Shown: positions 1 to 64,000 of the stretch, piece by piece
Numbering within the stretch: the first letter of the stretch is position 1
How the letters are laid out: each line of letters opens with the position of its first letter
Source of the DNA: Escherichia phage IME08
Length of the DNA stretch: 64,000 bases
Reading direction: 5' to 3' (one strand)
Sequence record: NC_014260.1
Made by a program: the position numbers and the translations under genes
The notes under the pieces: model-generated
Databases searched by the model: none
What the model was told of the DNA's origin: nothing
Seen by the model: only the letters and a program-made list of their open reading frames with translations

Positions 1-159
1 GGCAAATCCTTAATTCAGCCAGAAGAGTCTATTATAATTCCGTTTTCGAACATCAGAATTTCTACAGAAAAGATAAAGTTAAATGAAGTTGAAGTTAACA
101 ATTTAGCAAAAAGTATTTTAGAATCAACAACCCAAGAAGAGGTTCATAGTGTGTTTTAG
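1..159 (+). CDS. 3' end of an ORF entering from upstream (identity unresolved; gp24-side late gene or N-terminal part of the collagen-like fibre gene)
   Basis: Open frame from window edge to TAG 157-159 (…EVHSVF*); only 53 codons visible, so coding status is tentative. Confidence 0.3.
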
Positions 160-1349
160 GAATAAACAATTCCCAGATAGAGCCAATAGAGGGTCCGCCG
201 GGCCCTCAAGGAGACCCGGGCCCACAAGGTATTCAAGGCCCGCCCGGCCCTCAAGGAGACCAAGGTCCACAAGGTATTCAAGGCCTTAAAGGAGATAAAG
301 GAGATACAGGTCCACAAGGTATTCAGGGCCTACAAGGACCCAAAGGACCTAAAGGAGACCAGGGTCCACAAGGCATTCAAGGGCCTATAGGTCCTATAGG
401 TCCCGCAGGGCTAATATGGAAAGGAGAATGGGATGTAGATACACTTTACTCTGTCGATGATGCTGTTGGATATGCAGGTGCATCATATTTTTGTATAGCC
501 GAAAATACCGGTAATATACCCACAGAATCGCCGGAAAACTGGGCCTTATTAGCATCGCAAGGAGCTAGAGGAGAATCAGGGGCCCAGGGCCTACAAGGAC
601 CCAAAGGGGATAAAGGAGATACGGGTCTTCAAGGTATTCAAGGACCCAAAGGGGATAAAGGAGATACAGGTCTTCAAGGACCTATAGGGCCTATAGGACC
701 TAAAGGAGACCAGGGTCCTCAAGGTTCTAGAGGTATTCAAGGTATTCAAGGTCCCCAAGGAGACCAGGGCCCACAAGGTTCTAGAGGTATTCAAGGTATT
801 CAAGGACCTCAAGGAGACCAAGGTCCGCAAGGCCTTCAAGGACCCCAAGGAGATAAAGGAGAGGATGGATTCGGAATTGATTCTAAAATAAGTGGGGTAT
901 ATAAAATTCCTGCATCCGGAACCAAAGGACAATTTTATATAAACTTACCTGGGGCAGGTGGTCTTAGATTGATTGTATCAACGGCTGGGACAGGTAATGC
1001 TGTTAAAATAGGATACGGAGGTAACTCTAGCACTGTTCAAAGAACATTTACTATAGGATATAATTTAACAGCTAATTATACCGATTTGGCAAAAATAAAA
1101 ACCGGTAGGATAAATTATACAGGGTATACTTCGGTTTCATATAGTAGCGATACAACGGCTCTAGTCGGATATGGGGATATGTATACAGCAATAGCCTCTA
1201 ATAAAGATACTTTAGATTCATGGCATATAGTAATATCAGGCGTAGTGGCAAAATCATCTGCTTCGGCCACTGATGGAAGATTACTTATATCTGTAACTAA
1301 AGTTTTTGATTCCGAAACTCAACAGATTCAAACAGGTGAAATATATTAA
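150..1349 (+). CDS. collagen-like (Gly-X-Y) repeat protein with CBM5/12-like insert and Gly-poor C-terminal domain; no canonical start codon
   Basis: Frame open from in-frame TAG 147-149 to TAA 1347-1349; Gly-X-Y triplets from 192; first ATG/GTG/TTG in frame is at 969. Confidence 0.5.
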
Positions 1350-1357
1350 AACATAAA

Positions 1358-1371
1358 GGGCCGCAAGGCCC
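1358..1371. terminator. GNRA-loop hairpin (GGGCC-GCAA-GGCCC) between convergent genes; bidirectional terminator
   Basis: Perfect 5-bp GC stem with GCAA loop between collagen-like ORF stop and rnlB stop. Confidence 0.6.
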
Positions 1372-1378
1372 TTATCAT

Positions 1379-2386
1379 TTATTTGGATACTAGTTCAATC
1401 CAAACATGTCTTAATGTTTCTTTTACACACTCAATGAGCTGCTTTTTAACTTCAACAGGATTTTCAGCGTCAGTTAATTCTAATTCTTCACGGGCAGCTT
1501 CTTCAAGGATATCTTGGACCGTCAAGCCCATTACCTTTCCAAAATCCTTTTTGGAAACTTCGCCAATCTTACTGATAACATTGTTAATACGGTTAACAGT
1601 CACATAATCAGTGAATTGCCACATCAAATCCATATCGTCTTGGGATAAAACTACCGCAGCCTTAATAGGCTTATCAGACTTTTTCTTCTCGCTGAATTTA
1701 GAGTTCTTACATTTAATCGCTACACGATTTCCGTTTGGAAGCCAGGTAGGAATATCAGGTTTAAGTACAAAGCCTTCAGCCGTGAATACTTTACCTTCTA
1801 CCTTAGGAATAAAGTCTGTAGAGTTTGCAATAGTTAGGCCGGCGTTATCCACCGCAAAATTATAATCAGGAATAACTGAATCAAAGTCATTAGGTAATTT
1901 AATAAGGTCTTCAAAGCTACCTGTAGCCAGACATGGGGCTACCTTAAACTTATGGATAATACAGAAGGCTTCCATCAATGTATCGGTTAGAACAGATTCT
2001 GAACCGTCTTCCTTAGTAACTCGGATATCGAACACATAAAAGTCTTTATCACCGTAGTCCACATTCTTCTGGATACCTGGTCCAGCGAATTCGCCATAAA
2101 TCTGGTACGACTGATAATTAATCGATTCAATTAGATGTTGAACAGATTTAATAGAATCAGCATAGTTCTTAAGTACAATTTCATAACCATAGAAATCTTC
2201 AGCAGGGAGGATAGGGCCAGTGCGCTTGGCGCATGTGACTGCGTCACGTTCTATGATTAAACTAAAGTTGGTCCCGTGAATCTTCTCACGTGCAACCCAT
2301 TCACCACCAGTCAAACCGTTGATACGGAGTTTTTCGATAAACTTACTGTTGTAGTGGTTTTCGAGACTGCTATATTTCTTGAACAT
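1379..2386 (-). CDS. rnlB: RNA ligase 2 (Rnl2)
   Basis: 335 aa; near-colinear with recalled T4 Rnl2 ([20 protein letters not shown]…, KIHGTN lysine-nucleotidyltransferase motif). Confidence 0.9.
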
Positions 2387-2500
2387 AAATCACCATAATA
2401 AATATAATTAAATAGAAGAGCTAGTATTCTTCTGTCACCAAGCCAAATGGTTTAACGGAAGGACCTAGACCCATTATAACACATCTAAATTTAAAGCATA

Positions 2501-2710
2501 TTACTTTGAACTAGAACGCGCTTTGCGCCGAACCTTGTTGTTCAATCTTTTACGATAGACAATCTTTTCTTTCGCTTTAAATTTGGCCTTAGCATTCTCA
2601 ACTTCGGTCCAAGCTTTAGCCATATCTCTGGCGGTTCCGCCAATCTTTTTAGCAATATCAATAAAATTCATACCCGATTCATGTAAAAAATGTACTTTAA
2701 TCTTATCCAT
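2501..2710 (-). CDS. small basic helix-turn-helix-like protein
   Basis: 69 aa; HTH-like segment GMNFIDIAKKIGGTARDMAKAW followed by Lys/Arg-rich tail; own early promoter upstream. Confidence 0.4.
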   Translation of the reverse strand: MDKIKVHFLHESGMNFIDIAKKIGGTARDMAKAWTEVENAKAKFKAKEKIVYRKRLNNKVRRKARSSSK

Positions 2711-2738
2711 AACAATTCTCTTGTGATTTGACTATTCA

Positions 2739-2768
2739 ATAATAACATGAGAATTTTAACTTGTAAAC
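2739..2768 (-). promoter_or_regulatory. T4-type early promoter (minus strand GTTTAC-N18-TATTAT)
   Basis: Plus-strand ATAATA (2739-2744) and GTAAAC (2763-2768), about 30-60 nt upstream of ORF start at 2710. Confidence 0.45.
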
Positions 2769-2862
2769 AGGAGATTTTATGCCAGACAATCCATTATACG
2801 GGCATGACGGTAGAGGTGTATCATTAGAACTCACTAGTGAAAGCACCTTTTAAGGAGGTTAA

Positions 2863-3729
2863 ATGATTGCACTTAAAATAAATGGTCCTAGATATGAATT
2901 GGTTGGTAAGACTGTAACGTTGTATACCGCATTTGTATTACCAGCAGGTTTGACTCTAGATGATATAGAAATTAATTGGTATAAAAATAATGTCCATGTC
3001 CCACAACTTCCTATTGAAGACCCTTTTGAATTGAATTTATGGGATGTTGGATATCCGGCGGCAGGAACATTTTATGCAACTATAACAAACAAGAAAAGTG
3101 GTGAAATAACAAAGAGTAATGAAATAGAACTTGAAATAGGTGTCATTCCAAGAAGAGTAATCCTGGATATAAGCTCTAGGGAATTAATATATGCCGATAT
3201 AGGAGAAACCGTTTCACTTCGCCCGTCGTGTAGAGTAGAACCTACTTATGCCGTACGTGATTGTAGATGGTATAGAAATGGAGTAGAATTATCTAACGAT
3301 GAAGATATTGATATAACAATAGATAGTTCTGATAAATTCGGTACATACATGTTGAAATCTATAGCGACCTGCGAAGGAGCGTATATCCCTGCTTCTGAAG
3401 AACTTTTAGTTGAAATAAAACCTAGAGGGGGTGTATTGCAGTGCCCGTTCATATATGATAACGACCTTAATGCCTATTTACCATATGGCGGCGGAAGAAA
3501 TGAATCTTATATGTGGATAGGTTGGTGGGTGTGGGACGAAATAAGAGAAGCCGTTAGATTAGGAGAAGATTGGACGTTGGATATAAACAACAGCCGTTAC
3601 AAGTATAAATGTGAGTTACAAAAAGTAGCCGACCTTTTGTCTAAGTATCATGAAGTAGAGATACAAGAATCTAGAAACGGATATATTCTGGGGCGTAAAG
3701 ACTTGCTTTATGTTCCGCCTGTACCATAA
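2863..3729 (+). CDS. Hoc-like paralog: two Ig-like domains plus Hoc-type capsid-binding C-terminal domain
   Basis: 288 aa; AAGGAGG RBS; C-terminus YMWIGWWVWDEI…EVEIQESRNGYILGRK parallels Hoc YIWCGWWVMDEI…EVDVQESRNGRIIHRT; Ig I-set-like patterns (INWYKNN…GTFYATITN; CRWYRNGVEL…GTYMLKSIATCEG). Confidence 0.7.
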   Translation: MIALKINGPRYELVGKTVTLYTAFVLPAGLTLDDIEINWYKNNVHVPQLPIEDPFELNLWDVGYPAAGTFYATITNKKSGEITKSNEIELEIGVIPRRVILDISSRELIYADIGETVSLRPSCRVEPTYAVRDCRWYRNGVELSNDEDIDITIDSSDKFGTYMLKSIATCEGAYIPASEELLVEIKPRGGVLQCPFIYDNDLNAYLPYGGGRNESYMWIGWWVWDEIREAVRLGEDWTLDINNSRYKYKCELQKVADLLSKYHEVEIQESRNGYILGRKDLLYVPPVP

Positions 3730-3738
3730 AAAAATAAA

Positions 3739-3754
3739 GGGACCCGAAGGTCCC
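3739..3754. terminator. bidirectional hairpin terminator (GGGACC-CGAA-GGTCCC) flanked by A-run and T-run
   Basis: Between convergent hoc-like (+) and hoc (-) stops. Confidence 0.7.
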
Positions 3755-3761
3755 TTTTTAA

Positions 3762-4895
3762 TTAATAAACGTAATCGTAAATAATTCCAGCATCCAAAGC
3801 GGTTCTGTGAATAATTCTACCATTACGAGATTCCTGTACATCAACCTCCGGATAGTCAGTAATCATTTTTTGAAGAGTATAACGATGGAGATAGAAATCA
3901 CTATCAGGGTCATCGGTTTTCCAGTCTTTGCCTTCAAGAGTCATTTTCTGGATTTCGTCCATAACCCACCAACCACACCAGATATAAGCTGAATTGCGAA
4001 CTGGTAGCGGATGAACGTAAGGTAGTTCGCCCTCTGGAACTGGTGCGACTTTAGCCGTGACTGTTACATTACCAGTTTTGGTAACAGTCGTAGGGTTATA
4101 ATCGGCGGCCGAAACAACAGCAGAAACTTCAATAACCTGTGAACCTTCAGCGCTTGTGTCAATTACTAATGTATCTGTAGCACCCACAACAGGTGAACCG
4201 TCTTTCTTCCAAGAATAAGCAAAAGTGGCACCACTAGGCGCACCTGCTACGGTAGCTTTAAAAGAAGCCGGAGTTCCTTCAGGTACATTAATAGAGGCTG
4301 GCGTTAAATTAACAGAAACCCCAGACATTGTTTTCTTAACAAAAGAAACCGTTACGCCTTTAGCAGCAGTTGCTGAACCGTATTCCGGAGAGGTAACAGT
4401 AACTTCACAATTCAAGGTATAATTTGCTTCGGCTGCTTCAGTTAGTGTAATAGTTTTAGAGGTTTGGCCTGAAATTACGGTGGTATTTCGTTTCCAAACA
4501 TAATTAATTGTTGCACCAGCAGGAGCACCGGTTACATTAGCCGTAACAACTTGGGATTGGCCGACTTCTTTAGAAACGGAAGTAGGGTCCAAAGCCAAAG
4601 AGATATCCATAGTTTTATTAGATACAGTAACTTCAAAGGTGTCTTCGGCTGTCTCAAGAGGACCCGCATCGCCAGGGTCAGAAGTTACTACTACTTTTAT
4701 AACTTTCTTACCCGCAGGAGCAGCACCCGTATATCTCAAAACATTAGTGGTTTCTGGGTTAGCAGCTCCATCAACGGTCCATACATATGCAATGGTTCCA
4801 CCTGTTACAACTGCGTCGGTTGCGGTAGCAGTGTAGTTAGCGCTTTCGCCTATTTTCATAGACGCTGCGCCGGCTATACTTACAGTAAAGGCCAT
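3762..4895 (-). CDS. hoc: highly immunogenic outer capsid protein Hoc
   Basis: 377 aa; matches recalled T4 Hoc along most of its length (Ig-like repeats, KTGNVTVTAKVAP…ELPYVHPLP, C-terminal capsid-binding domain). Confidence 0.9.
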   Translation of the reverse strand: MAFTVSIAGAASMKIGESANYTATATDAVVTGGTIAYVWTVDGAANPETTNVLRYTGAAPAGKKVIKVVVTSDPGDAGPLETAEDTFEVTVSNKTMDISLALDPTSVSKEVGQSQVVTANVTGAPAGATINYVWKRNTTVISGQTSKTITLTEAAEANYTLNCEVTVTSPEYGSATAAKGVTVSFVKKTMSGVSVNLTPASINVPEGTPASFKATVAGAPSGATFAYSWKKDGSPVVGATDTLVIDTSAEGSQVIEVSAVVSAADYNPTTVTKTGNVTVTAKVAPVPEGELPYVHPLPVRNSAYIWCGWWVMDEIQKMTLEGKDWKTDDPDSDFYLHRYTLQKMITDYPEVDVQESRNGRIIHRTALDAGIIYDYVY

Positions 4896-4904
4896 AGTTT
4901 ACCC

Positions 4905-5582
4905 TTATTTTAAAGTGACAAAAGATGAATTACGCGTTTCACGTACTAATACTGAGCCATTACGATTGATGTAATAAATCAGACTGAATAATGTTTGGTG
5001 GGCTGAAGGATGTTGGAAATCTTTAGGACGTTCTTTCCAATCAGGGGTTTCAGAAATCCATTGATAAATCCACCAAGGAACAGTACAGTAACCTGGGTTT
5101 TTACCAATAAGCAAAAGATTGGGACTAAAGTTTTCAGGGAGTTCAAATTTAGGTTTTTCTGATTCTTTAACCAAGGTTATAGCTTGATTGAATTTCTCTT
5201 CGACAAACGGAACAACTTCTTCAATAATCTCGACCTTAGGAAGTTCGACTACCTCAACGACTTCAACTACAGCCTCAGGGGCATCGAACAACAGGGTTGC
5301 TTCTTCTTTAGCAGGTTCGGCTCCATCAATAAATTCATTAGAACCTGTAAGTTCGTCAGCAGCATCAATCAAATCAGAAATGGACAAACCTTCGGTTTCT
5401 GGAAGTGGTTCGTCGGCCAGGGCTTTAAGACCTTCAGTGATATCGATAATCAAATTATCAAACGAACGGGTTTTCTTAAGTTTTAAACCGAACTGTTCGC
5501 CGTATTCGATTAACTTAGCTTTAGCTTCTTTTTTATCTTCGAGTGCACGAAGCTCTTCAATATATTGGCGGTCCATAATCAT
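4905..5582 (-). CDS. inh: inhibitor of prohead protease gp21 (Inh)
   Basis: 225 aa, position between hoc and uvsW as in T4; acidic central region. Confidence 0.75.
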   Translation of the reverse strand: MIMDRQYIEELRALEDKKEAKAKLIEYGEQFGLKLKKTRSFDNLIIDITEGLKALADEPLPETEGLSISDLIDAADELTGSNEFIDGAEPAKEEATLLFDAPEAVVEVVEVVELPKVEIIEEVVPFVEEKFNQAITLVKESEKPKFELPENFSPNLLLIGKNPGYCTVPWWIYQWISETPDWKERPKDFQHPSAHQTLFSLIYYINRNGSVLVRETRNSSFVTLK

Positions 5583-5596
5583 TCTCTTTTCTAGTG

Positions 5597-5604
5597 TATA
5601 AATA
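5597..5604 (+). promoter_or_regulatory. late promoter TATAAATA (uvsW)
   Basis: Exact TATAAATA about 30 nt upstream of uvsW ATG. Confidence 0.6.
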
Positions 5605-5610
5605 TAACTA

Positions 5611-5618
5611 TATTTATA
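5611..5618 (-). promoter_or_regulatory. late promoter TATAAATA on minus strand (inh/hoc)
   Basis: Plus-strand TATTTATA; divergent partner of the uvsW late promoter. Confidence 0.5.
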
Positions 5619-5632
5619 ACTGAGAATTACTT

Positions 5633-7129
5633 ATGCAAATTCAAGTACATTTCGATAATTTTAGTCATGTTCGTATTGAGTGTGATGAATCCACATTCTA
5701 CGAACTCAGAGACTATTTTAGCTTTGAAGCTGATGGATATAAATTCAACCCTAAATTTCGTTATGGTCAATGGGACGGACGTATTCGCCTTCTGGATTAT
5801 AATCGTAAACTTCCTTATGGATTGGTTCCGCAGATTAAAAAATTCGCTGAACAATTTGAATACTCTCTGTGGATTGACCCACGTATTCTTGAACAGGAAG
5901 ATATTTCTCGTGAAGATTTTGACTCATGGGTGGCATCTCAAGAAATTTATTCAGGGTCTACCAAGATTGAGCCCCATTGGTATCAGAATGAAGCCGTATA
6001 CAACGGTCTAACAAAACGTCGCGCAATTCTGAATTTACCTACATCTGCAGGTAAATCATTAATCCAGGCGCTCCTGAGTCGATACTACGTTGAGAACTAT
6101 GAAGGTAAAATTCTTATCTTAGTTCCTACTACTGCACTCGTTGACCAGATGATTAATGACTTCATCGATTATCGGTTGTTCCCTAAAGCCGCAATGCTTG
6201 GAATTCGTTCAGGTACTGCTCGTGATTCTGATGCAATGATTTACGTTTCGACTTATCAAACTGCTATTAAGCAACCTAAAGAATGGTTTGCTCAGTTTGG
6301 TATGTTTATGAACGATGAATGTCATTTGGCTACAGGTAAATCTATTTCTACCATCATCGAAGGCCTAACCAACTGTATGTTTAAATTCGGTTTGTCTGGT
6401 TCTTTAAAAGATGGTAAAGCTAATTTAATGCAATATATGGGTTTGTTTGGTGATGTGTTTAAACCTGTTTCCACCTCCCAATTGATGGAAGAAGGACAGG
6501 TTACAGACCTTAAAATCAACAGTATTTTCCTTCGATACCCAGACGAATTCACTGTTAAGATGAAAGGTAAAGATTACCAATCAGAAATTAAAGTCATTAC
6601 TAAGGCTACTCGTCGTAATAAATGGGTTGCTAATTTAGCTGTTAAACTCGCTAAGAAAGAAGAGAACGTATTCCTGATGTTTAAAAACATCGAACACGGT
6701 AAAACTCTTTTTGAAATGGTTAAAGAGCAACATAAAGAAGTTTATTACGTATCAGGTGAAGTTAATACCGAAACGCGTAATGCTCTGAAAGTAATGGCGG
6801 AAAATGGTAAGGGTATTATTGTTGTGGCAAGTTATGGTGTGTTCTCTACTGGTATTTCTGTTAAGAACCTTCATCACGTTGTATTTGCTCACCCAGTAAA
6901 ATCCAAAATCATTGTACTCCAGACAATTGGTCGTGTACTCCGTAAACATGCTTCCAAATCAACAGCGCAAGTATGGGATATCATCGACGACATGGGTGTT
7001 AAGCCTAAATCAGCTACGGCTAAAAAGAAATATGTTCATTTGAACTACGCCCTCAAACACGCTTTAGAACGTATTCAACGTTATGCTGATGAGAAATTTA
7101 ATTACGTAATGAAACAGGTGGATTTATGA
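5633..7129 (+). CDS. uvsW: UvsW DNA/RNA helicase
   Basis: 498 aa; SF2 helicase motifs (PTSAGKS Walker A, DECH box); T4 position. Confidence 0.9.
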   Translation: MQIQVHFDNFSHVRIECDESTFYELRDYFSFEADGYKFNPKFRYGQWDGRIRLLDYNRKLPYGLVPQIKKFAEQFEYSLWIDPRILEQEDISREDFDSWVASQEIYSGSTKIEPHWYQNEAVYNGLTKRRAILNLPTSAGKSLIQALLSRYYVENYEGKILILVPTTALVDQMINDFIDYRLFPKAAMLGIRSGTARDSDAMIYVSTYQTAIKQPKEWFAQFGMFMNDECHLATGKSISTIIEGLTNCMFKFGLSGSLKDGKANLMQYMGLFGDVFKPVSTSQLMEEGQVTDLKINSIFLRYPDEFTVKMKGKDYQSEIKVITKATRRNKWVANLAVKLAKKEENVFLMFKNIEHGKTLFEMVKEQHKEVYYVSGEVNTETRNALKVMAENGKGIIVVASYGVFSTGISVKNLHHVVFAHPVKSKIIVLQTIGRVLRKHASKSTAQVWDIIDDMGVKPKSATAKKKYVHLNYALKHALERIQRYADEKFNYVMKQVDL

Positions 7130-7353
7130 AAACCTTTAAAGAAGTTATTCAGGAAGCATCTATTGAAAGCTTCATGTCTAAAATTAGTTCGTGTCAGACC
7201 ATGGAAGGTCTGGAGGAATTAGAGAAGTATTACAAAACTCGTAGTAAGGAAGCCGAACTTCGTGATTCGGATGATATCAGCGTACGCGATGCATTGGCTG
7301 GTAAGAGAGCTGAATTGGAGTCGATGGACGACGAGGAAGAGGAAGATTTCTAA
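7126..7353 (+). CDS. uvsW.1: UvsW.1 small acidic protein
   Basis: 75 aa, ATGA-overlapped with uvsW stop; acidic C-terminus DDEEEEDF. Confidence 0.6.
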   Translation: MKTFKEVIQEASIESFMSKISSCQTMEGLEELEKYYKTRSKEAELRDSDDISVRDALAGKRAELESMDDEEEEDF

Positions 7354-7361
7354 ACAAAAAA

Positions 7362-7383
7362 GGCCCAACCTTTCGGAAGGGCC
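7362..7383. terminator. hairpin terminator after uvsW.1
   Basis: GGCCC…GGGCC stem with inner CC/GG pairing, directly after stop. Confidence 0.5.
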
Positions 7384-7413
7384 AATAACCATAAAATGGC
7401 TATACACACTAGA

Positions 7414-7581
7414 CTAAATTAATAATTGGGTTTCGTTCAGCTGTTCTTCAGTGTTTTCCGTAACCGGCAAGCTTTGAACGTAATTATAGCATGGACCCGG
7501 GTGAACCGGACCTTTTTCTGTTTCAACAACCAATGCAGCATCGATTGGAGTTTTACAGACAACGCAAATCTTATCTGACAT
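7414..7581 (-). CDS. small Cys-containing protein (CxxC…C), hypothetical
   Basis: 55 aa MSDKICVVCKTP…GPCYNY…; strong RBS AAGGAGA 7 nt upstream of ATG; not in the supplied ORF track (<60 aa). Confidence 0.4.
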   Translation of the reverse strand: MSDKICVVCKTPIDAALVVETEKGPVHPGPCYNYVQSLPVTENTEEQLNETQLLI

Positions 7582-7609
7582 GATTGTCTCCTTAGTTTAA
7601 CTTACATAT

Positions 7610-8308
7610 CTATTTATTAGCCAAATTCTTTTCAAATGTTTTAACCATATAACCTACATCTAAATCAGGAAATCCATTCTCAACTATTATGCGTTGAAAT
7701 TTCCTTCTTTTAGGCATTCCTTCCTTTATCCAAAGTTCACGGATTTCCTTTTCAAATTCCCATAATTTACTTCTCATAGAAAGCTTAGGCTGTGAATGTT
7801 TACCTATATGGGCCTCATTAGCCTCTTTGGTACGTTTCTTACCTAATTTGGCTAATGACATAGCTTTTTTAGCTTCTTCTGTATGAGAATATGGATTTCT
7901 TTTATGACCCGCACTTATGGCTTGTTTGGTGGATTCAGACCTTGGAATACCTCGTATTTTCGACGCACTCTTTTCAATAGATTCAGGAGAACGAGTAGTA
8001 CAACTACCTCCTTCACCACCAGGTTTCATATTCATACAGCGAATACCTTTACCAAACTTATCCCAAGCCTCTTCTATCAAAAGCTCTTCGAATTCATAAG
8101 CAAGTTGTTCGGTATCGAAAAAAGTCCTATCGACTATTTCAATTCGGTATTTTAATCTTTTTGCATAATAGATGTAATTACCAGACCCTACATACTTGTC
8201 AGATATTTTATCAGAAGAATGCTTACCAAAATATCGCCTAGTTCCGTTAGGCGAGTATACTAAAGTTTGGTAGCACATATGGTACTTTTTATTTTTCACC
8301 TGCTTCAA
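7610..8308 (-). mobile_element. free-standing homing endonuclease-like gene (seg-like, degenerate GIY-YIG N-terminus with NUMOD-like basic repeats)
   Basis: 232 aa; N-terminal LVYSPNGTRRYFGKHSS…YVGSG resembles GIY-x10-YIG; Ser/Lys-rich repeats (SxxxKxxISxxHKxNP, AKKAMSLAKLGKK) as in I-TevI/Seg DNA-binding regions; overlaps uvsY 3' end. Confidence 0.5.
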
Positions 8309-8726
8309 ATTTCCTGAGCTCCAACATATTCTTTAATGAGAAACCTCTGGCTTTGACTGCGTCTAAAGCCGAACTACAGAAGTCCTGTAATAAAGCCCAA
8401 TACTGGATTGACGTATCGATTTTAATTACACTAGAATCTGCAGCCATTACGGTCTTTAATTCAGACTTCTCATATTGGTCCATACAAACCTCATCACCAG
8501 GCTCTCCACGTCCCGTGTAGAAATCTAATCGCTTCTTAAGTGAGGTCTTTTTCTGGATTTCTAATCTCATTATTTCTTTCTTACAATTCGTATACAGTCT
8601 TAGCCATTTGCTGTGCAGCAAAACGTTGTTCTGTACTTCATACTGTAAACGAGTCCCATCAATCTTCAAATCTTCATCCAAAGCATCTTGAAACGACTCT
8701 AATTTATATTCAATCTCTTTACTCAT
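8289..8726 (-). CDS. uvsY: UvsY recombination mediator
   Basis: Start at internal ATG (MSKEIEY…); TRLQYEVQNNVLLHSKWL and C-terminal GFSLKNMLELRKFEAG match recalled T4 UvsY. Confidence 0.85.
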   Translation of the reverse strand: MSKEIEYKLESFQDALDEDLKIDGTRLQYEVQNNVLLHSKWLRLYTNCKKEIMRLEIQKKTSLKKRLDFYTGRGEPGDEVCMDQYEKSELKTVMAADSSVIKIDTSIQYWALLQDFCSSALDAVKARGFSLKNMLELRKFEAGEK

Positions 8727-8784
8727 CGCATGTTTCCTGTGTAATAACCATAGGACCATTATACACTATTCATTTGAACAGCAA

Positions 8785-9174
8785 TTAACCACTCTGGGAG
8801 AGCTGAATTCTAATTTGCTCTAATGTATCCGGGTCATCAACGATACTAAACTGAACAGTCACGATAATCGAGTTATCATCGTACACAGGTGTCACACCTA
8901 CAGCCAGGGCAGAAATTCTGGGTTCGAAGTTCCGCACAGCGGAAACTATATTACGCTTAATGGTGTCTGTGATTAATGGAGTAATATTCTCAAACAATTG
9001 GTTGCTGATGTCACAACCGAATTCAGGCATAAAAGGGCGTGAACCTTTGCGAGTAGTAATAATACCTAACAAGCTATTTTTTACTGCACGAGCGCCTATA
9101 GCTTTAGCAACGTCTCTATTCCAAGACGTCCTCATTTCAGGGTCTAAATCCGAATACATTTTATTGATATTCAT
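8785..9174 (-). CDS. 25: baseplate wedge subunit gp25
   Basis: 129 aa; MNINKMYSDLDPEM…GIITTRKGSRPFMPEFGCD matches recalled T4 gp25. Confidence 0.9.
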   Translation of the reverse strand: MNINKMYSDLDPEMRTSWNRDVAKAIGARAVKNSLLGIITTRKGSRPFMPEFGCDISNQLFENITPLITDTIKRNIVSAVRNFEPRISALAVGVTPVYDDNSIIVTVQFSIVDDPDTLEQIRIQLSQSG

Positions 9175-9797
9175 TACATCACCTTAAAGAACTCTTTAAG
9201 TCCCTCAATAACGTGGACAGTATGTTCACCACATTCACAAGAAATAGGTATGGCCAAAATAGGCTTAGGGGCAACTAGTGCATCATAAACTTCTTTTATA
9301 TCTTTTTCTGTTATCACAGAATAAAGGTCATCAAGTTCCACATCGCTTAAATCTGAAAGAAAAAGCTTTTCGCCTGTAGAAGTTAAAATATAATCGATAC
9401 ACCCTGCGACCATCATAGCCCTATTTTTATCTTCAAAGAGTTTAGGGTATCTGAAAACAATTTTAAAGTTGCCAAAGTCTTTAATAACATCAGGCTCTTT
9501 ACCCAATGTTGCGCGAGTTAGTGTCATAGGGACAACCTGTGAGCGACCACAACTACAAACCCACTCACGTTCTATATTCACTTCAGCTAATGAATGGGCC
9601 CACAGGTTTATCACTAGGAGCTCAGATTCTTGCTTGTTTAAATCACGAGCATCTGTGCAATTCGAAATGAGTTCATTGATAAAGGACTCTATTCTGCCTT
9701 CTAATTTAGCTTGGAGCAAGTCCTTATACTCTCTGAGGGTAAATGCTCTGCATTTTATGGTTTTGTTTTTAATTTTTACGTCAAAAGTATAATTCAT
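9174..9797 (-). CDS. 26: baseplate hub subunit gp26
   Basis: 207 aa, position and size as T4 gp26. Confidence 0.75.
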   Translation of the reverse strand: MNYTFDVKIKNKTIKCRAFTLREYKDLLQAKLEGRIESFINELISNCTDARDLNKQESELLVINLWAHSLAEVNIEREWVCSCGRSQVVPMTLTRATLGKEPDVIKDFGNFKIVFRYPKLFEDKNRAMMVAGCIDYILTSTGEKLFLSDLSDVELDDLYSVITEKDIKEVYDALVAPKPILAIPISCECGEHTVHVIEGLKEFFKVM

Positions 9798-9815
9798 TGT
9801 CTTCTCCTTTAAGCT

Positions 9816-9823
9816 TATTTATA
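9816..9823 (-). promoter_or_regulatory. late promoter TATAAATA on minus strand (gene 26)
   Basis: Part of palindromic TATTTATAAATA shared with the gene 51 promoter. Confidence 0.5.
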
Positions 9824-9827
9824 AATA
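9820..9827 (+). promoter_or_regulatory. late promoter TATAAATA (gene 51)
   Basis: TATAAATA about 20 nt upstream of ATG 9848, RBS AAGAGG between. Confidence 0.55.
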
Positions 9828-9847
9828 CATCAATAAGAGGACACCCT

Positions 9848-10600
9848 ATGGCTAATATCGTACGTTGTGAAATGCCTGATGGAGTCCACCGATTTAAACC
9901 TTTTACAGTAGCTGATTATCGTGATTTTATTTTGATTCGAAATGACATGAATAATAAATCGCCTGAAGAGCAAAAACAAATTTTAGATGAGTTACTGGAA
10001 GAATACTTCGGTGAATATCCTATGTCATGGCGCCCGTATATGTTCATTGAACTTTACACGTCATCACTCGGCAAGACCAAAATTCCTATCCGATACACTT
10101 GCAGTAAGTGTGAAAAGGATAGACAAGTTTTATTCAATTTGAAACAGGCCAAGTTAGATAATCCCACAATTGAAGTGGCAGGCTTGAAGCTAACATTCAA
10201 ATTTCCGGAAATAGAATATCAAGACAAATCTGAATTGATTTTGAACACCCTCCAAACCGTAGAAGATGAAAACGGAAAATATAATTGGACTGACCTTTCT
10301 GAAGAAGACCAATTAGCCGTAATAGATGCTATAGACTTATCCACTTTAGAGGATATAGTCAAACAAACCGGCCCTATCCACTTTGAGCTTAAATATGGGT
10401 GCTGTAATCGTAGAACAATTATGTATACCGATATTTTAGAGGTGTTTAAGCTTATAGTCAATCCGGATGAGATATTTTTATTTTACCAAATAAACCATTT
10501 ATTGGTAAAGAACAATTATTCATTAGAAAGCATTATGCAGATGATTCCAATCGAACGCGGTATTGCTTTGTCTTTGGTTGAAAAGGACCTTAAGAAATGA
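9848..10600 (+). CDS. 51: baseplate hub assembly protein gp51
   Basis: Start at internal ATG after RBS (MANIVRCEM…); about 250 aa; T4 position. Confidence 0.75.
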
Positions 10601-11766
10601 GTTCAAAAACTATGCAACGTGAAGGCTTTCCTAATATTAGTATACGCCTTTACGAAGATTATGACGCCTGGTTAGAGCATCGTTTTGTTGAACTAGGCGC
10701 AACATTTACTACCCTAACAATGAGGGATGGACTTTACGGTAGTAATGAAGGATTACTCCAGTTTTATGATGCAAAAAACCTTCATACTAAAATGGATGGC
10801 GAGCAGATTATCCAAGTTTCCGTTAAGAACGCTAACTCAGAACGTACCCAATCAAGAATTTATGGAAGCAAACACTTTGCTGTAGGAGTGGATTCGAAGG
10901 GCGACAATATCATAACAATACAACTCGCCCCAATCCACTTTTTAGAAAATCTTAAATTCGGACGTATGTTCTTCCCTAGTGTTCAAGAAACATTAACAGA
11001 AATGATTGGTGTTATTTACCAAGACCGACCACTTCTTGCACCTCCGTTGAACGGAATAAACGTTTACGTTCCTAATGTTCCTTGGTGTGATTCAATGGAC
11101 CGTTATATGGAATTTGTACGAGAAGTAGGTATGGCAGTTGAATCTGATAAATTTGTATTTGTCTGGGAAGATATAGATGGTATTTCTATCATGGACTACG
11201 AATTTATGGTTAATCAAGAGCCAATTAATTTTGTGGTAGGTGAGCCTCGTTTAATAGGCCAATACGTCCAAGATATGGACACCCCTATCGCATTTGATTT
11301 TGAATGGCTAACTAAAGCTAACCAGCATACCAGAAAGCCGTACGAAAATGCTACAGTATATGCCCATTCCTTCTTGGATAAAAACGCCACACGAATTACT
11401 TTTGGTGATGGACAAAACAGTATATTAGTTTCTCGTTCAGGTGGATATTCTGATTATACCTACCGAAACGGATTTGAAGAAGCTGATAGATTGGTTACTA
11501 TGGCTCAGTATGATGGTTATGCTCATTGCAAAGTATATGGGAACTTTGAATTAACCCCAGGTGATAAGATTAATTTCTATGACCCTAAAAACCAGTTCCA
11601 ATACGATTTTTATGTAGACGAAGTTATTCACGAAGTGAGTAACAATACATCAATTACAAACCTTTATATGTTTACTAATGGTAAGCCTATTAAGATTGAA
11701 GAACCACCGAAGGTTAAAAATGAACTTAAAACTGATACTCCCGATCAAGAAAATAACGCTGGGTGA
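10597..11766 (+). CDS. 27: baseplate hub subunit gp27
   Basis: 389 aa; ATGA overlap with gene 51; T4 size 391. Confidence 0.85.
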
Positions 11767-12247
11767 TAAAGAGATTTCTATTCCTAAATTGGGCCTTAAA
11801 CACCAGAAACTGGTTAAAGATGAAAAAGACCCTTATAAGGCTCTTCACATATTAATGAATTCCATTTATAAAGGTTTATCCGCGGCAGAGACCGATTTTG
11901 CCGCTCTTCATCTTTTAGAATTCAATGGAAGATTAAAAAGTAAAGTAACCAAAGACGGGTTTACTTATAATTTAAACGACCTTTATATTTGTCAACGACT
12001 TGAATTCCAGTTCCAAGGTAAAACGTTTAAATTTAAATCACACGAACCATTTCAAACATTTGGCCCTGTTGATAGTGTATTACAATCTCTTTACCTTGGT
12101 GATGATGTACCAGATTTTCTGGATATGCCTGCCTTTGTTGCTACATGGGCCGACGATATAACTTCTACTGTAGCTATCCCTGGTCCTAATGGTCCTATCA
12201 AAGGATTGCTTAAAATCATGGATATCTTAAATGAAGAACGAATCTAA
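11720..12247 (+). CDS. 28: baseplate hub distal subunit gp28
   Basis: Start at ATG 11720 after AAGG RBS, overlapping gene 27 end; about 175 aa. Confidence 0.75.
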
Positions 12248-13967
12248 TCAGAATAGTTTTCGTCGCAATAAACTGATTGAAGAAATGGCTCCTCAGCGTC
12301 GTGCTGAGGCGCTAGCCCAAACTCAGAACGACGAATTAGGAAATATATCAGATGTTTTATCCGATTCCCAGGCGGCGTCTGAATTGCTCTCTGAAGTGGT
12401 TGAGACAAAGTCTAATCAGATTATTAGTTCTGTAGACCGAGTAGATAAAAGCGTCCAAGATGTTGTCGCTGGAACAGAATTAACAGCTGAAGCTATATCA
12501 GAACAAACCCAACAATCTAAAGCTCTTTCGGACGCATTAAACGAAAAGATTAATAAGCTTTCTAATATGTTGGAGGCTAAATTTTCTGGTATTTCTATTC
12601 CACCTGAAGGGAGCTCATTAAAGGTTATTGAAGACTCTATTCCGGAAGAACCTAAGGCCGAAACTCCTAAAGTTCCTGCTGTTGTTGAAGATATTCTTCC
12701 ACCGGAAGACAATAAACCTGACGCTGAATTTGTTCCCGAGCCTCCTAAAAATTCAGATGAAGGTAAAGAAGGCGCTAAGTCTCCTCTTTCCGAGAAAATT
12801 GAAGCCCTTACTAAAATAACTGAAAAGGGATTTAAAGCTTCTGTAGGCGTTGCTGATAGAATTTCAGGTATGCTTTTTAAGTATACCATTACTGCCGCCG
12901 CTGAAGCTGCTAAACTCGCTGCAGGTTTAGTTCTTTTAATATTTGGTATAGATGCTATTCGTGTTTACTTCCAATATTTCATGGACCAATTTGAGGCAGG
13001 GTGGAAAGAATTTAACGATAAGTTTAAAGAGTGGGGCCCGTTACTTGAAGGGCTAATGACATGGGCCAAGAATGCCGAGGCTATGTTTAGTGAAGGGAAC
13101 TGGTTAGGCCTGGCCGAAGCTATTATTCGCGGTATGGTTAATCTTACTAAAAATATGGCTCAGCTTTTAATGGTCGGTATTTCTAAGTTGATTTCTGCTA
13201 TTTTAAGCAAAATACCTGGTATGGGTGAGTTGGCTGAAAACGTAGAGGCTTCCGCTTTAATGTCATATCAGCAAAATACTGGAGCCACTTTAGATGACGA
13301 AGACCAAACTAAAGTAGCCAAGTACCATGATAGACGTTCTGCTGAGGCTTTAGAAACAGCCGAGAAAATGAATAAGAAGTATAAGAATAAACCTGAGCTT
13401 ATAAACCAGGCAGAGAAATACGGTAATCTTACTAAAGAACAAGCTGACCAATTACGCGCAGGTGGAATTGACACAAGCTTCCGTGACCTCCCTGAAGAAG
13501 AACGTTTGGAGTATTTCAAGAAACGTGATAAAGCCCAGGCCGATATTATTCGTTTGACTCAAACTGCTGATAATATAATGAAGCCTGATTCTAAAGATAT
13601 CGAAAATGCTAAAGCATATAAAGCTGATATCGAGAAACAATTGGCTGACCCTATTATGGCTAAAGGTGGAGCACCGAAGGACCTTAATATCCAGCAATTA
13701 CTTGATAAGATGAATAAATCTTTAGAGAAATTTAACGAAGCCGAAAAGCCTAAACCTGCCTCTGTAGCGGAATCCCCTGAAAATACTCAGGTTAAAAAGG
13801 TTGACGAACAAATGAGAGCAAAGGAAAATGCTAAATATAGTCAGCAAGCTCCAACTCAAATAAATCAGCAAACGAATATCAAGAAAACGAGTAAGACCAG
13901 TTATAATTTACCTCCACAGTCTTCTACTCCTGCTCCTGGTATGCGTCAAGCTACTAAAGTTAATTAG
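12231..13967 (+). CDS. 29: baseplate hub subunit / tail length determinator gp29
   Basis: 578 aa; low-complexity Glu/Lys/Ala-rich extended protein; T4 order. Confidence 0.8.
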   Translation: MKNESNQNSFRRNKLIEEMAPQRRAEALAQTQNDELGNISDVLSDSQAASELLSEVVETKSNQIISSVDRVDKSVQDVVAGTELTAEAISEQTQQSKALSDALNEKINKLSNMLEAKFSGISIPPEGSSLKVIEDSIPEEPKAETPKVPAVVEDILPPEDNKPDAEFVPEPPKNSDEGKEGAKSPLSEKIEALTKITEKGFKASVGVADRISGMLFKYTITAAAEAAKLAAGLVLLIFGIDAIRVYFQYFMDQFEAGWKEFNDKFKEWGPLLEGLMTWAKNAEAMFSEGNWLGLAEAIIRGMVNLTKNMAQLLMVGISKLISAILSKIPGMGELAENVEASALMSYQQNTGATLDDEDQTKVAKYHDRRSAEALETAEKMNKKYKNKPELINQAEKYGNLTKEQADQLRAGGIDTSFRDLPEEERLEYFKKRDKAQADIIRLTQTADNIMKPDSKDIENAKAYKADIEKQLADPIMAKGGAPKDLNIQQLLDKMNKSLEKFNEAEKPKPASVAESPENTQVKKVDEQMRAKENAKYSQQAPTQINQQTNIKKTSKTSYNLPPQSSTPAPGMRQATKVN

Positions 13968-13975
13968 GATTAATA

Positions 13976-15064
13976 ATGAAAGTAAAAGAACTTGACTTTG
14001 ATGTAGCCTCCTTGTTTAAAGGAGGTTCAAAGACCTCCGCCGGCCAGTCTAAAGCTAAACCGATACAAACTACAGTAACGGCCCAATACCCGGCAGAAAG
14101 GGCCTCCGGTAATGACACCTCTACAGATATGGTGTTAAGCGATTTATATAAAAATGGCTTACTTTTTACGGCATATAATTTTAGCTCTCGTGTATCACCT
14201 GATTTGCGTAACGACCGTTCAAGTCAAATGACTAAAAAGTTTTCAAAGGCTACTGGTAAACTTACCGGTAATACCGGAGGATTCAGTGCGGTTAAAAACT
14301 TGTTTAGTAATAACTCCAAGGGAGTTAAATTTGACAACCAAGCTTTGGCAAATATTTTACTCCCACGTTCTAAATCTGACGTAGATTCGGTCACCCATAA
14401 ATTTAATGATGTCGGTGAATCATTAATTACTAAAGGTGGTGGTACTGCTACGGGTATTTTAAGTAACGTTGCCAGTACTGCTGTATTTGGTGCGTTGGAA
14501 TCCGTGACTAATGGCGTAATGGCCGATTCAGGTGAGCAGATATACACTACCGCCCGTAGTATGTACGCAGGTCCGGATAACCGTACTAAGGTATTCACTT
14601 GGGAAATGACCCCGCGAAACGCCCAAGACCTTATTCAGATTATTAAAATATATGAAATCTTTAACTACTATTCTTACGGCGAAACAGGCAACTCGGCCTT
14701 CGCTGGCGAATTAAAAGAGAAGATTGATACTTGGTATCGTTCTACGTTTAAAAAAGAAGCTATTGACAAGTTTGACGGTAAGCTATTAGGGGAAAGTATT
14801 ACAAGCTTCCTTTCTAATGTTATTGTGGTAAGTAACCCGACCATTTGGTATATCAGAAACTTTGGCGATAGCAGTTCATATGATGGTCGTGAAGATATTT
14901 TTGGTCCATGCCAAATCCAGAGTATCCGTTTTGATAAAACTCCGGATGGCCATTTTAACGGATTGGCTATTGCTCCTAACTTACCATCTACATTTAGTTT
15001 AGAAGTTACTTTCCGTGAAATCATTACTCTGAACCGTGGCTCACTTTATACGGAAGGATTCTAA
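13976..15064 (+). CDS. 48: baseplate tail tube cap gp48
   Basis: 362 aa; T4 size 364; position. Confidence 0.85.
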   Translation: MKVKELDFDVASLFKGGSKTSAGQSKAKPIQTTVTAQYPAERASGNDTSTDMVLSDLYKNGLLFTAYNFSSRVSPDLRNDRSSQMTKKFSKATGKLTGNTGGFSAVKNLFSNNSKGVKFDNQALANILLPRSKSDVDSVTHKFNDVGESLITKGGGTATGILSNVASTAVFGALESVTNGVMADSGEQIYTTARSMYAGPDNRTKVFTWEMTPRNAQDLIQIIKIYEIFNYYSYGETGNSAFAGELKEKIDTWYRSTFKKEAIDKFDGKLLGESITSFLSNVIVVSNPTIWYIRNFGDSSSYDGREDIFGPCQIQSIRFDKTPDGHFNGLAIAPNLPSTFSLEVTFREIITLNRGSLYTEGF

Positions 15065-16017
15065 TGTATACTTTACAAGAATTTCAGAACCAGGCAATTA
15101 ATATTGACCTACAGAGGAATAATCTGTTTAGTGTAGTATTTGCTACAGTTCCTTCTTCTAAATCCCAAGCGCTCCTCGACCAGTTCGGTGGAGCTTTATT
15201 TAACAATATCCCATTGAATAGCGATTTGTTTGGTATTACACAAGGAGAGTTGACCCAAGGTGTTACGACATTAGTGACAGCGGGCACTCAGAAGCTCATT
15301 CGTAAGTCAGGCATAAGTAAATATCTGATTGGAGCTATGTCATCCAGGGTTGTGCAGAGCTTACTAGGAGAGTTTGAAGTAGGTACATATCTGATGGATT
15401 TTTTCAATATGGCTTATCCTACAGCAGGTCTTTTAGTCCATGCCGTTAAAATCCCGGATAATACTTTGAACTATGAAATGGATTTGAACCACAACTCGCC
15501 TAATATCAAAATTACCGGAAGAGAATATTCTCCTCTGGTATTAAGCTTCCGTATGGATTCTGAAGCTGCCAACTACCGTGCTTTTAATGATTGGGTCAAT
15601 AGTGTCCAAGACCCTATTACACAATTAAGAGCATTACCCGAGGATGTTGAAGCTGATATTCAAGTCAACCTTCATTCTCGTAATGGGCTACCTCATACAG
15701 TAGTAATGCTTAACGGTTGTGTTCCTGTGGGTGTTTCATCGCCTGAATTATCTTATGACGGTGATAACCAAATTGCTTCGTTTGATGTTACATTTGCTTA
15801 TAGAAGTGTGCAGACGGGTGCAGTTGGTAAACAGGCTGCTTACGAATGGCTGGAAGATAAAGTCCTTAAAGGAGTGGCGGGCATAAGTGAGAGTAATTCA
15901 CTGAGTTCTTCAGTAGCTAAATTAAGCCGACTTTCAGGAGCTTCTAGTGGATTGACCGGATTGGTTAACACATTTGGCGGGCGTACTATTAATAATGGAA
16001 TATCGAGGTTGTTATAA
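15064..16017 (+). CDS. 54: baseplate tail tube initiator gp54
   Basis: 317 aa; ATG overlaps gp48 stop; T4 size 320. Confidence 0.85.
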   Translation: MYTLQEFQNQAINIDLQRNNLFSVVFATVPSSKSQALLDQFGGALFNNIPLNSDLFGITQGELTQGVTTLVTAGTQKLIRKSGISKYLIGAMSSRVVQSLLGEFEVGTYLMDFFNMAYPTAGLLVHAVKIPDNTLNYEMDLNHNSPNIKITGREYSPLVLSFRMDSEAANYRAFNDWVNSVQDPITQLRALPEDVEADIQVNLHSRNGLPHTVVMLNGCVPVGVSSPELSYDGDNQIASFDVTFAYRSVQTGAVGKQAAYEWLEDKVLKGVAGISESNSLSSSVAKLSRLSGASSGLTGLVNTFGGRTINNGISRLL

Positions 16018-16023
16018 CAAAAA

Positions 16024-16041
16024 AGGAGAGCGTATGCTCTC
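16024..16041. terminator. bidirectional hairpin terminator (GGAGAGC-GTAT-GCTCTCC)
   Basis: 7-bp perfect stem between convergent gene 54 (+) and the minus-strand early cluster. Confidence 0.65.
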
Positions 16042-16052
16042 CTTTAGGGGGT

Positions 16053-16343
16053 TTACTTACGGAACGAAATGAAACCTGCCGCCGTCATTAGCGGTTGCTT
16101 TTTAACAAATACCGTAACTGAAATAGGAGCTTCGGATTCAAGCTGACCAGTCACTACACCATTAAAGATATTTTCAGTTTGTTCCGGCTGAGAAAAGTTC
16201 TCAACAGGGCGGATATCAAATTGCTTATCTTCACCGAAAACTCGACGCAATTCATTACCAATGGCACTGTCAAACTCTTCGGAAGCAGGGATAACGTTTT
16301 CAACTACCAGTTCTTGACCATTAAAACGGAATGCAGATTTCAT
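16053..16343 (-). CDS. hypothetical protein downstream of alt (alt.-3-like position)
   Basis: 96-aa ORF, no recognised motif. Confidence 0.45.
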   Translation of the reverse strand: MKSAFRFNGQELVVENVIPASEEFDSAIGNELRRVFGEDKQFDIRPVENFSQPEQTENIFNGVVTGQLESEAPISVTVFVKKQPLMTAAGFISFRK

Positions 16344-16400
16344 AATGTTCTCCTCATGTTTGTGTAAGGTAATAGTACCACATCCATGTGGTGTTGTAAA

Positions 16401-18524
16401 CTACATTTTGAATTTATTTGGCAGAGCAGAGATATCCAAAGATGCAGCAAGGATTTCCATAGCCTCGTTGCTTTCAGAAACAGATTCACTAACCAAGAAC
16501 TGTTTAAAGCCATCCATCGGACGAACTTCACCGGTTTCCATCAGATGGTCGCCGTCATAAACAGATTCACTGAGCTCTGAAGGAGACATCACAGTAGCTT
16601 CCATAAGATATTTGTGAGATACCCTATCATTCATAGCAAAAGCCGCTACTTTATCAACCTTCATCAATAATCCGCGCGGAAGGATAATTTCTGCTTCTTC
16701 AGCGTATTCTGTAAGGTCACCAGGAGCGATAACTTTAACTGCTTCAGCACCTCGAATAACCATACCAATTTCAGCAATTCTATCCGCAGGGCCTTCAGGT
16801 GCAATTGGATTACCAAACTCGTCTTCTTCCCATTCTACCTCTTCATCGTCGACTTCACCTACATCAGATGAACTACCGCTAGCCAATTTAAACAACTCAT
16901 CAGCGGAGGATAAAGAACCTTCACCACCAACAAAAACGGCTTGGTTGTCGAGGGCCATATAATTTTTACCGAATTCACCAAAGATGTTAGGCTTTAGTGA
17001 GGCGGACACAAAGTTCTTAAAGTAAAATGTTTTGTTATCGATATTATGACGCAGAATTTTGTATGGCAAATCCTGACCACGATACAAAATAGTACCCTTA
17101 GGAAGTTTAATACCCTTAGTAAATGCCGAGTCTAAATCCTTAATCAATCTAATAGCCGTTGTATTGTTTTCGGATTCAGGTTTACCTAAAAGGAATAAGT
17201 TCATAGGAGCATATTCAGCTGCGCAATATTCAATAATAGCATTGCTTTCGTCTTTGGTTAGGTCCTTAGGTTTAATGAGCTCGCCTGAATAAGCATATGC
17301 ATCACCAATAGAATCGTTAATCAGTTTATAAACGGCTTCCATAGCGAAAGCAATTCGAGATGCCTTTTCTGAAGGGGAGCCATTAAAACGGGCACTCAGG
17401 TTATTAACAATTCTCTTAATAATATCCAGACTATTGGTAGTATTGATTTGCGAAAGGCCGCTTAAAAGTCTATCGACTTCTGTATTAAAAAATGCCATAT
17501 TTTTAGAGTAAATTTCAAACCCTTGTTTATCTCTATTAGCATAATTTAGTTTAAATTTACTATCAGTCATTAAAGCATGTGTGAGAGCAATAGTGTATCT
17601 AAAGTTAGCAAGGTCCTCGCTCTTAGATTTAAACTGAGAAGCCTGGCGCATTTTGGTAATAGCACCTTTTTTAAAGTTCTGACTAATCTGTTCAATACCT
17701 TCGTTCTCAGGGCCTTCGGCAGTGTGAACCGGTACAGAAGCTTCAAACTCGTTATAAACCTGCAATTCTTTAGGGGACAAAGTTTCAGGCTCAGCAGTAG
17801 AATACTGCGCGGCAGCCGCCATACGACGGGAAATCTTAGTACGAGTAATGACAGCCTTATCGGTACGTTTCTCTTCAACCTGTGCAATAGATGCCGCTAC
17901 GGCTTCGACCTTACTTACGGCCTGGCCGGTTTTCTTAGAAACATACACTTCGCCGACTTTAGAATCGACTTTGGTATAAAGGTCGGCATCAATTTCAGGC
18001 ATGCCTTTGATATCTTCGATATTGGAACCACGACGTACTAAAAGAACGTAGGTATGTTTTCCACTGAACTGGAACATGCTATCAACAACTTTAAACTTAC
18101 CGCCAGTACGAGCCATCGCTAAACGTGCCAATACGCGCTGAACAGTAGGACCCTTACCTTTCATTTTCTTGGTAGGGAAACGGAATAAAACTGCATCCAT
18201 TTTAAGTTTGTTTACTTGTTCGTATACAGTATCGAAAATGGTATTCAGTGTACCAAGTGGGTCAGAACCAAGGCCACCCTTAAGTTCAGCCGGAGCACCC
18301 TTGCTTGACAAACTCATTAGAATAACATGAATGTATTTGTCGCCTGGCTTAACCATTTTAATAGCGTCTCCTTGAGACGCATAAGATACCATACGAGCAA
18401 CCAGGTTATCATTACCTGGTGCATGGATAGAGAAAATCTGTGGAATACCGGAACCCGGTTTAAGATTTGTTACTGGATAGTTTTTAGCGGAATCACTATC
18501 AAAAACCTCGTTTAAATTTTCCAT
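16401..18524 (-). CDS. alt: Alt-like ADP-ribosyltransferase, paralog A
   Basis: 707 aa; R-S-E ART triad context (YRGQ…, FVSAS, EAEIILPRG); conserved N-terminus shared with paralog B. Confidence 0.85.
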   Translation of the reverse strand: MENLNEVFDSDSAKNYPVTNLKPGSGIPQIFSIHAPGNDNLVARMVSYASQGDAIKMVKPGDKYIHVILMSLSSKGAPAELKGGLGSDPLGTLNTIFDTVYEQVNKLKMDAVLFRFPTKKMKGKGPTVQRVLARLAMARTGGKFKVVDSMFQFSGKHTYVLLVRRGSNIEDIKGMPEIDADLYTKVDSKVGEVYVSKKTGQAVSKVEAVAASIAQVEEKRTDKAVITRTKISRRMAAAAQYSTAEPETLSPKELQVYNEFEASVPVHTAEGPENEGIEQISQNFKKGAITKMRQASQFKSKSEDLANFRYTIALTHALMTDSKFKLNYANRDKQGFEIYSKNMAFFNTEVDRLLSGLSQINTTNSLDIIKRIVNNLSARFNGSPSEKASRIAFAMEAVYKLINDSIGDAYAYSGELIKPKDLTKDESNAIIEYCAAEYAPMNLFLLGKPESENNTTAIRLIKDLDSAFTKGIKLPKGTILYRGQDLPYKILRHNIDNKTFYFKNFVSASLKPNIFGEFGKNYMALDNQAVFVGGEGSLSSADELFKLASGSSSDVGEVDDEEVEWEEDEFGNPIAPEGPADRIAEIGMVIRGAEAVKVIAPGDLTEYAEEAEIILPRGLLMKVDKVAAFAMNDRVSHKYLMEATVMSPSELSESVYDGDHLMETGEVRPMDGFKQFLVSESVSESNEAMEILAASLDISALPNKFKM

Positions 18525-18527
18525 TAT

Positions 18528-20612
18528 TTACCCTTGGATGAATTTTTCTGGGATGTCATAGAGGTCTATGCATGAAGCCAAAAGAGGCAGTACATCAAAC
18601 CGTGTAGATTTGACAAATGAATCAAAAGATACAGGGCTTTCGGAAGTATCGAAGTCATCTTGATATACGACCAACTCGCCGGTTTCCATTAGTACGTCAC
18701 CATCATACACCACAGATTCTTGAAGCTCATCTGTCGTCATAACTTCAGCTTGGATGAGTTTTGTATTATTAGATGTTGTTCCGTCATTATTAGAAGCATC
18801 TGTTATTTTATTAACTTTGACCATCAATCCGCGCGGTAGAATAACTTCAGCTTCTGTTGCTATTCCGAGACTTCCTGGATATACAACATTGACTTTATGA
18901 GCCCCATCAATCGCCCATCCTATTTGAACTTTAACGTAATCAGGATTTTCTTTATACGCTCTTATTTCATTAGGATTAATAGTTATTCCTTCTTCATTTT
19001 TATCGACTGTCAATTCATCGCGAACTTCCGGTTCTAAAAGACCAATACCAGCGTGTGTAACACCAAATCGTCCAAAAATGATAGGGGTTAAAGAAGTAGA
19101 TACAAAATTTCTGAAATAGAACACTTTATTTTTAACTAGTGCTTCGTATATAGGAGCAGTCATACTCTGTGCACGATAAACTGTGATGCCTTCTGGTATA
19201 CGGTCACCGTTTTCAAAAGCAGAATCCAAATTATTGACTGCAGATTCAATAGATTTTTCGTTCATTACATCATAGTTATGAGGATTATAGCGTCCTAAAA
19301 GAAGATTATTGATGTCTGTATATCCAGAACCACAATATTCTCTGATGCCGCGCTTTTGTGATGGGGTATATTTAGAGCCCTCACGAGCAATAGTAATATC
19401 GACCATAATACCGCCGCCCACACCAGCAAAACTATATACGCGTTTTTTAATGAATTTGGTCTTGGCTGCTTTCCACTTGGACTCGGTCAATTCATTCCAG
19501 AGGTCGTCGGGTTGGCCTTTACGAGTTTTGTTATGCTGGGCCAACCATTCGCCTTTGTATTCTTCGAAAACGGTATTAATAACAGAGGCATATTTTTCTA
19601 GAGCTTTAACAGATGTCAAAGGTTCGTTTTTGATGGCTGTAAGAATTTTCTCTTTAATTTTCTCTTGGATTTCACCTATACCATGAAGAGGAAACATTTT
19701 ATAATCGTAATGCAACTCTTCAGCAGTGCCTTCGGCTACTATATTAGCCACCTTATTTTTAGCCGCAGGAGAATTGTTATTAGTAACCATTTCCTGAGCC
19801 TCAGGGATTAATGGAGCTGTTGCCGGTTTATTAAAATCTACGGCAGTTGCTTCATATTTCTTAAACAGTTCACTTTCATTACGATAAGATTCTAACGATT
19901 GACTTGCTGCAATGGCACGACGAGAAATCTTAGTCTTGGTTATAACCATTTTATCAGTGCGACGTTCTTCAACTTTAGCAATACTGCCGGCAATAGCAGT
20001 TTCTTTAGTAACCTGCACACCTTCTTTTTTAGAAATATAAACTTCACCGACATCAGAATCTACCTTAGTGTATAATTCGGCATTAATTCCTGGCATACCT
20101 TTGATATCTTCGATATCAGCTTGTTTACGAACTACTAAGATATAAGTATGTTTACCAGTAAATTGGTACATAGCCGGAACTACTTTAAAACGTCCACCGG
20201 TTTTCTGTGCTACCAAACGTTGGATAATACGTTGGACAATAGGGCCTTGTCCTTTCATTTTCTTGGTAGGAAAACGGAACATGATGGCATCCATACGAAG
20301 CTTTTTAACTTGTTCGAATACTACGTCGAAAATGGTATTAATGGCATCAATAGGAGTAGGGCCTAAGCCGCCTTTAAGTTCAGCAGGAGAACCTTTAGCC
20401 GAAAGGCTCATAAGGATAACGTGGGCATATTTGTCACCTAATTTAACTTGTTTAATGGCATCGCCTTCAGAAGCGTAGGACACCATACGCGCCACTAATT
20501 GAGACTCTACGTCTCCAATCTTCCAAATCTGTGGTACTTTAAGTTTAGGGTTCAAGTTTACTGTAGGCAGTGTGCCTTCGGACTCAAACACTTCATTTAA
20601 TTGTTCGGTCAT
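18528..20612 (-). CDS. Alt-like ADP-ribosyltransferase, paralog B
   Basis: 694 aa; same architecture (YRAQ…, FVSTS, EAEVILPRG); divergent central segment. Confidence 0.85.
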   Translation of the reverse strand: MTEQLNEVFESEGTLPTVNLNPKLKVPQIWKIGDVESQLVARMVSYASEGDAIKQVKLGDKYAHVILMSLSAKGSPAELKGGLGPTPIDAINTIFDVVFEQVKKLRMDAIMFRFPTKKMKGQGPIVQRIIQRLVAQKTGGRFKVVPAMYQFTGKHTYILVVRKQADIEDIKGMPGINAELYTKVDSDVGEVYISKKEGVQVTKETAIAGSIAKVEERRTDKMVITKTKISRRAIAASQSLESYRNESELFKKYEATAVDFNKPATAPLIPEAQEMVTNNNSPAAKNKVANIVAEGTAEELHYDYKMFPLHGIGEIQEKIKEKILTAIKNEPLTSVKALEKYASVINTVFEEYKGEWLAQHNKTRKGQPDDLWNELTESKWKAAKTKFIKKRVYSFAGVGGGIMVDITIAREGSKYTPSQKRGIREYCGSGYTDINNLLLGRYNPHNYDVMNEKSIESAVNNLDSAFENGDRIPEGITVYRAQSMTAPIYEALVKNKVFYFRNFVSTSLTPIIFGRFGVTHAGIGLLEPEVRDELTVDKNEEGITINPNEIRAYKENPDYVKVQIGWAIDGAHKVNVVYPGSLGIATEAEVILPRGLMVKVNKITDASNNDGTTSNNTKLIQAEVMTTDELQESVVYDGDVLMETGELVVYQDDFDTSESPVSFDSFVKSTRFDVLPLLASCIDLYDIPEKFIQG

Positions 20613-20648
20613 AATAATTCCTCTTTAATAACCTTATTTATGCCAGAA

Positions 20649-20664
20649 AAGGCCCGAAGGCCTT
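20649..20664. terminator. hairpin AAGGCC-CGAA-GGCCTT (C(UUCG)G on minus transcript)
   Basis: Immediately upstream of alt paralog B start on the minus strand. Confidence 0.5.
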
Positions 20665-20836
20665 AAAGTGGTAGCAACGTACGGTATACTTCGAATGTCG
20701 GGCCTTTTTCGTAGCCATCAAAGACCTCAATAAATTTATTATATGCGGCTTCATCTATGAATTCTAAAATGGTTTGAGAAACGGCTGGGGCAGCCGTAGT
20801 ATGCGATATTACAATTGTTTCTAAATAAGCTTTCAT
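20663..20836 (-). CDS. hypothetical small protein (alt.1-like position)
   Basis: Probable start at internal ATG 20836, 1 nt after the ligase stop; ORF-track ORF 20663-20878. Confidence 0.4.
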   Translation of the reverse strand: MKAYLETIVISHTTAAPAVSQTILEFIDEAAYNKFIEVFDGYEKGPTFEVYRTLLPL

Positions 20837-20837
20837 A

Positions 20838-22343
20838 TTATAGTCCAGTTTGAGACCAATCACCGAATACATCTTCAAATGTATCAGCTTCTGTTTTATC
20901 GAAACGCCAACCTTTAATGATTGGAAGGAAAATACCTACAGTATCTGTACGTCCTTTAGAATGAACCCAACCATTACATTCACAGTCAGCAATACGTCCA
21001 ATCAACTTACCTTCACGAGCTTGTTTCATAAGAAGTTCACGGTCTAAATCAGGACGGTCTTCCAATGGAATCAATACCTTTTTACCTGATTTATCTTTCT
21101 TATGGGTGGTATCTTTAAAGCCTGAACCACAGTCACTTGTAATTCGTCGACAACGTGATACCAACTCGACCCCACCTAGTTTGTTAGGGTCCTTCGAGTG
21201 TTCATAATAACCTACTACTTCTAAAGCGATATCGATTACTTCTTTGAACTTGATAAGATTCTTAGAACGGCGGTTTTCCCAGTAGGAGTCCATGTTCTTA
21301 AGGATAATGCCTTCCAGACCTTGGTCGACATATTTTTTATAAACGACTTTAGCTTCTTCAAGATTATTAACCCATTGCGTTTCGATAGGCTCGACACGTG
21401 TAAAGCCTTCAGCCATTTGTACTAATGCCGCTAAACGAACATCGTATTTTTGACCTTTAATTTTGCCTTCAGAATAAACTTCATCCAGTGGAACAAAGTC
21501 CCATGCCTGTAATACCATACCATCGGCTTCAGCCGGAGTAATAGTTCCTTGAAGAGCCTTGTTAGCCAAGCCGTTTGAAGTAGAACGATCAGCGACAGTT
21601 TGGAATTCCTTAGCCTTACTTAATTCAGGAAGTTCCTCATCAAACATACTAAACAAATCATTAGATGCTTTAGGTTCTACTTTAGGAGTATGGTAAACTA
21701 ATTCACCATCAATCATAACCCCATTAGGATGGCGTTGTCGAGCTTCTTCGGTCATTTTAATAAGTTCGGCTGCAAGCTTAGTAAGCCCTTGATATTCATT
21801 ACCACCACGAGTAAGGAATGTCACCCCATCGTTACGAACTTCGGCAAAACAACGAGCACCGTCAGCTTTTAATTGAGCAAACGCTGGCCATTTAATATTT
21901 TTCTTAATTAAAGCTTCATCATAAGAACTAGCTAACATTTGAGGTTGTTCAGGGATTAAACCTTTCCAAACCTTGTTAGCAATAGAAATCGATGCACCGC
22001 ATTCAAGGTCACGCATCATTACACGACGTAATACCTCGGCATCCGAGGCCTTAGCATCAGCAATGATTTGAGCCAGTTCTTCAATAGCCGCATTACCCGT
22101 AATCTTACGGGTGGCTAATGTGAACTCTGCGAAATCAAGAAGGTCTTCAAGAGTAATCATACCAAAGGATTGAGACGTAAATCCAGGTTCTGGCCACTTT
22201 TTAATGCCATAGTTTAAACGACGGGTATAAGCCATACGATAAACACGTTTCAGAAGCTCATCGTCCTTTTCACGAGCAATAATGGCTTCTTTAGCTTTAG
22301 TAGAATCAATAGCAGCAATTTCGTTTAAGATATCTAAAATCAT
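20838..22343 (-). CDS. 30: ATP-dependent DNA ligase gp30
   Basis: Start at internal ATG (MILDILNEIAAI…); KADGARC adenylation motif; colinear with recalled T4 ligase. Confidence 0.9.
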   Translation of the reverse strand: MILDILNEIAAIDSTKAKEAIIAREKDDELLKRVYRMAYTRRLNYGIKKWPEPGFTSQSFGMITLEDLLDFAEFTLATRKITGNAAIEELAQIIADAKASDAEVLRRVMMRDLECGASISIANKVWKGLIPEQPQMLASSYDEALIKKNIKWPAFAQLKADGARCFAEVRNDGVTFLTRGGNEYQGLTKLAAELIKMTEEARQRHPNGVMIDGELVYHTPKVEPKASNDLFSMFDEELPELSKAKEFQTVADRSTSNGLANKALQGTITPAEADGMVLQAWDFVPLDEVYSEGKIKGQKYDVRLAALVQMAEGFTRVEPIETQWVNNLEEAKVVYKKYVDQGLEGIILKNMDSYWENRRSKNLIKFKEVIDIALEVVGYYEHSKDPNKLGGVELVSRCRRITSDCGSGFKDTTHKKDKSGKKVLIPLEDRPDLDRELLMKQAREGKLIGRIADCECNGWVHSKGRTDTVGIFLPIIKGWRFDKTEADTFEDVFGDWSQTGL

Positions 22344-22353
22344 AATCACCTCA

Positions 22354-22632
22354 TTAGTCATGGATTCTATTATAAGCCACATCGGCCAAAAGCAAGTCTA
22401 ATCGCTTATGATAAGAGAACACAAATCTCATTCGCCCGTCAGATTTAATTTTGGACATAAAATGGACATAAATGAATCCCTGTTCGACGCATTCGCGCCA
22501 AACAGGATGGTCTTTAGCCGGATTTACATCAAATGAGTAATCATGATTCACATGACGAATAAACTGGTTTACATGACCATAATCCATTGTAGTGGTAGGA
22601 CCATAGTCTGAAATTGTATGAACTACAAACAT
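22354..22632 (-). CDS. hypothetical protein (30.1-like)
   Basis: ORF with internal start MFVVHTIS…; T4-like position. Confidence 0.45.
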   Translation of the reverse strand: MFVVHTISDYGPTTTMDYGHVNQFIRHVNHDYSFDVNPAKDHPVWRECVEQGFIYVHFMSKIKSDGRMRFVFSYHKRLDLLLADVAYNRIHD

Positions 22633-22633
22633 A

Positions 22634-23272
22634 TTAACCTCGAGCAATCCATTCAACTGCGGCATTATTACGAAGGGATTCGATTGCTGCGATATCGTCC
22701 CATGAATTAACCTTTACGGCTAAATTAGGTTTAAAGTCACGTTCACCACGAGCTAACCAATAAACTTGGATATCCATGAGAACATTAGATGCTGCATCGC
22801 AGTGGTGAGCCAAATCATCAACATAAAACTTAATACGTTTACCGTATGTATTTTTAGCTCTTATGAACAAGTCTTCTTTTGATTCTGAATGACCACACAT
22901 CAGAATCTCCTTGAATGCGCCAGGGAACAAAGCATTCAAATTGAATTGTCTATTCAGCAGGGCATCAATTGAGTCGCCTAGCGCAGTCACGGCTACAAAA
23001 TCGAAGTCTTTTTTGAGCTTGTTGATATGTTTTAATGCGTCCATGTAAGGAGACAGATAACGAATAAAATCCGACTGATTATATTTCTCGATTAAACGAG
23101 CGCCCAATTCATTATCACAATTAAACAGCTCGCCTGGAGATAAGAAACGTTCGTCCTGAATCATATTCAAAATATGTTCTAAAGGCAAATTATATTTCTG
23201 TGCGAAATAAGGCAAGCCGGACTGCCAACTTAAACATACTCCATCGATATCTGTTAAGATAACTGGTTTCAT
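22634..23272 (-). CDS. HAD-superfamily phosphatase-like protein (30.2-like)
   Basis: 212 aa; N-terminal LTDIDGV (DxDG nucleophile motif) and distal Asp-containing motif. Confidence 0.55.
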   Translation of the reverse strand: MKPVILTDIDGVCLSWQSGLPYFAQKYNLPLEHILNMIQDERFLSPGELFNCDNELGARLIEKYNQSDFIRYLSPYMDALKHINKLKKDFDFVAVTALGDSIDALLNRQFNLNALFPGAFKEILMCGHSESKEDLFIRAKNTYGKRIKFYVDDLAHHCDAASNVLMDIQVYWLARGERDFKPNLAVKVNSWDDIAAIESLRNNAAVEWIARG

Positions 23273-23736
23273 AATAAATCTCTCAATTTGTTTAGGATGT
23301 CGATAAACTCTTTTTCAGTTAGTATTGTATCACATTCTGTAAGGTGGCTTGCCATCGAATGCTTTAAAACTTTACCTTTAGTGGCTTGTAACGCATCGCG
23401 GAATCCTTTGTTCTGGAGCGCTGCTTCAAAATACGCACTTTCGTAAAGCTCTTTCCACGCTGTGGAATATCTTGAAAACGGAGTTCCAAGCCAGAACAAC
23501 GTACCACGGTCCTGAGCTCTAGCATAAGCTCGTCCAGCTTGCTGAGCGGCCAACCCGGACATCCCAAATATACGTCTTTGTTGTTCAACATTTTTCACCT
23601 TACACCCTTGGAGGAATCCTTCGAGTCCACCAAATTGGATACCATCCATAACGAAAGGCCATTTAGCAAAGTTACTTAATGCGCATGATGGCCACGGAAA
23701 GTTGCTTCTGATTTCTAACTCAGACATCTTTGACAC
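23269..23736 (-). CDS. NADAR (YbiA-like) domain protein (30.3-like)
   Basis: 155 aa; LSNFAKWPFVMDGIQFGGLEGFLQGCK parallels E. coli YbiA FSNFAAWPIKVDGKTWPTSEHYFQAQK (recalled). Confidence 0.5.
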   Translation of the reverse strand: MSKMSELEIRSNFPWPSCALSNFAKWPFVMDGIQFGGLEGFLQGCKVKNVEQQRRIFGMSGLAAQQAGRAYARAQDRGTLFWLGTPFSRYSTAWKELYESAYFEAALQNKGFRDALQATKGKVLKHSMASHLTECDTILTEKEFIDILNKLRDLL

Positions 23737-23932
23737 TTACTACATCAACGTTTGCCCAATGTCCATAACTAGGTAGACGGTCTTTAATAGATAATCCACC
23801 GTCAGATTTCAGCATTTTAATTGTTTTAGTATATGGTTCAATATTTCGGGCCCATGGACTCCCGTCTGTTACGCGATAAGTCACTTCGACCATTTCCGTA
23901 CCTAATAATTTCTGAATCAATTTCTTAACCAT
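23720..23932 (-). CDS. hypothetical small protein
   Basis: 70-aa ORF in early cluster. Confidence 0.4.
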   Translation of the reverse strand: MVKKLIQKLLGTEMVEVTYRVTDGSPWARNIEPYTKTIKMLKSDGGLSIKDRLPSYGHWANVDVVSVKDV

Positions 23933-23933
23933 A

Positions 23934-24128
23934 TTATCCTCGCTTTAAACATTTGATTACAGACAGTTCACCACCCATACGAACATCTTCAGTTCCATCG
24001 ACCCATAGGACGGTGTAGGCTTCTTTAATAGTAACATTACCTAATTTAAAAGCAGGTATAACCTTTGAAATCATGCCAGGAATACCTACACCTTTTAATT
24101 GGACTGTTTGCGATAAGAATAGTTGCAT
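23934..24128 (-). CDS. hypothetical small protein
   Basis: 64-aa ORF, tightly packed with neighbours. Confidence 0.4.
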   Translation of the reverse strand: MQLFLSQTVQLKGVGIPGMISKVIPAFKLGNVTIKEAYTVLWVDGTEDVRMGGELSVIKCLKRG

Positions 24129-24415
24129 TAGAACCTCATCTGAAAGCCATGTGATTTAACATTACCGCCATAGATGTCAGATGTATTGACTTCACGTGCA
24201 GCGCTCGGGTCGATATTGATATCATGGTTGAGCTTAGTGATTGCTAGGGTATCACGACCATTAACAGTACGGAATTCTACTGGGCACACAGCATCAGCAT
24301 AAGCCTTAATAGATTCACGAGTAGGTTGTTTGTCGGCAGGAACGTCTTTACCTGCTTTAGAGAAAACAACTTCACAGAAATTTTTACGAGTATCAAAATA
24401 AGTGGTCATAAACAT
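24128..24415 (-). CDS. hypothetical protein
   Basis: Start at internal ATG after GAGGAAA RBS. Confidence 0.45.
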   Translation of the reverse strand: MFMTTYFDTRKNFCEVVFSKAGKDVPADKQPTRESIKAYADAVCPVEFRTVNGRDTLAITKLNHDINIDPSAAREVNTSDIYGGNVKSHGFQMRF

Positions 24416-24430
24416 AATATTTTCCTCAAA

Positions 24431-24446
24431 GGAGGCCGAAGCCTCC
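24431..24446. terminator. hairpin GGAGGC-CGAA-GCCTCC (C(UUCG)G on minus transcript)
   Basis: Between two minus-strand ORFs; the stem contains the RBS-like GGAGG. Confidence 0.5.
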
Positions 24447-24456
24447 ATTTTTAAGA

Positions 24457-24822
24457 TTAGATATCGAATTCGTTCAGAACTACATCAAAGATTGCTTCCA
24501 GGTGTTCAGGTTTAGCTCGGTTGCTCAGGATGTGACGAATCCAAGTTTTAACCAGAAGCTTACGATTATCACCGTTCCAGCAAGGATGGGTACCTAAATC
24601 ACGTTGACGGAAATCGTCATCTAAAGCGATTTTAAAAGTAGAACCTTCCATTGTGATTGAAACCGTAATACCATTTTCAAAGCGCATATAAACGTAGTTA
24701 GGAGTCATGCACTGTTCGATTTCGCACACTGTACCGTTGTTGTGTTTCCACAGGCAAATAACTTCAGAAGAACCAGCGATACCGTTAGAAACATATTTAC
24801 GTTCGAAGTTGATGTAGTTCAT
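24457..24822 (-). CDS. hypothetical protein
   Basis: 121-aa ORF preceded by an early-promoter cassette. Confidence 0.5.
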   Translation of the reverse strand: MNYINFERKYVSNGIAGSSEVICLWKHNNGTVCEIEQCMTPNYVYMRFENGITVSITMEGSTFKIALDDDFRQRDLGTHPCWNGDNRKLLVKTWIRHILSNRAKPEHLEAIFDVVLNEFDI

Positions 24823-24863
24823 TTTATTCTCCAGTTTGTTTTCGTATTATTTGGTACAGGTCT

Positions 24864-24892
24864 ATAATAACACAACCTGTACCAAAGTAAAC
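24864..24892 (-). promoter_or_regulatory. T4-type early promoter (GTTTAC-N17-TATTAT) with flanking inverted repeat
   Basis: Plus-strand ATAATA 24864-24869 and GTAAAC 24887-24892; GGTACAGG/CCTGTACC inverted repeat brackets the -10. Confidence 0.55.
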
Positions 24893-24896
24893 TGTT

Positions 24897-25265
24897 TTAT
24901 GCAACTTTAATCCAATTATCTAAATTTAATTCACCTTTGGCTTTCATTTTTTCAATCAAATCATCGGCAGTGGTGCGACCATTTTGATACCATGTAACAT
25001 CTTCAGAATAACCGGTTTCTTCATCTTCATAGGTCTTACAACGAATCTTACCGGTTATGATAGTTTTCAGTTCGTAGGTATCACCGGTAAAAAAGTTTGT
25101 TACCATAATTTTCCAAGAGAAGTCATCAGAAGGACCTTCCGGAGTCATGCAACCTACAAATTCAAATTGTTCTTTGTACAAGCGCCATTGCATTTCTTTA
25201 GTTTCGATTGCTTTGTAACCGTCGTGGTCTTTACATTTGATATATGAGTTAAGATTGATTTTCAT
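24897..25265 (-). CDS. hypothetical protein
   Basis: 122-aa ORF preceded by a near-identical promoter cassette. Confidence 0.5.
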   Translation of the reverse strand: MKINLNSYIKCKDHDGYKAIETKEMQWRLYKEQFEFVGCMTPEGPSDDFSWKIMVTNFFTGDTYELKTIITGKIRCKTYEDEETGYSEDVTWYQNGRTTADDLIEKMKAKGELNLDNWIKVA

Positions 25266-25306
25266 TTTATTCTCCAGTTTGTTTTTGTATTATTTGGTAC
25301 ATGTCT

Positions 25307-25335
25307 ATAGTATCATGCCTACCGGAGATGTACAC
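25307..25335 (-). promoter_or_regulatory. T4-type early promoter variant (GTGTAC-N17-TACTAT)
   Basis: Plus-strand ATAGTA 25307-25312 and GTACAC 25330-25335. Confidence 0.45.
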
Positions 25336-25363
25336 CCTTTTTTAAAGATTTAGAAACAAAAAT

Positions 25364-25381
25364 GGGACTCCGAAGAGTCCC
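25364..25381. terminator. hairpin GGGACTC-CGAA-GAGTCCC
   Basis: 7-bp stem directly upstream (minus sense) of promoter cassette and after small ORF stop. Confidence 0.6.
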
Positions 25382-25386
25382 ATAAC

Positions 25387-25548
25387 TTATGCCTGAGGCT
25401 TACCAAAGCAAGCAGCATCTGCACGCAATACTGCACGAGCACGAGCTTGAAGCTTATCAACTACCTGATTGATACGCTTGTTGGACGCACGCTTGTAACC
25501 AGCGCGTTTAGAGGTACCGTCAACTACTTTAACTTCTTTCTTGGCCAT
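25387..25548 (-). CDS. small basic protein, hypothetical
   Basis: 53 aa MAKKEVKVVDGTSKRAGYKRASNKRINQ…; weak RBS; not in ORF track. Confidence 0.3.
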   Translation of the reverse strand: MAKKEVKVVDGTSKRAGYKRASNKRINQVVDKLQARARAVLRADAACFGKPQA

Positions 25549-25875
25549 TTTAAATCTCTTAAATTAGAATGCAGGACTTATTGGCGTTGCCTGCGCAAGC
25601 CCTCAAGGGGAACATAGGTTTCGGATATTTAACGACAGGATAACCATAAACCTCGTCATCATACCAACCACGGCTTAGACAGATAACCTTTTTCTGACGC
25701 GTGATAGTACAAAATACATTCAAGAGGTACACCGTAAAACTGTCGGGGTCTTAAAACTATAATGATTCGCAAATCATTAATCAAACAGTTCGACGGCTCC
25801 TCGGATGATATTAAAGACAACATACAAGCAGGTATCATATTATAGTGGAGGTACCTGCCAACATCCACTTAAAAC

Positions 25876-26124
25876 TTACTTCAGGGTAATAATAAAATGA
25901 CGTACTGCTTTACGAGCTGCTGAAGCCAAAGGCTTAGCAAATTTCAGTTCATCTTTAGCTTCCAGTTCAGCAGCCAGAGTAGCCTGAGCAGGATTCAGAT
26001 GTTTGAAATAACGCAGGATTTCCAGTGCTTCGGCTTCAACATCAATAGATGCGCCGTAGTTTTCGTGACCGTTGTTCCAAGCGTTGCGTTGCAGTTCAAG
26101 AGCGTGATTCAGTTGTTTGTTCAT
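25876..26124 (-). CDS. rIII: rIII lysis-inhibition accessory protein
   Basis: 82 aa (T4 rIII is 82 aa), position between 31 and ligase cluster. Confidence 0.6.
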   Translation of the reverse strand: MNKQLNHALELQRNAWNNGHENYGASIDVEAEALEILRYFKHLNPAQATLAAELEAKDELKFAKPLASAARKAVRHFIITLK

Positions 26125-26261
26125 TTTAGTTTCTCAATTCGAGATAAAGATTGGCGAGCACGTTCGTCTCAGTATTCCAGCTGAGTTGTATCTCGCCGTA
26201 TGGAAGAGGCTAACCCCATACACCAACCGAAGTTCTGTATGACATCAACCTCTTCGTAATT

Positions 26262-26585
26262 TTATTTATACAAGCAAGGAATTGCTTTATAGTGGCAGGT
26301 AACGAATTTTTGTTTAATTTCTTTAGGCTGTTTAATACCCAATGCAACTAAAGGATGAGGCACGTTAGCAATCTTACCAACAGGAAGTGGAGTCAAATCG
26401 CCTACTTCACAAAAACCTTCAGGGACATCAGGTCCTACAGAATAAATTTCACAAAGTTCAGGGATTTCACCTTGATGAAGTTTGCCAATAACGATACCAG
26501 ATGCAGTAGTTTCTTCATCACCAGCTTGTTTTGGTTCGGAAACGAGAATAACATATTCTCCGACCGCTTTAATAGGAAGTTCCAT
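26262..26585 (-). CDS. 31: gp31 co-chaperonin (GroES-like)
   Basis: 107 aa; T4 size 111; position. Confidence 0.8.
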
Positions 26586-26643
26586 ATTTAATCCATATTG
26601 TTTTGTTGATAGATTAATAATAACACGCTATTCTTAAAGCATA

Positions 26644-26940
26644 TTACAGGACAAGCAGAGTTTCGGTCTGAAGCCCATTAACAGAAATCAGCTTATCGAA
26701 ACGGAATGAGCGCCATTGTTGAAGGTCGACATCAAAAACATATAGAGAATTACGTGGGCCCTGTTTACCTGTTTGAGATTTGAAGTCTTCCTTTTTAGGA
26801 AGAAGGTCTAAGTCCCGAGTACATTTAAGACGACGAATATTACCATTAATCTTTTCAAACACCACTTCGTGAGTGCCTACAGACAGGATGGTTTTTACTT
26901 TTTCACATAGACGAATTGTTTCTTGTTCAGTTAAAATCAT
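26644..26940 (-). CDS. hypothetical protein (31.1-like)
   Basis: 98-aa ORF. Confidence 0.45.
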   Translation of the reverse strand: MILTEQETIRLCEKVKTILSVGTHEVVFEKINGNIRRLKCTRDLDLLPKKEDFKSQTGKQGPRNSLYVFDVDLQQWRSFRFDKLISVNGLQTETLLVL

Positions 26941-26942
26941 AA

Positions 26943-27176
26943 TTATTCCAGAATAGTTTTGATAGTGGTTGCATTACGCTCTTTTAGAGCTCTTAATAGA
27001 TTATGACAATTATCAAGAATAGGCACCGTTTTATATTTCATTTCGGCGCGAACCCACTCGGATTTATAGTACGATTTCCAACGAGAGAAAAAGTACTTTT
27101 TATATTCTACTGAATAGGCTATCAGGTTTTCACCTTTTGAGTTCAGGCCTGAAAATTTAACTAGACGAAATTTCAT
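26943..27176 (-). CDS. hypothetical protein (31.2-like)
   Basis: 77-aa ORF. Confidence 0.45.
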   Translation of the reverse strand: MKFRLVKFSGLNSKGENLIAYSVEYKKYFFSRWKSYYKSEWVRAEMKYKTVPILDNCHNLLRALKERNATTIKTILE

Positions 27177-27721
27177 TATTCACCACAATAGTTTTGAATT
27201 GATTCCCAGTTCAAAGAACGGAGACCTGTACGATTATACTGGATAACTTCGATGCCTGATTCACGGAGGATATCGTCCCAACCTTCAGGATTTCGGTCAT
27301 AGAGCTCAGCATAAACCAGTGTTTTAATTCCGGACTGCGCAATAGACTTAGCACAATCAGCGCACGGAGATAACGTCACGTACATCGTAGCGCCATCAAT
27401 AGAACTTCCGGTACGAGCTGCAAACAAAATAGCATTCAGTTCAGCATGGATTTCATTTTTAGATGACCATGCAGCGTGAGCCATACGGTGTTCTTTAAGA
27501 AGAACCGATTTATGCGACATTCGAGCTGGGTCATACACAACACGAGTCCAGTCCTGTTCCACAGCGTGGTCGCAACAGTTAACACCACCGGATGGTGAAC
27601 CATTATAGCCTGTAGAGATAATGCGACCATTCTTTTCGATAACCGCACCCACTTTCCATGAACAACATTTTGATTCTTGAGAAATCAGATATGCAATCTG
27701 AAGGTATGTGCTTGCTTTCAT
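27176..27721 (-). CDS. cd: dCMP deaminase
   Basis: 181 aa; zinc-ligand motifs HAELNAI and SPCADCA. Confidence 0.9.
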   Translation of the reverse strand: MKASTYLQIAYLISQESKCCSWKVGAVIEKNGRIISTGYNGSPSGGVNCCDHAVEQDWTRVVYDPARMSHKSVLLKEHRMAHAAWSSKNEIHAELNAILFAARTGSSIDGATMYVTLSPCADCAKSIAQSGIKTLVYAELYDRNPEGWDDILRESGIEVIQYNRTGLRSLNWESIQNYCGE

Positions 27722-28059
27722 TACATCACCACTAGATAAGCTGTATTATTGGTTTCGACACGATATAAATCGGTACGAAGTTTAGTGATAGATTTCACAC
27801 GTGAGGTTAATATACCATAACCGTCTGGGAAGCGTTTTTGTTTATCGAAAAATACCGCCGCCGGAATTCGATCACCAATTTCAACCGGAAGAACAGTAGC
27901 CAGCACAGCATCATATGTTGAAGTATGGATGCTTTGGAAATCTTCACTCAGTTTAAAAAGGTCTTTGATGTACTGAGTAGCCTTTTCAGAGAGACCTCGA
28001 TGGTCTCCGTCTTCGTCAGATTGTAAGGTGGCATTAACTTCTAGTTTTAAATTAAGCAT
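27721..28059 (-). CDS. hypothetical protein (cd.1-like)
   Basis: Start at internal ATG (MLNLKLEV…). Confidence 0.4.
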   Translation of the reverse strand: MLNLKLEVNATLQSDEDGDHRGLSEKATQYIKDLFKLSEDFQSIHTSTYDAVLATVLPVEIGDRIPAAVFFDKQKRFPDGYGILTSRVKSITKLRTDLYRVETNNTAYLVVM

Positions 28060-28288
28060 CAATATACACCCGCTGCGCTTCGACCAAACCATCTGAACCG
28101 AGTTTTAACTGGGTAACCTGGCCACCATTTTTAAGATTAACTATAACCAATACCGCGCGGGGTGTTTCCTGGATTACTCGCAGAGTTGCGTCAGGAAAAC
28201 GTACAGAAACCTTATTAATCAGGGCCTGAGCAAATTCTTTAACTTTAACTTGGAACTGCTCTACAGTAATAGGTTGTTCGCTCAGCAT
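28052..28288 (-). CDS. hypothetical protein
   Basis: 78-aa ORF. Confidence 0.4.
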   Translation of the reverse strand: MLSEQPITVEQFQVKVKEFAQALINKVSVRFPDATLRVIQETPRAVLVIVNLKNGGQVTQLKLGSDGLVEAQRVYIDA

Positions 28289-28842
28289 TAGATTGTCTCC
28301 AACTTAAGTTGTTTGGTAGTGGTAGCTTGGGTAACATCGCCTTTAACAATATAACACACTTGTTGGAACGAACTGGTCAAAAGCTCTTCAGCCTGACGAT
28401 CGGCTTGTTCCTTTGTGTTATGGCGAGAATGAACTTCAATCTTACCATTTTTAACAATAAGCACTTTCCAATCGGCCGGAGTTTTAATAGGTTTGATTTC
28501 AGGGTTCTGGAAAACTAACTGCAGTTCTTTAGGGTCTACCACTTCGATAAAGTATTCGAATTCATGGCTAAAAAAGCCCGCTGAATTAAAAAGAACACTA
28601 TTTGCATCGTCAGGATTACCTGTCATTTTGCTCGGGTCGACAAACATCATCTCGTCATATACACGAATTCGGCTTACACGTTCACGCCCATTATGGTAAT
28701 CAATTTCAACTTCAAACGGATTCATACCCACATACTTAGCAAAAGCTGTATTGAGGCCATAAGCACCGTTATTAGTGAATTTGTTTTTAGTGTATTCACC
28801 AACGAACTTGTAAAACTTACGCTCTTCAAAGAACTTACTCAT
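28288..28842 (-). CDS. hypothetical protein
   Basis: 184-aa ORF. Confidence 0.5.
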   Translation of the reverse strand: MSKFFEERKFYKFVGEYTKNKFTNNGAYGLNTAFAKYVGMNPFEVEIDYHNGRERVSRIRVYDEMMFVDPSKMTGNPDDANSVLFNSAGFFSHEFEYFIEVVDPKELQLVFQNPEIKPIKTPADWKVLIVKNGKIEVHSRHNTKEQADRQAEELLTSSFQQVCYIVKGDVTQATTTKQLKLETI

Positions 28843-28904
28843 TTCGATTTCCTCATTTGTTTCGGTAAGGTCATCATATCACCGTCCTTGGTGAAAGTAA
28901 ACAC

Positions 28905-29183
28905 TTAAATTGCTTCGACAACTACCGTTTGTTTCTGGAAGTCCATTTTGCATGAAATAGCCAAAATGTGGTTATCAATTTTAAATGGAACAATTGCAAA
29001 TGCTGCACCAGGTGTGAGTTGAACAGTGATTGCATCAACTGCATCTGGGAACATGATTTCCAGAATAGCAGACAAACGAGCGTGTACTTTTAGTTCAGTC
29101 GACGTGTCGACGGTTTCGTATAGATAATCAGATACAATCTGACTAAAAACAGTTTTAACAATTTGAGAATAAGTAGGGAACAT
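28905..29183 (-). CDS. hypothetical protein
   Basis: 92-aa ORF. Confidence 0.45.
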   Translation of the reverse strand: MFPTYSQIVKTVFSQIVSDYLYETVDTSTELKVHARLSAILEIMFPDAVDAITVQLTPGAAFAIVPFKIDNHILAISCKMDFQKQTVVVEAI

Positions 29184-29190
29184 AATTACC

Positions 29191-29406
29191 TCAGTGTACT
29201 GTATGGACCTTCACGTTAACAATAAACCGGTCAACGACTTCAGTCAGAGGAACGAACTCAACATAGTATTCGCCTTTGTAACGTTCATTGAGGTCATTAC
29301 GAAGGGCCGCTAGTGAGTTAATGAGGGTAGGAGACATATTCTGACCTACCAGTTTCTGAAGCTCTTTATAAGCTTCTTCTTCAACTTCATGGTGTTTGTT
29401 ATACAT
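29191..29406 (-). CDS. hypothetical protein
   Basis: Start at internal ATG (MYNKHHEVEE…). Confidence 0.4.
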   Translation of the reverse strand: MYNKHHEVEEEAYKELQKLVGQNMSPTLINSLAALRNDLNERYKGEYYVEFVPLTEVVDRFIVNVKVHTVH

Positions 29407-29595
29407 AATGTTCTTCCAAGAAGGCAAGGAGTTCAGGCGCGGATTTAAAAATACCACCATCGACCTTGTCTTCATCTTTATAGTCCATAACATCCAGGCC
29501 AATACGTCCGTCAGTTAAAGGCCATACGCCGAAGAAAAAGCATTTACGTTTTTCAATTTCTTCGATTGTACGAAAAATCTTTTCGATATTATTCA

Positions 29596-29596
<1 letters not shown>
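29399..29596 (-). CDS. hypothetical protein
   Basis: Start ATG overlaps pseT stop (TAATG). Confidence 0.4.
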
Positions 29597-30796
<1,200 letters not shown>

Positions 30797-30800
<4 letters not shown>

Positions 30801-31279
30801 ACGTCAAGTTCCTTATAAAGTTCTTCACGGCAGGTTTTAAGGGTTTTACCCGATTCGTAAGCAACACTTTCAGGAACATCGCCAAGGGTTACTGCGGATT
30901 GCATTTGACCATGGCGTTTAGCCGCATATTCAAAACTTTTCACCAATTCACGAATACGTTCTTTTTCATTATACTCTTCAATGAATTCAGGGTATTCCCA
31001 AACTGGGCGCATCATACGATACCAATGCTGAATAGTAATATAATTACTTCCATCCAGATTAATAATTTGCGAAGGCTTAATAGCGCCCGGAGCATAAAAA
31101 GTTACCTGTCTTACTACATCAATACCGTCCACCATAGCCCAAGCAAAATCAAAAGTTGCCTTCTTTTCAAGTGGTGTACTTGCACAGGACCCTAGCTTAA
31201 GGAGCTTTTGTAATGCAGGCGATTTAACGCCTGAAATGTACTCAGGATTAGCCACAAAACTGTTATCACGTAATGTCAT
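30797..31279 (-). CDS. hypothetical protein
   Basis: Start at internal ATG after GAGGAAA RBS; early promoter upstream. Confidence 0.45.
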
Positions 31280-31313
31280 AGTCATTTCCTCAAATTTTAT
31301 AATCCGTAGGAGC

Positions 31314-31343
31314 ATTATACTCTGCTCCCAAGAGTTTGTAAAC
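31314..31343 (-). promoter_or_regulatory. T4-type early promoter (GTTTAC-N18-TATAAT)
   Basis: Plus-strand ATTATA 31314-31319 and GTAAAC 31338-31343. Confidence 0.5.
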
Positions 31344-31447
31344 TACTTTCCAAAAAGACCATCAATACACATACTGAAAGCAATCCCGAAGCAAAAGAAT
31401 GCGATAGCTAATCTAACGGCATCCCAACCAAGACTACACTCAATCAT
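31343..31447 (-). CDS. small hydrophobic protein, hypothetical
   Basis: 34 aa MIECSLGWDAVRLAIAFFCFGIAFSMCIDGLFGK; ATGA-coupled to o-spanin stop. Confidence 0.3.
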   Translation of the reverse strand: MIECSLGWDAVRLAIAFFCFGIAFSMCIDGLFGK

Positions 31448-31734
31448 TTGCACTTCTCCTCTTTTAACCCGGAACGATAATAACATAACATAGATTTCTG
31501 GTCTTGTACATATCTTTTTACGTCATTCAACCAAATACGATGTTCTTGGGAATCTTCAAATGGCATTCCAACCCAAGCTTTACCATCGATTACCTTAACC
31601 TGCCATTTAACATTATGTTCGGCAATAGGTTGTGGCCATGAAGGATGTAGTTGTTGTTTAGGCACTACAGGAAGCTCCTGAGCACACCCAACTAACAAGC
31701 CAATAGATAATACTACCACAGATAATTTAATCAT
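31444..31734 (-). CDS. pseT.2: o-spanin (outer-membrane lipoprotein, Rz1-like)
   Basis: 96 aa; signal peptide with lipobox LLVGC; directly downstream of i-spanin. Confidence 0.7.
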   Translation of the reverse strand: MIKLSVVVLSIGLLVGCAQELPVVPKQQLHPSWPQPIAEHNVKWQVKVIDGKAWVGMPFEDSQEHRIWLNDVKRYVQDQKSMLCYYRSGLKEEKCK

Positions 31735-32084
31735 TCTGTAATGCTCCTGAAGTCTTCTGTAAAGGAATCGAAGGACTTGTTGATTTGTTTTTCGACCAGT
31801 CCTGGCTTACTTGCCACCACGTGCGCCTTCTTCGAATCTTTACGGAGCTTTTCATTTTCTACCTTAATTTTATCCATTCGGGCATTCATTTCAGTAGTAC
31901 GGAATTCAATATCAGAGTATTGACCACGAAGGTCCTCTACAGCTTCGGCGTTCTGTTTTGCCGTTTGCTGGGTTGTTTTCAGTTCTTCAGTAAGGGTATC
32001 AATACGGCTTGATTGATACGAAATAAAACCGTAAGCACCTACTGCAATGGCTCCAGCTAAAAGGTAAATACTTAATTTAGACAT
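31731..32084 (-). CDS. pseT.3: i-spanin (inner-membrane, Rz-like)
   Basis: 117 aa; N-terminal TM helix followed by coiled-coil-like charged region. Confidence 0.7.
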   Translation of the reverse strand: MSKLSIYLLAGAIAVGAYGFISYQSSRIDTLTEELKTTQQTAKQNAEAVEDLRGQYSDIEFRTTEMNARMDKIKVENEKLRKDSKKAHVVASKPGLVEKQINKSFDSFTEDFRSITE

Positions 32085-32572
32085 TTGGTAATAATCTCGA
32101 TGATGTCATCACGTGACAGGGAATTAATAAGAACTGTTTTAGGATTTTCACACTGAATTTTGTACGTTTCGAACATAAAACACAATTCTTCAGCGGTATG
32201 GTAAGGACTTGAAATGCCAAGGCGATTAAACTTGTCGCTTAATGGGTCACAAATCAAATAGAAAGTGATGCCTGAGATTTTAACATTAGGTTGGCTAATA
32301 TTAATGAACACCTCGGCATCGTACTTGGAAAGGTTGTTTCGGAGAAACTCAACCATAGAGTTAACAGCTTCGGGCATGGCTTCACGCTTTTCTTCTGCAT
32401 AACGGGTAGAGTATTCTTTTTGCTTGATTTTCTTTTTAGCATTTTTGGCTAAAGTAACACGAAGATCGGTCAGGTAACCTACTGCACGAGAACCTTTAAA
32501 AACTTGGATACCGTCAGTAGAGTCACCAAAAGCCTTAACAACCATTTCGTTAGTAATCATTTGCATATTCAT
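32072..32572 (-). CDS. alc: Alc-like inhibitor of host transcription
   Basis: 166 aa (T4 Alc 167 aa), position between spanins and rnlA; early promoter upstream. Confidence 0.6.
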   Translation of the reverse strand: MNMQMITNEMVVKAFGDSTDGIQVFKGSRAVGYLTDLRVTLAKNAKKKIKQKEYSTRYAEEKREAMPEAVNSMVEFLRNNLSKYDAEVFINISQPNVKISGITFYLICDPLSDKFNRLGISSPYHTAEELCFMFETYKIQCENPKTVLINSLSRDDIIEIITKCLN

Positions 32573-32602
32573 TTTGTTTTCTCCTCATTAGTTGGTAAGT
32601 CT

Positions 32603-32631
32603 ATACTAACACATCATGAGGAGATGTAAAC
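32603..32631 (-). promoter_or_regulatory. T4-type early promoter (GTTTAC-N17-TAGTAT)
   Basis: Plus-strand ATACTA 32603-32608 and GTAAAC 32626-32631. Confidence 0.55.
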
Positions 32632-33779
32632 TACTCTACCACAATTTCTTTCAAATATTTTTCAGGGATTTGGGCTTTATGGTTTTTCAAGAACACCGAG
32701 TTAATCTGGTCTACAACCGTATCATAATTAATACCGCCTACGTACGCCTGCATAAGAATAGAGAACAACCCTGGGAAGTCCTTAAGGATTAGCTGTCCGG
32801 TAACGGCATAGTCTTTACGGTCGCGGCCCTTGAGTTGGGAATACGCTGCTTCCAACAAAGCCAATGATTGTTCTAGGTAATCTAAATGGATGCGTTCAAA
32901 GGCATCGATTTTCTCGATAGCAAACGAATCTGTACTGAACAGACCACGAAGGTCGTCAGTTCCACCTGCCACTACAACTTCAAACAAACGTTCGTTATTG
33001 TTAATGGAATCTTTGGTATGATGCAATGCACTGTACCAGGCAGTTTTGAGTTTAAAGAACGTACCATCTTTCAGTACAAAGATGAAACCTTCAATACCCT
33101 CTTGTTTACGGATGTTTTCTACGAAATCACCTTCAGTGAGGTCATAACTTTCAACCAAATGCTTACGCAGGGCCCCATCTTTAAACAGTTCGGCATACGG
33201 AATATATTCACCTGTTTCATTATTACGAACATTCAACAGGATGAGGTTTGTTTCTTGGTAAGCCAGCACGATACGGTTGGTAGGTGCAACATATTCAAGG
33301 TTGCAGGTATACCCAGCTTTGGTGATTTCTTCTAGACGTGCGGCAAAAGCCTCGTTCTCAGGGAGACGAAGGAAGCGTAAAGAATCATGCACCATTGATG
33401 AATGGATAGAGCCTTTAGATTTAACAGAAAGATACTGTCGGTCCATGAATGTAGAAATCAGAGAACCATCTTCCTTAGCCATTACGAGGTCGATATTTTC
33501 TGGCGACAAATCTAGACCGATAGTCAGTGGGTTTTCGTCAAGGTTAAAGAACTTTTGCATAGGACGAGCAGCAATACGTACCGGACCGTTCTCGTCCATT
33601 TCAAACATAATGCCACGGCACTCTAGTGCGCCGTCTTCCAACCAATCACTGTACGATGCATAGTTATAACTAAAGATGCGATAGTTGACTCCTAGCGCAC
33701 TCTGAAAGTCTTTAAAGAAGAACTTAGATTTAGTCGAGTTTTTAACCAGGGCCATCAAGTTATCATATAATTCAATCAT
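32631..33779 (-). CDS. rnlA: RNA ligase 1
   Basis: 382 aa; KEDGSL adenylation motif; position. Confidence 0.85.
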   Translation of the reverse strand: MIELYDNLMALVKNSTKSKFFFKDFQSALGVNYRIFSYNYASYSDWLEDGALECRGIMFEMDENGPVRIAARPMQKFFNLDENPLTIGLDLSPENIDLVMAKEDGSLISTFMDRQYLSVKSKGSIHSSMVHDSLRFLRLPENEAFAARLEEITKAGYTCNLEYVAPTNRIVLAYQETNLILLNVRNNETGEYIPYAELFKDGALRKHLVESYDLTEGDFVENIRKQEGIEGFIFVLKDGTFFKLKTAWYSALHHTKDSINNNERLFEVVVAGGTDDLRGLFSTDSFAIEKIDAFERIHLDYLEQSLALLEAAYSQLKGRDRKDYAVTGQLILKDFPGLFSILMQAYVGGINYDTVVDQINSVFLKNHKAQIPEKYLKEIVVE

Positions 33780-34189
33780 TGCTTTATCCTATGTTGGGTA
33801 TTCCAAGGTGGATTAAATTTCTTTATGAACATTGGCTCTTCAAGAGACATGGTCTCAACTGACATAGTTCCAAGTTCGTTAGTCATCGACAGATTAAAGC
33901 ACTGCCGTGCATAGAACTCTACCTTTTTACCTGCCATTAACGCTTCATGAATCAGAATGGACTTAGTCGAATCTGACGTTTGGTCCTTACGATTAATAGC
34001 GGTTCGGTAGTAGTTGATGCGCTTACGAAGATTTTTAGTCTTCCCGATGTAGACTAGTATATCATCAACCGCTATAGCATATATGACATTTTGTTTATTT
34101 GGTACTGTGAGTGGAGCTATGGTGGCGTCATCTTGGAGTTCTAGGGTGACGTACTTGATAAAGCTAAATTCGTCTGCGATTTCTTTCAT
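33776..34189 (-). CDS. denA: endonuclease II (GIY-YIG family)
   Basis: Internal start MKEIADEF…; VIYAIAVDDILVYIGKT GIY-YIG-like motif; T4 size 136 aa. Confidence 0.8.
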   Translation of the reverse strand: MKEIADEFSFIKYVTLELQDDATIAPLTVPNKQNVIYAIAVDDILVYIGKTKNLRKRINYYRTAINRKDQTSDSTKSILIHEALMAGKKVEFYARQCFNLSMTNELGTMSVETMSLEEPMFIKKFNPPWNTQHRIKQ

Positions 34190-34197
34190 AGCAATAA

Positions 34198-34211
34198 GGG
34201 GCCGAAGCCCC
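34198..34211. terminator. hairpin GGGGC-CGAA-GCCCC (C(UUCG)G on minus transcript)
   Basis: Between nrdB stop and denA start. Confidence 0.5.
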
Positions 34212-34216
34212 ATTCC

Positions 34217-35386
34217 TTAAAAATATTTCTTGTACGATGCCATTACTTTTTCATCAACATCGTTATCAATTTGTGCTACAAGGTAAGAACTGATTTCCAC
34301 TTCCTGAGGAGCAGCCTGTACAGCATCAGAGTTCAGGTATTCGCGAATCCAAGGATAAGGATGGCGAGTAGGGGCATCAGTAATAGGACATGGTAAGCCA
34401 CATTGTTTCATACGAGAAACTGTCAGGTAATCGACAAAAGCACCCATGTTCTGAGTATTTAATCCAGGGCAAGTACCGTCTTTGAACAGGTGAGTGGCCC
34501 ATTCTTTTTCTTGGCGGTTAACTTCCATGAAAATATCAACTGCTTCTTGTTCGCACTCTTGAGCAATTTTAACCCATTCGTCGCCATCAGTACCAAGTTG
34601 AAGCTGACGAATAATGTACTGGGTGCCTTTAAGGTGGAGCTGTTCATCACGTGCAATGAACTTCATAATCTTAGCATTACCTTCCATGATTTCCATGTTC
34701 TTATGGAAGTTAAAGGTACATGCGAAAGATACATAAAAACGAATAGCTTCTAGGGCGTTGATTACATGCAGGCAAAGATAAAGAGAACGCATTAGTTCGT
34801 ATTTGGCCTGTTTTACGCCTTCGCTAAACTCATGATATTCTTCTAAAGCATTCTGATAAAGGCGAGTTTTATCAATAACGTCATCATAATAACGACCAAT
34901 AGATTCAGCACGTTTCATGATGGCGTCATCTAACAGAATTTCATCAAATACCTTAGATGGGTCTGTATAGAGGTTACGCATGATATGGGTATATGAACGA
35001 GAGTGAATGGTTTCACTAAAGGTCCATGTTGCCACCCAAGTATCAAGGCTAGGGTCTGAAATCAAGGCTTGGAGAGCTGCAGAAGGAGCACGACCCTGAA
35101 TACTATCCAGAAGTGATTGATACTTCAGGTTATTGGTAAAAATATTTTGCTGGAATTGTGGAAGCTTATTAAATTGAGCAGCATCCATCATCAAGTTGAC
35201 TTCTTCTGGACGCCAGAAAAAACTCAACTGCTTCTCACAAAGCTCTTCGAACACTTTATGACGTTGGATATCATAACGAGCAATACCCAATCCTGAACCA
35301 AAGAACATCGGCTCGACTAAAACATCAACTGGGGTGGTATTAAAAACTGTAGACATATTATTCTCATTTGTTAGTGACTCATCCAT
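34217..35386 (-). CDS. nrdB: ribonucleotide reductase small subunit (intron-less)
   Basis: 389-aa uninterrupted ORF of full NrdB length. Confidence 0.9.
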   Translation of the reverse strand: MDESLTNENNMSTVFNTTPVDVLVEPMFFGSGLGIARYDIQRHKVFEELCEKQLSFFWRPEEVNLMMDAAQFNKLPQFQQNIFTNNLKYQSLLDSIQGRAPSAALQALISDPSLDTWVATWTFSETIHSRSYTHIMRNLYTDPSKVFDEILLDDAIMKRAESIGRYYDDVIDKTRLYQNALEEYHEFSEGVKQAKYELMRSLYLCLHVINALEAIRFYVSFACTFNFHKNMEIMEGNAKIMKFIARDEQLHLKGTQYIIRQLQLGTDGDEWVKIAQECEQEAVDIFMEVNRQEKEWATHLFKDGTCPGLNTQNMGAFVDYLTVSRMKQCGLPCPITDAPTRHPYPWIREYLNSDAVQAAPQEVEISSYLVAQIDNDVDEKVMASYKKYF

Positions 35387-35409
35387 GAGTCAATTATAAT
35401 CAGATTTTA

Positions 35410-37665
35410 TTAAAGCTTACAAGCTGCACAATCGTCGGCTTTAGGAGTTTCGATTTCGTAGTCATCAGTACCGGAGCCATCACGGGTGTTATGATAATAG
35501 AGATTTTTTCCACCATAATACCAGAAATATAGCAGGTCATCAAGCATTACAGACATCGGAACTTTTCCTTTTGGAAAAATCTGCGGGTCGTAATATGTAT
35601 TCGCTGATGCCGATTGACAAACCCATTTCAACATAATCACTACCTGCGTAAGATAAGGTTTATTACCTTTCTTAGCAAGGGTCCAAGCGTAATCATACAG
35701 CCCTTGGTTATGTTCTACATTAGGAACTACCTGACGGAAGTTACCTTCTTTAGATTCTTTAATACTTACCGGGCCACGCGGAGGTTCGATACCGTTTGTA
35801 GAGTTGGAAACCTGGCTGCTTGATTCGCATGGCATAAGTGCTGATAATGTGCTATTACGGATGCCATGTTTAGCCAAGTCTTCCCGCAACGACGTCCAGT
35901 CACAAACATAGTTAGGGGCTGCGATTTGGTCAATCTTTTTATTGTACCAGTCGATAGGTAGTTCGCCTCGAGACCATTTAGTGTCTGAATAATACTCGCA
36001 AGGTCCTTTTTCTTCGGCCAGCTTGATTGATGCTCGGATAAGTCCATATTGTAATCTCTCAAACAGTTCATGAGTTAAATCGTTTGCGTCTTCATAAGAA
36101 GCAAAGTTGCTTGCTAACCAAGCAGCGTAGTTCGTAACACCAACACCCAGGTTACGACGTTTCTTAGCCTTCAGAGCTTCAGGAACAGGATAATCTTGGT
36201 AGTCTAACAGGTTATCAAGTGCACGTACTTGTACTTCAGCAAGTTCGTTGATTTTGTCTTGGTCCTGCCAATCGAAGTTATCCAGCACAAATGCAGACAA
36301 TGTACACAAGCCAATTTCAGCGTCCGGACTATTCACATCAGTGGTCGGGATAGCAATTTCACAACATAAGTTGCTCTGGCGAATAGGAGCTTTCTCACGA
36401 ATAAATGGTGTGAAGTTGTTAGTGTTATCGACGAACTGAGGATAAATTCGTGCAGTGCCTGAACGTTCAGTCATGAACAATTCGAAGAGGTCACGTGCCT
36501 TAATACGTTTCTTACGAATACTAGGGTCTTTTTCTGCAGCTTCATACAATTCACGGAAACGGTCTTGGTCTTCGAAATAAGAATGGTAAAGCTCACCGCT
36601 CATTTCATGAGGACTAAACAGAGTAATGTAATCATTCTTACCGAAACGTTCCATCATCAGGTCATTCAACTGGATTCCGTAGTCCATATGTCGAATACGG
36701 TTTTCATCAACGCCCTTGTTATTTTTCAGAACGAGCAGATTTTCAACTTCCAAATGCCAAATAGGATAATAAGCAGTAGCAGCGCCGCCACGGATTCCAC
36801 CTTGTGAACATGATTTAACAGCAGTCTGGAAATGTTTCCAGAATGGAATAACACCGGTATGTTTGACTTCACCCATGCCAATACGAGAACCTTCAGCACG
36901 AATCATACCAACGTTGATACCAATACCTGCACGTTTAGAAATGTATTCAATTATCGAGTTAGCAGTTTTGTTAATAGATTTCAGCGAGTCGCCTGCTTCA
37001 ATAACCACACAAGAACTAAATTGGCGAGTCGGTGTACGCGCTCCAGCCATAATAGGGGTAGGCAACGAAACCTGACGAGTACTTACAGCATCATAAAAAC
37101 GAATAATATGTGCTAAACGATTACCGGGTTCTTCTTGGTGTAAGGCCATACCAATACACATGATAGCGAACTGAGGGGTTTCATAGATTTTACCGGTTGT
37201 TTTATCTTTAACCAGATATTTCTCTTTCAGCTGCATTGCGCCTGCATAGGTCAATTCAAAGTCACGTTCATGCTTGATATGAGATTCTAAGAAAGTAATT
37301 TCTTCTGCAGAATATCGAGACAGCAATTCAGGGTCATATTTACCTTCGTTAACACAATAGGAAATATGGTCGATAAAACTACGTGGTTCGAATTGGCCAT
37401 AAACTTCTTTACGCAGTGCAAACATCAATTGCTTTGCAGCAACATATTGGTAATCAGGCTCTTCAACCGAAATAAGGTTGGCTGCGACCTTAACAGTCAG
37501 ATTCTGGATATCTTTGGTAGTCATACCATCACGAAGATGAGATTTGATTTCTTCGTATAATTCATAGGGGTCGATTTGGGTTCCTTCACAGCCCCAAGTC
37601 AGAACTTTAATAATTTTTTGTGCGTCAAAATCTTGGGATACACCGCTACTTTTTTGTACTTGCAT
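35410..37665 (-). CDS. nrdA: ribonucleotide reductase large subunit
   Basis: 751 aa; C-terminal Cys pair; ATP-cone N-terminus. Confidence 0.95.
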   Translation of the reverse strand: MQVQKSSGVSQDFDAQKIIKVLTWGCEGTQIDPYELYEEIKSHLRDGMTTKDIQNLTVKVAANLISVEEPDYQYVAAKQLMFALRKEVYGQFEPRSFIDHISYCVNEGKYDPELLSRYSAEEITFLESHIKHERDFELTYAGAMQLKEKYLVKDKTTGKIYETPQFAIMCIGMALHQEEPGNRLAHIIRFYDAVSTRQVSLPTPIMAGARTPTRQFSSCVVIEAGDSLKSINKTANSIIEYISKRAGIGINVGMIRAEGSRIGMGEVKHTGVIPFWKHFQTAVKSCSQGGIRGGAATAYYPIWHLEVENLLVLKNNKGVDENRIRHMDYGIQLNDLMMERFGKNDYITLFSPHEMSGELYHSYFEDQDRFRELYEAAEKDPSIRKKRIKARDLFELFMTERSGTARIYPQFVDNTNNFTPFIREKAPIRQSNLCCEIAIPTTDVNSPDAEIGLCTLSAFVLDNFDWQDQDKINELAEVQVRALDNLLDYQDYPVPEALKAKKRRNLGVGVTNYAAWLASNFASYEDANDLTHELFERLQYGLIRASIKLAEEKGPCEYYSDTKWSRGELPIDWYNKKIDQIAAPNYVCDWTSLREDLAKHGIRNSTLSALMPCESSSQVSNSTNGIEPPRGPVSIKESKEGNFRQVVPNVEHNQGLYDYAWTLAKKGNKPYLTQVVIMLKWVCQSASANTYYDPQIFPKGKVPMSVMLDDLLYFWYYGGKNLYYHNTRDGSGTDDYEIETPKADDCAACKL

Positions 37666-37793
37666 AATTTCCTCAATGTGTTAGGTTCTACAATTATTCT
37701 ATCATAGAACCTGTTAAGCATGGACTGATATTTATAGAATGAAATTCAGTCCGACCATAATAACCAAAAACAGAGTACAGATTATTTGAATTT

Positions 37794-39482
<1,689 letters not shown>

Positions 39483-39507
39483 TTTATTCTCCTTAGTTGA
39501 CAAGGCT

Positions 39508-39537
39508 ATAGTATCACTACCATAGCCTGAGGTAAAC
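39508..39537 (-). promoter_or_regulatory. T4-type early promoter (GTTTAC-N18-TACTAT)
   Basis: Plus-strand ATAGTA 39508-39513 and GTAAAC 39532-39537. Confidence 0.5.
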
Positions 39538-39765
39538 TTATTTTTGAATTAGGCCCATATAAAATTTAGCGTCTTCCGGGTGCATACCGTCACAATACTC
39601 GACAGCCATAAAGCGGGTAAGGTCTTCAAGAGGACCTTGGACTTCAATTTGCATACTACAGAATTGCGTATCTTTAATATGGGTCATAACTAAAGAAGGA
39701 TAACGATTACGGATAACTTCGTAAGTGTATTCAAAATCAACGATATCAATATTAACCTTAGCCAT
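39538..39765 (-). CDS. hypothetical small protein (frd.2-like)
   Basis: Start ATG 39765 after GAGGAAA RBS. Confidence 0.4.
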
Positions 39766-39797
39766 TTTATTTTCCTCACTCATTAGTTGATAGGTCT

Positions 39798-39826
39798 ATA
39801 GTATCATGTTTAAAGCAGATGTAAAC
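39798..39826 (-). promoter_or_regulatory. T4-type early promoter (GTTTAC-N17-TACTAT)
   Basis: Plus-strand ATAGTA 39798-39803 and GTAAAC 39821-39826; conserved TTGATAGGTCTATAGTA cassette. Confidence 0.55.
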
Positions 39827-39828
39827 AC

Positions 39829-40089
39829 TTATTTTTGAATTTTATCAAGCCATTTACCAAGCTTAATCATTTCTTTGGTAGCTTTTTCCATACTTCTGAA
39901 TTTAACCAGTAAAGGTTGTGCATCAACACCCATAACTAAAGTGGTTACAAGACTATGTTCACCTACAAGCCATAACGAATACGTTTGGATATCGAGCCCG
40001 TAATTTCGGTCTTTATGAACTCGTACACCCATCACTTCAAATTTCTCACTGGCTTTTTCTACTGCATCCAGGAAATCATCTTTAGTCAT
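39829..40089 (-). CDS. hypothetical protein (frd.3-like)
   Basis: Start at internal ATG 40089, 1 nt after upstream stop. Confidence 0.4.
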   Translation of the reverse strand: MTKDDFLDAVEKASEKFEVMGVRVHKDRNYGLDIQTYSLWLVGEHSLVTTLVMGVDAQPLLVKFRSMEKATKEMIKLGKWLDKIQK

Positions 40090-40090
40090 A

Positions 40091-40477
40091 TTAGGCCTTA
40101 AAAGTTTTTTGCAAAAGTTCAATGATTTGGTCAACGTTCTGTTCGGTGACAATGCAATGGATTTGAGTCACGCCCGCCTTAGTAACGGGTTCGTCAACTT
40201 CGTCTTGTTCAGCACATTCACGGAAGCAATAGAATTCATCTTCGTGCAATTCAAAATAATTTGGCACCAACCCAACTTCATTATAAGTCTCGCCGTTAGC
40301 GCATTCGATTTCAGTCACAAATTTGTCGCCATCCATAGTCAACATATCCTTTACTTCAAACCAACCGCCGTTGTCTTGGATAAGGTCGACCATGCTTTTA
40401 TTATTTTCATATTCGTCCATTTCAATAAAGTCTTTAATGCATTCAGGACGAAGTTCATATTTTTTACCGATTTCCAT
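40091..40477 (-). CDS. hypothetical acidic protein
   Basis: 128-aa ORF with GAGGAAA RBS and early promoter. Confidence 0.5.
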   Translation of the reverse strand: MEIGKKYELRPECIKDFIEMDEYENNKSMVDLIQDNGGWFEVKDMLTMDGDKFVTEIECANGETYNEVGLVPNYFELHEDEFYCFRECAEQDEVDEPVTKAGVTQIHCIVTEQNVDQIIELLQKTFKA

Positions 40478-40506
40478 TTTTATTTCCTCATGTAGTTGAT
40501 AGGTCT

Positions 40507-40535
40507 ATAGTATCATGTTTAAAGGCATTGTAAAC
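40507..40535 (-). promoter_or_regulatory. T4-type early promoter (GTTTAC-N17-TACTAT)
   Basis: Plus-strand ATAGTA 40507-40512 and GTAAAC 40530-40535. Confidence 0.55.
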
Positions 40536-40551
40536 CATTAAATGCCAAAAA

Positions 40552-40571
40552 GGGAAGACCGAAGTCTTCCC
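40552..40571. terminator. hairpin terminator after gene 32 (GGGAAGAC-CGAA-GTCTTCCC)
   Basis: 8-bp stem 17 nt downstream of gene 32 stop on the minus strand. Confidence 0.7.
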
Positions 40572-40587
40572 ATTATAAATCAATAAC

Positions 40588-41493
40588 TTATAGACCAGCT
40601 AACAGGTCGTCCAGACCATCGTCATCAGAAGGACTTACTGACGGCTCAGGAGTAGTGGAACGAGTTGGTGTAGACGGTTTAGAATCATATGCATCAAGGT
40701 CTGCACTGAAGGCGTCCAGGTCATCACCAATCTTATCAGCGGCTGCAGAAGCTTTAGCGGCAGCACCACCAAGAGCAGCTGTACCAACAACTTTCTTAAA
40801 CTTGGCTTCGTTAGTTTCGAATGATTTGAAATCGAGCAGTTTAGAAAGGTCGTGCATTTCTTCCATCAATTTAGCTTGGTAAGCTTCATCATTGATGTTA
40901 GGAATTTCAGACTGACCCATGAATTTGGAATCATCGTAGTTCTTGAAGTCGCCAACTTTCTTAGATTTCAGTACGAAGTTCGCACCATCAAACGGACATG
41001 TTACGTCAACCGGCACTTCACCAATATCAGTATCAACTTCAACCATCTGGTTGATTTTATCCATAATTTTCTGACCGAAACGGAATTTAAACACTTTACC
41101 TTCGTTAGCAGGCACTGCACTATCCTTAATAACAAGGATGTTAGCCCAGAAGGAAGTTTTACGTTTCATCAGTTTGTATTCGGCATTATTAGTATTAAAG
41201 GTATCATTCTGGTTCATGTATTTACATACAGGACACGAATCGAAATCACCGTGAGTAGACGTACAGTTTTCAATGTACCATTGACCATTTTTCTTAAAAC
41301 CGTGGTTAACGAGCTTAATGAATGGAGATGGATTTTCTTCGTTTTTCGAAGGTAGGAAACGAATTACCGCAGTACCAACACCGTTGTCATCTTTCAATTT
41401 CCATTCAGCTTTATCATCGGAAGAGAAAGAAGAACCACCTTTCATTGCGGACAGTTGAGCAGCCAGTTGGGAAGGGTCTTTACGTTTAAACAT
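40588..41493 (-). CDS. 32: single-stranded DNA-binding protein gp32
   Basis: 301 aa; MFKRK…VIRFLPSK…GDFDSCPVC zinc site and acidic C-terminus DDLLAGL match recalled T4 gp32. Confidence 0.95.
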
Positions 41494-41582
41494 TTTATTT
41501 ACCTTAGCAGATTTAGCAGTTGTATTTTATTAACAGTTTTTAACAGATTGAGTTAGTATATTAACACAGTTTATTTGGAGCA

Positions 41583-42236
41583 TTAAAACTTACAAGATTT
41601 GATAGTTTCAATGAACAATTTACGAGCTTCTAAATTATCAATTATAAGGATTTTCTTATAAGCATTTAATTTAGTCGAATACTTAGACCACACTAAATCG
41701 TTGGTCTGTTCATCATGTTTATTTATTATATCCATAAATGAATCAAGCAAAATAAACGTTTCGAATGAAATAACATTCGATTGAAGGAGCTTAAAAATAT
41801 AGCTCGAGTTAACTTTTTTATTATAATCAAAAATTTCAGAAAGCGCTTGAACTTCCACTTTCTTACTAAAATAATAAATGTTTTTGATATCATCCTCAAA
41901 AACTTGTTTTATTCTTTTAAGTCTACCGATATATTCTCGGTAAAAGACTAAGGCGTCAGCATCACTGATGTCGCCAATCCATGCGTCTTGGTTAGCCACC
42001 AAGTTACTCATGAAGATAAGAGCAAGCTCTTTCAAAGTGTATTTATCACTCAATTTCTCAAAGAAATATTTGTCACGACGTTTTTGATAAGCCGTATCAG
42101 AGATTCGCATGACCCAGTTATATTTTATAACGTCGTATTTGGCATTGAAGTGATGTTTGAGCATTAAGTATAGTGAATATACGCTCTTACCATTCACCAT
42201 ACGGTTATTGTTTGGTGGCATGCGAATCTTAATCAT
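41583..42236 (-). CDS. 59: helicase loader gp59
   Basis: 217 aa (T4 gp59 217 aa); position. Confidence 0.8.
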   Translation of the reverse strand: MIKIRMPPNNNRMVNGKSVYSLYLMLKHHFNAKYDVIKYNWVMRISDTAYQKRRDKYFFEKLSDKYTLKELALIFMSNLVANQDAWIGDISDADALVFYREYIGRLKRIKQVFEDDIKNIYYFSKKVEVQALSEIFDYNKKVNSSYIFKLLQSNVISFETFILLDSFMDIINKHDEQTNDLVWSKYSTKLNAYKKILIIDNLEARKLFIETIKSCKF

Positions 42237-42535
42237 AACAAGAAATCCAGGGTATTAGTCTTTTGCGTTCGGGCCATTGAAGGTCGAAGCAAGTTATCAT
42301 CAATGGCTTCGTTCATAATTTTATCAATAATTCCTGCAGGCAAATAACGAGCAAAGTTACCTTCAGGGATGCTGTTCTCTTCCAACCATGCGGTAGCCGC
42401 TTCGAGATAGCTACATCCTTCAGCCTCAACAAAGGCCTCAATATCAAGGCCATTCTGTTGTTTGTTCACCAATACATGGACAGGTTCGGAAGCGGTATTA
42501 ACCGCTCCATCAAAATCATTCAAAGATTGTGTCAT
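42233..42535 (-). CDS. 33: late transcription co-activator gp33
   Basis: 100 aa; C-terminal LDFLL clamp-binding-like motif. Confidence 0.65.
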   Translation of the reverse strand: MTQSLNDFDGAVNTASEPVHVLVNKQQNGLDIEAFVEAEGCSYLEAATAWLEENSIPEGNFARYLPAGIIDKIMNEAIDDNLLRPSMARTQKTNTLDFLL

Positions 42536-42794
42536 ACAGTTCTACCACTTCAGTTTTTTCGTCTTCGAAACGTTCACGAGTGCCTTTATGATACAGGGAG
42601 AACAGTTGGTTAAACATTTTACCGTCTACACCAAGTTCAGTCTTAGCACGGTCTTTGATATCTTTAATTTCGTCACCGTAAGCTTCCATTTTTAATTTAG
42701 TATCGGAAGCCGACTTAATCAGTTGTGCCAATGTGTTGCCATGTTCTTCTTGATTGAATTCAACTTTCACTTTTTCTTTAGCCATTATATTCAC
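42516..42794 (-). CDS. dsbA: double-stranded DNA-binding protein DsbA
   Basis: 92-aa basic protein at the T4 dsbA position. Confidence 0.6.
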   Translation of the reverse strand: MNIMAKEKVKVEFNQEEHGNTLAQLIKSASDTKLKMEAYGDEIKDIKDRAKTELGVDGKMFNQLFSLYHKGTRERFEDEKTEVVELYDTIFE

Positions 42795-42795
42795 C

Positions 42796-43743
42796 TTAAT
42801 AAAAATCAGCTACTGTAGCGGTTAGTTTAGACAAACCGGATTTAACGAAATAAGGATAAACTTTAGATTTCGAAGGTTTGTTATACGTATTATATCTTTC
42901 AGTAATTAAAGCAACAATATCATCCGGAATAAAGTCCATATCAATTAAGATTTGGTTTTCACAGAAACGTTCATATTGTTCTTCAGTAAGAAGTGTTTTA
43001 ATTATATCATGGTCATAATAATTAAGAGCAATTGCTTCAAGTTCCTTAGCACGAGTGCTAGGAGTACGTTCACCTTCAACCATTGTCAACCAGTAATCAC
43101 CACGAACTTTAATACTCGCGACGTTATCTTTACGGTCGCCTTTAACTACTTTAGTTACGCAATCAAGCAAGGCATCACCAGATTTCGTTTTGACGAATTT
43201 TTTCTGCATTGGAGACCATTGTTTCACCCCAGGGAATTTATGGAGTTGGGTAAAGTCACCATCAGAAGAACCAATCATAACCGGATGGCCTAAAGCCGTG
43301 AGGATTCGGGTTAAAACAGCAATATGGTCATCAGCTTCGATTGTATCGATGTTCATAACAATATAAGGCATGTTTTGTTCCAGTTCATCAACAATAATAT
43401 GCATTGCTGTGAATAAACCTTCCCAATCAAATGGTGATTCGTCACGTGCCTTAGCACGGTTTTTCTTATAATAAGAAGAATAACGACGACGCCAATAACC
43501 TGATTTAGAGTTATCAACACAAATAATCAGTTGGTTGTAACCTTGTTTTTTAAAGTCTTTAATGTTTTTCTTAATTGAATTCAACACAAGGTGTCGAAGC
43601 ATTGCTGTAGTTACTTTAGGAAATCCAGCATTTTCACCAAATTCTTGGAATGCGGCAGCCATAATGATTTGGCTAAAGTCTAACAACAAGAATCCATCTT
43701 TTTGACGTTCTTCTTCAGGAAGTAAAAAATCTAAATCGTTCAT
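42796..43743 (-). CDS. rnh: RNase H (5'-3' exonuclease / flap endonuclease)
   Basis: Start at ATG 43743 (MNDLDFLL…); colinear with recalled T4 RNase H (SSDGDFTQLHK, WSPMQKK, KGDRKDNVASIKVR). Confidence 0.9.
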   Translation of the reverse strand: MNDLDFLLPEEERQKDGFLLLDFSQIIMAAAFQEFGENAGFPKVTTAMLRHLVLNSIKKNIKDFKKQGYNQLIICVDNSKSGYWRRRYSSYYKKNRAKARDESPFDWEGLFTAMHIIVDELEQNMPYIVMNIDTIEADDHIAVLTRILTALGHPVMIGSSDGDFTQLHKFPGVKQWSPMQKKFVKTKSGDALLDCVTKVVKGDRKDNVASIKVRGDYWLTMVEGERTPSTRAKELEAIALNYYDHDIIKTLLTEEQYERFCENQILIDMDFIPDDIVALITERYNTYNKPSKSKVYPYFVKSGLSKLTATVADFY

Positions 43744-43810
43744 ATGAACCTCTGTCCAATTAGTGTAGAGGTTCATTATATCATGACCCTAGAAGAAGTA
43801 AACACTTTGC

Positions 43811-43818
43811 TATAAATA
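43811..43818 (+). promoter_or_regulatory. late promoter TATAAATA (gene 34)
   Basis: Exact TATAAATA 33 nt upstream of gene 34 ATG. Confidence 0.65.
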
Positions 43819-43850
43819 GTTCTATACCCTGAAAACGAAAAGGAAATAAA

Positions 43851-46800
43851 ATGGCTGATATTTTAAAACCTGCATTCCGTGCTACATCCGGACTCGATGC
43901 TGCGGGCGAGAAAGTTATCAATGTTGCCAAAGCCGATTACAATGTATTAGATGATGGCGTCAACGTTGAATTCTTTATAGATGAGAACACCATCCAGGCG
44001 TACGACGAGACGCGCGGATATAAGAAAGGGTTTGCAGTAATCCATGACCAACGTATCTGGGTTGCTCAACGTGATATCGATGCTCCTGCAGGAACCTTTG
44101 TACCTGGTTATTGGACTGCTACCCGTACTGACCCTAAATGGATTACCGTAGCGTCTCCTACACGCCAGCTGGCTTCCGGTGAATATATTGCAGTAGATTC
44201 TGCTGCTAGCTTTACTACATTTACCCTGCCTCCTAACCCTACTGATGGCGATACCGTTGTAATTAAAGATATTGGCGGACGTGTTGGTTATAACGAAATC
44301 AAGGTCCAATCTAGTTCTGCTCCTGGCGGCGGTAACCAGAAAATTGTTCGTTTTGGTAATCAGTTTACTGAGACCTTAATTACGAAGCCTTTTTCTTATA
44401 ACATGCTTATCTTTGCTAACCGTCTTTGGCATTTCTGGGAAGCAGGTAATGAAGAACGTGGTATCCGTGTAGAACCAAACATGGCCCAGTTCCAATCACA
44501 AGCAGGTGATAACGTTCTCCGTCGTTATACTTCAGGTGCAATAATTAAGTTTACTCTTCCTAAGTATGCAAACCAAGGTGATATGATTAAAACCGTTGAT
44601 ATCGATGGTTTAGGAAGTAAGTTCCACTTAATCGTTGAAACGTTTGATGCTTCATCTTCATTAGGTAAGCTTGGTCAGCATAGCATGGAATTCCGTACCT
44701 CAGGTGATGGATTCTTTGTTTATAACTCTACCGAAAAATTATGGTATGTTTGGGACGGCGACCGTCAAACTCGTTTACGTGTAATTCGTGACGATGTTGA
44801 GCTCTTGGCTAATGAAAGTGTTATTGTTTTTGGCCCTAATAATACAACACCACAGACGATTAATATCACATTACCCACAAGCGTAGCCCAGGGTGATGTC
44901 GTTAAGATTGCTCTGAACTATCTCCGTAAAGCTCAGACGGTAAATATTAAGGCAGCCGTAGGAGATAAAATAGCTTCTTCGGTTCAATTGCTCCAGTTCC
45001 CTAAACGTTCTGAATATCCGCCGGATACCGAATGGGTATTGAATGATGTATTGACTTTCAATGGTAACTTAAGTTATACTCCGGTTATTGAACTGAGTTA
45101 TATCGAAGACTCAACCACAGGTGGCAAATATTGGGTTGTTGCCCAGAACGTTCCTACTGTAGAACGTGTGGATTCTAAGGATGATTTAACTCGCGCGCGT
45201 CTCGGTGTTATTGCTCTGGCGTCACAGACCCAAGCAAACGTCGACCATGAAAATAATCCTGAAAAAGAACTGGCTATCACCCCACAGACTTTAGCTAATC
45301 GTGTAGCGACTGAATCACGACGTGGTATTGCTCGTATTGCTACAACTGCTCAGGTAAACCAGAATACTGGATTTGCATTCCAGGACGATTTGATTATTTC
45401 TCCTAAGAAATTAAACGAACGTACTGCTACCGAAACTCGTCGTGGTGTCGCTGAAATTGCTACGCAACAGGAAACTGATGCAGGTGTTGATGATACAACC
45501 ATTATCACTCCTAAGAAGCTACAGACGCGCCAGGGAACCGAAACCCTGTCAGGTATAGTAAAATACGTATCCACCACAGGAACCACTCCTGCGGACTCTA
45601 GAGCAACTGTAGGTACTAACGTTTATAATAAGAACACAACTACTTTAGTTATTTCTCCTAAAGCTTTGGACCAATATAAAGCTAACTATGAGAACCAAGG
45701 CGCTGTATATCTTGCTACGCAAGCCGAAGTTAACGCTGGTGCTACTAACCAAGGTTTTAGTAACTCAGCTGTTACACCTGAAACATTAGGTGCTCGTCGT
45801 GCTACTGATACTAATCACGGTTTAATTGAAATTGCTACGCAAGCAGAGACTGATGCTGGAACTGATTATACTCGTGCGGTAACGCCTAAGACGTTAAATG
45901 ACAGGAATGCTACTCAAACACTTACTGGTATTGCTCGTATTGGTACTCAAGTAGAATTTGATGCAGGTGTATTAGATAATGTTATTTCAACTCCGTTGAA
46001 AATTAAAACACGTTTTAATAATACTGCTAGAACTTCTGTCTCAGCAGCCAGTGGTTTGGTTGAATCAGGAACCTTATGGAACCATTATACACTAGATATC
46101 CGAGAAGCAAGTAATACTCAACGTGGTACGGCTCGTTTGGCTACCCAAACTGAAGTTAATACTGGTACCGATGACAAAACAATCATCACTCCGCTTAAGC
46201 TTCAAGCTAAAAAGGCTACCGAAAACGCTGAAGGTATTATCCAACTCGCTACTCAGGCCGAAGTTATTGATGGTACGGTAAGTAATAAAGCGTTTAGTCC
46301 TAAGCATTACAAATATATCGTTCAACAGGAAAAATCCTGGGAAGCTACTTCTGCTCGTAGAGGATATGTTAAATTAACCACAGGTACAGCCACTTGGGAA
46401 GGTGACGACACTAATGGTTCTGTTGCTAACCTGGCTAAATTTGAAGATTCCGGCTTTGCTATTTCCCCTCTTCAAATGAACACCGCTTTAACTCATTATC
46501 TTCCGATTAAAGGTAAGGCTTTTGACTCTGATAAATTGGACAACCTGGATAGCTCTCAGTTCGTCAGGAGAGATATTGACCAAATAGTTGAAGGAACATT
46601 AACCCTTCGTAAAAACATCAGAGTGGATGGCCAGTTGGCTACAGGCGGTACTGGTGAATTTGGTGGTTCTTTAGCTGCTAATAGCACATTTACCCTCCGT
46701 AATACAGGAACGGCTACGCGTATAATATTTGAAAAGGGTCCTCAAACAGGAACCAACCCTGCCCAATCTATGAGTATTCGCGTATGGGGTAACCAATTTG

Positions 46801-47750
46801 GCGGCGGGTCCGACCAAACCCGTTCTACAGTGTTTGAAGTTGGCGATGAAACCTCTAACCACTTCTATAGCCAGCGTAACAATTTAGGTAACATTACCAT
46901 GAGTATTAATGGTACTGTCCAACCTATTAATGTTAACGCTTCAGGTTCATTGAACGCTTCCGGTGTTGCAACATTTGGTAGTTCAGTTACGGCCAATGGT
47001 GAATTCATTAGCAAGTCTGCAAACGCATTTAGAGCAATTAGTGGTGATTACGGATTCCTTATTCGCAATGATGGCACTAATACCTATTTTTTGCTAACCC
47101 ATCCAGGAGGCCAGACTGGCGGATTTAGTGGATTGCGTCCTTTAGCTATTAATAATACATCCGGCCAGGTTACAATTGCCGAAGGGCTTGTTATTGCTAA
47201 AGGTGCTACTATAAACTCAGGTGGTTTAACTGTTAATTCTAGAATTCGTTCACAGGGTTCTAAACCTGCTGACCTTTATTCGAGAAAACCTGATGCAGAT
47301 AATACAGGCTTCTGGTCTGTTGACGTTAATGATTCAGCCACATATAACCAGTTCCCAGGTTATTTTAAAATGGTTGAAAAGACCAACGAAGTAACCGGAC
47401 TGCCGTATCTGGTCCGCGGTGAAGAAGTTAAATCTCCTGGTACGTTAACTCAGTTCGGTAACACTCTGAATTCGCTTTACCAAGATTGGATTACCTATCC
47501 AAATACTGCAGACGGAAGCACTACTCGTTGGACTCGTACTTGGCAGCAAAATAAAAATGCTTGGTCTGGATTTGTTCAGGTATTTGATGGCGGTAACCCA
47601 CCACAACCGTCCGATATCGGTGCTTTGCCTTCTGACAACGCTTCAATGAGTAACTTGACCATTCGTGATTGGTTACGTATCGGTAACGTACGTATGGTTC
47701 CGGACCCGGTAACTCGTTCTGTTAAATTCGAATGGATTGATACACCATAA
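43851..47750 (+). CDS. 34: long tail fibre proximal subunit gp34
   Basis: 1299 aa (T4 1289 aa); repeated ETRRGxAxIAT motifs. Confidence 0.9.
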   Translation: MADILKPAFRATSGLDAAGEKVINVAKADYNVLDDGVNVEFFIDENTIQAYDETRGYKKGFAVIHDQRIWVAQRDIDAPAGTFVPGYWTATRTDPKWITVASPTRQLASGEYIAVDSAASFTTFTLPPNPTDGDTVVIKDIGGRVGYNEIKVQSSSAPGGGNQKIVRFGNQFTETLITKPFSYNMLIFANRLWHFWEAGNEERGIRVEPNMAQFQSQAGDNVLRRYTSGAIIKFTLPKYANQGDMIKTVDIDGLGSKFHLIVETFDASSSLGKLGQHSMEFRTSGDGFFVYNSTEKLWYVWDGDRQTRLRVIRDDVELLANESVIVFGPNNTTPQTINITLPTSVAQGDVVKIALNYLRKAQTVNIKAAVGDKIASSVQLLQFPKRSEYPPDTEWVLNDVLTFNGNLSYTPVIELSYIEDSTTGGKYWVVAQNVPTVERVDSKDDLTRARLGVIALASQTQANVDHENNPEKELAITPQTLANRVATESRRGIARIATTAQVNQNTGFAFQDDLIISPKKLNERTATETRRGVAEIATQQETDAGVDDTTIITPKKLQTRQGTETLSGIVKYVSTTGTTPADSRATVGTNVYNKNTTTLVISPKALDQYKANYENQGAVYLATQAEVNAGATNQGFSNSAVTPETLGARRATDTNHGLIEIATQAETDAGTDYTRAVTPKTLNDRNATQTLTGIARIGTQVEFDAGVLDNVISTPLKIKTRFNNTARTSVSAASGLVESGTLWNHYTLDIREASNTQRGTARLATQTEVNTGTDDKTIITPLKLQAKKATENAEGIIQLATQAEVIDGTVSNKAFSPKHYKYIVQQEKSWEATSARRGYVKLTTGTATWEGDDTNGSVANLAKFEDSGFAISPLQMNTALTHYLPIKGKAFDSDKLDNLDSSQFVRRDIDQIVEGTLTLRKNIRVDGQLATGGTGEFGGSLAANSTFTLRNTGTATRIIFEKGPQTGTNPAQSMSIRVWGNQFGGGSDQTRSTVFEVGDETSNHFYSQRNNLGNITMSINGTVQPINVNASGSLNASGVATFGSSVTANGEFISKSANAFRAISGDYGFLIRNDGTNTYFLLTHPGGQTGGFSGLRPLAINNTSGQVTIAEGLVIAKGATINSGGLTVNSRIRSQGSKPADLYSRKPDADNTGFWSVDVNDSATYNQFPGYFKMVEKTNEVTGLPYLVRGEEVKSPGTLTQFGNTLNSLYQDWITYPNTADGSTTRWTRTWQQNKNAWSGFVQVFDGGNPPQPSDIGALPSDNASMSNLTIRDWLRIGNVRMVPDPVTRSVKFEWIDTP

Positions 47751-47758
47751 GAGGTAAT

Positions 47759-48883
47759 ATGGAAAGATTTATGGCTGAATTTGGACAAGATTACGTTCAA
47801 ATTCCTGTACTATCTGAAAATAATGCCGTTAGTTATAAACTTAGTATAGCAGGGAGCTGTACTAAGTCCACTAAAAAGGCTTATATTAAATTTCAAGATG
47901 AGGACTTAGGTCCTCAGAATTTCCAATCTGGCCTAAATTTGGTTGAAATAGACCCGACCAATAACACAATAGTGACTACAAAATCATACGCCTTTACTAA
48001 AGACCATGATGTTATTTCCCAAGCGTTTATAACTTATATTTCGTCTATACCCGCCGGTAGAATTGTTTGCTTTATTTCTTCCGGTAAATTAAACGCCTCA
48101 CAGGTATTAATTGATTGGTTTAGAGCTTCCGGTTCTACAGCGTTTCCAGATAAATGGCTCATTGATAAAGTGGATACTTCTTATTCAGCTTTTTATGTTT
48201 CAGGAAGGAATGCTATAGTAATGGAACACGTGCTTTATAACGACGGCGTTTTGGTAGAAGACGTTTCCACCCCATTAGAAGTCGTTTATGACAACTTTAA
48301 TGATGTAGGAGGAACTGGGTTCCCTGTTAGAGTCATTGAAGATGAAAACACTTACTATAGTGGAGCTACTCAAGAAATTAAAAGGTTTCCTACCGAATCC
48401 ACTATAACTCCTTGTGCCGGTTATAATATGGTTCCTGGAGATTTCTTTTATCTCAAATTTCAAATGACCTACGACCAGGCTTTAAAAGATTTAGGAACGA
48501 CCCAGATGTCCATACGATTTTTTAATGGCCAGGAAATGATTCAATCCACTGATATCAATATTCCTGTAGGAGCGGGCTCTCCACCAGCAGGTGCATGGAT
48601 GTCTTTTGAGCGCGTAATAGAAGTTCCGCCGAATGCCAATGGTTTTACATTATATTGTAGAAAAACTGTCTCAGGCGGAGTAGGAGGTGTTAGGAATGTT
48701 ATGTTTGGTGAAATAGCTAGACCTGAAGATACTCCTAAATCCGCTGAAATTGGTGTTAACGGTATTCGTATGAGCTACGGTACTGAAACCCGTTCAATGG
48801 GTAATGTTATTGCACAATTGAATGACAAATCATCTGGTAATGCAGGTAAAGTATTTGTTCAAGAATTTAAAGAAAAATATTAA
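47759..48883 (+). CDS. 35: long tail fibre hinge connector gp35
   Basis: 374 aa (T4 372 aa). Confidence 0.8.
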   Translation: MERFMAEFGQDYVQIPVLSENNAVSYKLSIAGSCTKSTKKAYIKFQDEDLGPQNFQSGLNLVEIDPTNNTIVTTKSYAFTKDHDVISQAFITYISSIPAGRIVCFISSGKLNASQVLIDWFRASGSTAFPDKWLIDKVDTSYSAFYVSGRNAIVMEHVLYNDGVLVEDVSTPLEVVYDNFNDVGGTGFPVRVIEDENTYYSGATQEIKRFPTESTITPCAGYNMVPGDFFYLKFQMTYDQALKDLGTTQMSIRFFNGQEMIQSTDINIPVGAGSPPAGAWMSFERVIEVPPNANGFTLYCRKTVSGGVGGVRNVMFGEIARPEDTPKSAEIGVNGIRMSYGTETRSMGNVIAQLNDKSSGNAGKVFVQEFKEKY

Positions 48884-48899
48884 GGGACCTTACGGTCCC
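48884..48899. terminator. hairpin GGGACC-TTAC-GGTCCC after gene 35
   Basis: Directly after TAA of gene 35, followed by a T-run. Confidence 0.6.
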
Positions 48900-48907
48900 T
48901 TTTTTGC

Positions 48908-48915
48908 TATAAATA
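48908..48915 (+). promoter_or_regulatory. late promoter TATAAATA (gene 36)
   Basis: TATAAATA 26 nt upstream of gene 36 ATG. Confidence 0.65.
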
Positions 48916-48940
48916 CGTTATCTAATAAAGAGGAATAACT

Positions 48941-49600
48941 ATGGCTGATTTAAAATTAGGCTCAACCGCTGGAGGTTCCGTTATATGGCACCAAGGCAAT
49001 TTTCCGCTGACGCCGGTATCAAATGATATTTTATATAAGACCTACAAAATCTATACTGAATTTAATAAGCCTCAAGCCGCTGATAACGATTTTGTTTCTA
49101 AGGCCAACGGTGGGAATTATTTAGGTACAGTAAACTTTGATAAAGACTTGCAATTTAAAGATTCTGATGGATACTGGGTTAAATTAGGTAGAAAAACCAA
49201 TACAACTCCAATGTCATCCACGTATTCTTTCTCATTCAGAATGAGTAAAGGCATGGGTCTTGAAACTGAAACAGGAACCCCATTTGTAATCTTTGACCCT
49301 AGCACTACAGTAGGAGCTAACCGTCTTACAGTAATGGGTGATATCCTTGGACGTCAAATTAAAGACGAATCCGGAAGAGTATTTTCTCCAGGGAATACTC
49401 CGACAAAAGCCCAGGTGGGTTTAAGCGATGTAGATAACGCAAAACAGGTCCAAATAAATAATAGTAACATACAATCTATGGCTGGCGTTCTTTCAGCCCC
49501 GAATTTTATATCTAGGAACCCAGGTACATTGAACGAACACGTTCCTCGTATCGACCAGGTTGTTCTTAGAGGTACATCTGAAGATTTTGGATATTATTAA
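48941..49600 (+). CDS. 36: long tail fibre distal connector gp36
   Basis: 219 aa (T4 221 aa). Confidence 0.8.
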   Translation: MADLKLGSTAGGSVIWHQGNFPLTPVSNDILYKTYKIYTEFNKPQAADNDFVSKANGGNYLGTVNFDKDLQFKDSDGYWVKLGRKTNTTPMSSTYSFSFRMSKGMGLETETGTPFVIFDPSTTVGANRLTVMGDILGRQIKDESGRVFSPGNTPTKAQVGLSDVDNAKQVQINNSNIQSMAGVLSAPNFISRNPGTLNEHVPRIDQVVLRGTSEDFGYY

Positions 49601-49608
49601 GAGGCATT

Positions 49609-52600
49609 ATGGCTACTTTAAAATCGATACAATTTAAAAGAAGTAAAACACCAGGAGCCAAGCCTACTGCAGCTCAGTTAGATGAAGGCGAACTGGCTAT
49701 TAACTTGCGTGACCGCACTATTTTTACTAAGTCAGACCAGGGACAGATTATTGATTTAGGCTTTGCTAAAGGTGGCCAGGTTGATGGTGACGTGACTATT
49801 AACGGCCGTTTGACTTTAGAAGGCGAACTTGTCCAAACTAGTACTGCGGGTATGAGAACTGAAGGTAGTATTACCGCACCTGTCTTCCGAGCTAGTAAGG
49901 GCTCATTTTATTCTAGAGCATCTAATGATACTGCTAATGCTCATTTGTGGTTTGAAAATACCAACGGTTCTGAACGCGCTGTATTATATGCCAAACCACA
50001 GCTTGAAAATGAAGGCGTAATTACAATGCGTGTTCGACAAGGAACCGCAGCCGGCGCACAGAATTCAGAGTTCCATTTTATTTCTAATGATGGTGGTATC
50101 TTCCAGGCACGCAAATTAACTGCTTTAACTTCTATTAGTACACCAACTATTAGTGTTAATTTAATTAATCATGATTCTAAAGCCTTTGGACAATACGATT
50201 CACAATCATTAGTTCAGTATGTTTATCCAGGCACCGGTGAAACGAATGGTGTAAACTATCTTCGTAAAGTTCGTGCTAAATCCGGCGGCACCATGTGGCA
50301 CGAGCTTTGCACCGCCCAATTAGGTCAAGCTGATGAACTGTCTTGGTGGACAGGTAATACTCCGTCATCTAAACAATATGGCATTCGTAATGACGGACGA
50401 ATGGCAGGCCGTAATAGCCTTGCATTAGGTACATTCACTACAGATTTCCCGTCTAGTGATTATGGTAACGTCGGTGTAATGGGCGATAAGTATCTTGTTC
50501 TAGGTGACACTGTAACTGGTCTGAAATATATTAAACAAGGTAATTTTGATTTAGTAGGTGGAGGTTATTCTGTCGCTTCTGTTACTTCCGACGGCTTCCG
50601 TGGGACTAGTAAAACCATATTTGGCCGTAGTAATGACCAAGGTCTTACTTGGCTTCTGCCTGGCCAGAACTCTTCTATGGTTTCTATTAGAACCGAAATA
50701 GACGGTAATAACTCTGGGGATGGTCAAACCCATTTAGGTTATAATTCTAATGGTAAACTTTATCATTATTTCCGTGGTACAGGTCGTGTAGCCATTTCTA
50801 TGGCAGAAGGCATGATTATTGAACCGGGTATTTTGAATATTAAGACCGGGGTCAATGAACTGAATCTTAGAGCAGATGGCACAGTTTCTACCACCCAACG
50901 TCTGCAAATTAATAATGGCCTTGTTCTTAATTCTAATAATAATACTTCAGCCTTAGCTTTCACTGCTCCTACAGCCGTTGACGGGACAAAAACCCTTAAT
51001 TGGGATTCAGGTACTCGCGCAGGTCAGAACAAAAACACTGTTATTCTTAAAGCATGGGGTAACTCATTTAATGCTGAAAAAGGTAATCGTGAAACGGTAT
51101 GGGAAGTTTCAGATTCACAAGGTTATTATTTTTATGCCCAACGAACCAATCCAGCTGTTGCTGGTGGTGTGGGACCTGTTAATTTTAAGTTTAACGGAAC
51201 TGTTGAAACAGGCCATATCATAGGCCTTGGTAATATAAGTGCCTCTGGTACAGGTTCTTTTGGTGGCAATGTTACCATGACTAATGGCCTGTTTGTCCAA
51301 GGTGGTGCTTCAATTAACGGACAAGTTAAAATGGGTGGTACCGCTGACGCATTAAGAATTTGGAATGCCGAATACGGTATGATTTTCCGTCGTTCAGAAA
51401 CAGGTTCTTCTGCTTCATTACATCTTATTCCTACCCTTCAGAACGCTGGTGAAAACGGTGGAATAAGTGACCTTCGCCCGCTTTCCATTAATTTGGCTAA
51501 TGGCACGGTTATAATGGGTAATAAAAGTGCTGGATATGGTCCACTTTTTACAGTAGACAACGTAAGCAAATTTGTTCAGACCGACTGTCGACTGCGTGTT
51601 AATATGGATTCCGACGCCATTGTGGTAAATGCTTCATCCCAGGCGGCATCTAACTTTATCCAAGGACGTAAAGCCGATGTTACAAAATGGTATTTAGGTA
51701 TTGGCGACGGTGGTAACGTTGTTCGTTTACATAACTATACTTATTCACATGGTATTGCATTAAACTCTGATACTGTTGATATAACCAAGCCTCTTAAAAT
51801 TGGTTCTGATATTCGTATTGGTACCGATGGTAATATTATAGGCAGTGCTACTTTAGATAACTTTAAAAACCTGAATTCAACATTAGACCATAAAGTTAAT
51901 ATGGGTGGTTGGGCCGGTGGTGCTACTACAGGTTGGTATAAATTTGCTACTGTAGAAATTCCACAATCTACAGGTACAGCATCCTTTAAAATATCAGGTG
52001 GTTCCGGATTTAATTTTAAAAGTTATGGCCAGGCTTCAATAGCCGAAATAGTCCTTAGAACCGGTAATAATAACCCTAAAGGCCTTAATGCTACGCTATG
52101 GAATAGAACTTCTGAAGCTATTTCCCAGGTTGCTTCGGTTAATACAAGCGAAGATATCTATGATATTTACGTTTACTTAGGCGGGTATTCTAATTCTTTG
52201 GTAGTAGAATATACATGCAGTAGCAATAGTAAAGTAACCGTGGTAGGTATGGATAGCGGTGTCCAGCCTTTGGTAGAAACATTACCTGAAGGTCATGTTG
52301 TAGGTAAATCTGTAAGAATGCTGAACAACATTGACGGAATGTTTGCTGCTGGCGAATCGGATATTGTTACACGTGGTGAATACGTTACCAATAATCAAAA
52401 AGGTATGCGTATCAAATCCAGTGGTAATGATATAGGTTCTAATGCTGCTTTGATTAGAAACGACGGTGGAAGTTTTTATATTTTAGTTACAGATAAAAAC
52501 ACGGCAGAAAACCCAAATGCAACTGACGGGCTGTGGAATGGCTTAAGACCTTTCTCTATCAACATGGCCGATGGCCGTGTTGGCATGAACCACGGGTTAA

Positions 52601-53478
52601 ATATTACTGGTGGCGGATTAAACGTTACCGGTGGTAATACTAACCTTGGCAATATTACTTCGCGAGTGGTTTCATCCGCACGCGCGCCGGGCGGTTGGGC
52701 TGATAACTCAGATTCCACGAAATCTAAAATCACCTTTATGGCAGACCATGGTGATTTATCCAATTCGGGTAGTTATTATCCTATTGTCGGTGCGTGGAGT
52801 AACTATGGTTCAGCGGGTTATCGTCAAACCTTTGAATTTGGATGGGTCGGCACTGGTACCACAGCTGGTTGGCGCGATGGCATTATTCGTATACGTGGCG
52901 ACAACGCTACCGGCCAACAAGCAAGATGGCGCTTTACAATGGACGGTCTTTTAGATTGCCCTGGTAAAGTACAGATGCCACAAACAAGTGCCTTTGGTGT
53001 TAATACAACTAACTCACTCGGTGGAAGTAGTATAACATTTGGCGATAGTGATACCGGTATTAAGCAAAACGGTGATGGATTATTAGACATATATGCGAAC
53101 AATATACAAGTATTCCGTTTCCAAAATGGTGATTTGTACTCGTATAAAAATATAAATGCTCCTAACGTTTATATTCGTTCTGATATTCGTTTGAAATCAA
53201 ACTTCAGGCCTATTGAAAATGCTCTTGAAAAGGTTGAACAGCTCGACGGTTTAATCTATGATAAAGCTGAATATATCGGCGGTGAAGCGGTTCAAACCGA
53301 AGCGGGTGTTATTGCGCAGAGCCTGGAAGAAGTATTACCTGAAGCTATTTGTGAAGCTGAAGATATCAAAGGTAATAAAGTTCTAACAGTTTCGACTCAG
53401 GCACAAGTTGCTCTGTTAATTGAAGCGGTTAAAACCCTGTCGGCTAAAGTTAGAGAACTTGAAGCTAAATTAAATTAA
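49609..53478 (+). CDS. 37: long tail fibre distal subunit gp37 with C-terminal intramolecular-chaperone (S74-like) domain
   Basis: 1289 aa; C-terminus YIRSDIRLKSN…LSAKVRELEAKLN has the S-D-x3-K pattern and terminal helix of IMC autoprotease domains. Confidence 0.85.
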   Translation: MATLKSIQFKRSKTPGAKPTAAQLDEGELAINLRDRTIFTKSDQGQIIDLGFAKGGQVDGDVTINGRLTLEGELVQTSTAGMRTEGSITAPVFRASKGSFYSRASNDTANAHLWFENTNGSERAVLYAKPQLENEGVITMRVRQGTAAGAQNSEFHFISNDGGIFQARKLTALTSISTPTISVNLINHDSKAFGQYDSQSLVQYVYPGTGETNGVNYLRKVRAKSGGTMWHELCTAQLGQADELSWWTGNTPSSKQYGIRNDGRMAGRNSLALGTFTTDFPSSDYGNVGVMGDKYLVLGDTVTGLKYIKQGNFDLVGGGYSVASVTSDGFRGTSKTIFGRSNDQGLTWLLPGQNSSMVSIRTEIDGNNSGDGQTHLGYNSNGKLYHYFRGTGRVAISMAEGMIIEPGILNIKTGVNELNLRADGTVSTTQRLQINNGLVLNSNNNTSALAFTAPTAVDGTKTLNWDSGTRAGQNKNTVILKAWGNSFNAEKGNRETVWEVSDSQGYYFYAQRTNPAVAGGVGPVNFKFNGTVETGHIIGLGNISASGTGSFGGNVTMTNGLFVQGGASINGQVKMGGTADALRIWNAEYGMIFRRSETGSSASLHLIPTLQNAGENGGISDLRPLSINLANGTVIMGNKSAGYGPLFTVDNVSKFVQTDCRLRVNMDSDAIVVNASSQAASNFIQGRKADVTKWYLGIGDGGNVVRLHNYTYSHGIALNSDTVDITKPLKIGSDIRIGTDGNIIGSATLDNFKNLNSTLDHKVNMGGWAGGATTGWYKFATVEIPQSTGTASFKISGGSGFNFKSYGQASIAEIVLRTGNNNPKGLNATLWNRTSEAISQVASVNTSEDIYDIYVYLGGYSNSLVVEYTCSSNSKVTVVGMDSGVQPLVETLPEGHVVGKSVRMLNNIDGMFAAGESDIVTRGEYVTNNQKGMRIKSSGNDIGSNAALIRNDGGSFYILVTDKNTAENPNATDGLWNGLRPFSINMADGRVGMNHGLNITGGGLNVTGGNTNLGNITSRVVSSARAPGGWADNSDSTKSKITFMADHGDLSNSGSYYPIVGAWSNYGSAGYRQTFEFGWVGTGTTAGWRDGIIRIRGDNATGQQARWRFTMDGLLDCPGKVQMPQTSAFGVNTTNSLGGSSITFGDSDTGIKQNGDGLLDIYANNIQVFRFQNGDLYSYKNINAPNVYIRSDIRLKSNFRPIENALEKVEQLDGLIYDKAEYIGGEAVQTEAGVIAQSLEEVLPEAICEAEDIKGNKVLTVSTQAQVALLIEAVKTLSAKVRELEAKLN

Positions 53479-53483
53479 GAAAA

Positions 53484-53497
53484 GGGCCTTCGGGCCC
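53484..53497. terminator. hairpin GGGCC-TTCG-GGCCC (UUCG tetraloop) after gene 37
   Basis: Immediately after gene 37 stop. Confidence 0.55.
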
Positions 53498-53509
53498 TAA
53501 GGATTTATT

Positions 53510-54298
53510 ATGGCAATTGTAGGATTACCTGGTTGGGTCGGACAATCTGCAGTTGACGAAACCGGTCAACGTTGGATGGATGCAGCAATGCGTGATGTTC
53601 GTGTAGCTGTTCCGGGTTGGATGGGTTCGATGGCTAACCAATCAAAAGAAATTTACTATTCAATAGGGGCTAATCATAACTATGATAAAAACACCCTTAT
53701 AAACTGGATGAGAGCCCAAGGCGGGGCGCCTGTAGTTATCACAATTACCGGCAACATAGTATCAAATAGTACAGGCAACGCTTGCCTGGAATTTCCTAGT
53801 GACCTTCCTAATGCGTATATTCAACTTACCATTAATAGTGGCGTAACTGTTTATGGCCGAGGAGGTAACGGTTCGACTAACGGTTCAGCCGGTGGTAATG
53901 GTGGTGTTGCTATCCGTAACTCAGCAGGAACCAAATTGCGTATTCGAAACAATGGCGCTATCGCAGGTGGTGGCGGCGGTGGCGGCGCTGTATCGTTACA
54001 GAACAGCTATCCGACTAACGGTACCTGTGGCGGTGGTGGTGGTAGACCATTCGGCAACGGCGGGAAAATAGGGTCTGATGCCATATTGTCCGGTGCAAAC
54101 GCATCTTTAACTGGCGCTGGCTCGGGTGGTACCACGGTCCAATATGGTGCAGGCAACGGCGGTAACGTTGGAGCTGCAGGCGGACGAGGATGGGGTAAAA
54201 ACGTTTATACCTCTGCAGGTGGTTCAGCTGGCGCAGCCGTTACAGGTAATGCTCCTTCTTGGCAGAACGTAGGAACCATCTACGGAAGCCGTGTGTAA
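53510..54298 (+). CDS. 38: gp38 receptor-recognising adhesin (T2 type, glycine-rich motifs)
   Basis: 262 aa; conserved N-terminus MAIVGLPGWVG…ETGQRWM; poly-Gly islands (GGGGGGGA, CGGGGGRPFGNGG). Confidence 0.8.
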   Translation: MAIVGLPGWVGQSAVDETGQRWMDAAMRDVRVAVPGWMGSMANQSKEIYYSIGANHNYDKNTLINWMRAQGGAPVVITITGNIVSNSTGNACLEFPSDLPNAYIQLTINSGVTVYGRGGNGSTNGSAGGNGGVAIRNSAGTKLRIRNNGAIAGGGGGGGAVSLQNSYPTNGTCGGGGGRPFGNGGKIGSDAILSGANASLTGAGSGGTTVQYGAGNGGNVGAAGGRGWGKNVYTSAGGSAGAAVTGNAPSWQNVGTIYGSRV

Positions 54299-54309
54299 TA
54301 CTTCTGTAT

Positions 54310-54317
54310 TATAAATA
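54310..54317 (+). promoter_or_regulatory. late promoter TATAAATA (holin t)
   Basis: TATAAATA 19 nt upstream of t ATG, AAGGAGA RBS between. Confidence 0.65.
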
Positions 54318-54335
54318 TCTTTAAAGGAGAAAAGT

Positions 54336-54989
54336 ATGGAACCAAAAGTAGGAATATCGTTATCAGACCTACTTTTTGGACTTCTTGATAGAATTTTTAA
54401 AGATACTTCTTCCGGGAAAGTAGTTTTTTCCCGGGTCCTAGTCGTGGTATTATTGTTCTTTATGGCACTGGTTTGGTATAAAGGCGAGTATATTCTAAAC
54501 TTTTACAAAGAGACAACTTATGCCTCTTATACTGAAATGATTAGACAAGACCAGGACAATAGATTTAAAATTGCGGCTATCGAGCAGCTCCGAATAGTGC
54601 ATTCTTCTTCAGGCGCAGACTTCACAGCAATATATTCTTTTAGACCAACCAACATGAATTATTTTGTGGATATGGTGGCTTACGAGGGTAAATTACCGGA
54701 AACGGTAGACGCAAAAAACACGGGAGGGTTTCCAATTGACAAAACGTCAATAGAATATATGGCGGGAGTTAACGGGAACTATTTTGAATCAAGTACTGAA
54801 ACTGTATTTCTTCCTACAAAGAAGAAAACACAATTCACGTATATGTTTTCGTGCCCGTTTTTTAATTTGGATAACGTCTACGCCGGCTCGATATCGTTGT
54901 ACTGGTATGATATCAAACCGGATTTAGGATTTCCTAGACTTTCGTCTATGTGCGGTCAAGCCGGAAGGACATTAGGTCGAACACGTTAG
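54336..54989 (+). CDS. t: holin T
   Basis: 217 aa; single N-terminal TM (VLVVVLLFFMALVWY) and large periplasmic domain; colinear with recalled T4 T. Confidence 0.9.
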   Translation: MEPKVGISLSDLLFGLLDRIFKDTSSGKVVFSRVLVVVLLFFMALVWYKGEYILNFYKETTYASYTEMIRQDQDNRFKIAAIEQLRIVHSSSGADFTAIYSFRPTNMNYFVDMVAYEGKLPETVDAKNTGGFPIDKTSIEYMAGVNGNYFESSTETVFLPTKKKTQFTYMFSCPFFNLDNVYAGSISLYWYDIKPDLGFPRLSSMCGQAGRTLGRTR

Positions 54990-55261
54990 AAATTGGAGGT
55001 ATACATCATTAAATAACGATGTATATCTTCATACCCTTCATTAAATTGCTCAATAAGAGTTTCACGCTCATCTTCAGTTAAAGACTTAAATAATTTGTTA
55101 TAAGACAAACCATTAAGTTCCTTTCCATGTTCATTACGAATACCTAACTCATTCAAAAAGGCAATAAACTCATCACGACGTTGCATGATGTCTTCACAAT
55201 CCGTTTTAATCAAAATGGAAACAATAGTGGCAATTTCGGAAACGATTTCAATTTTAGTCAT
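54986..55261 (-). CDS. asiA: anti-sigma-70 factor AsiA
   Basis: 91 aa; IVSILIK…FIAFLNE…NEGYEDIHRYLMMYT matches recalled AsiA. Confidence 0.85.
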   Translation of the reverse strand: MTKIEIVSEIATIVSILIKTDCEDIMQRRDEFIAFLNELGIRNEHGKELNGLSYNKLFKSLTEDERETLIEQFNEGYEDIHRYLMMYTSNF

Positions 55262-55302
55262 AATATTCTCTTCAATTCAGTACGACATTATCTGATAGGG
55301 CT

Positions 55303-55331
55303 ATACTAACATATCCTTAGGGATTGTAAAC
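55303..55331 (-). promoter_or_regulatory. T4-type early promoter (GTTTAC-N17-TAGTAT) for asiA
   Basis: Plus-strand ATACTA 55303-55308 and GTAAAC 55326-55331. Confidence 0.55.
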
Positions 55332-55475
55332 ATGTTCTTCGTTCTTTTTAACATATTCCTGATACATCTCTTCTATTGGTTCCTGGAACTTAAAATCAGC
55401 TCCCAGGAATTCCTCAAAGCACTCCTGCTCACGCGTACGCATGCCTGTTACGGTATTCTCTAAGTTATGGCTCAT
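55317..55475 (-). CDS. small acidic protein, hypothetical
   Basis: 52 aa, Glu-rich (MSHNLENTV…EEFLGADFKFQEPIEEMYQEYVKKNEEH); not in ORF track. Confidence 0.3.
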   Translation of the reverse strand: MSHNLENTVTGMRTREQECFEEFLGADFKFQEPIEEMYQEYVKKNEEHVYNP

Positions 55476-55564
55476 AGCCTTTACCCTTATGTTTATGTTT
55501 ACGTTTAGACTCTTTAAGATTTTTCTTCTTGTCCTTATGGACAGAAGCCTTATTGAAATCGTGC

Positions 55565-55846
55565 TTAGCTACCAGATTGTTCACGTAATTTCCTTAATTG
55601 ATATTCAAGAGAGCTGATAATTTCTTTATTAGTTGCAATATACATATCACGTAGGAACGGCTTCAAACCTTCCATATTCCCATGGATTGTCTTAGAACTA
55701 ATATTCTTTATATATTCATGGTCTAATGCATCCCAAGCCGGTTGGTTCACATAAGTTCCCCAATTATCTTCCACCGTAACATTCAGTCGTTTAACATGAT
55801 TAATATGGGCTTCGATTGCATCAATCTGGAGTTGTTTAAGATTCAT
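55565..55846 (-). CDS. hypothetical protein (arn/motA.1 region)
   Basis: 93-aa ORF. Confidence 0.4.
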   Translation of the reverse strand: MNLKQLQIDAIEAHINHVKRLNVTVEDNWGTYVNQPAWDALDHEYIKNISSKTIHGNMEGLKPFLRDMYIATNKEIISSLEYQLRKLREQSGS

Positions 55847-56334
55847 TAGTAAAGGTCCTCAGAGTAAAGTTCTTTTTCACTACCACCACGTTCAATACGA
55901 ACTTGTCCAGCGTAAGTCGCAATAATCATTGCTTCTTCGCGAGTCCAATAGTTTGAATATTGGTCAATAAATCCTTGGTCATCACCACAAACATGGTCAG
56001 ATACAAGCTTATCACTCACCTGGTCAAGCACTTCTGCCATATCTTTGGAATAATGTCGAGCGCCAGGAATAACCAGAGTCCCGCCACCTTTTAACTTAAA
56101 GCGGTTGGCTGCACATACAATTCGTCGCTGATATTTTTCATTATTGTTCCAATAGGCAATCTGCCAACATATTTCAGGAACCTCTTCTAAAACATCCTCT
56201 TCTGTATATTCGGTGTAATCGCCATAAGCCCGTAATTTAGCCGCTAGACTTTCAGGCGTCTCACGAGAAAGAGCTTTATCTAATAAAGCCATACGGTCTT
56301 TAAAGGATAGTGCTTTACCTTTTAGTGGATTCAT
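55846..56334 (-). CDS. hypothetical protein
   Basis: 162-aa ORF. Confidence 0.5.
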
Positions 56335-56678
56335 TTGAAAATTACCTTATGGCCGATATCTTTAGCGAATTCTTGAATTTTGGTGGCAGTTTCAATTAAA
56401 TCACCTTTATAATAGGATGATAATTTAATATTAACTGTTTGGCCCTCGCCATACGAAGTTATATTTACCTTTTCAATAAAAATAATCTCAAGAAATCGTA
56501 ATAACTGCATACCAAATTCAAGATAAACGTTATCAATCTGGAGATTGAGTTGATAAATTTTCTTAATACCATTTACCAGAGCCACACGCTCATCCCAATC
56601 ATTACGCTGCTCTTCAATCAATTTAAGGGAATGGCCTTCGCCGTCCCAGTCAAGTTCCATCGGAATCATTTGAACCAT
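56331..56678 (-). CDS. hypothetical protein
   Basis: 115-aa ORF. Confidence 0.45.
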
Positions 56679-56995
56679 CCTTTAACACGTTGCCATAAAG
56701 TTTTCTGTTGAGCTTTATTAACACCAATTGAACGAATGACAGGTTGTGATTCCTGGTATTCTTTGTAGTCCGCTTTATAGACTTCATAAGCGGCTGGAAC
56801 AAAGGTGCTGATTGCGGCCATAAAGTTCTTACGAATTCCCATAGAAGCTTCAGAACCACCACGGATGATTAAGTATTTACCTGCTTTAATCTTAACAATA
56901 GTGCCGAGATAAGCACCGTGGTACCAAATGTCCCAACCTTCTTGAGTAGGTTCTGCACAACGACGAAGTTCATTAACAATATTCAGCTTGTTCAT
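56666..56995 (-). CDS. hypothetical protein
   Basis: 109-aa ORF. Confidence 0.45.
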   Translation of the reverse strand: MNKLNIVNELRRCAEPTQEGWDIWYHGAYLGTIVKIKAGKYLIIRGGSEASMGIRKNFMAAISTFVPAAYEVYKADYKEYQESQPVIRSIGVNKAQQKTLWQRVKGWFK

Positions 56996-57013
56996 AATAA
57001 TTTCCTCAGTCAG

Positions 57014-57646
57014 TTAAATTGCGTTGGTTACGGTTTTGATAACTTCAGATGATACGTTTTGGAAGTCAATATAAGTATTCTTACCACCAGTCTTAATCTT
57101 AACATCAAGATTCAAGGAAGTAAACACTTGTTTTTCTTTATCAGTCATATTATAACCGAAGATACGCATCATTCCGTCACGACGGACTTCGATTTGACGA
57201 ATACCATTGGTACGTTTGGCGAATCGAACTTCAAGGTTGCTACGGTTTTCAGCAATTTCACGAATCTCGATACGGTCTTCTAATAAAGCTTTAACTTCAT
57301 CAGCCAATGTTACCATTTCAGGAGTAACACCACGTGAACTACGCGTTTTACGTTTTTCCAACATCTCAGGAGCATTTTCAGAAGCGAACAAGTCGGCAGC
57401 TTTTTGAACAAGGTCCATTGCTTCACCCGTAGCCACTAAACCATCACCGGATTTTTCGATGAACCCTTTCTTAATCAATACACCGATGTTAGAGTTGACC
57501 ACCGCAGCACTAAATTGCTCACTCAGGGCTTCACGGACTTCGCCTGAAGTGATGAAGTTATGCTTGATGATATGTACTAAGATCGAAGCAGTTTTTTCAT
57601 TCAGGGCGTCTTCAGAAGCTTTGATGATATAAGTAATTTTAGACAT
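57014..57646 (-). CDS. motA: middle-mode transcription activator MotA
   Basis: 210 aa; MSKITYIIKAS…VNSNIGVLIKKGFIEKSGDGL… matches recalled MotA. Confidence 0.9.
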   Translation of the reverse strand: MSKITYIIKASEDALNEKTASILVHIIKHNFITSGEVREALSEQFSAAVVNSNIGVLIKKGFIEKSGDGLVATGEAMDLVQKAADLFASENAPEMLEKRKTRSSRGVTPEMVTLADEVKALLEDRIEIREIAENRSNLEVRFAKRTNGIRQIEVRRDGMMRIFGYNMTDKEKQVFTSLNLDVKIKTGGKNTYIDFQNVSSEVIKTVTNAI

Positions 57647-57680
57647 TTTAATCTCCGATAACCATTTATTTGATAGGTCT

Positions 57681-57710
57681 ATAATAACATTATCATAGAC
57701 CTTTGTATAT
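57681..57710 (-). promoter_or_regulatory. early promoter-like cassette upstream of motA (weak -35)
   Basis: Shares TTGATAGGTCTATAATA; -35 position reads GTATAT rather than GTAAAC on plus. Confidence 0.35.
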
Positions 57711-57720
57711 AATTTTTTAA

Positions 57721-57942
57721 TTAAATTGCGCTTTTAACATAATCAACATAAGCTTCAACAACTTTCTTAGAAGAAATTTTAGCTTGACCACGACCATTAC
57801 CGGTTTTTAAATTTTTCTTAACAACCACTTTATCTGACTTAACACCCCATACATGGATATAAGTATCTAAATCACAATCAAAGAACATTGCATGATCGGT
57901 ATTAGCATTGTAGAAAAAAGAATTAATATTTAAGGTTTTCAT
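57721..57942 (-). CDS. hypothetical small protein
   Basis: Start ATG 57942 after GGAGA RBS inside the repeated cassette. Confidence 0.4.
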   Translation of the reverse strand: MKTLNINSFFYNANTDHAMFFDCDLDTYIHVWGVKSDKVVVKKNLKTGNGRGQAKISSKKVVEAYVDYVKSAI

Positions 57943-58000
57943 TTTGTATCTCCATTTCACTCTGTTGTTTTGATAGGTCTATAATAACACGTTTAAAGCA
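57940..58000. repeat. 61-bp direct repeat copy 1 (start codon + leader + RBS + early promoter -10)
   Basis: Identical to 58263-58323. Confidence 0.8.
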
Positions 58001-58009
58001 AAAGTAAAC
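57981..58009 (-). promoter_or_regulatory. T4-type early promoter (GTTTAC-N17-TATTAT)
   Basis: Plus-strand ATAATA 57981-57986 and GTAAAC 58004-58009. Confidence 0.55.
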
Positions 58010-58049
58010 TTTATTTTGAGCTCTTTTCAAGAGCTCTGGTAAAAATTAC

Positions 58050-58265
58050 TTAGATTGATAGGTCTTTAATCTCGGCGATTAAAGCAGCTTTTCCTTCACG
58101 AAGTTTTTCCAGTTCACGACCATTAGAGCCGCGAACTACTAAGGAATTTATCTCTATTTCCAACCAATTTAGTTTTTCAACCAGTTCTTTACGTTTAGCA
58201 TTCATGCCGGGTTTAACTTTACCGAAACGGATGGTAGCGTTTTGGGTATTTTTCATCTTATTCAT
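58050..58265 (-). CDS. hypothetical small protein
   Basis: Start ATG 58265 in second cassette copy; coiled-coil-like composition. Confidence 0.4.
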   Translation of the reverse strand: MNKMKNTQNATIRFGKVKPGMNAKRKELVEKLNWLEIEINSLVVRGSNGRELEKLREGKAALIAEIKDLSI

Positions 58266-58323
58266 TTTGTATCTCCATTTCACTCTGTTGTTTTGATAGG
58301 TCTATAATAACACGTTTAAAGCA
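58263..58323. repeat. 61-bp direct repeat copy 2
   Basis: Identical to 57940-58000. Confidence 0.8.
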
Positions 58324-58332
58324 GATGTATAC
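58304..58332 (-). promoter_or_regulatory. T4-type early promoter variant (GTATAC-N17-TATTAT)
   Basis: Plus-strand ATAATA 58304-58309 and GTATAC 58327-58332. Confidence 0.45.
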
Positions 58333-58357
58333 CTTTATTTTCACTAAACCCAAAAAA

Positions 58358-58373
58358 GGAACCCGAAGGTTCC
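58358..58373. terminator. hairpin GGAACC-CGAA-GGTTCC
   Basis: Follows the stop of the small membrane ORF. Confidence 0.55.
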
Positions 58374-58376
58374 TTA

Positions 58377-58478
58377 CTTTTTAAAGTGAGCTGCTATTAA
58401 ACCTATAGCTAAGCCTGTCGCCAGGCCTAGGATAACAGCAAAGATACAGAGTAACAAGAACTCGACTCCAAGGCTCAT
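58377..58478 (-). CDS. small hydrophobic membrane peptide, hypothetical
   Basis: 33 aa MSLGVEFLLLCIFAVILGLATGLAIGLIAAHFK; start ATG overlaps gene 52 stop (ATGA). Confidence 0.3.
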
Positions 58479-59854
58479 AGAGCCTCCAAATCTTTAACAT
58501 ACTCAGTTACCACATCAGTGGTTTTCCAGTATCGGTGCTCTTCTTTCTTAGCCTTGGCTTCGAGGGCCAGTTTCTTGGCTTCATCAGAAGTGATATGGAA
58601 AATGTTCATGGCCACTAGTTTATCAGCGTATTCGCCATAGACTTTATTACTAGCCAATTCTTCGGTTAAAACCTTGCGAGTCTTACCTTGGATAACCACT
58701 ACACCATCAATAACATCTTTGATAAATGTGGCTTTAGCCAATGCCAGTTTGAAAGCTTCTTCAGTTTCGATGATTTTACCATCAATACGTTTCTGTACAA
58801 AGGTCTTACGGACCTCAACGAAATCACGAATCAGTTCAACTGCATCTTCGTAAACCTTAAGTTTACCTTTCTCATTAATGACAGTCAGGTTTTGTGAACG
58901 ACGTTCGATTAACCCGAAGTCCTTCATGATTTTTTCATGCTTCTTATTTTCTTCGGTAGGCAATTCATATTCTTTACGAATCTTAACCTTGAAGCCGAAA
59001 CCGTTCTCGTCACAGTCATCATCATATGTGATATACCCTTTGTCTTCCAGAGGGTCTAATATCTTGGCCACATATGTTTCACGGTCATATTTGTACGGGA
59101 TTTCCGTGATATGCATTTGGGTTCGGGATGTGAACTTATACGTTCCACGAATCTCATAACTACCTGGTTCAATTTCAACAACTTCACCACGGAATTCAGG
59201 ATAAGCCACTTTAGGTTTTGTTACTCGTTTTTCCTGAAGAACTTGCAATACAGCTTTCTTAACAGAATCAAAACTATGAGGAAGAATATTAGTTGCATAA
59301 CCAGTTGCAATACCGGAAACGCCATTAAGAAGAACAGTAGGAATAATAGGCAGATAAAAAGCCGGTGGCTTATGTTCGACATCCGCATGAACCGGAGCAT
59401 ATTCTGTGTCCTTATAAACTTTTGCAAAGTTACTTCCAATACGTGCAAAGATATAACGAGAGGCCGCAGCTTTTTGAACCAATCGGGAACCAAAGTTACC
59501 TTGACCGTCTAACAATGGATAGTTGTTGTTCCATGTGTTAGCCATCAAAGCCCCTGCTTCCTGAGCAGAACCTTCACCATGGTGATATCCAAGGTCGGCT
59601 ACACCACCAGCGATAGAAGCCAGTTTGTGGAATTTTTCTTTATTACCACGAGCCATATCAAGACAACGAGCAACCACAAAACGTTGTACAGGTTTAAAGC
59701 CATCAATCATATTTGGAATGGCTCGGTTTTCGACAGTATACATTGCATAAGCCAATGCTTCGTTGTCGATAATACTTTTTAAGTCACGAGGAGTAAAAGC
59801 ATCGTCGTAAACATCTAAAGCCTGTTTAAAAAGGGTATCAATTACATCAGCCAT
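58475..59854 (-). CDS. 52: DNA topoisomerase II medium subunit gp52
   Basis: 459 aa; GyrA-like N-terminus (AIPNMIDGFKPVQRF…, SRYIFAR with active-site Tyr context). Confidence 0.9.
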   Translation of the reverse strand: MADVIDTLFKQALDVYDDAFTPRDLKSIIDNEALAYAMYTVENRAIPNMIDGFKPVQRFVVARCLDMARGNKEKFHKLASIAGGVADLGYHHGEGSAQEAGALMANTWNNNYPLLDGQGNFGSRLVQKAAASRYIFARIGSNFAKVYKDTEYAPVHADVEHKPPAFYLPIIPTVLLNGVSGIATGYATNILPHSFDSVKKAVLQVLQEKRVTKPKVAYPEFRGEVVEIEPGSYEIRGTYKFTSRTQMHITEIPYKYDRETYVAKILDPLEDKGYITYDDDCDENGFGFKVKIRKEYELPTEENKKHEKIMKDFGLIERRSQNLTVINEKGKLKVYEDAVELIRDFVEVRKTFVQKRIDGKIIETEEAFKLALAKATFIKDVIDGVVVIQGKTRKVLTEELASNKVYGEYADKLVAMNIFHITSDEAKKLALEAKAKKEEHRYWKTTDVVTEYVKDLEAL

Positions 59855-59861
59855 AATTTTA

Positions 59862-59999
59862 CCATACTAGTGAATGAATAGCCATAATAACATCGGAAAT
59901 AAAAAGCACAACTTGGATAAGTCCGAACATTACTCCATAATACAGTGCTACTAATAAAGCAGCAAGGGCTAACGAGTAGCCCAGGATTTTATTAATCAT
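59862..59999 (-). CDS. small hydrophobic membrane peptide (ac-like position), hypothetical
   Basis: 45 aa MINKILGYSLALAALLVALYYGVMFGLIQVV…. Confidence 0.3.
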
Positions 60000-60153
60000 T
60001 TTTAATCATCTTAAGTAAACCGACAAAAGCAGAAAGAACCCAGCCAATAAGCAGAAAACTTAAAAATATTGGACCAGGGGTCCACACACCTAAAAAGAAG
60101 CAAACCGAACAGACTATAGCCATAATAAGTTCAATAAAAACTAGGATAATCAT
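59992..60153 (-). CDS. small hydrophobic membrane peptide, hypothetical
   Basis: 53 aa MIILVFIELIMAIVCSVCFFLGVWTPGPIFLSFLLIGWVLSAFVGLL…; its stop overlaps the next ATG. Confidence 0.3.
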   Translation of the reverse strand: MIILVFIELIMAIVCSVCFFLGVWTPGPIFLSFLLIGWVLSAFVGLLKMIKND

Positions 60154-60163
60154 ATTTTCCTCA

Positions 60164-60241
60164 TTAGCGTCCGAAGACGCCTTTAGTTTTAAGATTGTTA
60201 CGATAGAACTGCATCACATGTTCGTTATGGAAATTGCTCAT
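60164..60241 (-). CDS. stp: Stp peptide (suppressor of three-prime phosphatase; host restriction / anticodon-nuclease modulator)
   Basis: 25 aa [25 protein letters not shown], essentially the recalled T4 Stp; ATG overlaps ndd stop (TAATG). Confidence 0.75.
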
Positions 60242-60690
60242 TAGTATGCCTGCAGAATGAATTTAAAGTTATCAGCCAACATGCGGTTCATTTCTTCCAG
60301 TGTCTGGAGGTCGGAACTATGATTGCGAGTGAAAGCCATTGCAATTTGACCCTTACCAAAACCTGTAGTCAGAGGTTTCATCTTAGAAGCCGGTACATAA
60401 AGAACTTCATACACAACACCATTCACTGCCATGGTGCGAGCTGATTGAGAACGTTTCTTACGAATGTTAGCCACAATACCATCAAGACCTTGAGCAGAAC
60501 GTTGATTACCGACATAAAAACGAGCAGCTACGACACGAGAATCAGCTCCACCTTTAACAAAGAAGTAGAAGCCTGGTTGAGCAGAGATTTCTTTAGAAGG
60601 TTTACCATTTTGGTATTCACCATTCTTAACATAAGCAACAGTAGTAGCACCAGCAGACAGAACGTTACGGCGAGTCATATAAGTATTCAT
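60241..60690 (-). CDS. ndd: nucleoid disruption protein Ndd
   Basis: 149 aa; [10 protein letters not shown]…[12 protein letters not shown]…TRNHSS…[16 protein letters not shown] matches recalled T4 Ndd. Confidence 0.85.
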
Positions 60691-60767
60691 ATCAATTTCC
60701 TCAGTAGATTAATGTTTTGTTATCCAGTCAACGAGAACCATTATAACATGATTCTCGAGGTTGTAAA

Positions 60768-61112
60768 CTATTTTTGTAGCTGTTCTAAAATAAATCCGCT
60801 CGTATAAAAAGAAGCATTATAAACCTTGTTCAGTGGGTTCAAAGCGCGTCCATAGGTATCACGTAATTCTTTGATAACGTTTTCATAACTCACGTAGTAA
60901 GCACTACGATAGTCAGGGTCCAGGCTCATACGGAATTTGATGAATCGATAAAAACCTGTAGCCGGGTCTTGAACGAAAACGAAATCCGCACTTGCCATAG
61001 TTTTTGAATCTAGCCCAGTAACCAGTTCTTGATTGAAGGCCTTCAATGCCTCTTTAAGACTGAGTTGCTCAAAGAACATGACATTAGCATTACCAAAAAA
61101 GATTTTAGACAT
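60768..61112 (-). CDS. hypothetical protein (ndd.1-like)
   Basis: Start at internal ATG after AAGGAAA RBS. Confidence 0.45.
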   Translation of the reverse strand: MSKIFFGNANVMFFEQLSLKEALKAFNQELVTGLDSKTMASADFVFVQDPATGFYRFIKFRMSLDPDYRSAYYVSYENVIKELRDTYGRALNPLNKVYNASFYTSGFILEQLQK

Positions 61113-61122
61113 GATAATTTCC

Positions 61123-61335
61123 TTATTCAGCGTCAACAGAAATAGCCATCAGTTCATCAACAGTAAGGCACTGTACACTTGGCCCTACACAAAAACGCTT
61201 AGTTGAATCATAAAGGTCTGTAGCATTAACAGGTTGTAATTCAGTACCAACTTGCAAAGGAGAAATGCGAATCAGTTGTTGACCATTATGTAATACAAAG
61301 CTCTCACCAACTGCAACATCTTTAAAAAGTTTCAT
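61123..61335 (-). CDS. hypothetical protein
   Basis: Start at internal ATG after GAGGAAA RBS. Confidence 0.4.
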   Translation of the reverse strand: MKLFKDVAVGESFVLHNGQQLIRISPLQVGTELQPVNATDLYDSTKRFCVGPSVQCLTVDELMAISVDAE

Positions 61336-61345
61336 AATATTTTCC

Positions 61346-61456
61346 TCAGAAGTTAAAGAATACACGTACATGGTCAATCATAAAAACGATTGGGAAAATG
61401 CTCAATACCAAAAATAACACAAACATGTTCCAAATTGCTTTAAGTAAGTTTTTCAT
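61346..61456 (-). CDS. small hydrophobic membrane peptide, hypothetical
   Basis: 36 aa MKNLLKAIWNMFVLFLVLSIFPIVFMIDHVRVFFNF; GGAG RBS. Confidence 0.3.
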   Translation of the reverse strand: MKNLLKAIWNMFVLFLVLSIFPIVFMIDHVRVFFNF

Positions 61457-61482
61457 AATCATCTCCATTAGTTGATAGGTCT

Positions 61483-61511
61483 ATAATATCATGATTAATG
61501 GAGATGTATAC
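61483..61511 (-). promoter_or_regulatory. T4-type early promoter variant (GTATAC-N17-TATTAT)
   Basis: Plus-strand ATAATA 61483-61488 and GTATAC 61506-61511. Confidence 0.45.
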
Positions 61512-61601
61512 TGATTTATGCCAATTTCCACAACAATAAACTAAAACATACACAAATCACTGGGATACAGGCCATCCAAATAAGGCACCACGTTTTGCTA
61601 C

Positions 61602-61868
61602 TCAAAACACCACCTCTTTTATCTCAATCAATCCCCTGTACAATGCAGTGCGGAGGTCATAAAGAATATCTATGCCGTCAACATTATCTAGTTTACCGTC
61701 GATAAGTTTTTGTAAATCTTCCTTTGATGCGATTAAGGGACGGAGAAATTTACATTCAGAAAGAGATAACTCTGTAGTAATATCATCACCTTCACCTGAC
61801 GCGTCATACATAGCGGCAACAACCGTACCTGTAACTTTATGTTTAGCGTAATATAATTTGATATCCAT
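61602..61868 (-). CDS. hypothetical protein
   Basis: Start at internal ATG (MDIKLYYAKH…). Confidence 0.4.
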   Translation of the reverse strand: MDIKLYYAKHKVTGTVVAAMYDASGEGDDITTELSLSECKFLRPLIASKEDLQKLIDGKLDNVDGIDILYDLRTALYRGLIEIKEVVF

Positions 61869-61896
61869 TTTGTTCTCCTCATTAGTTGATAGGAAG

Positions 61897-61926
61897 ATAG
61901 TAACACCATCCATGGCGTATGTAAAC
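61897..61926 (-). promoter_or_regulatory. T4-type early promoter (GTTTAC-N18-TACTAT)
   Basis: Plus-strand ATAGTA 61897-61902 and GTAAAC 61921-61926. Confidence 0.5.
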
Positions 61927-61938
61927 ACTTATTTTAAA

Positions 61939-62520
61939 TTATAAGGCGAGATACCAGCCGTTGTAATTGCTCTTACGGACCAGCTTTGTGATGGCTTCTC
62001 TGTCACCAGAGAACTTAGGAGTGAACAGGACATCGCCTGCCTCATTTACTGAAGTGTCGAATATAATTATACAGTCTGCGACTTTATGATTCAAGAGCGG
62101 TCCCAGGTTAATCCCTGTTCCATAAGGGAAGTCACCCGAGTATCCTGTAGTACAGGAAATCCACTTAGAATCTGATTGGTGGGTCTTGACCTCTACACGT
62201 AGTCCACAGTACATAGGATGAGCTAAAACATCCCATGCATAGGTATAAGGGTCGTCATGGTCTTCCAGACCGCTGTTAACGTATCCTTTCAACCAATCAG
62301 CAACCATGTACTCGGCATACGTTGCAATGACACACCGAGTCAATACTTCTTTCTTATCTTGGGACGGGTCTTGGCTTAAGGAATACAGTACGGTATCCTT
62401 AATCTTGACCTTCATTTCACCTGTTAAATCAGATGTCTTCAGGGTAAATGTCGGCATCGCTGCCAATCGGAGTAGTCCCGGGTTCGTCTTCACCATAAAT
62501 GCCTCGAATATGAAGTTCAC
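61939..62520 (-). CDS. hypothetical protein at the denB position (possible endonuclease IV; start uncertain)
   Basis: 193-aa ORF whose 5' end overlaps the upstream ORF by 92 nt; identity not verifiable from memory. Confidence 0.35.
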   Translation of the reverse strand: MNFIFEAFMVKTNPGLLRLAAMPTFTLKTSDLTGEMKVKIKDTVLYSLSQDPSQDKKEVLTRCVIATYAEYMVADWLKGYVNSGLEDHDDPYTYAWDVLAHPMYCGLRVEVKTHQSDSKWISCTTGYSGDFPYGTGINLGPLLNHKVADCIIIFDTSVNEAGDVLFTPKFSGDREAITKLVRKSNYNGWYLAL

Positions 62521-62737
62521 CGTAATAAATTCGGTCGTCAGGTTCTAAAGTATCAGAATCTGCTAAAGGAAATTCACCTTCGACCACCTCATCACATTCC
62601 AGAAAAGCGTAATGAACATCACCAGGGTGTTTAACGAGCTTAGCACAATAAACAGTACCCGCTTTATGGAACCCACGCAAATTGGAAATCTTGATATCGC
62701 GTTCACCGACATTCAGGTAATTAATCATTTTACTCAC
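62429..62737 (-). CDS. hypothetical acidic protein
   Basis: 102-aa ORF. Confidence 0.35.
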   Translation of the reverse strand: MSKMINYLNVGERDIKISNLRGFHKAGTVYCAKLVKHPGDVHYAFLECDEVVEGEFPLADSDTLEPDDRIYYGELHIRGIYGEDEPGTTPIGSDADIYPEDI

Positions 62738-62927
62738 CGAAATAAGAAATACGAACCTCTAAACAATGAGCATAAGCACCCATCGCATCCAGTTGAGCAA
62801 TCAGTAACCCTTGTTGACGGATATCAAGAGTTTCAAAAACACCGCCTTTAATAAAGGTTTCTAGTGCATTAATTTTAAGAACCAGCTGGTCGTATTCTTC
62901 AACTACACGTGCTTGGTAACCTAACAT
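62730..62927 (-). CDS. hypothetical small protein
   Basis: 65-aa ORF directly downstream of rIIB. Confidence 0.35.
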   Translation of the reverse strand: MLGYQARVVEEYDQLVLKINALETFIKGGVFETLDIRQQGLLIAQLDAMGAYAHCLEVRISYFGE

Positions 62928-62939
62928 AATTTCCTCTTA

Positions 62940-62955
62940 GGAGGCCGAAGCCTCC
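62940..62955. terminator. hairpin GGAGGC-CGAA-GCCTCC after rIIB
   Basis: Same hairpin sequence as at 24431-24446. Confidence 0.55.
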
Positions 62956-62965
62956 GTTTATTGAT

Positions 62966-64000
62966 TTAGTATTTGTATTCGTTTGCGAACTGTTCAGTGA
63001 CGTCTTCTAGAACTTCATAATAACATACACGCATTTTAGCATCACCGTAATCGACTGGAATACTAACAACATCACGTGGGTTAACTTTACACGAAACTAC
63101 TTTACAGCTTGAGTTACCAAAATGACCAATATAGCTACGAGAGCAAACGTGCAGACCACTTGAACAAGTTACTTCATCATCGTCATTTACACGAGAACGT
63201 GGCATTTTAACAGGTTTGCCTGGCGAGTTATCAAACGTACCGGTACGACAGTCGGTGTAATCAGAGTTAACAACTTTCCATGTGATAAAATGGCCATCTT
63301 CAGTGATTTTGATATCGTTTGCAACCAGGAAGTCAAACAAACGCTGTACAGCTTTTTCGCTTGGGTTTTCTAACAGGTTTTCAAGGAAAGGCAGGTAGAA
63401 TTCGAAGTCTTCACCGTTTTCCATTGAAGTGATAATACGGTCAATCAACCCTGAACGCAATTCGATACCTTGATAAACCAGACGTCCACCTTCAATACGA
63501 ACGTTGCCTTTAACAAATGCCTTAACAGCTTCTTTAATGGAAATCAGTTTAATCGCATCATCGAAACGAGATTCTTTAAGAGCCTGTACGATGGCATCAA
63601 AATGTTTGTTCTTATTAGTGGTGTTCCATACTGTTCGGCCTTCGGTGATGGACACGAATTTAGAACTAGCATTCCAAATAATTTCAGGGCGAGAGCCGCC
63701 AATAGTAACTTCAACGGGAACTACACGAGGCTCGTTAGGAACTGTTACTTTGATATTTCCGGTAATAACCACTTCTGCTGGGGCATTAAGAGGTACAGTA
63801 GGCGCTTTTTTAAGCGATTCGGCTAAAGAATTAGCCACTTGAGAACGTTTAGCTTCTTCAGCATTTTTCAGGACTTTACGAATGGTATCAACCGAAACAC
63901 TATACCAGTCAGCTAGTTCTTGCTGGGTATAATTACCGGATTTATAGAGGGAAACTACTTTCTCTTGTTCAGATTTAGCCAGACACTTAATATTGTACAT
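62966..64000 (-). CDS. rIIB: rIIB protein (start codon at window edge)
   Basis: 344 aa from ATG at 64000; MYNIKCL…GNYTQQELADW…VSVDTIRKVLKNAEEAKR and C-terminal FANEYK match recalled T4 rIIB. Confidence 0.9.
   Translation of the reverse strand: MYNIKCLAKSEQEKVVSLYKSGNYTQQELADWYSVSVDTIRKVLKNAEEAKRSQVANSLAESLKKAPTVPLNAPAEVVITGNIKVTVPNEPRVVPVEVTIGGSRPEIIWNASSKFVSITEGRTVWNTTNKNKHFDAIVQALKESRFDDAIKLISIKEAVKAFVKGNVRIEGGRLVYQGIELRSGLIDRIITSMENGEDFEFYLPFLENLLENPSEKAVQRLFDFLVANDIKITEDGHFITWKVVNSDYTDCRTGTFDNSPGKPVKMPRSRVNDDDEVTCSSGLHVCSRSYIGHFGNSSCKVVSCKVNPRDVVSIPVDYGDAKMRVCYYEVLEDVTEQFANEYKY

Follow-up and report, generated by a model that had tools for sequence, protein, structure and literature searches.

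Organization of the alt locus

The DNA analysed here, a stretch of 64 kb hereafter referred to as the window, belongs to Escherichia phage IME08, a T4-like Dhakavirus (JS98-like T-even phage), and is 97.6% identical to phage vB_EcoM_IME341. No tRNA genes were found in the 64-kb window. Two intact Alt ADP-ribosyltransferase (ART) genes, both under selection, lie next to each other, and all the features given with coordinates below are on the minus strand. The upstream copy, AltA, is an ORF of 694 amino acids (18528..20612), and the downstream copy, AltB, is an ORF of 707 amino acids (16401..18524). A sequence-only reading of this DNA had proposed such a tandem of full-length paralogs, and ORF calling agrees with it: the two share the same strand, and a 3-nt spacer, ATA (18525..18527), separates the stop codon of AltA (TAA) from the ATG of AltB. 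The order of the locus, ligase-alt.1-alt-alt-alt.-3-gene 54, is syntenic with T4, and synteny comparison shows that the alt position between gene 30/alt.1 and alt.-3/gene 54 is kept. The final gene of the alt unit is alt.-3, a conserved small ORF of 96 amino acids (16053..16343) that is annotated under this name in T4, JS10 and JS98. An intrinsic-terminator-like hairpin, with a 10-bp stem and a T-run (16022..16045), closes the unit before the convergent gene 54.

Both ORFs are members of the Alt family. Pfam PF03496 matches both (E = 8e-36 and 5e-18), and PHROG 802, 'Alt-like RNA polymerase ADP-ribosyltransferase', matches both from end to end (E = 6e-262 and 4.5e-251). Each is homologous to T4 Alt over the full length, including the N-terminal domain of about 230 residues. 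The tandem arrangement is already annotated and common among T-even phages, and is not new; alt duplications were reported by Nolan et al. in 2006 (PMC1524935). JS98 and JS10 carry both genes, likewise in this order, annotated as alta and altb, and in vB_EcoM_IME341 both genes are annotated as 'RNA polymerase ADP-ribosylase'. In these three phages, the nucleotide identity to the two genes of the window is 92-97.6%.

Two other assignments were considered and rejected. The ModA and ModB proteins of T4 are short (about 200 amino acids), early, ART-only proteins that lack the N-terminal and central domains of Alt as well as its propeptides. Membership in this group, which was compared by description, is ruled out by the length of about 700 amino acids and the Alt architecture. 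Membership among the MuF-fused or polyvalent effectors is also ruled out, since PF03496 is the sole Pfam domain and there is no MuF; according to Iyer et al., ARTs of the Alt clade do not occur in genuine polyvalent proteins.

Domain structure of AltA and AltB

Each Alt protein is made of five parts: a predicted N-propeptide of 6-7 residues ending in L-N-E, a basic α/β N-domain of about 230 residues, a helical centre of about 180 residues, a C3/VIP2-type R-S-ExE ART domain, and a predicted acidic C-propeptide of 54-62 residues that follows an L-x-E site. In AltA, these parts are residues 1-7 (20592..20612), 8-235 (19908..20591), 236-410 (19383..19907), 411-632 (18717..19382) and 633-694 (18531..18716), respectively. 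The corresponding parts of AltB are residues 1-6 (18507..18524), 7-237 (17814..18506), 238-420 (17265..17813), 421-653 (16566..17264) and 654-707 (16404..16565). The N-domain of AltB is strongly basic (pI 9.8, net charge +14), while its ART domain is acidic. At E <= 10, Pfam has no match to the N-domain of either copy, and in the centre of AltB it gives chance-level helical matches only (Dynamin_M and HeLo).

In T4 Alt, cleavage occurs at ITE-6 and LTE-619 (PMC5694885). AltA has predicted gp21 sites aligned with these at LNE-7 and LQE-632, and AltB at LNE-6 and LSE-653. The motifs are kept in all 31 Alt copies examined, and residues E6 and E653 do not vary among 73 homologues.

The ART context noted in the sequence-only reading, YR(G/A)Q, FVS(A/T)S and EAE(I/V)ILPRG, was found complete in both copies. 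These motifs start at residues 479 (YRAQ), 503 (FVSTS) and 587 (EAEVILPRG) of AltA, and at residues 481 (YRGQ), 505 (FVSAS) and 610 (EAEIILPRG) of AltB. On careful alignment, the catalytic Arg, Ser and Glu-x-Glu are intact in both proteins, as R480, S505-T-S507 and E587-A-E589 in AltA and as R482, S507-A-S509 and E610-A-E612 in AltB, so that neither paralog lacks them. Among the 73 homologues, these residues either do not vary or reach a conservation of at least 90%. With Foldseek, the ART domain in the AlphaFold model of AltB has structural matches to Vis, Certhrax, C3, CDTa, iota and VIP2 (E = 3e-7 to 5e-4). A sequence search of the PDB with AltA gave weak matches to iota and CDTa (E of about 2e-3) and no solved Alt structure. 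Arginine-specific activity is predicted for AltA and AltB from the C3/VIP2-type R-S-ExE ART domain.

Divergence between the two copies

AltA and AltB have a sequence identity of 40% over their full length (BLASTP, E = 5e-146), which is very unevenly distributed. Conserved N-terminal regions and a strongly divergent centre, between residues of about 230 and 430, had been pointed out from the sequence, and the segment identities bear this out: 66% over residues 1-235, 13.6% over residues 236-410, 35.6% in the ART domain and 40% in the C-terminal tail. The N-domains of AltA and AltB are 42-45% identical to that of T4 Alt, in an alignment that spans all the domains. AltA has an identity of 49% to T4 Alt overall and of 63% in the ART domain, while AltB has an identity of 35%. 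Judged by these sequence comparisons, AltA is the T4 Alt orthologue.

The ART domain of AltB has an acidic insert of 64 residues, [517-580] (16785..16976), which has a net charge of -15 and is predicted to be disordered. It comes after the S-x-S motif and before the strand that leads to ExE, and alignment shows no counterpart in AltA or in T4 Alt. The pLDDT is below 50 at residues 517-529, 552-565 and 573-577.

Expression signals

Directly after the stop codon of alt.1, there is a hairpin, AAGGCC-TTCG-GGCCTT (20649..20664), which is followed by a T-run. It is found at the same place in T4, in AUBRB02 and in all 13 other Dhakavirus loci. This hairpin is terminator-like and precedes a putative alt promoter, the late-promoter-like motif CATAAATA (20635..20642), whose end is 22 nt from the ATG of AltA. 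The motif has one mismatch to the T4 late consensus TATAAATA, at the first base, and in T4-like late promoters the first T is reported to be poorly conserved (PMC1524935). Behind the same hairpin, the homologous site reads TATAAATA, the canonical form, in T4 and AUBRB02, and CATAAATA in all the Dhakavirus loci; the combination of (T/C)ATAAATA and hairpin upstream of the first alt gene is thus positioned as in T4. An exact search for TATAAATA gave no match in 16000-21000 and nine in the 64-kb window, which is not above chance. It is because of its position, homologous to that of the late-promoter element of T4, that CATAAATA is regarded as a candidate promoter. A sigma-70 promoter scan had fewer matches than shuffled sequences and was uninformative.

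No late-promoter-like motif was found within 400 nt upstream of AltB. The junction of TAA, 3 nt and ATG occurs at every alt-alt boundary in the relatives, and also between alt and alt.-1 in T4. This 3-nt layout implies co-transcription of AltA and AltB and possibly coupled translation, and the AAGGG before the spacer could be a Shine-Dalgarno sequence for AltB.

Conservation and selection

Both altA and altB are under strong purifying selection, with dN/dS of 0.03-0.10 in every domain. Comparison across related phages, which had been suggested as a check, gave a dN/dS of 0.069 for AltA and of 0.055, at a dS of about 0.28, for AltB (11 orthologues each). The ART domain has the lowest value among the segments of AltB (0.030). 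Absence or disruption of one copy in all the close relatives is refuted, as 13 of the 14 Dhakavirus loci examined, the window included, have AltA and AltB intact. The one exception is vB_EcoM_005, whose downstream copy lacks the ExE motif through an in-frame deletion; catalysis by AltB is therefore dispensable at least there, unless the record is faulty. The AltB-type copies examined, 12 with that of the window, are all uninterrupted ORFs. Together, dN/dS and ORF integrity speak against AltB as a pseudogene or a redundant copy.

Full-length cassettes of the AltB type occur in 463 phage records, T2 and RB18 among them. Over its full length, the AltB cassette shares 47% identity with the second alt gene of T2, RB18 and AUBRB02, which occupies the same downstream slot and has the same TAA, 3-nt and ATG junction. 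However, the gene of these phages has an N-domain of the Tequatrovirus type, 35-68% identical to that of AltB in sliding windows, and a shorter acidic insert.

T4 has small ORFs, alt.-1 and alt.-2, at the equivalent position. The sequence-only reading had placed them there as possible remnants of a second copy; the T4 record contains them, and together they match the full-length downstream paralogue of the Tequatrovirus AUBRB02, over its first 116 residues, at 95-98% identity. Their remnant status is already stated in the T4 GenBank record and by Nolan et al. (PMC1524935). The T4 DNA is collinear with the AUBRB02 gene, at 96% nucleotide identity, save for one deletion of about 1.7 kb, which leaves the two small ORFs. 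This deletion is present in 91 of the 498 records matched by the T4 deletion-junction sequence, that is, in T4 and 90 others. AltB is an old second lineage, which T4 has lost through the deletion of about 1.7 kb. It may be the most widespread second type, and it is not known to have been characterised, since the gene is deleted in the model phage T4.

Exchange of the central and ART domains

Domain-level recombination takes place at the alt locus, which goes beyond the existing annotation. The N-domain and the C-propeptide follow the phage lineage, while the cassette made of the central and ART domains is exchanged laterally. At least seven cassette types are present in 14 phages, and the ART segment is 84-97% identical in nucleotides across genera. 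In JS98, the upstream copy has a central and ART cassette unlike that of the window, although its N-domain and C-tail are 97-100% identical.

It is possible, and we propose it tentatively, that the alt locus of T-even phages is a polymorphic array of injected effectors, in which a lineage-specific delivery frame (N-propeptide, basic N-domain and acidic C-propeptide) carries exchanged central and ART cassettes with different host targets. In this view, AltB, like the third alt copy of MX01 and that of WG01, could be an enzyme dedicated to counter-defence or takeover, acting on targets that do not resemble RNA polymerase alpha. More speculatively, the conserved N-domain of Alt may be a degenerate or active GNAT-like module.

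Proposed function

The alt locus very probably comprises two late genes, transcribed together, whose products are injected mono-ADP-ribosyltransferases of the head interior, of which AltA would be T4-Alt-like and AltB would have divergent targets. The T4 virion holds about 40 copies of Alt. By analogy with T4 Alt, AltA and AltB would be built into the prohead core, and the gp21 protease would trim both of their ends. Ejected with the DNA, they would then draw on host NAD+ to modify proteins of the host ahead of any phage gene expression. NAD+-dependent ADP-ribosylation of host proteins is known only for T4 Alt, which modifies RNA polymerase alpha at Arg265, MazF and others (PMC2988021, PMC10286901); no experiments on a Dhakavirus Alt, and no virion proteomics of both copies in a two-copy phage, were found in the searchable literature. 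AltA is expected to act on Arg265 of RNA polymerase alpha and on the remaining proteins known as targets of Alt. For AltB, another set of host proteins is most likely, because neither its central domain nor its loops before ExE are related to those of AltA and because of the acidic insert. Distinct targets for the two copies are plausible on this basis, but as T4 Alt is known to be promiscuous, the two sets could overlap heavily.

It is improbable that AltB repeats the function of AltA, either as a redundant copy that arose recently and adds dosage or as a copy in decay. A recent duplication could be suggested by the N-domains, which are 66% identical to each other in this genome and 42-45% identical to that of T4; T4 has lost most of its second copy, vB_EcoM_005 has lost the ExE motif, and alt is non-essential in T4 (PMC9026906). 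However, the centres (13.6%) and the ART domains (36%) are as distant as any two cassette types, and the Tequatrovirus orthologues of the AltB type, at 47% identity, place the split between AltA and AltB before that of the genera. The dN/dS of AltB, at its dS, also means long-term constraint, and its ORF is uninterrupted wherever it was examined.

Two further readings give AltB another role. That AltB is mainly a structural or packaging part of the head core, through its basic N-domain, with a secondary or vestigial catalysis, is slightly less probable still. The N-domain is better conserved than any other part, resembles the internal proteins embedded in DNA in being basic, and tracks lineage rather than cassette type, and the ExE-deleted variant of vB_EcoM_005 is a natural one; yet R, S and ExE are invariant or nearly so in the 73 homologues, and the lowest dN/dS of all the segments, that of the ART domain, is unexpected for a vestigial active site. 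The least probable reading is that AltB acts on an unconventional, non-protein substrate, by RNAylation with NAD-capped RNA or by ADP-ribosylation of nucleic acids. There is a precedent in T4 ModB, a related R-S-E ART that is reported to join NAD-capped RNA to proteins (PMC10468400), and the central domain of AltB matches no identifiable family. On the other hand, the ExE motif and the nearest structural neighbours are those of protein-arginine, protein-asparagine or small-guanidine transferases, the sequence has no specific sign of nucleic-acid binding, and the ART domain is acidic.

As a discovery, the locus adds little, for the genes are in GenBank for this phage group and the duplications have been in the literature since 2006. 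The knowledge of injected ADP-ribosylation comes almost entirely from T4, a phage whose second enzyme is deleted, while the majority of T-even phages, T2 among them, have genes for two or three different Alt enzymes and may inject them all. Since the cassettes cross genera and the packaging frame stays, the alt locus is a natural place to seek new host targets, possibly defence proteins, as MazF is for T4 Alt. The alt frame could also serve as a scaffold to package foreign enzymes into T4-type heads.

Comparison with known systems

AltA resembles T4 Alt in domain order, in R-STS-ExE, in the gp21 sites at both ends, in genomic position, and in the upstream hairpin and late-promoter-like element. 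AltB has the same architecture and motifs, but it differs from T4 Alt in a central domain that is unrelated in sequence (17%), in SAS instead of STS, in other residues of the pre-ExE loop and in the acidic insert of 64 residues. The toxins C3, VIP2, iota, CDTa, Vis and Certhrax (PF03496) share the ART fold, the catalytic R, S-x-S and ExE with the Alt proteins. However, their identity is 13-16%, and the N-terminal and central domains of Alt are unrelated to them. These R-S-E toxins use secretion or a binary B component, while the route of Alt would be ejection from the phage head. Polymorphic toxins, MuF-fused or polyvalent head effectors (Iyer et al. 2017, PMC5512222; Iyer et al. 2022, PMC9503650) and the T4 internal proteins that have a capsid-targeting sequence resemble the alt locus in combining a conserved delivery or packaging module with a fast-changing, exchanged effector. 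Unlike in these systems, the exchangeable unit of Alt is internal, between a conserved N-domain and a conserved C-propeptide.

Organization of the alt locus

Two open reading frames lie next to each other on the minus strand, the upstream AltA (18528..20612, 694 aa) and, 3 nt further downstream, AltB (16401..18524, 707 aa). BLASTP aligned the two proteins over their full length with 40% identity (E = 5e-146); each hits Pfam PF03496 (ADP-ribosyltransferase exoenzyme) and aligns end to end with PHROG 802 (Alt-like RNA polymerase ADP-ribosyltransferase). The sequence-only reading, which had placed two tandem full-length Alt paralogs at 16401-20612, was borne out in every detail, the motifs it quoted included. 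The surrounding genes are the ones found around alt in T4: alt.-3 (16053..16343), alt.1 (20663..20878) and the DNA ligase gene gp30 (20838..22382), together with the plus-strand genes gp48 and gp54. Mechanical ORF calls exceed the JS10 annotation for alt.1 (71 aa, from a TTG, versus 57) and for the ligase (514 versus 507 aa). If the annotated starts are used, the ATG at 20834, directly after the ligase stop codon, becomes the first codon of alt.1 and the apparent overlap vanishes.

A 5-kb query across the locus matched 475 phage records, of which vB_EcoM_IME341 was the best (97.6%), followed at 90-95% by other Dhakavirus, among them JS10, JS98, Bp7 and MX01. The genes are already named alta and altb in JS98 (EF469154) and JS10 (EU863409), both copies are annotated as RNA polymerase ADP-ribosylase in IME341 and IME281, and three alt copies are present in MX01, QL01, AnYang, C6 and WG01. 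Nolan et al. 2006 described T4 alt.-1/alt.-2, RB49ORF183c and 44RRORF188c as paralogous alt duplications, and 44RRORF187c as a full-length duplicate (PMC1524935), and the T4 RefSeq record traces alt.-1 and alt.-2 back to the first part of alt, duplicated long ago. The tandem pair is therefore annotated and published, and not new.

Downstream of alt.1, the sequence reads as a hairpin, AAGGCC-TTCG-GGCCTT, followed by a late-promoter-like motif, CATAAATA (20635..20642), and by a Shine-Dalgarno sequence, AAAGAGGAA, between this motif and the AltA ATG. T4 and the Tequatrovirus AUBRB02 have an identical hairpin, which is followed at the equivalent position by the canonical late promoter TATAAATA. 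CATAAATA is found in all 13 other Dhakavirus loci, and the first position of the late-promoter motif is reported to vary in T4-like phages (PMC1524935). No late-promoter-like motif was found in the 400 nt upstream of AltB, and a strong terminator-like hairpin (16022..16045) follows alt.-3. The genes altA, altB and alt.-3 most likely form a single late transcript.

Catalytic residues, predicted processing sites and selection

Alignment with T4 Alt (R478, STS 503-505, EME 574-576) gives the catalytic sets R480, S505-T-S507 and E587-A-E589 for AltA, and R482, S507-A-S509 and E610-A-E612 for AltB, so that neither paralog lacks the catalytic Glu or Arg. Among 73 aligned homologues, no substitution affects the Ser or either Glu, and the Arg is retained in at least 90%. 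The prohead protease gp21 cuts T4 Alt at ITE-6 and LTE-619 (PMC5694885; PMC9026906); the aligned positions are LNE-7 and LQE-632 for AltA; for AltB they are LNE-6 and LSE-653. Of 31 Alt copies compared, from 14 phages and the window, 30 have I/L-x-E at each end; in the AUBRB02 downstream copy, the aligned C-terminal triplet is QLE and an L-x-E (LEE) lies one residue later.

dN/dS was calculated from 11 Dhakavirus orthologues per gene: the value is 0.069 for AltA, 0.055 for AltB and below 0.1 for every domain of both. No interrupted ORF was seen among the orthologue copies examined, and both genes are intact in 13 of 14 Dhakavirus loci, the window included, the lone exception being AltB in vB_EcoM_005 (674 aa; 901..2925 of locus L013). 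There, an in-frame deletion of 33 residues, equivalent to about 16600..16700 of the window, takes out ExE-ILPRG, while the remaining protein is ~100% identical to the window AltB. Either this phage naturally encodes a catalytically dead AltB or the deletion is an assembly artefact in a record of only 155 kb.

Predicted structure of AltB

An AlphaFold2 model of AltB, built with 73 homologues (mean pLDDT 76, pTM 0.71), can be described as an α/β N-domain (~18-218), an all-helical center (~233-417), an ART domain (~424-650) with a low-confidence insert (517-577), and a poorly defined C-tail. A PDB sequence search found no solved Alt structure. Run against the PDB, Foldseek matched the model, through its ART domain, to R-S-E toxins only: Vis, Certhrax, C3, CDTa, iota and VIP2 (E = 3e-7 to 5e-4). 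Residues 1-420, modelled separately (pLDDT 77.5), had no convincing structural neighbor in Foldseek; GNATs ranked first (best E 0.08), and neither Pfam nor a profile search of PDB sequences supported this likeness. A GNAT-like fold is a lead suggested by the model and not a result. A second precomputed Pfam match, PF26846.1, accompanies PF03496 on every Alt homologue of AltB (16404..18524), and presumably covers the N-terminal or central region.

The N-domains are strongly basic (pI 9.8, net charge +13/+14) and the C-propeptides acidic (pI about 4). The ART domain of AltB carries a 64-residue insert (16785..16976) that is predicted to be disordered, has a net charge of -15 and contains SSSDVGEVDDEEVEWEEDEFGN; it is shorter in T2-type AltB, and absent in AltA and T4 Alt.

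Proposed function

From the combined analysis, AltA and AltB are best described as putative arginine-specific mono-ADP-ribosyltransferases that would be packaged in the head, processed by gp21 and injected. AltA would perform the functions of T4 Alt, which modifies Arg265 of RNAP alpha (PMC2988021), MazF (PMC10286901) and other proteins. AltB may modify a target set different from, or overlapping, that of AltA, because its central domain is unrelated, the loop preceding ExE differs (APGDLTEYAEEAE in the comparison with YPGSLGIATEAE), and it has the acidic insert. The observation made in the sequence-only reading is confirmed and its interpretation supported.

A redundant or decaying AltB was considered and is rejected in view of the selection data and the age of the split. 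AltB is unlikely to be purely structural, since no segment of its gene is under stronger constraint than the ART domain (dN/dS 0.030). That AltB, as an ADP-ribosyltransferase, acts instead on unconventional substrates, for example by ModB-like RNAylation, seems very improbable.

Evolution of the alt genes and comparison with T4

Identity to T4 Alt is 49% for AltA (63% within the ART domain) and 35% for AltB; by sequence, AltA is the T4 Alt orthologue. In tblastn, the central+ART cassette of AltB, which comprises the helical central domain and the ART domain, matched 463 records with at least 80% coverage: 42 Dhakavirus at ≥90% identity, and others at ~47%, from Tequatrovirus and relatives, including T2 (AP018813) and RB18. 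AUBRB02 has alt genes of 697 and 685 aa in the same order as the window. T4 alt.-1 and alt.-2 correspond to residues 1-56 (95% identity) and 62-116 (98%) of the AUBRB02 downstream protein, but share only 56-62% identity with T4 Alt itself. From the alt stop codon to alt.-3, T4 DNA matches AUBRB02 at 96.5%, skips ~1,690 nt, and matches again at 95.6%; the earlier suggestion that alt.-1 and alt.-2 are remnants of a second copy therefore holds. The deletion junction occurs in 91 of 498 matching records, the remainder matching one side of it only. Together with the T4/AUBRB02 collinearity, this places T4, on sequence comparison, in a minority that lost AltB, the tandem pair being the common state.

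Segments of the genes from 14 phages were compared by sliding-window identity and clustering. The N-domain, up to about residue 230, and the C-tail past the L-x-E site track phage lineage and gene slot, while at least seven types can be told apart in the central+ART segment; this modular pattern goes beyond existing annotation. In the AUBRB02 upstream copy, the N-domain (97-100% identity) and the C-tail (87-90%) are close to those of T4 Alt, while the ART domain is 87-100% identical to that of the window AltA (nucleotides: 84-97% in the ART segment, 44-58% in the flanks). The upstream copies of JS98 and vB_EcoM_005 match the window AltA at 97-100% in both N-domain and C-tail, yet at only 15-60% over most of central+ART. 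The Bp7 downstream copy joins an AltB N-domain to a T4-type center and ART domain. The window's own N-domains share 66% identity with each other, against 42-45% with T4, a pattern consistent with gene conversion or with N-domains co-adapted to the head of their own lineage. The CLB_P2 and dhaeg upstream copies are ~100% identical to AltA except for one short, swapped and shortened loop between STS and ExE (18930..19020, residues ~531-560), an exchange confined to the region presumed to recognize the substrate.

The third alt gene occupies differing slots. MX01 has it between AltA and AltB (4029..6074 of L002), and WG01 upstream of AltA (8118..10013 of L014; 631 aa, C-propeptide of just 30 residues); each has its own cassette type with R-S-ExE intact. 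Every alt-alt boundary, and likewise T4 alt/alt.-1, has the same junction, TAA, 3 nt, ATG; it would provide homology for unequal crossing-over, consistent with the two- and three-copy arrays. T4 is atypical here, and the alt locus appears to behave as an exchangeable effector array.

Follow-up and report, generated by a model that had tools for sequence, protein, structure and literature searches.

Short GC-rich hairpins stand between many genes of this T4-type phage, which raises the question of whether they end transcripts, stabilise RNA or act in translation. The genome is a Dhakavirus resembling JS10, JS98 and QL01, with 92-96% nucleotide identity to Dhakavirus genomes and a gene order as in T4, and the window (the whole stretch of DNA analysed here, about 64 kb) is its right-hand part. 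Our observations indicate that these elements are very probably C(UUCG)G RNA hairpins of the T4 class, located at gene junctions, acting at the RNA level and forming three functional groups. The roles that we infer for them are termination, stabilisation and enhancement of translation, with the division into groups drawn from sequence context alone.

An excess of UUCG hairpins on the sense strand

An exhaustive scan of the window found ten perfect-stem hairpins (5-9 bp) with a UUCG loop and a C-G closing pair on the mRNA-sense strand (Table 1), and an additional, imperfect UUCG-capped stem at about 26193-26236. Nine of the ten read CGAA on the + strand (that is, UUCG in - strand RNA), from 3736-3757 through 62940-62955, and the other, at 53483-53498 within the + strand tail-fibre operon, reads TTCG on the + strand. 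The earlier note had listed GC stems with CGAA loops at eight positions, and all eight hold a perfect GC-rich stem. By chance far fewer would be expected, as 200 dinucleotide-preserving shuffles gave a mean of 0.7 and a maximum of 4 such hairpins. Moreover, nine of the ten lie outside called genes in a window whose non-coding share is 8.5%, and the hairpin at 34198 is inside a called gene because the denA start call is over-long. CTTCGG lies within a hairpin of at least 5 bp in 10 of its 18 sense occurrences in the window and in none of the 27 antisense ones, which implies selection on the RNA and not on the DNA, and the strand carrying UUCG is that of the flanking genes in 10/10 cases. The folding-energy calculation that had been proposed as a check supports the hairpins: with nearest-neighbour energies in contexts of 34-42 nt, minimum free energies run from -9.3 to -16.9 kcal/mol and z-scores from -1.5 to -4.9, those at 34198 and 53483 being modest. 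No Rfam family matched at gathering score anywhere in the window.

Table 1. Positions and settings of the UUCG hairpins and of two related hairpins in the window (SD, Shine-Dalgarno).
Hairpin	Position	Strand	Stem-loop	Setting	U-tract	Energy (kcal/mol)	z-score
GCAA	1356..1373		+ strand AAGGGCC-GCAA-GGCCCUU (UUGC on - strand)	between convergent collagen-like ORF and rnlB
hoc	3736..3757	-	AAAGGGACC-UUCG-GGUCCCUUU	5 nt past hoc stop	present	-15.2	-3.5
alt.1	20649..20664	-	AAGGCC-UUCG-GGCCUU	overlaps alt.1 stop codon	borderline	-12.3
30.7/30.6	24431..24446	-	GGAGGC-UUCG-GCCUCC	3 nt before SD GAGG of 30.6	absent	-15.1 (with flanks)
30.9	25362..25383	-	AUGGGACUC-UUCG-GAGUCCCAU, then UUUUUGUUU	4 nt past 30.9 stop	present	-16.9	-4.9
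nrdB/denA	34198..34211	-	GGGGC-UUCG-GCCCC	between SD and denA AUG (34189-34187)	absent		-1.6
gene 32	40552..40571	-	GGGAAGAC-UUCG-GUCUUCCC, then UUUUUGG	17 nt past gene 32 stop	present	-14.1	-3.6
post-gene 35	48882..48901	+	AAGGGACC-UUAC-GGUCCCUU, then UUUU	past gene 35
37/38	53483..53498	+	AGGGCC-UUCG-GGCCCU	abuts SD AAGGA of gene 38; late operon	absent	-12.2	-1.5
pre-motA	58356..58375	-	AAGGAACC-UUCG-GGUUCCUU, then UUUUGGG	overlaps stop codon of 34-codon hydrophobic ORF downstream of gene 52	present
stp	60167..60180	-	GCGUC-UUCG-GACGC	last five codons of small stp gene (GVFGR-stop); 4 nt before SD GAGG of ac	absent	-9.3
rIIB	62940..62955	-	GGAGGC-UUCG-GCCUCC	10 nt past rIIB stop; 3 nt before SD GAGG of denB.1 homologue	absent	-12.2

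The hairpins at 24431-24446 and 62940-62955 are identical (GGAGGCCGAAGCCTCC), just as had been noticed before, and both carry GGAGG in the stem. The observation that stems incorporate this RBS-like motif is thus correct for these two, but the motif is not conserved at the orthologous 30.7/30.6 site, where T4 has GAGGGGC, RB69 has GGGAGC and a further two genomes have GGGGC, and for that reason it is probably incidental. A companion family of GNRA-capped hairpins, also put forward in the earlier note, did not hold up. Perfect-stem GNRA hairpins are not enriched in the window, with 4 and 6 on the two strands where local shuffles give about 2.1 and 2.3 (maximum 7), and they mostly have AT-rich stems within genes. 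The only convincing intergenic case in the window, at 1356-1373, probably terminates transcription in both directions. Other phages occasionally have GCAA, GUAA or GAAA in place of UUCG at orthologous sites.

Conserved positions and sequence context

The same gene junctions carry hairpins in T4, RB69, RB49, JS10 and dozens of T4-like genomes from IMG/VR, and orthologous hairpins differ in their stems by compensatory change with the loop mostly constant. UUCG is preferred and not required, since T4 has a 3-bp stem at rIIB and a pentaloop at gene 32, and RB69 has a CGAA loop at motA. In loop, closing pair, sense-strand restriction, intercistronic placement and phage group the hairpins match the C(UUCG)G hairpins of T4 (Tuerk et al. 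1988, PNAS 85:1364), so that the likeness to T4 intercistronic hairpins suggested earlier is borne out. At least six of the ten junctions have a UUCG hairpin in T4 too (hoc, alt.1, 30.9, 37/38, stp/ac and, weakly, rIIB), although T4 differs in loop at four, with UUCA at 30.7/30.6, GCAA at nrdB/denA, a pentaloop at gene 32 and GAG at motA. T4 intergenic regions are rich in CUUCGG hairpins, which stop reverse transcriptase (Tuerk et al. 1988, summarised in PMC8948821), and for T4 the Gold laboratory reported the same sense/antisense asymmetry of CTTCGG (PMC7165471, where the hairpins are recounted on the T4 genome). The hairpins of the window belong to the well-known class, with its unusually stable UUCG tetraloop, reported from T4 by Tuerk et al. 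(1988), and the finding is real but ordinary.

The hairpins at 3736, 25362, 40552, 58356 and, more weakly, 20649 share a GC-rich stem, a tetraloop and 4-7 U with bacterial intrinsic (Rho-independent) terminators, and two of those with a U-tract also have an upstream A-tract as in bidirectional terminators; unlike such terminators, the other five lack a U-tract. A U-tract call alone is weak, because a generic terminator scan of the window found 18 against 15.1 expected from shuffles, barely more than chance. The hairpin past hoc is probably a bidirectional intrinsic terminator because it has A-tract and U-tract flanks and lies between convergent genes; T4 and RB69 have AAGGGGC-UUCG-GCCCCUU at this site. 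Those at 25362, 40552 and 58356 are predicted intrinsic terminators. The first was flagged as terminator-like in the scan, is followed by an early-promoter-like repeat (25303-25343), and has UUCG in 16/16 orthologous loci with four different stems. A similar repeat (40493-40548) follows the gene 32 hairpin, and a GC-rich hairpin with a U-tract is found 3' of gene 32 in 19/23 related loci, also in T4, RB69 and RB49, and four distant loci (43% identity) have nothing but an AT-rich stem; UUCG is the usual loop, in RB49 and RB69 too, and T4 is among those with a pentaloop instead. Beyond the hairpin at 58356 come another early-promoter-like repeat (58290-58345), more small ORFs and then motA, and the equivalent site upstream of motA has a terminator hairpin with a GAG loop in T4 and a CGAA loop in RB69. 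At alt.1 the hairpin has the tail UUUUCUGG, then late-promoter-like CATAAATA, then alt, with orthologous UUCG hairpins in JS10, T4, RB69 and nine distinct IMG/VR sequences, and it is a borderline candidate for a terminator between the early gene alt.1 and alt.

We suggest that this first group (20649 borderline) would act as intrinsic, probably partial terminators closing transcription units; early-promoter-like sequence lies about 20-60 nt after three of them and late-promoter-like sequence after 20649. The hairpins at 25362, 40552 and 58356 are in this respect terminator-promoter composites like the PeSL cassettes (Arbiol et al. 2010, PMC2839356; Comeau et al. 2014, PMC4122927), in which, however, the usual place of the stem-loop is between the -35 and -10 boxes or on top of them. 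The window has separate PeSL-type hairpins (e.g. 24851-24885, 39503-39528 and 57675-57702), and their loops are not UUCG. A non-UUCG relative past gene 35 has the same stem as 3736-3757 and is followed by late-promoter-like TATAAATA ahead of gene 36; in T4 and JS10 the hairpin between these two genes is of the UUCG type.

The second group (24431, 53483, 60167 and 62940) lies 0-4 nt upstream of the next SD. At 30.7/30.6 the genomes show a covarying stem and a loop that reads UUCG, UUCA (T4), UUUG or GAAA. The RB69 hairpin there has a sense-strand G-U pair, for which the opposite strand would have an A-C mismatch. JS10 is without the 30.8-30.7 segment, and hairpin 24431 is missing along with it. 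At 37/38, T4 has GGGC-UUCG-GCCC between SD and AUG, the classic split site of gene 38 (PMC3014915), whereas the hairpin here precedes the SD, as it does in RB69 (loop UUCG) and JS10 (loop UUAG). Over the same stp codons T4 has GGCGUC-UUCG-GACGCC, and at the rIIB site T4 has a weak 3-bp UUCG stem and RB69 has GGGGAC-UUCG-GUCCCC plus a U-tract. The hairpins of this group would likely serve as fixed structural blocks: exonucleases moving 3' to 5' would be halted where the upstream cistron ends, and the downstream ribosome-binding site, capped on its 5' side, would stay unpaired and protected after processing. For the five hairpins lacking a U-tract (these four and 34198), a role in RNA stability or at the ribosome-binding site appears more likely than termination, because of that lack and of their position in or directly before the initiation region of the next co-oriented gene. 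The earlier proposal of terminators or RNA-stability elements is partly supported, in that termination fits the four or five hairpins with U-tracts and does not fit the other five.

The hairpin upstream of denA

The third group consists of the hairpin at 34198. The SD of denA, UAAGGA, shares nucleotides with the nrdB stop codon; 24 nt separate this SD from the AUG in the linear RNA, or 10 nt with the hairpin folded out. Read from its sequence, this element is a split ribosome-binding site of denA, in which folding would bring the distance down from 24 nt to about 10 nt. The corresponding change is from 22 to 5 nt in T4 gene 38 and from 27 to 11 nt in T4 gene 25, two genes for which the hairpin of the split SD has been shown experimentally to enhance translation (Nivinskas; Malys and Nivinskas; PMC3014915). 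The split-site hairpin of T4 gene 38 is also C(UUCG)G, and the denA case concerns a different gene. We found the split arrangement at denA in 34/36 T4-like loci. In the linear RNA their SD-AUG spacing is 19-28 nt, with a single locus below 22 nt, and folding leaves 3-14 nt, in most cases 6-10 nt. Five of seven stem pairs are changed on both sides (22 such cells), and 89.7% of cells are paired, a percentage somewhat inflated by anchoring the alignment on hairpins picked beforehand. The covariation score was reached in 0/500 shuffles and collapses when the partner is slid. The T4 hairpin at this site has the loop GCAA. A limited literature search found no paper describing a split site for denA.

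Weighing the alternatives

That all ten hairpins are intrinsic transcription terminators or attenuators seems to us quite improbable. GC-rich hairpins at gene ends throughout, four or five of them with a U-tract, would suit such a reading, as would the U-tract that RB69 has at rIIB where the phage here has none and the efficient termination by RB49 PeSL stem-loops in reporter assays (PMC2839356); yet five hairpins are followed by UAAGAGG, UUUGAGG, UAAUGAGG, UAAGGAU or UUAUUGCU with no U-tract, the next SD and AUG come directly after them with no intervening promoter, and one hairpin is part of a ribosome-binding site, another of the stp reading frame. It is harder still to believe that the RNA hairpins are a by-product of cruciform palindromes acting in the DNA, whether these are sites of recombination or shuffling, a role proposed for PeSL cassettes, or signals for nucleases or packaging. 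Such elements could account for (near-)identical copies at unrelated junctions (24431 and 62940, or the stems at 3736 and 48882), for the joint absence from JS10 of the 30.8-30.7 segment and hairpin 24431, and for the PeSL-type promoter repeats that adjoin several hairpins. However, a DNA palindrome would not be expected to have UUCG on the transcribed strand in 10/10 cases with 0/27 antisense CTTCGG in a hairpin, to be inverted accordingly in the case of the one hairpin of the + strand operon, or to allow a G-U pair solely in the sense strand. Moreover, when a GC stem is short and its closing pair fixed, few sequences are possible, so that convergence is expected to yield identical copies, and beyond stem and SD the similarity is only about 61% over 28 nt.

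For denA the hairpin could instead be a negative element, which hides or distances the SD and keeps toxic endonuclease II low, with denA translated by re-initiation after the nrdB stop. The SD overlapping that stop codon and its 24 nt linear distance from the AUG are compatible with this, and low expression is plausible for an enzyme, DenA, that degrades cytosine-containing DNA. We nevertheless consider it unlikely, as most of the 34 loci, which span about 60-100% DenA identity, have a customary folded spacing of 6-10 nt, the stem mostly does not include the SD, and the geometry is one for which enhanced translation has been demonstrated experimentally in T4 genes 38 and 25 (PMC3014915). At present we can only tentatively propose that endonuclease II synthesis throughout the T-even-like phages requires the denA hairpin as a conserved split ribosome-binding site, and that UUCG and GNRA loops interchange at orthologous mRNA sites. 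If such interchange is true, selection would act on hairpin stability and not on loop identity.

UUCG hairpins in the window and their T4 counterparts

Each of the eight coordinates at which an earlier note had placed GC stems with CGAA loops on the + strand proved to be a perfect GC-rich stem around that loop, and its observation as a whole was confirmed, as was its claim that the hairpins at 24431 and 62940 are identical. An exhaustive scan of the window recovered nine of them, with 5-9 bp in the stem, namely those eight and 60167, together with one that has TTCG on the + strand, in the + strand operon (53483; hairpins are named by start coordinate, see table). These ten UUCG hairpins compare with a mean of 0.7 and a maximum of 4 in dinucleotide-preserving shuffles (n = 200), and no other tetraloop approaches the excess of UUCG over shuffles. 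Nine of the ten fall outside called genes, though such DNA makes up only 8.5% of the window, and folding energies, one of the checks proposed in the note, run from -9.3 to -16.9 kcal/mol in contexts of 34-42 nt (z-scores -1.5 to -4.9). An eleventh member is possible between gene 31 and rIII: a longer imperfect stem with a C(UUCG)G cap (about -18 kcal/mol when folded within 44 nt; a rival fold of part of it, -11.8 kcal/mol).

In all ten hairpins the strand with UUCG is that of the neighbouring genes, and over the whole window CTTCGG stands within a hairpin of at least 5 bp at 10 of 18 sense sites and at 0 of 27 antisense sites, the same asymmetry as in T4 (PMC7165471). Were the DNA palindrome the selected element, UUCG and CGAA would be indistinguishable; because the strand asymmetry is complete and the hairpin is inverted in the oppositely transcribed operon, the data argue for selection on the transcript. 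Moreover, the RB69 hairpin between 30.7 and 30.6 contains a sense-strand G-U pair that would be an A-C mismatch on the opposite strand.

We compared junctions among JS10, T4, RB69, RB49 and T4-like contigs of IMG/VR found with DenA, gp30.7 and gp32, and observed hairpins at the same junctions with differing stems; most of the window hairpins are orthologous to T4's own. Of 23 related loci, 19 have a GC-rich hairpin with a U-tract after gene 32, as do T4, RB69 and RB49, and the other four, all distant, have an AT-rich stem only. According to the summaries in PMC8948821 and PMC7165471, Tuerk et al. (1988) described hairpins with CUUCGG as a class of unusual stability that abounds between T4 genes and stops reverse transcriptase. 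The window hairpins share every sequence-level feature of this class and are the already known T4 intercistronic hairpins. The note's interpretation is supported in this respect, but not all of the hairpins are terminators, and GNRA loops are not characteristic of the window: GNRA-capped perfect stems are within the shuffle range, mostly AT-rich and inside genes, and only one in the window is convincing (GCAA on the + strand). The GGAGG in two of the stems was considered as a functional Shine-Dalgarno (SD) or RegB site and rejected, as it is not conserved at the orthologous junction. A mobile-cassette origin of the identical pair 24431/62940 was likewise set aside, similarity beyond the stem and SD being weak and convergence sufficing.

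Coordinates of hairpins and neighbouring features in the window, with stems and loops at orthologous junctions
Feature	Coordinates	Strand	Window stem, loop	Relatives
After hoc	3736	-	AAAGGGACC stem, UUCG	T4 and RB69: AAGGGGC-UUCG
After alt.1	20649	-	AAGGCC, UUCG	T4: AAAGGCC; RB69: AAGAGCC; UUCG in all
30.7/30.6 junction	24431	-	GGAGGC, UUCG	Mostly UUCG; T4: UUCA; UUUG n = 1; GAAA in 2 genomes
After 30.9	25362	-	GGGACUC, UUCG	16 loci: four stem variants, UUCG and U-tract in all
nrdB/denA junction	34198	-	UUCG	
After gene 32	40552	-	GGGAAGAC, UUCG	Loop mostly UUCG (RB69, RB49); pentaloop in T4 and others
Between genes 37 and 38	53483-53498	+	AGGGCC, UUCG	T4 and RB69: UUCG; JS10: UUAG
5' of motA	58356	-	AAGGAACC, UUCG	T4 and RB69: terminator hairpins, other loops
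stp/ac junction	60167-60180	-	GCGUC, UUCG	T4: same hairpin, same codons
After rIIB	62940	-	GGAGGC, UUCG	T4: weak 3-bp UUCG stem; RB69: strong stem and U-tract
Possible eleventh hairpin	26193-26236	-		
Rival fold of part of it	26193-26226			
GNRA hairpin	1356-1373	+	GCAA	
Early-promoter-like copies	25303-25343, 32589-32644, 39784-39839, 40493-40548, 55289-55344, 57967-58022, 58290-58345, 61469-61524, 61883-61938	-		
Second hairpin family	24851-24885, 31303-31333, 37683-37712, 39503-39528, 57675-57702, 60732-60757	-		
55-nt direct repeat	24818-24872, 25261-25315			
Hydrophobic ORF	58376-58480	-		
Hairpins within it	58403-58438, 58464-58492			
alt paralogues	16401-18524, 18528-20612	-		
td	37794-38657	-		
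nrdB	34217-35386	-		
Collagen-like ORF	1-1348	+		
Its 9-nt periodic repeats	207-868			
288-aa gene	2863-3729	+		

Hairpins with and without a U-tract

About half of the hairpins carry a U-tract, as the terminator claim would have it, and the others do not. Hairpins 3736, 25362, 40552 and 58356 are followed directly 3' by 4-7 U, and two of them have in addition an A-tract on the 5' side and are located at convergent gene ends or close to them. The tail of 20649 is shorter (UUUUCUGG) and leads into CATAAATA, at the position where T4 has the late-promoter consensus TATAAATA ahead of the virion protein gene alt. From their sequence, these four, and possibly 20649, are best read as intrinsic terminators delimiting transcription units. 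U-tracts were classed by inspection because a generic terminator scan was not discriminating, its 18 sites in 20001-40000 being barely above the shuffle expectation of 15.1. Our literature search found no T4 Term-seq paper.

By comparison, 24431, 53483, 60167 and 62940 have no U-tract and end 0-4 nt 5' of GAGG or AAGGA, after which comes the next gene's AUG. Such a hairpin could serve the upstream cistron as a stable block to 3'-to-5' exonucleases, and might cap or insulate the downstream ribosome-binding site on its 5' side. Near 24431, a direct repeat with 93% identity takes in the promoter, the SD and the initial codons of both 30.7 and 30.8. JS10 (locus L001, 16900-17020) lacks 30.8, 30.7 and hairpin 24431, which would fit recombinational deletion or insertion between such cassettes.

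On the 3' side of 25362, 40552 and 58356 stands one copy each of an early-promoter-like repeat (GTTTAC/GTATAC, about 17 nt, TA(C/T)TAT, then AGACCTATCAAC). This family of 40-56 nt lies 5' of many small early genes, several copies directly after a UUCG terminator, and is similar to the promoter/terminator (PeSL) cassettes of RB49 and phi1 (PMC2839356). In a second hairpin family the stems flank or include the TATAAT-like -10 box of promoter-like sequences, an arrangement as reported for PeSL stem-loops, and the loops are AT-rich rather than UUCG (-12 to -17 kcal/mol). The PeSL cassettes (PMC2839356, PMC4122927) are a neighbouring feature, distinct from the UUCG hairpins. A hydrophobic ORF of 34 codons (MSLGVEFLLLCIFAVILGLATGLAIGLIAAHFKK) and the end of gene 52 overlap; the ORF terminates in the stem of 58356 and contains two more strong hairpins, and it occupies the position of T4 motA.1 with a dissimilar sequence. 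The gene-caller ORF at 58381-58500, in another frame, was rejected as spurious in favour of this one.

A predicted split ribosome-binding site at denA

Hairpin 34198 lies between UAAGGA, which holds the nrdB stop and the SD, and the denA AUG, so that the SD-to-AUG distance is 24 nt in linear form and 10 nt with the hairpin folded. The hairpin is found at 34 of 36 nrdB-denA loci, in 18 distinct sequences, and in these 34 the linear spacing is 19-28 nt (22-28 except one) and the folded spacing 3-14 nt, mostly 6-10. In an alignment anchored on the hairpin itself, a caveat for all of these pairing figures, changes on both sides occur in 5 of 7 pairs (22 cells), 89.7% of cells pair, and the covariation score is reached by 0 of 500 shuffles and collapses on sliding the partner. 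The same SD-hairpin-AUG geometry enhances translation of T4 genes 38 and 25 by experiment (PMC3014915), and the gene 38 hairpin (GGGC-UUCG-GCCC) is also C(UUCG)G; a repressive denA hairpin is nevertheless possible.

Within 34187-34213, the denA ORF in its longest form begins with an ATG and reads through the hairpin (MGLRPLIAMKEIA...), as does the T4 RefSeq denA from an upstream GTG (NC_000866, 137927-137951; VGRKAHFIMKEIA...). The conserved MKEIA start lies 24 nt 3' of the long-ORF start, is the one annotated in RB69, and in 34 of 36 genomes agrees with the order and spacing of SD, hairpin and AUG. T4 denA is thus probably over-extended in its record, and the hairpin guides the choice of start to the conserved AUG 3' of it rather than the read-through ATG or GTG. 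No paper on a split denA SD was found in our literature search, and this conserved site, as predicted here, would be the only mildly new point, along with the exchange of UUCG and GNRA loops between orthologous sites.

Genomic setting and significance

Pieces of 3.9 kb and 24 kb from the window are 92-96% identical, over almost all of their length, to the Dhakaviruses QL01, WG01, JS10, IME281 and C6, and the JS10 annotation follows T4 gene order, with uvsW, baseplate genes, two alt copies, 30, 31, cd, pseT, nrdAB, td, frd, 32, 59, 33 and rnh on the - strand, 34-38 and t on the + strand, and asiA, motA, 52, ac, ndd, denB and rIIB on the - strand. This identifies the window as the right-hand ~64 kb of a T4-type phage map, and what the note called the early strand is the - strand. 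The RNA polymerase ADP-ribosyltransferase gene alt is present as tandem paralogues (altb and alta in JS10) with DNA segments 70-82% identical at a 2094-nt offset, unlike T4, which has a single alt and the remnants alt.-1 and alt.-2. Both td and nrdB are uninterrupted by group I introns or homing-endonuclease genes, whereas in T4 they are interrupted, and a gathering-threshold Rfam scan of the whole window gave 0 matches to introns or any other family. At the position of T4 gene 24, 5' of rnlB, a collagen-like ORF continues past the left end of the window; its long Gly-X-Y repeats (Pfam Collagen, E = 3e-29) are broken and then succeeded by non-collagen segments, and a CBM_5_12 match is sub-threshold. 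The 288-aa gene, with a weak, sub-threshold Ig_2 match, converges with hoc on a probable bidirectional UUCG terminator; in its place T4 and RB69 carry 24.3 and 24.2, which are - strand genes.

Since T4 intercistronic regions are where C(UUCG)G hairpins were first found, those of the window have little significance past annotation, in which they flag transcription-unit and cistron boundaries in an unannotated Dhakavirus genome. Their stems change in a compensatory way and their loops are exchanged between UUCG and GNRA, a natural series that is usable for testing hairpin function in phage mRNA.

What the first reader, a model, noticed from the sequence alone, without database searches (positions are those of the whole stretch)
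22634..23736. NADAR-like and HAD-like proteins encoded next to DNA ligase
The 155-aa ORF matches the YbiA/NADAR signature (SNFAKWP…DG…F…E.F.QG.K), and the neighbouring 212-aa ORF has a HAD DxDG nucleophile motif (LTDIDGV). NADAR enzymes remove ADP-ribose from guanine in DNA, so this early-gene pair could repair or pre-empt DarT-type ADP-ribosylation of phage DNA. Placement beside ligase and kinase/phosphatase fits a DNA/RNA damage-reversal theme.
Basis: partly seen in the sequence, partly recalled or inferred. Interest (0 to 1): 0.45.

Follow-up and report, generated by a model that had tools for sequence, protein, structure and literature searches.

The report
T4-type AdfN and HAD neighbour
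These are the T4 genes 30.3 and 30.2. The first is AdfN, an already characterised enzyme that strips ADP-ribose off phage DNA to defeat the bacterial DarTG1 defence. The second is a phosphatase-fold neighbour of unknown role that a published genome-wide screen in T4 shows is not needed for that defence.

Summary
Both ORFs are real genes in a T4-like (Dhakavirus-type) phage window that is syntenic with T4 from alt to pseT.

**The two genes do not act as a pair against DarTG1.** In T4 transposon sequencing, 30.2 insertions are neutral under DarTG1 (log2FC -0.12), while 30.3 insertions are lost (-7.25).

**A residual lead remains.** NADAR-HAD fusions occur in pT24-like phages, and an NT5C-type HAD lies next to the NADAR in one Vibrio phage.

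The parts
23269..23727 (-). gp30.3 / AdfN orthologue: a NADAR-fold DNA ADP-ribosylglycohydrolase of 152 aa. The mechanical ORF extends to a GTG at 23736.
22634..23272 (-). gp30.2 orthologue: a C1-capped HAD-superfamily phosphatase-like protein of 212 aa. It lacks the roughly 85-aa C-terminal tail of T4 gp30.2.
23720..23932 (-). gp30.4 homologue (70 aa), directly upstream of adfN. Its stop overlaps the adfN start by 8 nt.
   Evidence: phrog_2042 at E 6.4e-32. 40% identical to T4 gp30.4. T4 30.4 is the only other significant gene in the DarTG1 transposon screen (log2FC -1.79, adjusted p 0.014). This may be a polar effect.
22354..22632 (-). gp30.1 homologue (DUF3045), downstream of gp30.2. Context only.
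   Evidence: Pfam PF11243 at E 6.2e-16. tblastn to T4 30.1. T4 30.1 is neutral under DarTG1.
20841..22343 (-). ATP-dependent DNA ligase gp30. Context only.
   Evidence: Pfam DNA_ligase_A_M at E 1.5e-23. 62% identical to T4 gp30 over residues 1-487.
23364..23591 (-). Nested alternative-frame ORF (75 aa) inside adfN, the counterpart of the annotated T4 30.3'.
   Evidence: The ORF is listed. T4 annotates 30.3' as internal translation in another frame. It has the same length and 61% identity. Only 16 of 84 NADAR genes examined carry such an ORF.

Best explanation
The 152-aa protein is the Dhakavirus-type orthologue of T4 AdfN (gp30.3). It is an orphan, antitoxin-like NADAR enzyme made early in infection. 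It cuts the N-glycosidic bond between ADP-ribose and guanine in phage DNA that the host DarT1 toxin has modified. This releases ADP-ribose and lets replication proceed on DarTG1-carrying hosts. It does not bind or block the toxin.

The 212-aa protein downstream is gp30.2, a magnesium-dependent HAD-family phosphomonoesterase with a helical C1 cap. Such a cap predicts a small-molecule substrate, most plausibly a nucleoside monophosphate. It is co-transcribed and translationally overlapped with adfN, but it is not part of the anti-DarT1 mechanism.

Shown here: orthology, fold, conserved catalytic residues and HAD motifs.
Shown by others for the T4 orthologues: activity, the DarTG1 phenotype, and the dispensability of 30.2.
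Inferred: that the window proteins behave like their T4 orthologues, and that gp30.2 is a nucleotidase.
For: **Orthology and synteny**
- Every gene from alt to pseT has a T4 counterpart in the same order.
- gp30.3 is 88% identical to T4 AdfN without gaps.

**NADAR fold and catalytic residues**
- A family profile hits YbiA at E 0.005.
- E36, Q40 and H123 are invariant, and K43 nearly so, across relatives down to 36% identity.
- The C-terminal helix (model residues 141-154), whose loss weakens the RB69 allele, is intact (PMC11825919).

**Function of the T4 protein**
- It hydrolyses guanine-ADPr but not thymine-ADPr in vitro (PMC11125620).
- Purified protein removes ADPr from DarT1-modified DNA.
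- E36A and K43A mutants are weakened.
- No two-hybrid interaction with DarT1 was seen.
- In T4 transposon sequencing, 30.3 has log2FC -7.25 under DarTG1.

**gp30.2**
- HAD motifs I-IV are invariant or nearly so.
- pLDDT is 94, with a four-helix cap between motifs I and II.
- The nearest sequence family is NT5C.
- 6 of 36 distant relatives hit NT5C.
- Many BFVD structural neighbours are labelled 5' nucleotidase.
- T4 30.2 is non-essential (72/72 TA sites hit). It is neutral under DarTG1 (log2FC -0.12) and in M9 versus LB (-0.10).
Against: - No experiment exists for this phage's own proteins.
- The Pfam NADAR model PF08719 itself gives no hit.
- The N-terminal 20 residues of the NADAR model are poorly predicted.
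- T4 AdfN does not rescue uninfected E. coli from DarT1 and only weakly helps T5 or Bas25. Something specific to T-even infection is therefore missing from the simple picture.
- For gp30.2, no HAD or NT5C model reaches its curated threshold (13.4 bits against 24.8), so the substrate is a guess.
- Three lines of context argue that the HAD may not be wholly unrelated to NADAR function: the tight ATGA overlap with adfN, NADAR-HAD fusions in pT24-like phages, and an NT5C-type HAD next to the NADAR in Vibrio phage XZ1.
Confidence: 0.85

Rival explanations
1. The two genes are a functional module. gp30.2 is the unidentified T-even factor that AdfN needs, or it processes what AdfN releases or encounters. 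Candidates are ADP-ribose-derived phosphates or ADP-ribosylated nucleotides.
For: - The stop and start codons overlap by 4 nt.
- A gp30.2-type HAD lies within 3 kb of the NADAR in 26 of 85 loci examined, and directly abuts it in most of them.
- A single 292-aa protein in Tenacibaculum phage pT24, and two relatives at about 50-55% identity, fuse a gp30.3-type NADAR to a capless HAD with all motifs kept.
- Vibrio phage XZ1 has a different, NT5C-family HAD (E 2.9e-12) overlapping the NADAR gene's end.
- AdfN-T4 works fully only during T-even infection.
- Bacterial ADP-ribosylglycohydrolase operons are often coupled to phosphatases, including a HAD 5' nucleotidase (PMC9503650).
Against: - T4 30.2 insertions are neutral under DarTG1 (log2FC -0.12, p 0.61, 71 sites), while 30.3 insertions are lost.
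- Most divergent gp30.3-type NADAR loci have no HAD nearby. Their neighbours are homing endonucleases, helicases, ligase, dUTPase, SLOG-like proteins, PDDEXK proteins and unknowns.
- In several T4-like genera both genes exist but lie more than 3 kb apart.
- Co-occurrence within one viral family is expected from shared descent alone.
Confidence: 0.1
2. gp30.3 mainly targets something other than host-modified phage DNA. Candidates are soluble ADP-ribose derivatives used as immune signals, riboflavin-pathway N-glycosides as for YbiA, or ADP-ribosylation made by the phage's own Alt-type transferases encoded nearby.
For: [quoted passage not shown] They noted expression alongside ARTs in T4-like phages (PMC9503650).
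- Two Alt paralogues lie 3 kb away.
- The best structural match is YbiA.
- DHFR-NADAR fusions exist.
Against: - There is direct in vitro DNA de-ADP-ribosylation.
- There is a complete, specific DarTG1 phenotype for the T4 orthologue.
- 30.3 insertions are neutral without DarTG1 and in minimal medium.
Confidence: 0.05
3. gp30.2 is a nucleic-acid end-healing 3'-phosphatase that works with the adjacent DNA ligase, like the HAD domain of T4 Pnkp.
For: - The ligase lies two genes downstream.
- One divergent NADAR locus has a PNKP-type HAD neighbour.
Against: - gp30.2 has a helical C1 cap inserted between motifs I and II. From general knowledge of HAD enzymes, such a cap closes over small substrates, whereas Pnkp is capless.
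- The phage already encodes PseT, 89% identical to T4's.
- The closest sequence family is NT5C.
Confidence: 0.05

Closest known systems
T4 AdfN (gp30.3), anti-DarT factor NADAR (Johannesman et al. 2025, PMC11825919; Toxins 2024, PMC11125620)
   Same: 88% identical over the full 152 aa. Same position between 30.4 and 30.2. Same catalytic E36, K43 and H123, and an intact C-terminal helix.
   Different: 18 substitutions. It comes from a Dhakavirus-type phage rather than a Tequatrovirus. It has not been tested experimentally.
DarG1-type NADAR antitoxin of DarT1-NADAR toxin-antitoxin systems (Geobacter lovleyi NADAR, PDB 8bat)
   Different: - There is no adjacent DarT gene, so it is an orphan.
- Only 12% identity.
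- It has His in the last strand where DarT1-linked NADARs have Asp.
- It lacks the N-terminal extension.
- T4 AdfN cannot replace DarG1 in uninfected cells.
E. coli YbiA (PDB 2b3w), founding NADAR/YbiA-fold protein
   Different: YbiA has Glu in the last strand instead of His. It sits in a LexA-controlled host operon. It does not protect against DarT1 in cells.
NT5C family 5'(3')-deoxyribonucleotidases (Pfam PF06941; PDB 2jao, 6g2n, 3bwv)
   Different: The score is below the family threshold (13.4 against 24.8 bits; E 0.12). The substrate is unknown. No phenotype has been found for T4 30.2.
NADAR-HAD fusion protein of Tenacibaculum phage pT24 (YP_009876668.1)
   Same: It combines a gp30.3-type NADAR (PF08010, E 5.8e-45) with a HAD domain. 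These are the same two activities that are adjacent in the window.
   Different: It is one polypeptide. Its HAD part is short and capless, and is not detectably homologous to gp30.2 (hhalign probability 0.2%). It is found in an unrelated jumbo phage.

Membership tests
NADAR superfamily (YbiA fold) | [quoted passage not shown] | tested here: met
NADAR superfamily (YbiA fold) | Match to the Pfam NADAR model PF08719 | tested here: not met
   No PF08719 hit at E<=1. Instead the protein matches the separate Pfam family PF08010 Phage_30_3 at E 1.4e-66. A family profile reaches YbiA at E 0.005.
NADAR superfamily (YbiA fold) | Conserved catalytic Glu and Lys that contact ADP-ribose (E36 and K43 in T4 AdfN) | tested here: met
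   Both are present in GLEGFLQGCK. E36 is invariant and K43 nearly invariant across 13 relatives down to 36% identity. Their roles are from PMC11825919.
NADAR superfamily (YbiA fold) | [quoted passage not shown] | tested here: met
   H123 (LKHS) is invariant. It lies in model strand 123-127 of the 155-aa numbering. The rule is from PMC11125620.
NADAR superfamily (YbiA fold) | Hydrolysis of guanine-linked ADP-ribose on DNA | not testable with these tools
   Shown only for the T4 orthologue.
AdfN (phage gp30.3 clade, anti-DarTG1) | Orthology to T4 30.3 in sequence and position | tested here: met
   88% identity over 152/152 residues. Flanked by 30.4 and 30.2 as in T4.
AdfN (phage gp30.3 clade, anti-DarTG1) | Full-length allele with the C-terminal helix, unlike the truncated, weak RB69 allele | tested here: met
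   The ORF runs to residue 152 and aligns to the end of T4 AdfN. A helix is predicted at model residues 141-154. The RB69 truncation is described in PMC11825919.
AdfN (phage gp30.3 clade, anti-DarTG1) | Confers resistance to DarTG1 during infection | not testable with these tools
   Shown for T4 by deletion and complementation and by transposon sequencing.
DarT-NADAR toxin-antitoxin system | NADAR gene paired with a DarT ADP-ribosyltransferase gene | tested here: not met
   The neighbours are 30.4, 30.2, 30.1 and ligase. The only ART domains nearby are Alt-type PF03496 protein ARTs about 3 kb away.
HAD superfamily phosphatases | Rossmannoid HAD core fold with cap | tested here: met
HAD superfamily phosphatases | Four catalytic motifs: I DxDx(T/V), II S/T, III K, IV DD | tested here: met
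   D8, D10, G11, K132, D152 and D153 are invariant in 29 sequences of 38-85% identity; motif II T96 is conserved in at least 90% of them. D, D, K and D also persist in 36 distant relatives.
HAD superfamily phosphatases | Match to a curated HAD profile above its threshold | tested here: not met
   Only NT5C at 13.4 bits against a cut-off of 24.8. No NCBIfam hit. Distant relatives do hit PF00702, PF13419 and PF06941.
NT5C 5'(3')-deoxyribonucleotidase family | Profile match and the nucleotide-binding cap aromatic after motif I | tested here: inconclusive
   E 0.074 and E 0.12 to 2jao, with W16 aligned to Phe. 6 of 36 distant relatives hit NT5C, best E 8.3e-06. That this Phe stacks on the base is recalled from knowledge of the enzymes and was not tested here.
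NT5C 5'(3')-deoxyribonucleotidase family | Dephosphorylation of (deoxy)nucleoside monophosphates | not testable with these tools
   No biochemical data on gp30.2 were found in the paper library.

The most novel reading that the evidence does not exclude
Phage gp30.3-type NADARs and HAD phosphatases form a recurrent two-step module that the DarTG1 / E. coli K-12 screen did not probe. The linkage takes three forms: gene overlap in T-even-like phages, an NT5C-type HAD in the same position in a KVP40-like phage, and true fusion proteins in pT24-like jumbo phages. The phosphatase would clear a phosphorylated product or substrate of de-ADP-ribosylation, for example ADP-ribosylated nucleotides or ADP-ribose breakdown products. 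Alternatively, it would matter against other DarT variants or hosts.
Probability: 0.12. Interest if true: 0.45.

Novelty: already known. Interest (0 to 1): 0.15.

Why it matters
It matters little as a discovery. The anti-DarT role of the T4 30.3 family was published in 2024-2025. This window simply carries an intact orthologue, which predicts that the phage resists DarTG1-type defence.

The useful results are corrections:
- The HAD neighbour should not be annotated as part of the anti-DarT mechanism.
- The gene start should be moved to the ATG at 23727.

The small open question left over is what gp30.2-type phosphatases do, and why a NADAR is fused to a HAD domain in some jumbo phages.

Tried and rejected
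- **Direct Pfam NADAR match:** none at E<=1.
- **Single-sequence search of PDB sequences with gp30.3:** nothing. With gp30.2, only noise and a weak dNT hit.
- **NCBIfam:** no hit for 30.1-30.4.
- **AlphaFold-database fold library:** not available.
- **gp30.2 as the missing T-even cofactor of AdfN:** attractive from the gene overlap, the fusion and the XZ1 neighbour. I rejected it as the main explanation after reading the T4 transposon data.
- **A general NADAR-HAD neighbourhood rule:** tested on 85 loci with gp30.2-based HMMs and with Pfam scans of 57 plus 10 neighbour proteins. It holds only in subsets.
- **A regular expression for HAD motifs** was too strict and is uninformative. phmmer with the XZ1 and pT24 HAD domains found no further copies among the fetched loci.
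- **30.3' as a conserved overlapping gene:** a nested ORF is present in only 16 of 84 NADAR genes, mostly close relatives. I treat it as unproven.
- **Literature on gp30.2:** none found.

Full report
**What is there**

The window region 16.4-30.5 kb is collinear, gene for gene, with the T4 early region from alt to pseT: alt (two paralogues here), alt.1, 30, 30.1-30.9, rIII, 31, cd, cd.1-cd.4 and pseT (T4 annotation). By nucleotide similarity the closest records are Dhakavirus-type coliphages (IME341, WG01, Bp7, QL01) at 93-95% identity.

The finding's two ORFs are on the minus strand as stated. They are the orthologues of T4 30.3 and 30.2. gp30.3 is 88% identical over 152/152 residues. gp30.2 is 74% identical over the first 194 residues.

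Two details need correcting. First, the 155-aa ORF listed mechanically starts at a GTG. Homologues, including T4, start at the ATG at 23727, giving 152 aa. That ATG overlaps the stop of the upstream 30.4 homologue by 8 nt. Second, the window's gp30.2 (212 aa) lacks the roughly 85-residue C-terminal tail of T4 gp30.2 (278 aa). The 30.3 stop and the 30.2 start overlap as ATGA.

**Is gp30.3 a NADAR?**

The Pfam NADAR model (PF08719) does not match at E<=1. The protein instead belongs to the separate Pfam family PF08010, 'Bacteriophage protein GP30.3' (E 1.4e-66).

A profile of nine family members reaches E. coli YbiA in the PDB at E 0.005.

E36 and K43, which contact ADP-ribose, and the phage-specific His123 in the last strand are all present. 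They are conserved in relatives down to 36% identity from Proteus, Acinetobacter, Aeromonas, Rhizobium, Vibrio and Tenacibaculum phages. The C-terminal helix is intact.

**This is already known**

The literature tools show that T4 gp30.3 has been listed as a phage NADAR, with His as the distinguishing last-strand residue. The purified protein hydrolyses guanine-linked but not thymine-linked ADP-ribose on DNA (PMC11125620).

Johannesman et al. (PMC11825919) renamed the gene adfN. They mapped DarTG1 resistance of T-even phages to it, and showed that ectopic AdfN-T4 rescues RB69, whose own allele is truncated. They also showed that E36A, K43A and the C-terminal truncation weaken it, that purified protein removes ADP-ribose from DarT1-modified DNA, and that it does not bind DarT1. 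It is specific for guanine (DarT1) and gives no help against DarTG2.

A genome-wide transposon screen of T4 confirms this. Under DarTG1, 30.3 insertions fall by log2FC -7.25 with adjusted p 0 (bioRxiv 10.1101/2025.11.20.689424).

**What is gp30.2?**

In 29 homologues of 38-85% identity, D8, D10, G11 (motif I), K132 (motif III) and D152-D153 (motif IV) are invariant, and motif II T96 is conserved in at least 90% of them. W16, S18, R108 and the N111-L-N113 block are also invariant.

No curated model passes threshold. The nearest is NT5C, the 5'(3')-deoxyribonucleotidase family (E 0.074, 13.4 bits against a cut-off of 24.8). A family profile gives E 0.12 to 2jao, with W16 opposite the Phe that follows motif I.

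An exhaustive profile search finds 1273 cluster representatives. Of 36 distant ones scanned, 10 hit PF00702, 8 hit HAD_2 and 6 hit NT5C. None carries a NADAR domain. BFVD structural neighbours are largely labelled 5' nucleotidase or HAD.

I conclude that gp30.2 is a genuine HAD phosphomonoesterase. Because of its cap it probably acts on a small molecule, and a nucleotide is the best guess. That last step is inference.

**Do the two genes work together?**

Evidence for a link:
- The genes overlap by 4 nt.
- Their distributions across phage records are almost the same: 1509 against 1446 records, with near-equal counts per host genus.
- A gp30.2-type HAD lies within 3 kb of the NADAR in 26 of 85 loci examined.
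- In Vibrio phage XZ1, a different HAD protein that passes the NT5C threshold (E 2.9e-12) overlaps the end of the NADAR gene. It is followed by a calcineurin-like phosphoesterase.
- In Tenacibaculum phage pT24, a single annotated 292-aa protein has a gp30.3-type NADAR domain followed by a short capless HAD domain (DFDST, CTT, DK, LLDD). Two further proteins at about 50-55% identity keep the fusion and every motif.
- The literature notes that AdfN-T4 is fully active only during T-even infection and may need another T-even protein.
- ADP-ribosylglycohydrolase operons in bacteria are often coupled to phosphatases, including a HAD 5' nucleotidase (PMC9503650).

Evidence against a link is stronger for the specific claim made.
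- In the T4 screen, 30.2 has 71 TA sites. Its insertions are neutral under DarTG1 (mean 271.5 to 249.8, log2FC -0.12, p 0.61).
- 30.2 is non-essential on K-12 (72/72 sites hit) and neutral in M9 versus LB (-0.10).
- Only two genes are significant under DarTG1: 30.3 and the upstream 30.4 (log2FC -1.79, adjusted p 0.014). The 30.4 effect may be polar, because its stop overlaps the 30.3 start.
- In most divergent loci the NADAR has no HAD neighbour. The adjacent proteins are homing endonucleases, helicases, DNA ligase, a PNKP-type kinase-phosphatase, dUTPase, a SLOG/DprA-like protein, PDDEXK, ASCH, a second PF08719 NADAR, or unknowns.
- In several T4-like genera both genes are present but lie more than 3 kb apart.

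The pairing in this window is thus best explained by inherited T4 gene order. A modest residual possibility of a functional link remains, under conditions not yet tested.

**Mechanism**

The most likely mechanism, with the status of each step, is as follows. Early in infection the phage makes AdfN (inferred from the T4 gene order). Host DarT1 ADP-ribosylates guanines in phage DNA and blocks replication (literature). AdfN hydrolyses the ribose-guanine N-glycosidic bond using E36, K43 and H123 and releases ADP-ribose (shown for T4; the residues are shown here to be conserved). Replication then proceeds. gp30.2 is made from the same transcript and dephosphorylates a small phosphomonoester, perhaps a nucleotide (inferred). 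It has no measurable role against DarTG1 (shown for T4).

**Comparison and novelty**

The window's gp30.3 passes every testable feature of the NADAR superfamily except a match to the Pfam PF08719 model itself. It also passes the testable features of the AdfN clade. It is not part of a DarT-NADAR toxin-antitoxin pair, since no DarT gene is adjacent.

gp30.2 passes the fold and motif tests for the HAD superfamily. It fails the curated profile thresholds, and its assignment to NT5C is inconclusive.

Nothing here is new in kind, so I rate the finding as already known and of low interest. The only mildly new observation is the recurrent NADAR-HAD linkage, including true fusions, which I could not find discussed in the papers read.

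Noticed in passing
window 23720-23932 (-): This is the 30.4 homologue (70 aa), which overlaps the adfN start. In the published T4 screen, 30.4 is the only gene besides 30.3 that is significantly depleted under DarTG1 (log2FC -1.79, adjusted p 0.014). It could be a polar effect or a helper protein. The window's copy is only 40% identical to T4 gp30.4, whereas the adjacent AdfN is 88% identical.
   Followed up: partly
window 23364-23591 (-): A 75-aa ORF in another frame inside adfN corresponds to the annotated T4 30.3' ('internal translation'). It has the same length and 61% identity. A nested ORF of at least 60 aa occurs in only 16 of 84 NADAR genes examined, mostly close relatives, and is absent from three close ones. 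Evidence that it is coding is weak.
   Followed up: partly
L003 4001-4879 (Tenacibaculum phage pT24); proteins P0284, P0285, P0286: A single protein fuses a gp30.3-type NADAR to a short capless HAD phosphatase domain. The fusion is conserved in three proteins at about 50-55% identity, with all catalytic motifs of both domains kept.
   Followed up: yes
L004 4449-5998 (Vibrio phage XZ1): The NADAR gene is followed, with overlap, by a 169-aa NT5C-family HAD (E 2.9e-12) and then a calcineurin-like phosphoesterase (E 2.8e-08). This amounts to a small cluster of phosphatases next to the NADAR. No second copy of this arrangement was found among the fetched loci.
   Followed up: partly
proteins P0389 and P0398: Dihydrofolate reductase (PF00186) is fused to a gp30.3-type NADAR in metagenomic proteins of 275 and 317 aa. 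One lies on a 246-kb contig.
   Followed up: no
window 16401-18524 and 18528-20612 (-): There are two tandem full-length Alt-type ADP-ribosyltransferase paralogues (707 and 694 aa; 32% and 47% identical to T4 Alt). T4 has one alt gene plus the short alt.-1 and alt.-2 remnants of a duplication.
   Followed up: no
window 22634-23272 (-) versus L001 7475-8311: gp30.2 homologues share the roughly 195-aa HAD core but carry very different C-terminal tails, with total lengths of 196-347 aa. T4 has an extra tail of about 85 aa rich in aromatic residues and Pro, which the window's protein lacks.
   Followed up: no
PMC11125620, methods: The paper lists its T4 NADAR construct as 'gp30.3; residues 1-208'. 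However, T4 gene 30.3 encodes 152 aa. The discrepancy is unexplained and may reflect tags or a typing error.
   Followed up: no
IMG/VR loci L027-L086: gp30.3-type NADARs are widespread in large metagenomic phage contigs of up to 424 kb, with very varied neighbours. These include a second PF08719-type NADAR, a SLOG/DprA-like protein, an RlaP RNA-repair nucleotidyltransferase, DNA ligase and a PNKP-type kinase-phosphatase.
   Followed up: partly

What the first reader, a model, noticed from the sequence alone, without database searches (positions are those of the whole stretch)
25387..25548. Unannotated 53-aa basic ORF between the ligase small-gene tail and rIII
MAKKEVKVVDGTSKRAGYKRASNKRINQVVDKLQARARAVLRADAACFGKPQA is Lys/Arg-rich and could be a nucleic-acid-binding peptide. 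It falls below the ORF-track length cutoff and has only a weak RBS.
Basis: seen in the sequence. Interest (0 to 1): 0.2.

Follow-up and report, generated by a model that had tools for sequence, protein, structure and literature searches.

The report
T4 gene 30.9 ortholog, small basic protein
The 53-codon reading frame is a real, conserved gene, the counterpart of phage T4's long-catalogued gene 30.9 of unknown function. It is ordinary, except that a conserved folded RNA leader, including a pseudoknot, sits in front of it.

Summary
The ORF exists as described: window 25387..25548, minus strand, ATG to TAA, 53 aa. Its length alone means little, but comparison with relatives shows a genuine gene. 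It is the ortholog of T4 gene 30.9 (PHROG 1427, E 4e-27). It is 100% identical to annotated proteins of Dhakavirus phages and has homologs in about 1000 T4-like phage records. It always lies between rIII and 30.8. Substitutions cluster at third codon positions (43 of 51 sites vary, against 23 and 19), with pN/pS 0.09-0.66. A canonical terminator follows 3 nt after the stop.

No function is known, and Pfam, NCBIfam, PADLOC and PDB searches gave nothing. The protein has a disordered basic arm with the near-invariant SKRAGYKRxSNxR motif, then one amphipathic helix. Nucleic-acid binding, probably RNA, is plausible but untested.

The more interesting result is upstream. The 327-nt rIII-30.9 spacer is built of conserved RNA structure modules. 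One is an H-type pseudoknot (25611..25663), found once in each of the 39 enterobacterial T4-like loci searched, with compensatory changes in both helices and no Rfam match. The ORF is already known. The leader is a candidate new cis-regulatory RNA.

The parts
25387..25548 (-). Coding sequence of the gene 30.9 ortholog (53 aa, 5.8 kDa, pI 10.8)
   Evidence: ORF. PHROG 1427 at E 4e-27. T4 gp30.9 alignment and synteny. Codon-position pattern and pN/pS below 1.
25556..25560 (-). Shine-Dalgarno-like AAGAG, 7 nt upstream of the ATG
   Evidence: Read from the sequence. Relatives have AAGAGA or GGAAGA at the same place.
25352..25383 (-). Intrinsic terminator: 9-bp GC-rich stem, UUCG loop, U tract. It starts 3 nt after the stop codon.
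   Evidence: Scan hit. The same hairpin plus U tract, with covarying stems, is present in 40 of 41 distinct related loci.
25611..25663 (-). Module A: conserved H-type RNA pseudoknot in the 30.9 leader. Layout: S1 GACG(A)GG/CCUGUC, S2 UGGUU/AACC(U)A, then an A-rich 13-14 nt loop GUUAAAUAUCCGAA.
   Evidence: Covariance model hit of 66.2 bits, E 4e-12, with one hit in each of the 39 enterobacterial T4-like loci searched. Covariation in both helices.
25597..25610 (-). Module B: nearly invariant motif CCCCUUGAGGGCUU (small CCC/GGG hairpin)
   Evidence: Invariant GAGGGCUU core across nine genera. Occurs once in the 64-kb window. Variants are listed.
25571..25594 (-). Stem-loop next to module B (GCAGG...CCUGC). 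Its sequence differs between phage groups while the pairing is kept.
   Evidence: Read: GCAGG/CCUGC, GGGAGC/GCUCCC, GGGAAC/GUUCCC, GAACUGG/CCAGUUC, GGUGGAG/CUCCAC, GGCGA/UCGCC. Folds.
25724..25802 (-). Long imperfect hairpin, almost identical in T4 and Dhakavirus. It contains a sigma-70-like site TTGATT-17-TATAGT (25784..25756).
   Evidence: Part of the MFE fold. Near-invariant columns in the T4/Dhakavirus alignment, while the rIII coding end varies. Promoter-like hit.
25809..25874 (-). About 65-nt insertion specific to this phage. It carries the best sigma-70-like site of the region (TTGGCA-16-TATGAT, 25861..25834) and a weak second copy of module A (25824..25874).
   Evidence: Absent from the closest relative vB_EcoM_005 and from T4. 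No match in 50,697 phage records. Promoter scan. Covariance model 33.7 bits, E 6e-5.
25876..26124 (-). rIII (lysis-inhibition accessory protein, 82 aa), the upstream neighbour in every locus that has one
   Evidence: ORF. Annotated rIII at the same position in nine related loci. Also upstream of a distant homolog.
25307..25335 (-). T4-early-type promoter-like site for the next unit (30.8): GTGTAC-17-TACTAT with an upstream TG
   Evidence: Read. Relatives have GTTTAC 20-45 nt after the terminator. Its identity as an early promoter is inferred from the known T4 early consensus, from my own knowledge.
24897..25265 (-). Gene 30.8 ortholog, the downstream neighbour
   Evidence: Pfam PF06019 Phage_30_8, E 2e-44.

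Best explanation
This is the Dhakavirus ortholog of phage T4 gene 30.9, a genuine early gene for a 5.8-kDa basic protein.

Shown:
- It is the last gene before a strong intrinsic terminator, directly downstream of rIII.
- It evolves under purifying selection at the protein level.
- It is preceded by a long leader made of conserved RNA structures, including a pseudoknot supported by covariation.

Inferred:
- The protein works by binding nucleic acid, more likely RNA than DNA.
- The disordered Lys/Arg arm, with the near-invariant SKRAGYKRxSNxR motif, would make the contacts.
- The following amphipathic helix (residues 23-48, a/d stripe I26-V30-L33-A37-V40-A44-C47) would serve for self-association or docking.
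- How much protein is made would be set after transcription by the structured leader. That could act through mRNA stability or ribosome access. The protein may also feed back on its own leader.
For: Gene identity:
- PHROG 1427 at E 4e-27.
- tblastn finds 999 phage records.
- The protein is 100% identical to annotated AZV00906.1.
- It aligns with T4 gp30.9.
- The order gp31-rIII-30.9-30.8 holds in nine genera. rIII also precedes a distant homolog.

Coding:
- Variable sites by codon position are 23, 19 and 43 of 51. All 36 pairwise pN/pS values are 0.09-0.66.
- The upstream in-frame ATG extensions are not conserved.

Expression:
- T4 30.9 RNA is classed as early (supplement of PMC9697503).
- A 2003 paper on in-vivo expression of rIII and 30.9 exists (cited in PMC9409239).

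Signals:
- The terminator is and recurs in 40 of 41 distinct loci.
- Distant homologs are self-contained units of promoter, gene and terminator.

Protein shape:
- AlphaFold gives residues 1-22 disordered and one helix at 23-48.
- pI is 10.8 and the helix is amphipathic.
- Invariant S13, R15, A16, Y18, K19, R20, S22 and N23 lie in the basic arm.

Leader:
- The pseudoknot model hits once in each of the 39 enterobacterial T4-like loci searched, always between rIII and 30.9 on the coding strand.
- 76.6% of cells are paired, against 39-50% when partners are slid. The covariation score is 0.40, against 0.13 or less.
- Helix S1 was not part of the search model, yet it shows UA19/AU13/GC1 and CG20/GC9/UA4 with no unpaired cell.
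- The leader is more conserved between T4 and Dhakavirus than the adjacent rIII coding end.
Against: - Nothing here tests binding of any ligand.
- No homolog has a known function or a solved structure.
- The structure model has low confidence (pLDDT 67) and shows only one helix.
- The T4 proteome study gave the protein no class, so accumulation of the protein is not documented in what I could read.
- Distant homologs keep the protein motif but lack the pseudoknot. The pseudoknot therefore cannot be the protein's primary target.
- The RNA modules change order and distance from the start codon between phages. In some phages they abut the rIII stop. They may serve rIII or the transcript as a whole rather than 30.9.
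- In this window the hairpin that could hide the SD has only 3-4 weak pairs.
Confidence: 0.5

Rival explanations
1. The protein acts through protein-protein contacts rather than nucleic acid. The amphipathic helix would dock onto an acidic host or phage partner, for example a ribosomal, RNA polymerase or lysis-control protein, and the basic arm would add electrostatic affinity.
For: There is a single amphipathic helix with a hydrophobic stripe. Linkage to rIII is invariable in all loci that have rIII. RIII itself is reported to bind ribosomal protein S1 and the holin (PMC9409239). Many T4 early small proteins are known to work this way (my own knowledge).
Against: The most conserved residues lie in the basic arm, not on the helix face. 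No partner can be named from the data. Adjacency to rIII may only reflect the conserved gene order of this core region.
Confidence: 0.2
2. It is a small histone-like DNA-coating protein that binds double-stranded DNA non-specifically, acting on host nucleoid or phage DNA compaction.
For: The Lys/Ala-rich N-terminal tail in most relatives (MAKQAKAKKAVEKK) resembles histone-H1-like tails. The pI is high.
Against: The Dhakavirus protein has lost five residues of that tail, and the tail is the least conserved part. The conserved part is a specific motif rather than bulk charge. The protein was not classed in the T4 proteome, which fits poorly with an abundant coating protein.
Confidence: 0.12
3. 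The conserved RNA modules have little to do with 30.9. They would be 3' elements of the rIII message, or a separate processed non-coding RNA, and 30.9 merely lies downstream.
For: In several phages the pseudoknot starts at or within 10 nt of the rIII stop codon, about 280-330 nt from the 30.9 start. Module order varies. Distant 30.9 homologs with their own promoter lack the modules. Relatives carry an extra 140-nt four-helix block in the same spacer.
Against: In T4, Dhakavirus and Mosigvirus the pseudoknot and module B lie within 60-110 nt of the 30.9 start. No terminator separates them from 30.9. The only terminator is after 30.9, so the modules and 30.9 share a transcript.
Confidence: 0.25
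4. The ORF is not a functional protein gene. The frame would stay open by chance, or because the DNA or RNA sequence is conserved for another reason.
For: ORFs of this length are common by chance. There is no family annotation. The protein was not classed in the T4 proteome data.
Against: Third-position variation is about twice that of the first and second positions, and all pairwise pN/pS values are below 0.7. The frame is intact in about 50 loci, including distant phages at 55-65% identity. The start, SD and terminator are all conserved.
Confidence: 0.03

Closest known systems
Phage T4 gp30.9 (58 aa; UniProt P17310; PHROG 1427), a conserved hypothetical protein
   Same: Same family (E 4e-27 to the PHROG profile) and about 70% identity over residues 11-53. 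Same position between rIII and 30.8, same terminator, and the same leader modules A and B.
   Different: The protein here is five residues shorter at the Lys/Ala-rich N-terminus. The helix differs in several residues (DKLQARARAVLRADAACF against EKIMRRARAVLRDDASRF). This phage has an extra 65-nt insertion after rIII.
Autoregulatory leader of T4 gene 32: a pseudoknot at the 5' end of the leader nucleates binding of gp32, which then represses its own translation (my own knowledge)
   Same: A T4-type phage message whose long 5' leader contains an H-type pseudoknot upstream of the ribosome-binding site, and whose product is a candidate nucleic-acid binder.
   Different: There is no sequence relation. 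Loop 3 here is long (13-14 nt) and A-rich. The tract between the pseudoknot and the start is structured, not an open A/U-rich run. Pseudoknot position varies from about 60 to 330 nt upstream. Feedback by gp30.9 is untested.
Arginine-rich-motif RNA-binding peptides, such as the N proteins of lambdoid phages (my own knowledge)
   Same: A short basic segment that is disordered when free, in a very small phage early protein, next to conserved RNA hairpins on its own transcript.
   Different: No sequence similarity was found by any search. gp30.9 is mixed Lys/Arg with an invariant Tyr and Asn. No antitermination system is known in T4-type phages.
PeSL cassettes (promoter-early plus stem-loop) described in T4-type genomes by Arbiol et al. 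2010 (my own knowledge; not re-read here)
   Same: The terminator hairpin directly followed by an early promoter downstream of 30.9. A near-repeat of the promoter and leader sits before 30.7.
   Different: This describes the boundary after the ORF. It does not describe the ORF or the pseudoknot-containing leader before it.

Membership tests
T4 gp30.9 family (PHROG 1427) | Significant full-length match to the family profile | tested here: met
   phrog_1427 at E 4.3e-27, residues 1-53 on profile positions 16-68 of 75. T4 gp30.9 scores 2.3e-31.
T4 gp30.9 family (PHROG 1427) | Position between rIII and 30.8, on the same strand | tested here: met
   rIII is at 25876..26124 and 30.8 (PF06019) at 24897..25265. 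Nine related genera show the same order.
T4 gp30.9 family (PHROG 1427) | Core motif SKRAGYKRxSNxR(I/V)(N/D) followed by an RAR-containing helix, in a protein of about 50-90 aa | tested here: met
   S13, R15, A16, Y18, K19, R20, S22 and N23 are invariant in 24 sequences. The motif is kept in distant members P0045-P0056.
Protein-coding gene under selection | Excess of synonymous over non-synonymous change, and an intact frame in diverged relatives | tested here: met
   Variable sites by codon position are 23, 19 and 43 of 51, with pN/pS 0.09-0.66. The frame is intact in all loci.
Bacterial ribosomal or other named small basic proteins | Match to any curated family model | tested here: not met
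   No Pfam, NCBIfam or PADLOC hit at E of 1 or below for the window protein and T4 gp30.9; the distant members P0046, P0050, P0053 and P0056 were scanned against NCBIfam, and P0050 and P0053 also against PADLOC. The best PDB sequence hit is SlmA at E 0.17, which is chance level.
bZIP-like basic region plus zipper | Basic-region signature N-x2-AA-x2-(C/S)-R, followed by a Leu heptad zipper of at least 4 heptads | tested here: not met
   The signature is absent from the sequence. The hydrophobic stripe spans only about 3.5 heptads with Ala at two positions. Only the overall layout is similar.
Gene-32-type autoregulatory pseudoknot leader | H-type pseudoknot in the 5' leader supported by covariation | tested here: met
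   both helices show compensatory changes. No shuffle out of 500 reached the observed score, and slid controls score far lower.
Gene-32-type autoregulatory pseudoknot leader | Unstructured A/U-rich tract linking the pseudoknot to the ribosome-binding site | tested here: not met
   The interval holds module B and a conserved stem-loop.
Gene-32-type autoregulatory pseudoknot leader | The gene product binds its own leader and represses translation | not testable with these tools
   This needs binding and reporter assays.
Known RNA families (Rfam 15), including preQ1-I and other pseudoknot riboswitches | Covariance-model match | tested here: not met
   No hit in the leader at E of 10 or below in the window, or at E of 1 or below in eight related loci.
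Intrinsic (rho-independent) terminator | GC-rich hairpin followed by a U tract directly after the gene | tested here: met
   9-bp stem with 5 GC pairs, UUCG loop, then UUUUUGUUUCU. Conserved with covarying stems in 40 of 41 distinct loci. Termination activity itself was not tested.

The most novel reading that the evidence does not exclude
The rIII-30.9 spacer of enterobacterial T4-like phages encodes undescribed structured RNA elements. They comprise a 53-nt H-type pseudoknot with an A-rich third loop, an invariant CCCYUYGAGGGCUU hairpin motif and, in many relatives, a 140-nt four-helix block. Together they would form a new cis-regulatory system, either an operator bound by the basic gp30.9 protein (autogenous control as in gene 32) or a ligand-sensing or processing element. 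That would give gp30.9 its first functional handle.
Probability: 0.3. Interest if true: 0.55.

Novelty: already known. Interest (0 to 1): 0.25.

Why it matters
The ORF matters little on its own. It is a catalogued T4-type gene whose identical product is already in GenBank, so the scan found a track-cutoff gap and not a new gene.

It would matter more for two reasons. First, gp30.9 is one of the many conserved T4 early proteins with no function, and it is kept from Escherichia to Pseudomonas phages. Second, the conserved structured leader gives a concrete way in. A small basic protein encoded behind a covarying pseudoknot is a directly testable candidate for an RNA-protein regulatory pair in the best-studied phage family.

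Tried and rejected
Searches on the protein that found nothing:
- Pfam, NCBIfam and PADLOC scans.
- PDB sequence search with the family profile. Only SlmA came up, at E 0.17.
- A profile search of 1.84 billion representative proteins. It returned 16 clusters, all small phage proteins, plus one spurious low-complexity repeat protein, P0048. The family has no informative distant relatives.

Searches on the leader that found nothing:
- Rfam on the window and on eight loci.
- blastn of the leader against E. coli genomes, so there is no host mimicry at the sequence level.

Ideas considered and rejected:
- The MFE of the whole leader is not unusual for its composition (z = -0.59). The case for structure rests on covariation only.
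- The conserved TATGAT before the pseudoknot is not a -10 element, because no -35 is conserved upstream.
- The modules are not a dispersed repeat. Each occurs only at this locus within the 64 kb.
- A short upstream ORF (MMTRF...) and the annotated N-terminal extensions (MYFSKMEDDK, or the 97-aa form P0042) are not real. Their frame and stops are not conserved.
- The pseudoknot is not a stop-codon read-through signal for rIII. Its distance from the rIII stop ranges from 4 to more than 100 nt.
- An alternative pairing GGGCUU/AAGUCC predicted by single-sequence folding is not kept in the Salmonella-phage type.

Not done or unproductive:
- A structure-library search was not run, because the model is a single low-confidence helix and any match would be meaningless.
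- Literature searches for a function of 30.9 gave only genome tables and one citation of a 2003 expression study that I could not read.

Full report
**1. The observation**

The reading frame is present exactly as described. The protein is basic, with 14 Lys+Arg against 4 Asp+Glu, pI 10.8 and a mass of 5.8 kDa.

An ORF of this size proves nothing by itself. The window holds 153 ATG ORFs of at least 53 aa, and composition-matched shuffles still give about 61. The question is therefore whether comparative evidence supports it, and it does.

**2. Identity**

The window is from a T4-type phage of the genus Dhakavirus, the Bp7/QL01/JS98 group. The best DNA matches are 99% identical.

- A tblastn search with the 53 residues finds 999 phage records.
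- The identical protein is annotated in Escherichia phage vB_EcoM_005 as AZV00906.1.
- The T4 counterpart is gene 30.9, 58 aa, "conserved hypothetical protein".
- In phage LQ5 and Serratia phage PS2 the gene is explicitly labelled gp30.9.
- The protein matches PHROG 1427, a family of unknown function, at E 4e-27.

The neighbours confirm orthology. They are dCMP deaminase, gp31 (Cpn10), rIII, the ORF, then 30.8 (PF06019) and 30.7 (PF06919). The same order holds in nine genera of enterobacterial T4-like phages. rIII also precedes a distant 88-aa homolog from a metagenome.

The family reaches Erwinia phage Cronus and Pseudomonas phage PspYZU05. It is nonetheless small. A profile search of 1.84 billion representative proteins returned 16 clusters. 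All are small basic phage proteins, apart from one spurious repeat protein.

**3. It is a protein-coding gene**

I built a codon alignment of nine diverged orthologs. Of 51 ungapped codons, 23 first positions, 19 second positions and 43 third positions vary. All 36 pairwise pN/pS ratios fall between 0.09 and 0.66.

The frame is intact in about 50 loci. Some annotations use longer upstream starts (MYFSKMEDDK..., or a 97-aa form in T4). These are not conserved, because other phages have stops or frame changes there. MAK(K/Q) is therefore the true start.

The rival reading, that the frame is open by chance or for RNA reasons only, is rejected.

**4. Signals around the gene**

- Three nucleotides after the stop lies a textbook intrinsic terminator at 25383..25362: a 9-bp stem, a UUCG loop and a U tract.
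- An equivalent hairpin with a U tract follows the gene in 40 of 41 distinct related loci. The stems differ in sequence but keep their pairing. A GTTTAC-type early promoter for the next unit follows in most loci.
- The SD is a modest AAGAG, 7 nt from the ATG.
- T4 30.9 RNA was classed as early in a time-resolved omics study. The protein received no class there (supplement of PMC9697503).
- A 2003 paper on in-vivo expression of rIII and 30.9 is cited in PMC9409239, but I could not read it.
- Two distant homologs are compact units of their own. Each has a near-consensus sigma-70 promoter, a short leader, a strong SD, the gene and a terminator.

**5. The protein**

The alignment of 24 sequences shows that conservation peaks in the basic arm. 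Eight invariant residues (S13, R15, A16, Y18, K19, R20, S22, N23) lie there, and four more are M1, A37, R38 and V40. The Lys/Ala-rich N-terminus is variable and is five residues shorter here than in T4.

AlphaFold, run with this alignment, predicts residues 1-22 as disordered and a single helix at 23-48, with mean pLDDT 67. The helix is amphipathic, with an a/d-type stripe I26-V30-L33-A37-V40-A44-C47.

No Pfam, NCBIfam, PADLOC or PDB relative exists.

A disordered basic arm with a specific motif, followed by an association helix, is the layout of many nucleic-acid-binding peptides. That is an inference from composition and shape, not a result. The bZIP signature is absent, and no ribosomal-protein model matches.

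**6. The leader**

The 327 nt between rIII and the ORF (163-368 nt in relatives) is not filler.

Module A is a 53-nt element at window 25611..25663. It has interleaved complementarity typical of an H-type pseudoknot. In order, it reads: S1 5' strand, GUU, S2 5' strand, AUC, S1 3' strand, a conserved A-rich loop GUUAAAUAUCC(A/G)AAA, then S2 3' strand.

- I built a covariance model from 20 instances, using only S2 as its structure. It finds exactly one strong hit (41-69 bits) in each of the 39 enterobacterial T4-like loci searched. Every hit is on the coding strand between rIII and 30.9. The 64-kb window has no other hit apart from one weak second copy.
- On the resulting alignment, 76.6% of cells pair, against 39-50% when partners are slid by 1-3 columns. 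The covariation score is 0.40 against at most 0.13. No shuffle out of 500 reached the observed values.
- Helix S1 was not in the model, so its alignment is not fitted to it. Even so, it shows UA19/AU13/GC1 and CG20/GC9/UA4 at two pairs, with no unpaired sequence.
- The hand-made seed alignment gave the same picture.
- The usual caveat applies. Related sequences inflate shuffle tests, so the slid controls and the number of distinct pair types carry the argument.

Module B is a nearly invariant CCCYUYGAGGGCUU at 25597..25610, found once in the window. A stem-loop follows it, and its sequence changes between phage groups while the pairing is kept. The forms are GCAGG/CCUGC, GGGAGC/GCUCCC, GGGAAC/GUUCCC, GAACUGG/CCAGUUC, GGUGGAG/CUCCAC and GGCGA/UCGCC.

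Further upstream, a long hairpin at about 25802..25724 is almost identical in T4 and Dhakavirus, although the adjacent rIII codons differ at many third positions. It contains a sigma-70-like TTGATT-17-TATAGT.

In the Klebsiella, Enterobacter and Salmonella phage groups, a UCUCC or ACUCC tract can pair with the GGAAGA SD. In this window the equivalent pairing has only 3-4 weak pairs.

Rfam has no match for any of this, and E. coli genomes contain nothing similar.

**7. What the leader does**

This cannot be settled here. The modules lie on the same transcript as 30.9, because the only terminator is after the gene. That fits post-transcriptional control of 30.9.

An operator for the basic gene product, as in the T4 gene 32 leader (my own knowledge), is attractive. 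Three facts caution against it.

- Module order and distance to the start vary. The pseudoknot is about 60 nt upstream in T4 and Dhakavirus and about 280-330 nt upstream in Klebsiella and Serratia phages.
- In some phages the pseudoknot begins at the rIII stop codon.
- Distant homologs keep the protein motif without the pseudoknot.

The modules may therefore serve the rIII-30.9 message as a whole, through stability or processing, or they may be a separate RNA.

**8. Verdict**

It is wrong in calling the ORF unannotated in any wider sense.

As a gene it is already known and of low interest. The conserved pseudoknot-containing leader is the part worth following up. I found no description of it in Rfam or in the papers I could search. 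That is absence of evidence in a limited library, not proof of novelty.

Noticed in passing
window 25611..25663 (minus strand); also L002:1337-1390 (T4) and one site in every other enterobacterial T4-like locus: A conserved 53-nt H-type pseudoknot lies between rIII and 30.9. Both helices show compensatory changes and it has an A-rich third loop. There is no Rfam match.
   Followed up: yes
window 25571..25610 (minus strand): A nearly invariant motif CCCCUUGAGGGCUU is followed by a stem-loop. The stem sequence differs between phage groups but the pairing is kept in at least six sequence versions.
   Followed up: partly
window 25809..25874 (minus strand): A roughly 65-nt insertion sits directly after the rIII stop. 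It is absent from the closest relative and from T4, and it has no match in 50,697 phage records. It carries the best sigma-70-like site of the region (TTGGCA-16-TATGAT) and a weak second copy of the pseudoknot module.
   Followed up: partly
window 25724..25802 (minus strand): A long imperfect hairpin is almost base-for-base identical in T4 and Dhakavirus, although the neighbouring rIII codons have diverged. It contains an inner perfect hairpin AAUGAUU-UGCG-AAUCAUU and a promoter-like TTGATT-17-TATAGT.
   Followed up: partly
Related loci only, e.g. L003:~905-1045 and L010; not in the window: Many relatives, including some Dhakavirus, carry a roughly 140-nt GC-rich block in the same spacer. It folds into four helices, 11 of 39 predicted pairs show compensatory changes and almost none are broken. 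No Rfam match.
   Followed up: partly
window 25270..25352 and 24826..24896 (minus strand): Near-repeats of an early-promoter-plus-leader cassette (...GTACC AAATAATAC(A/G)AAAACAAACTGGAGAATAAAATG) precede both 30.8 and 30.7. The first follows the 30.9 terminator. This resembles the promoter-early/stem-loop cassettes described for T4-type genomes (from memory).
   Followed up: no
L051:1-600 (metagenome contig): A distant 65-aa family member lies next to genes with weak pilin-type N_methyl hits instead of rIII. The family may therefore occur outside the usual T4-type context.
   Followed up: no
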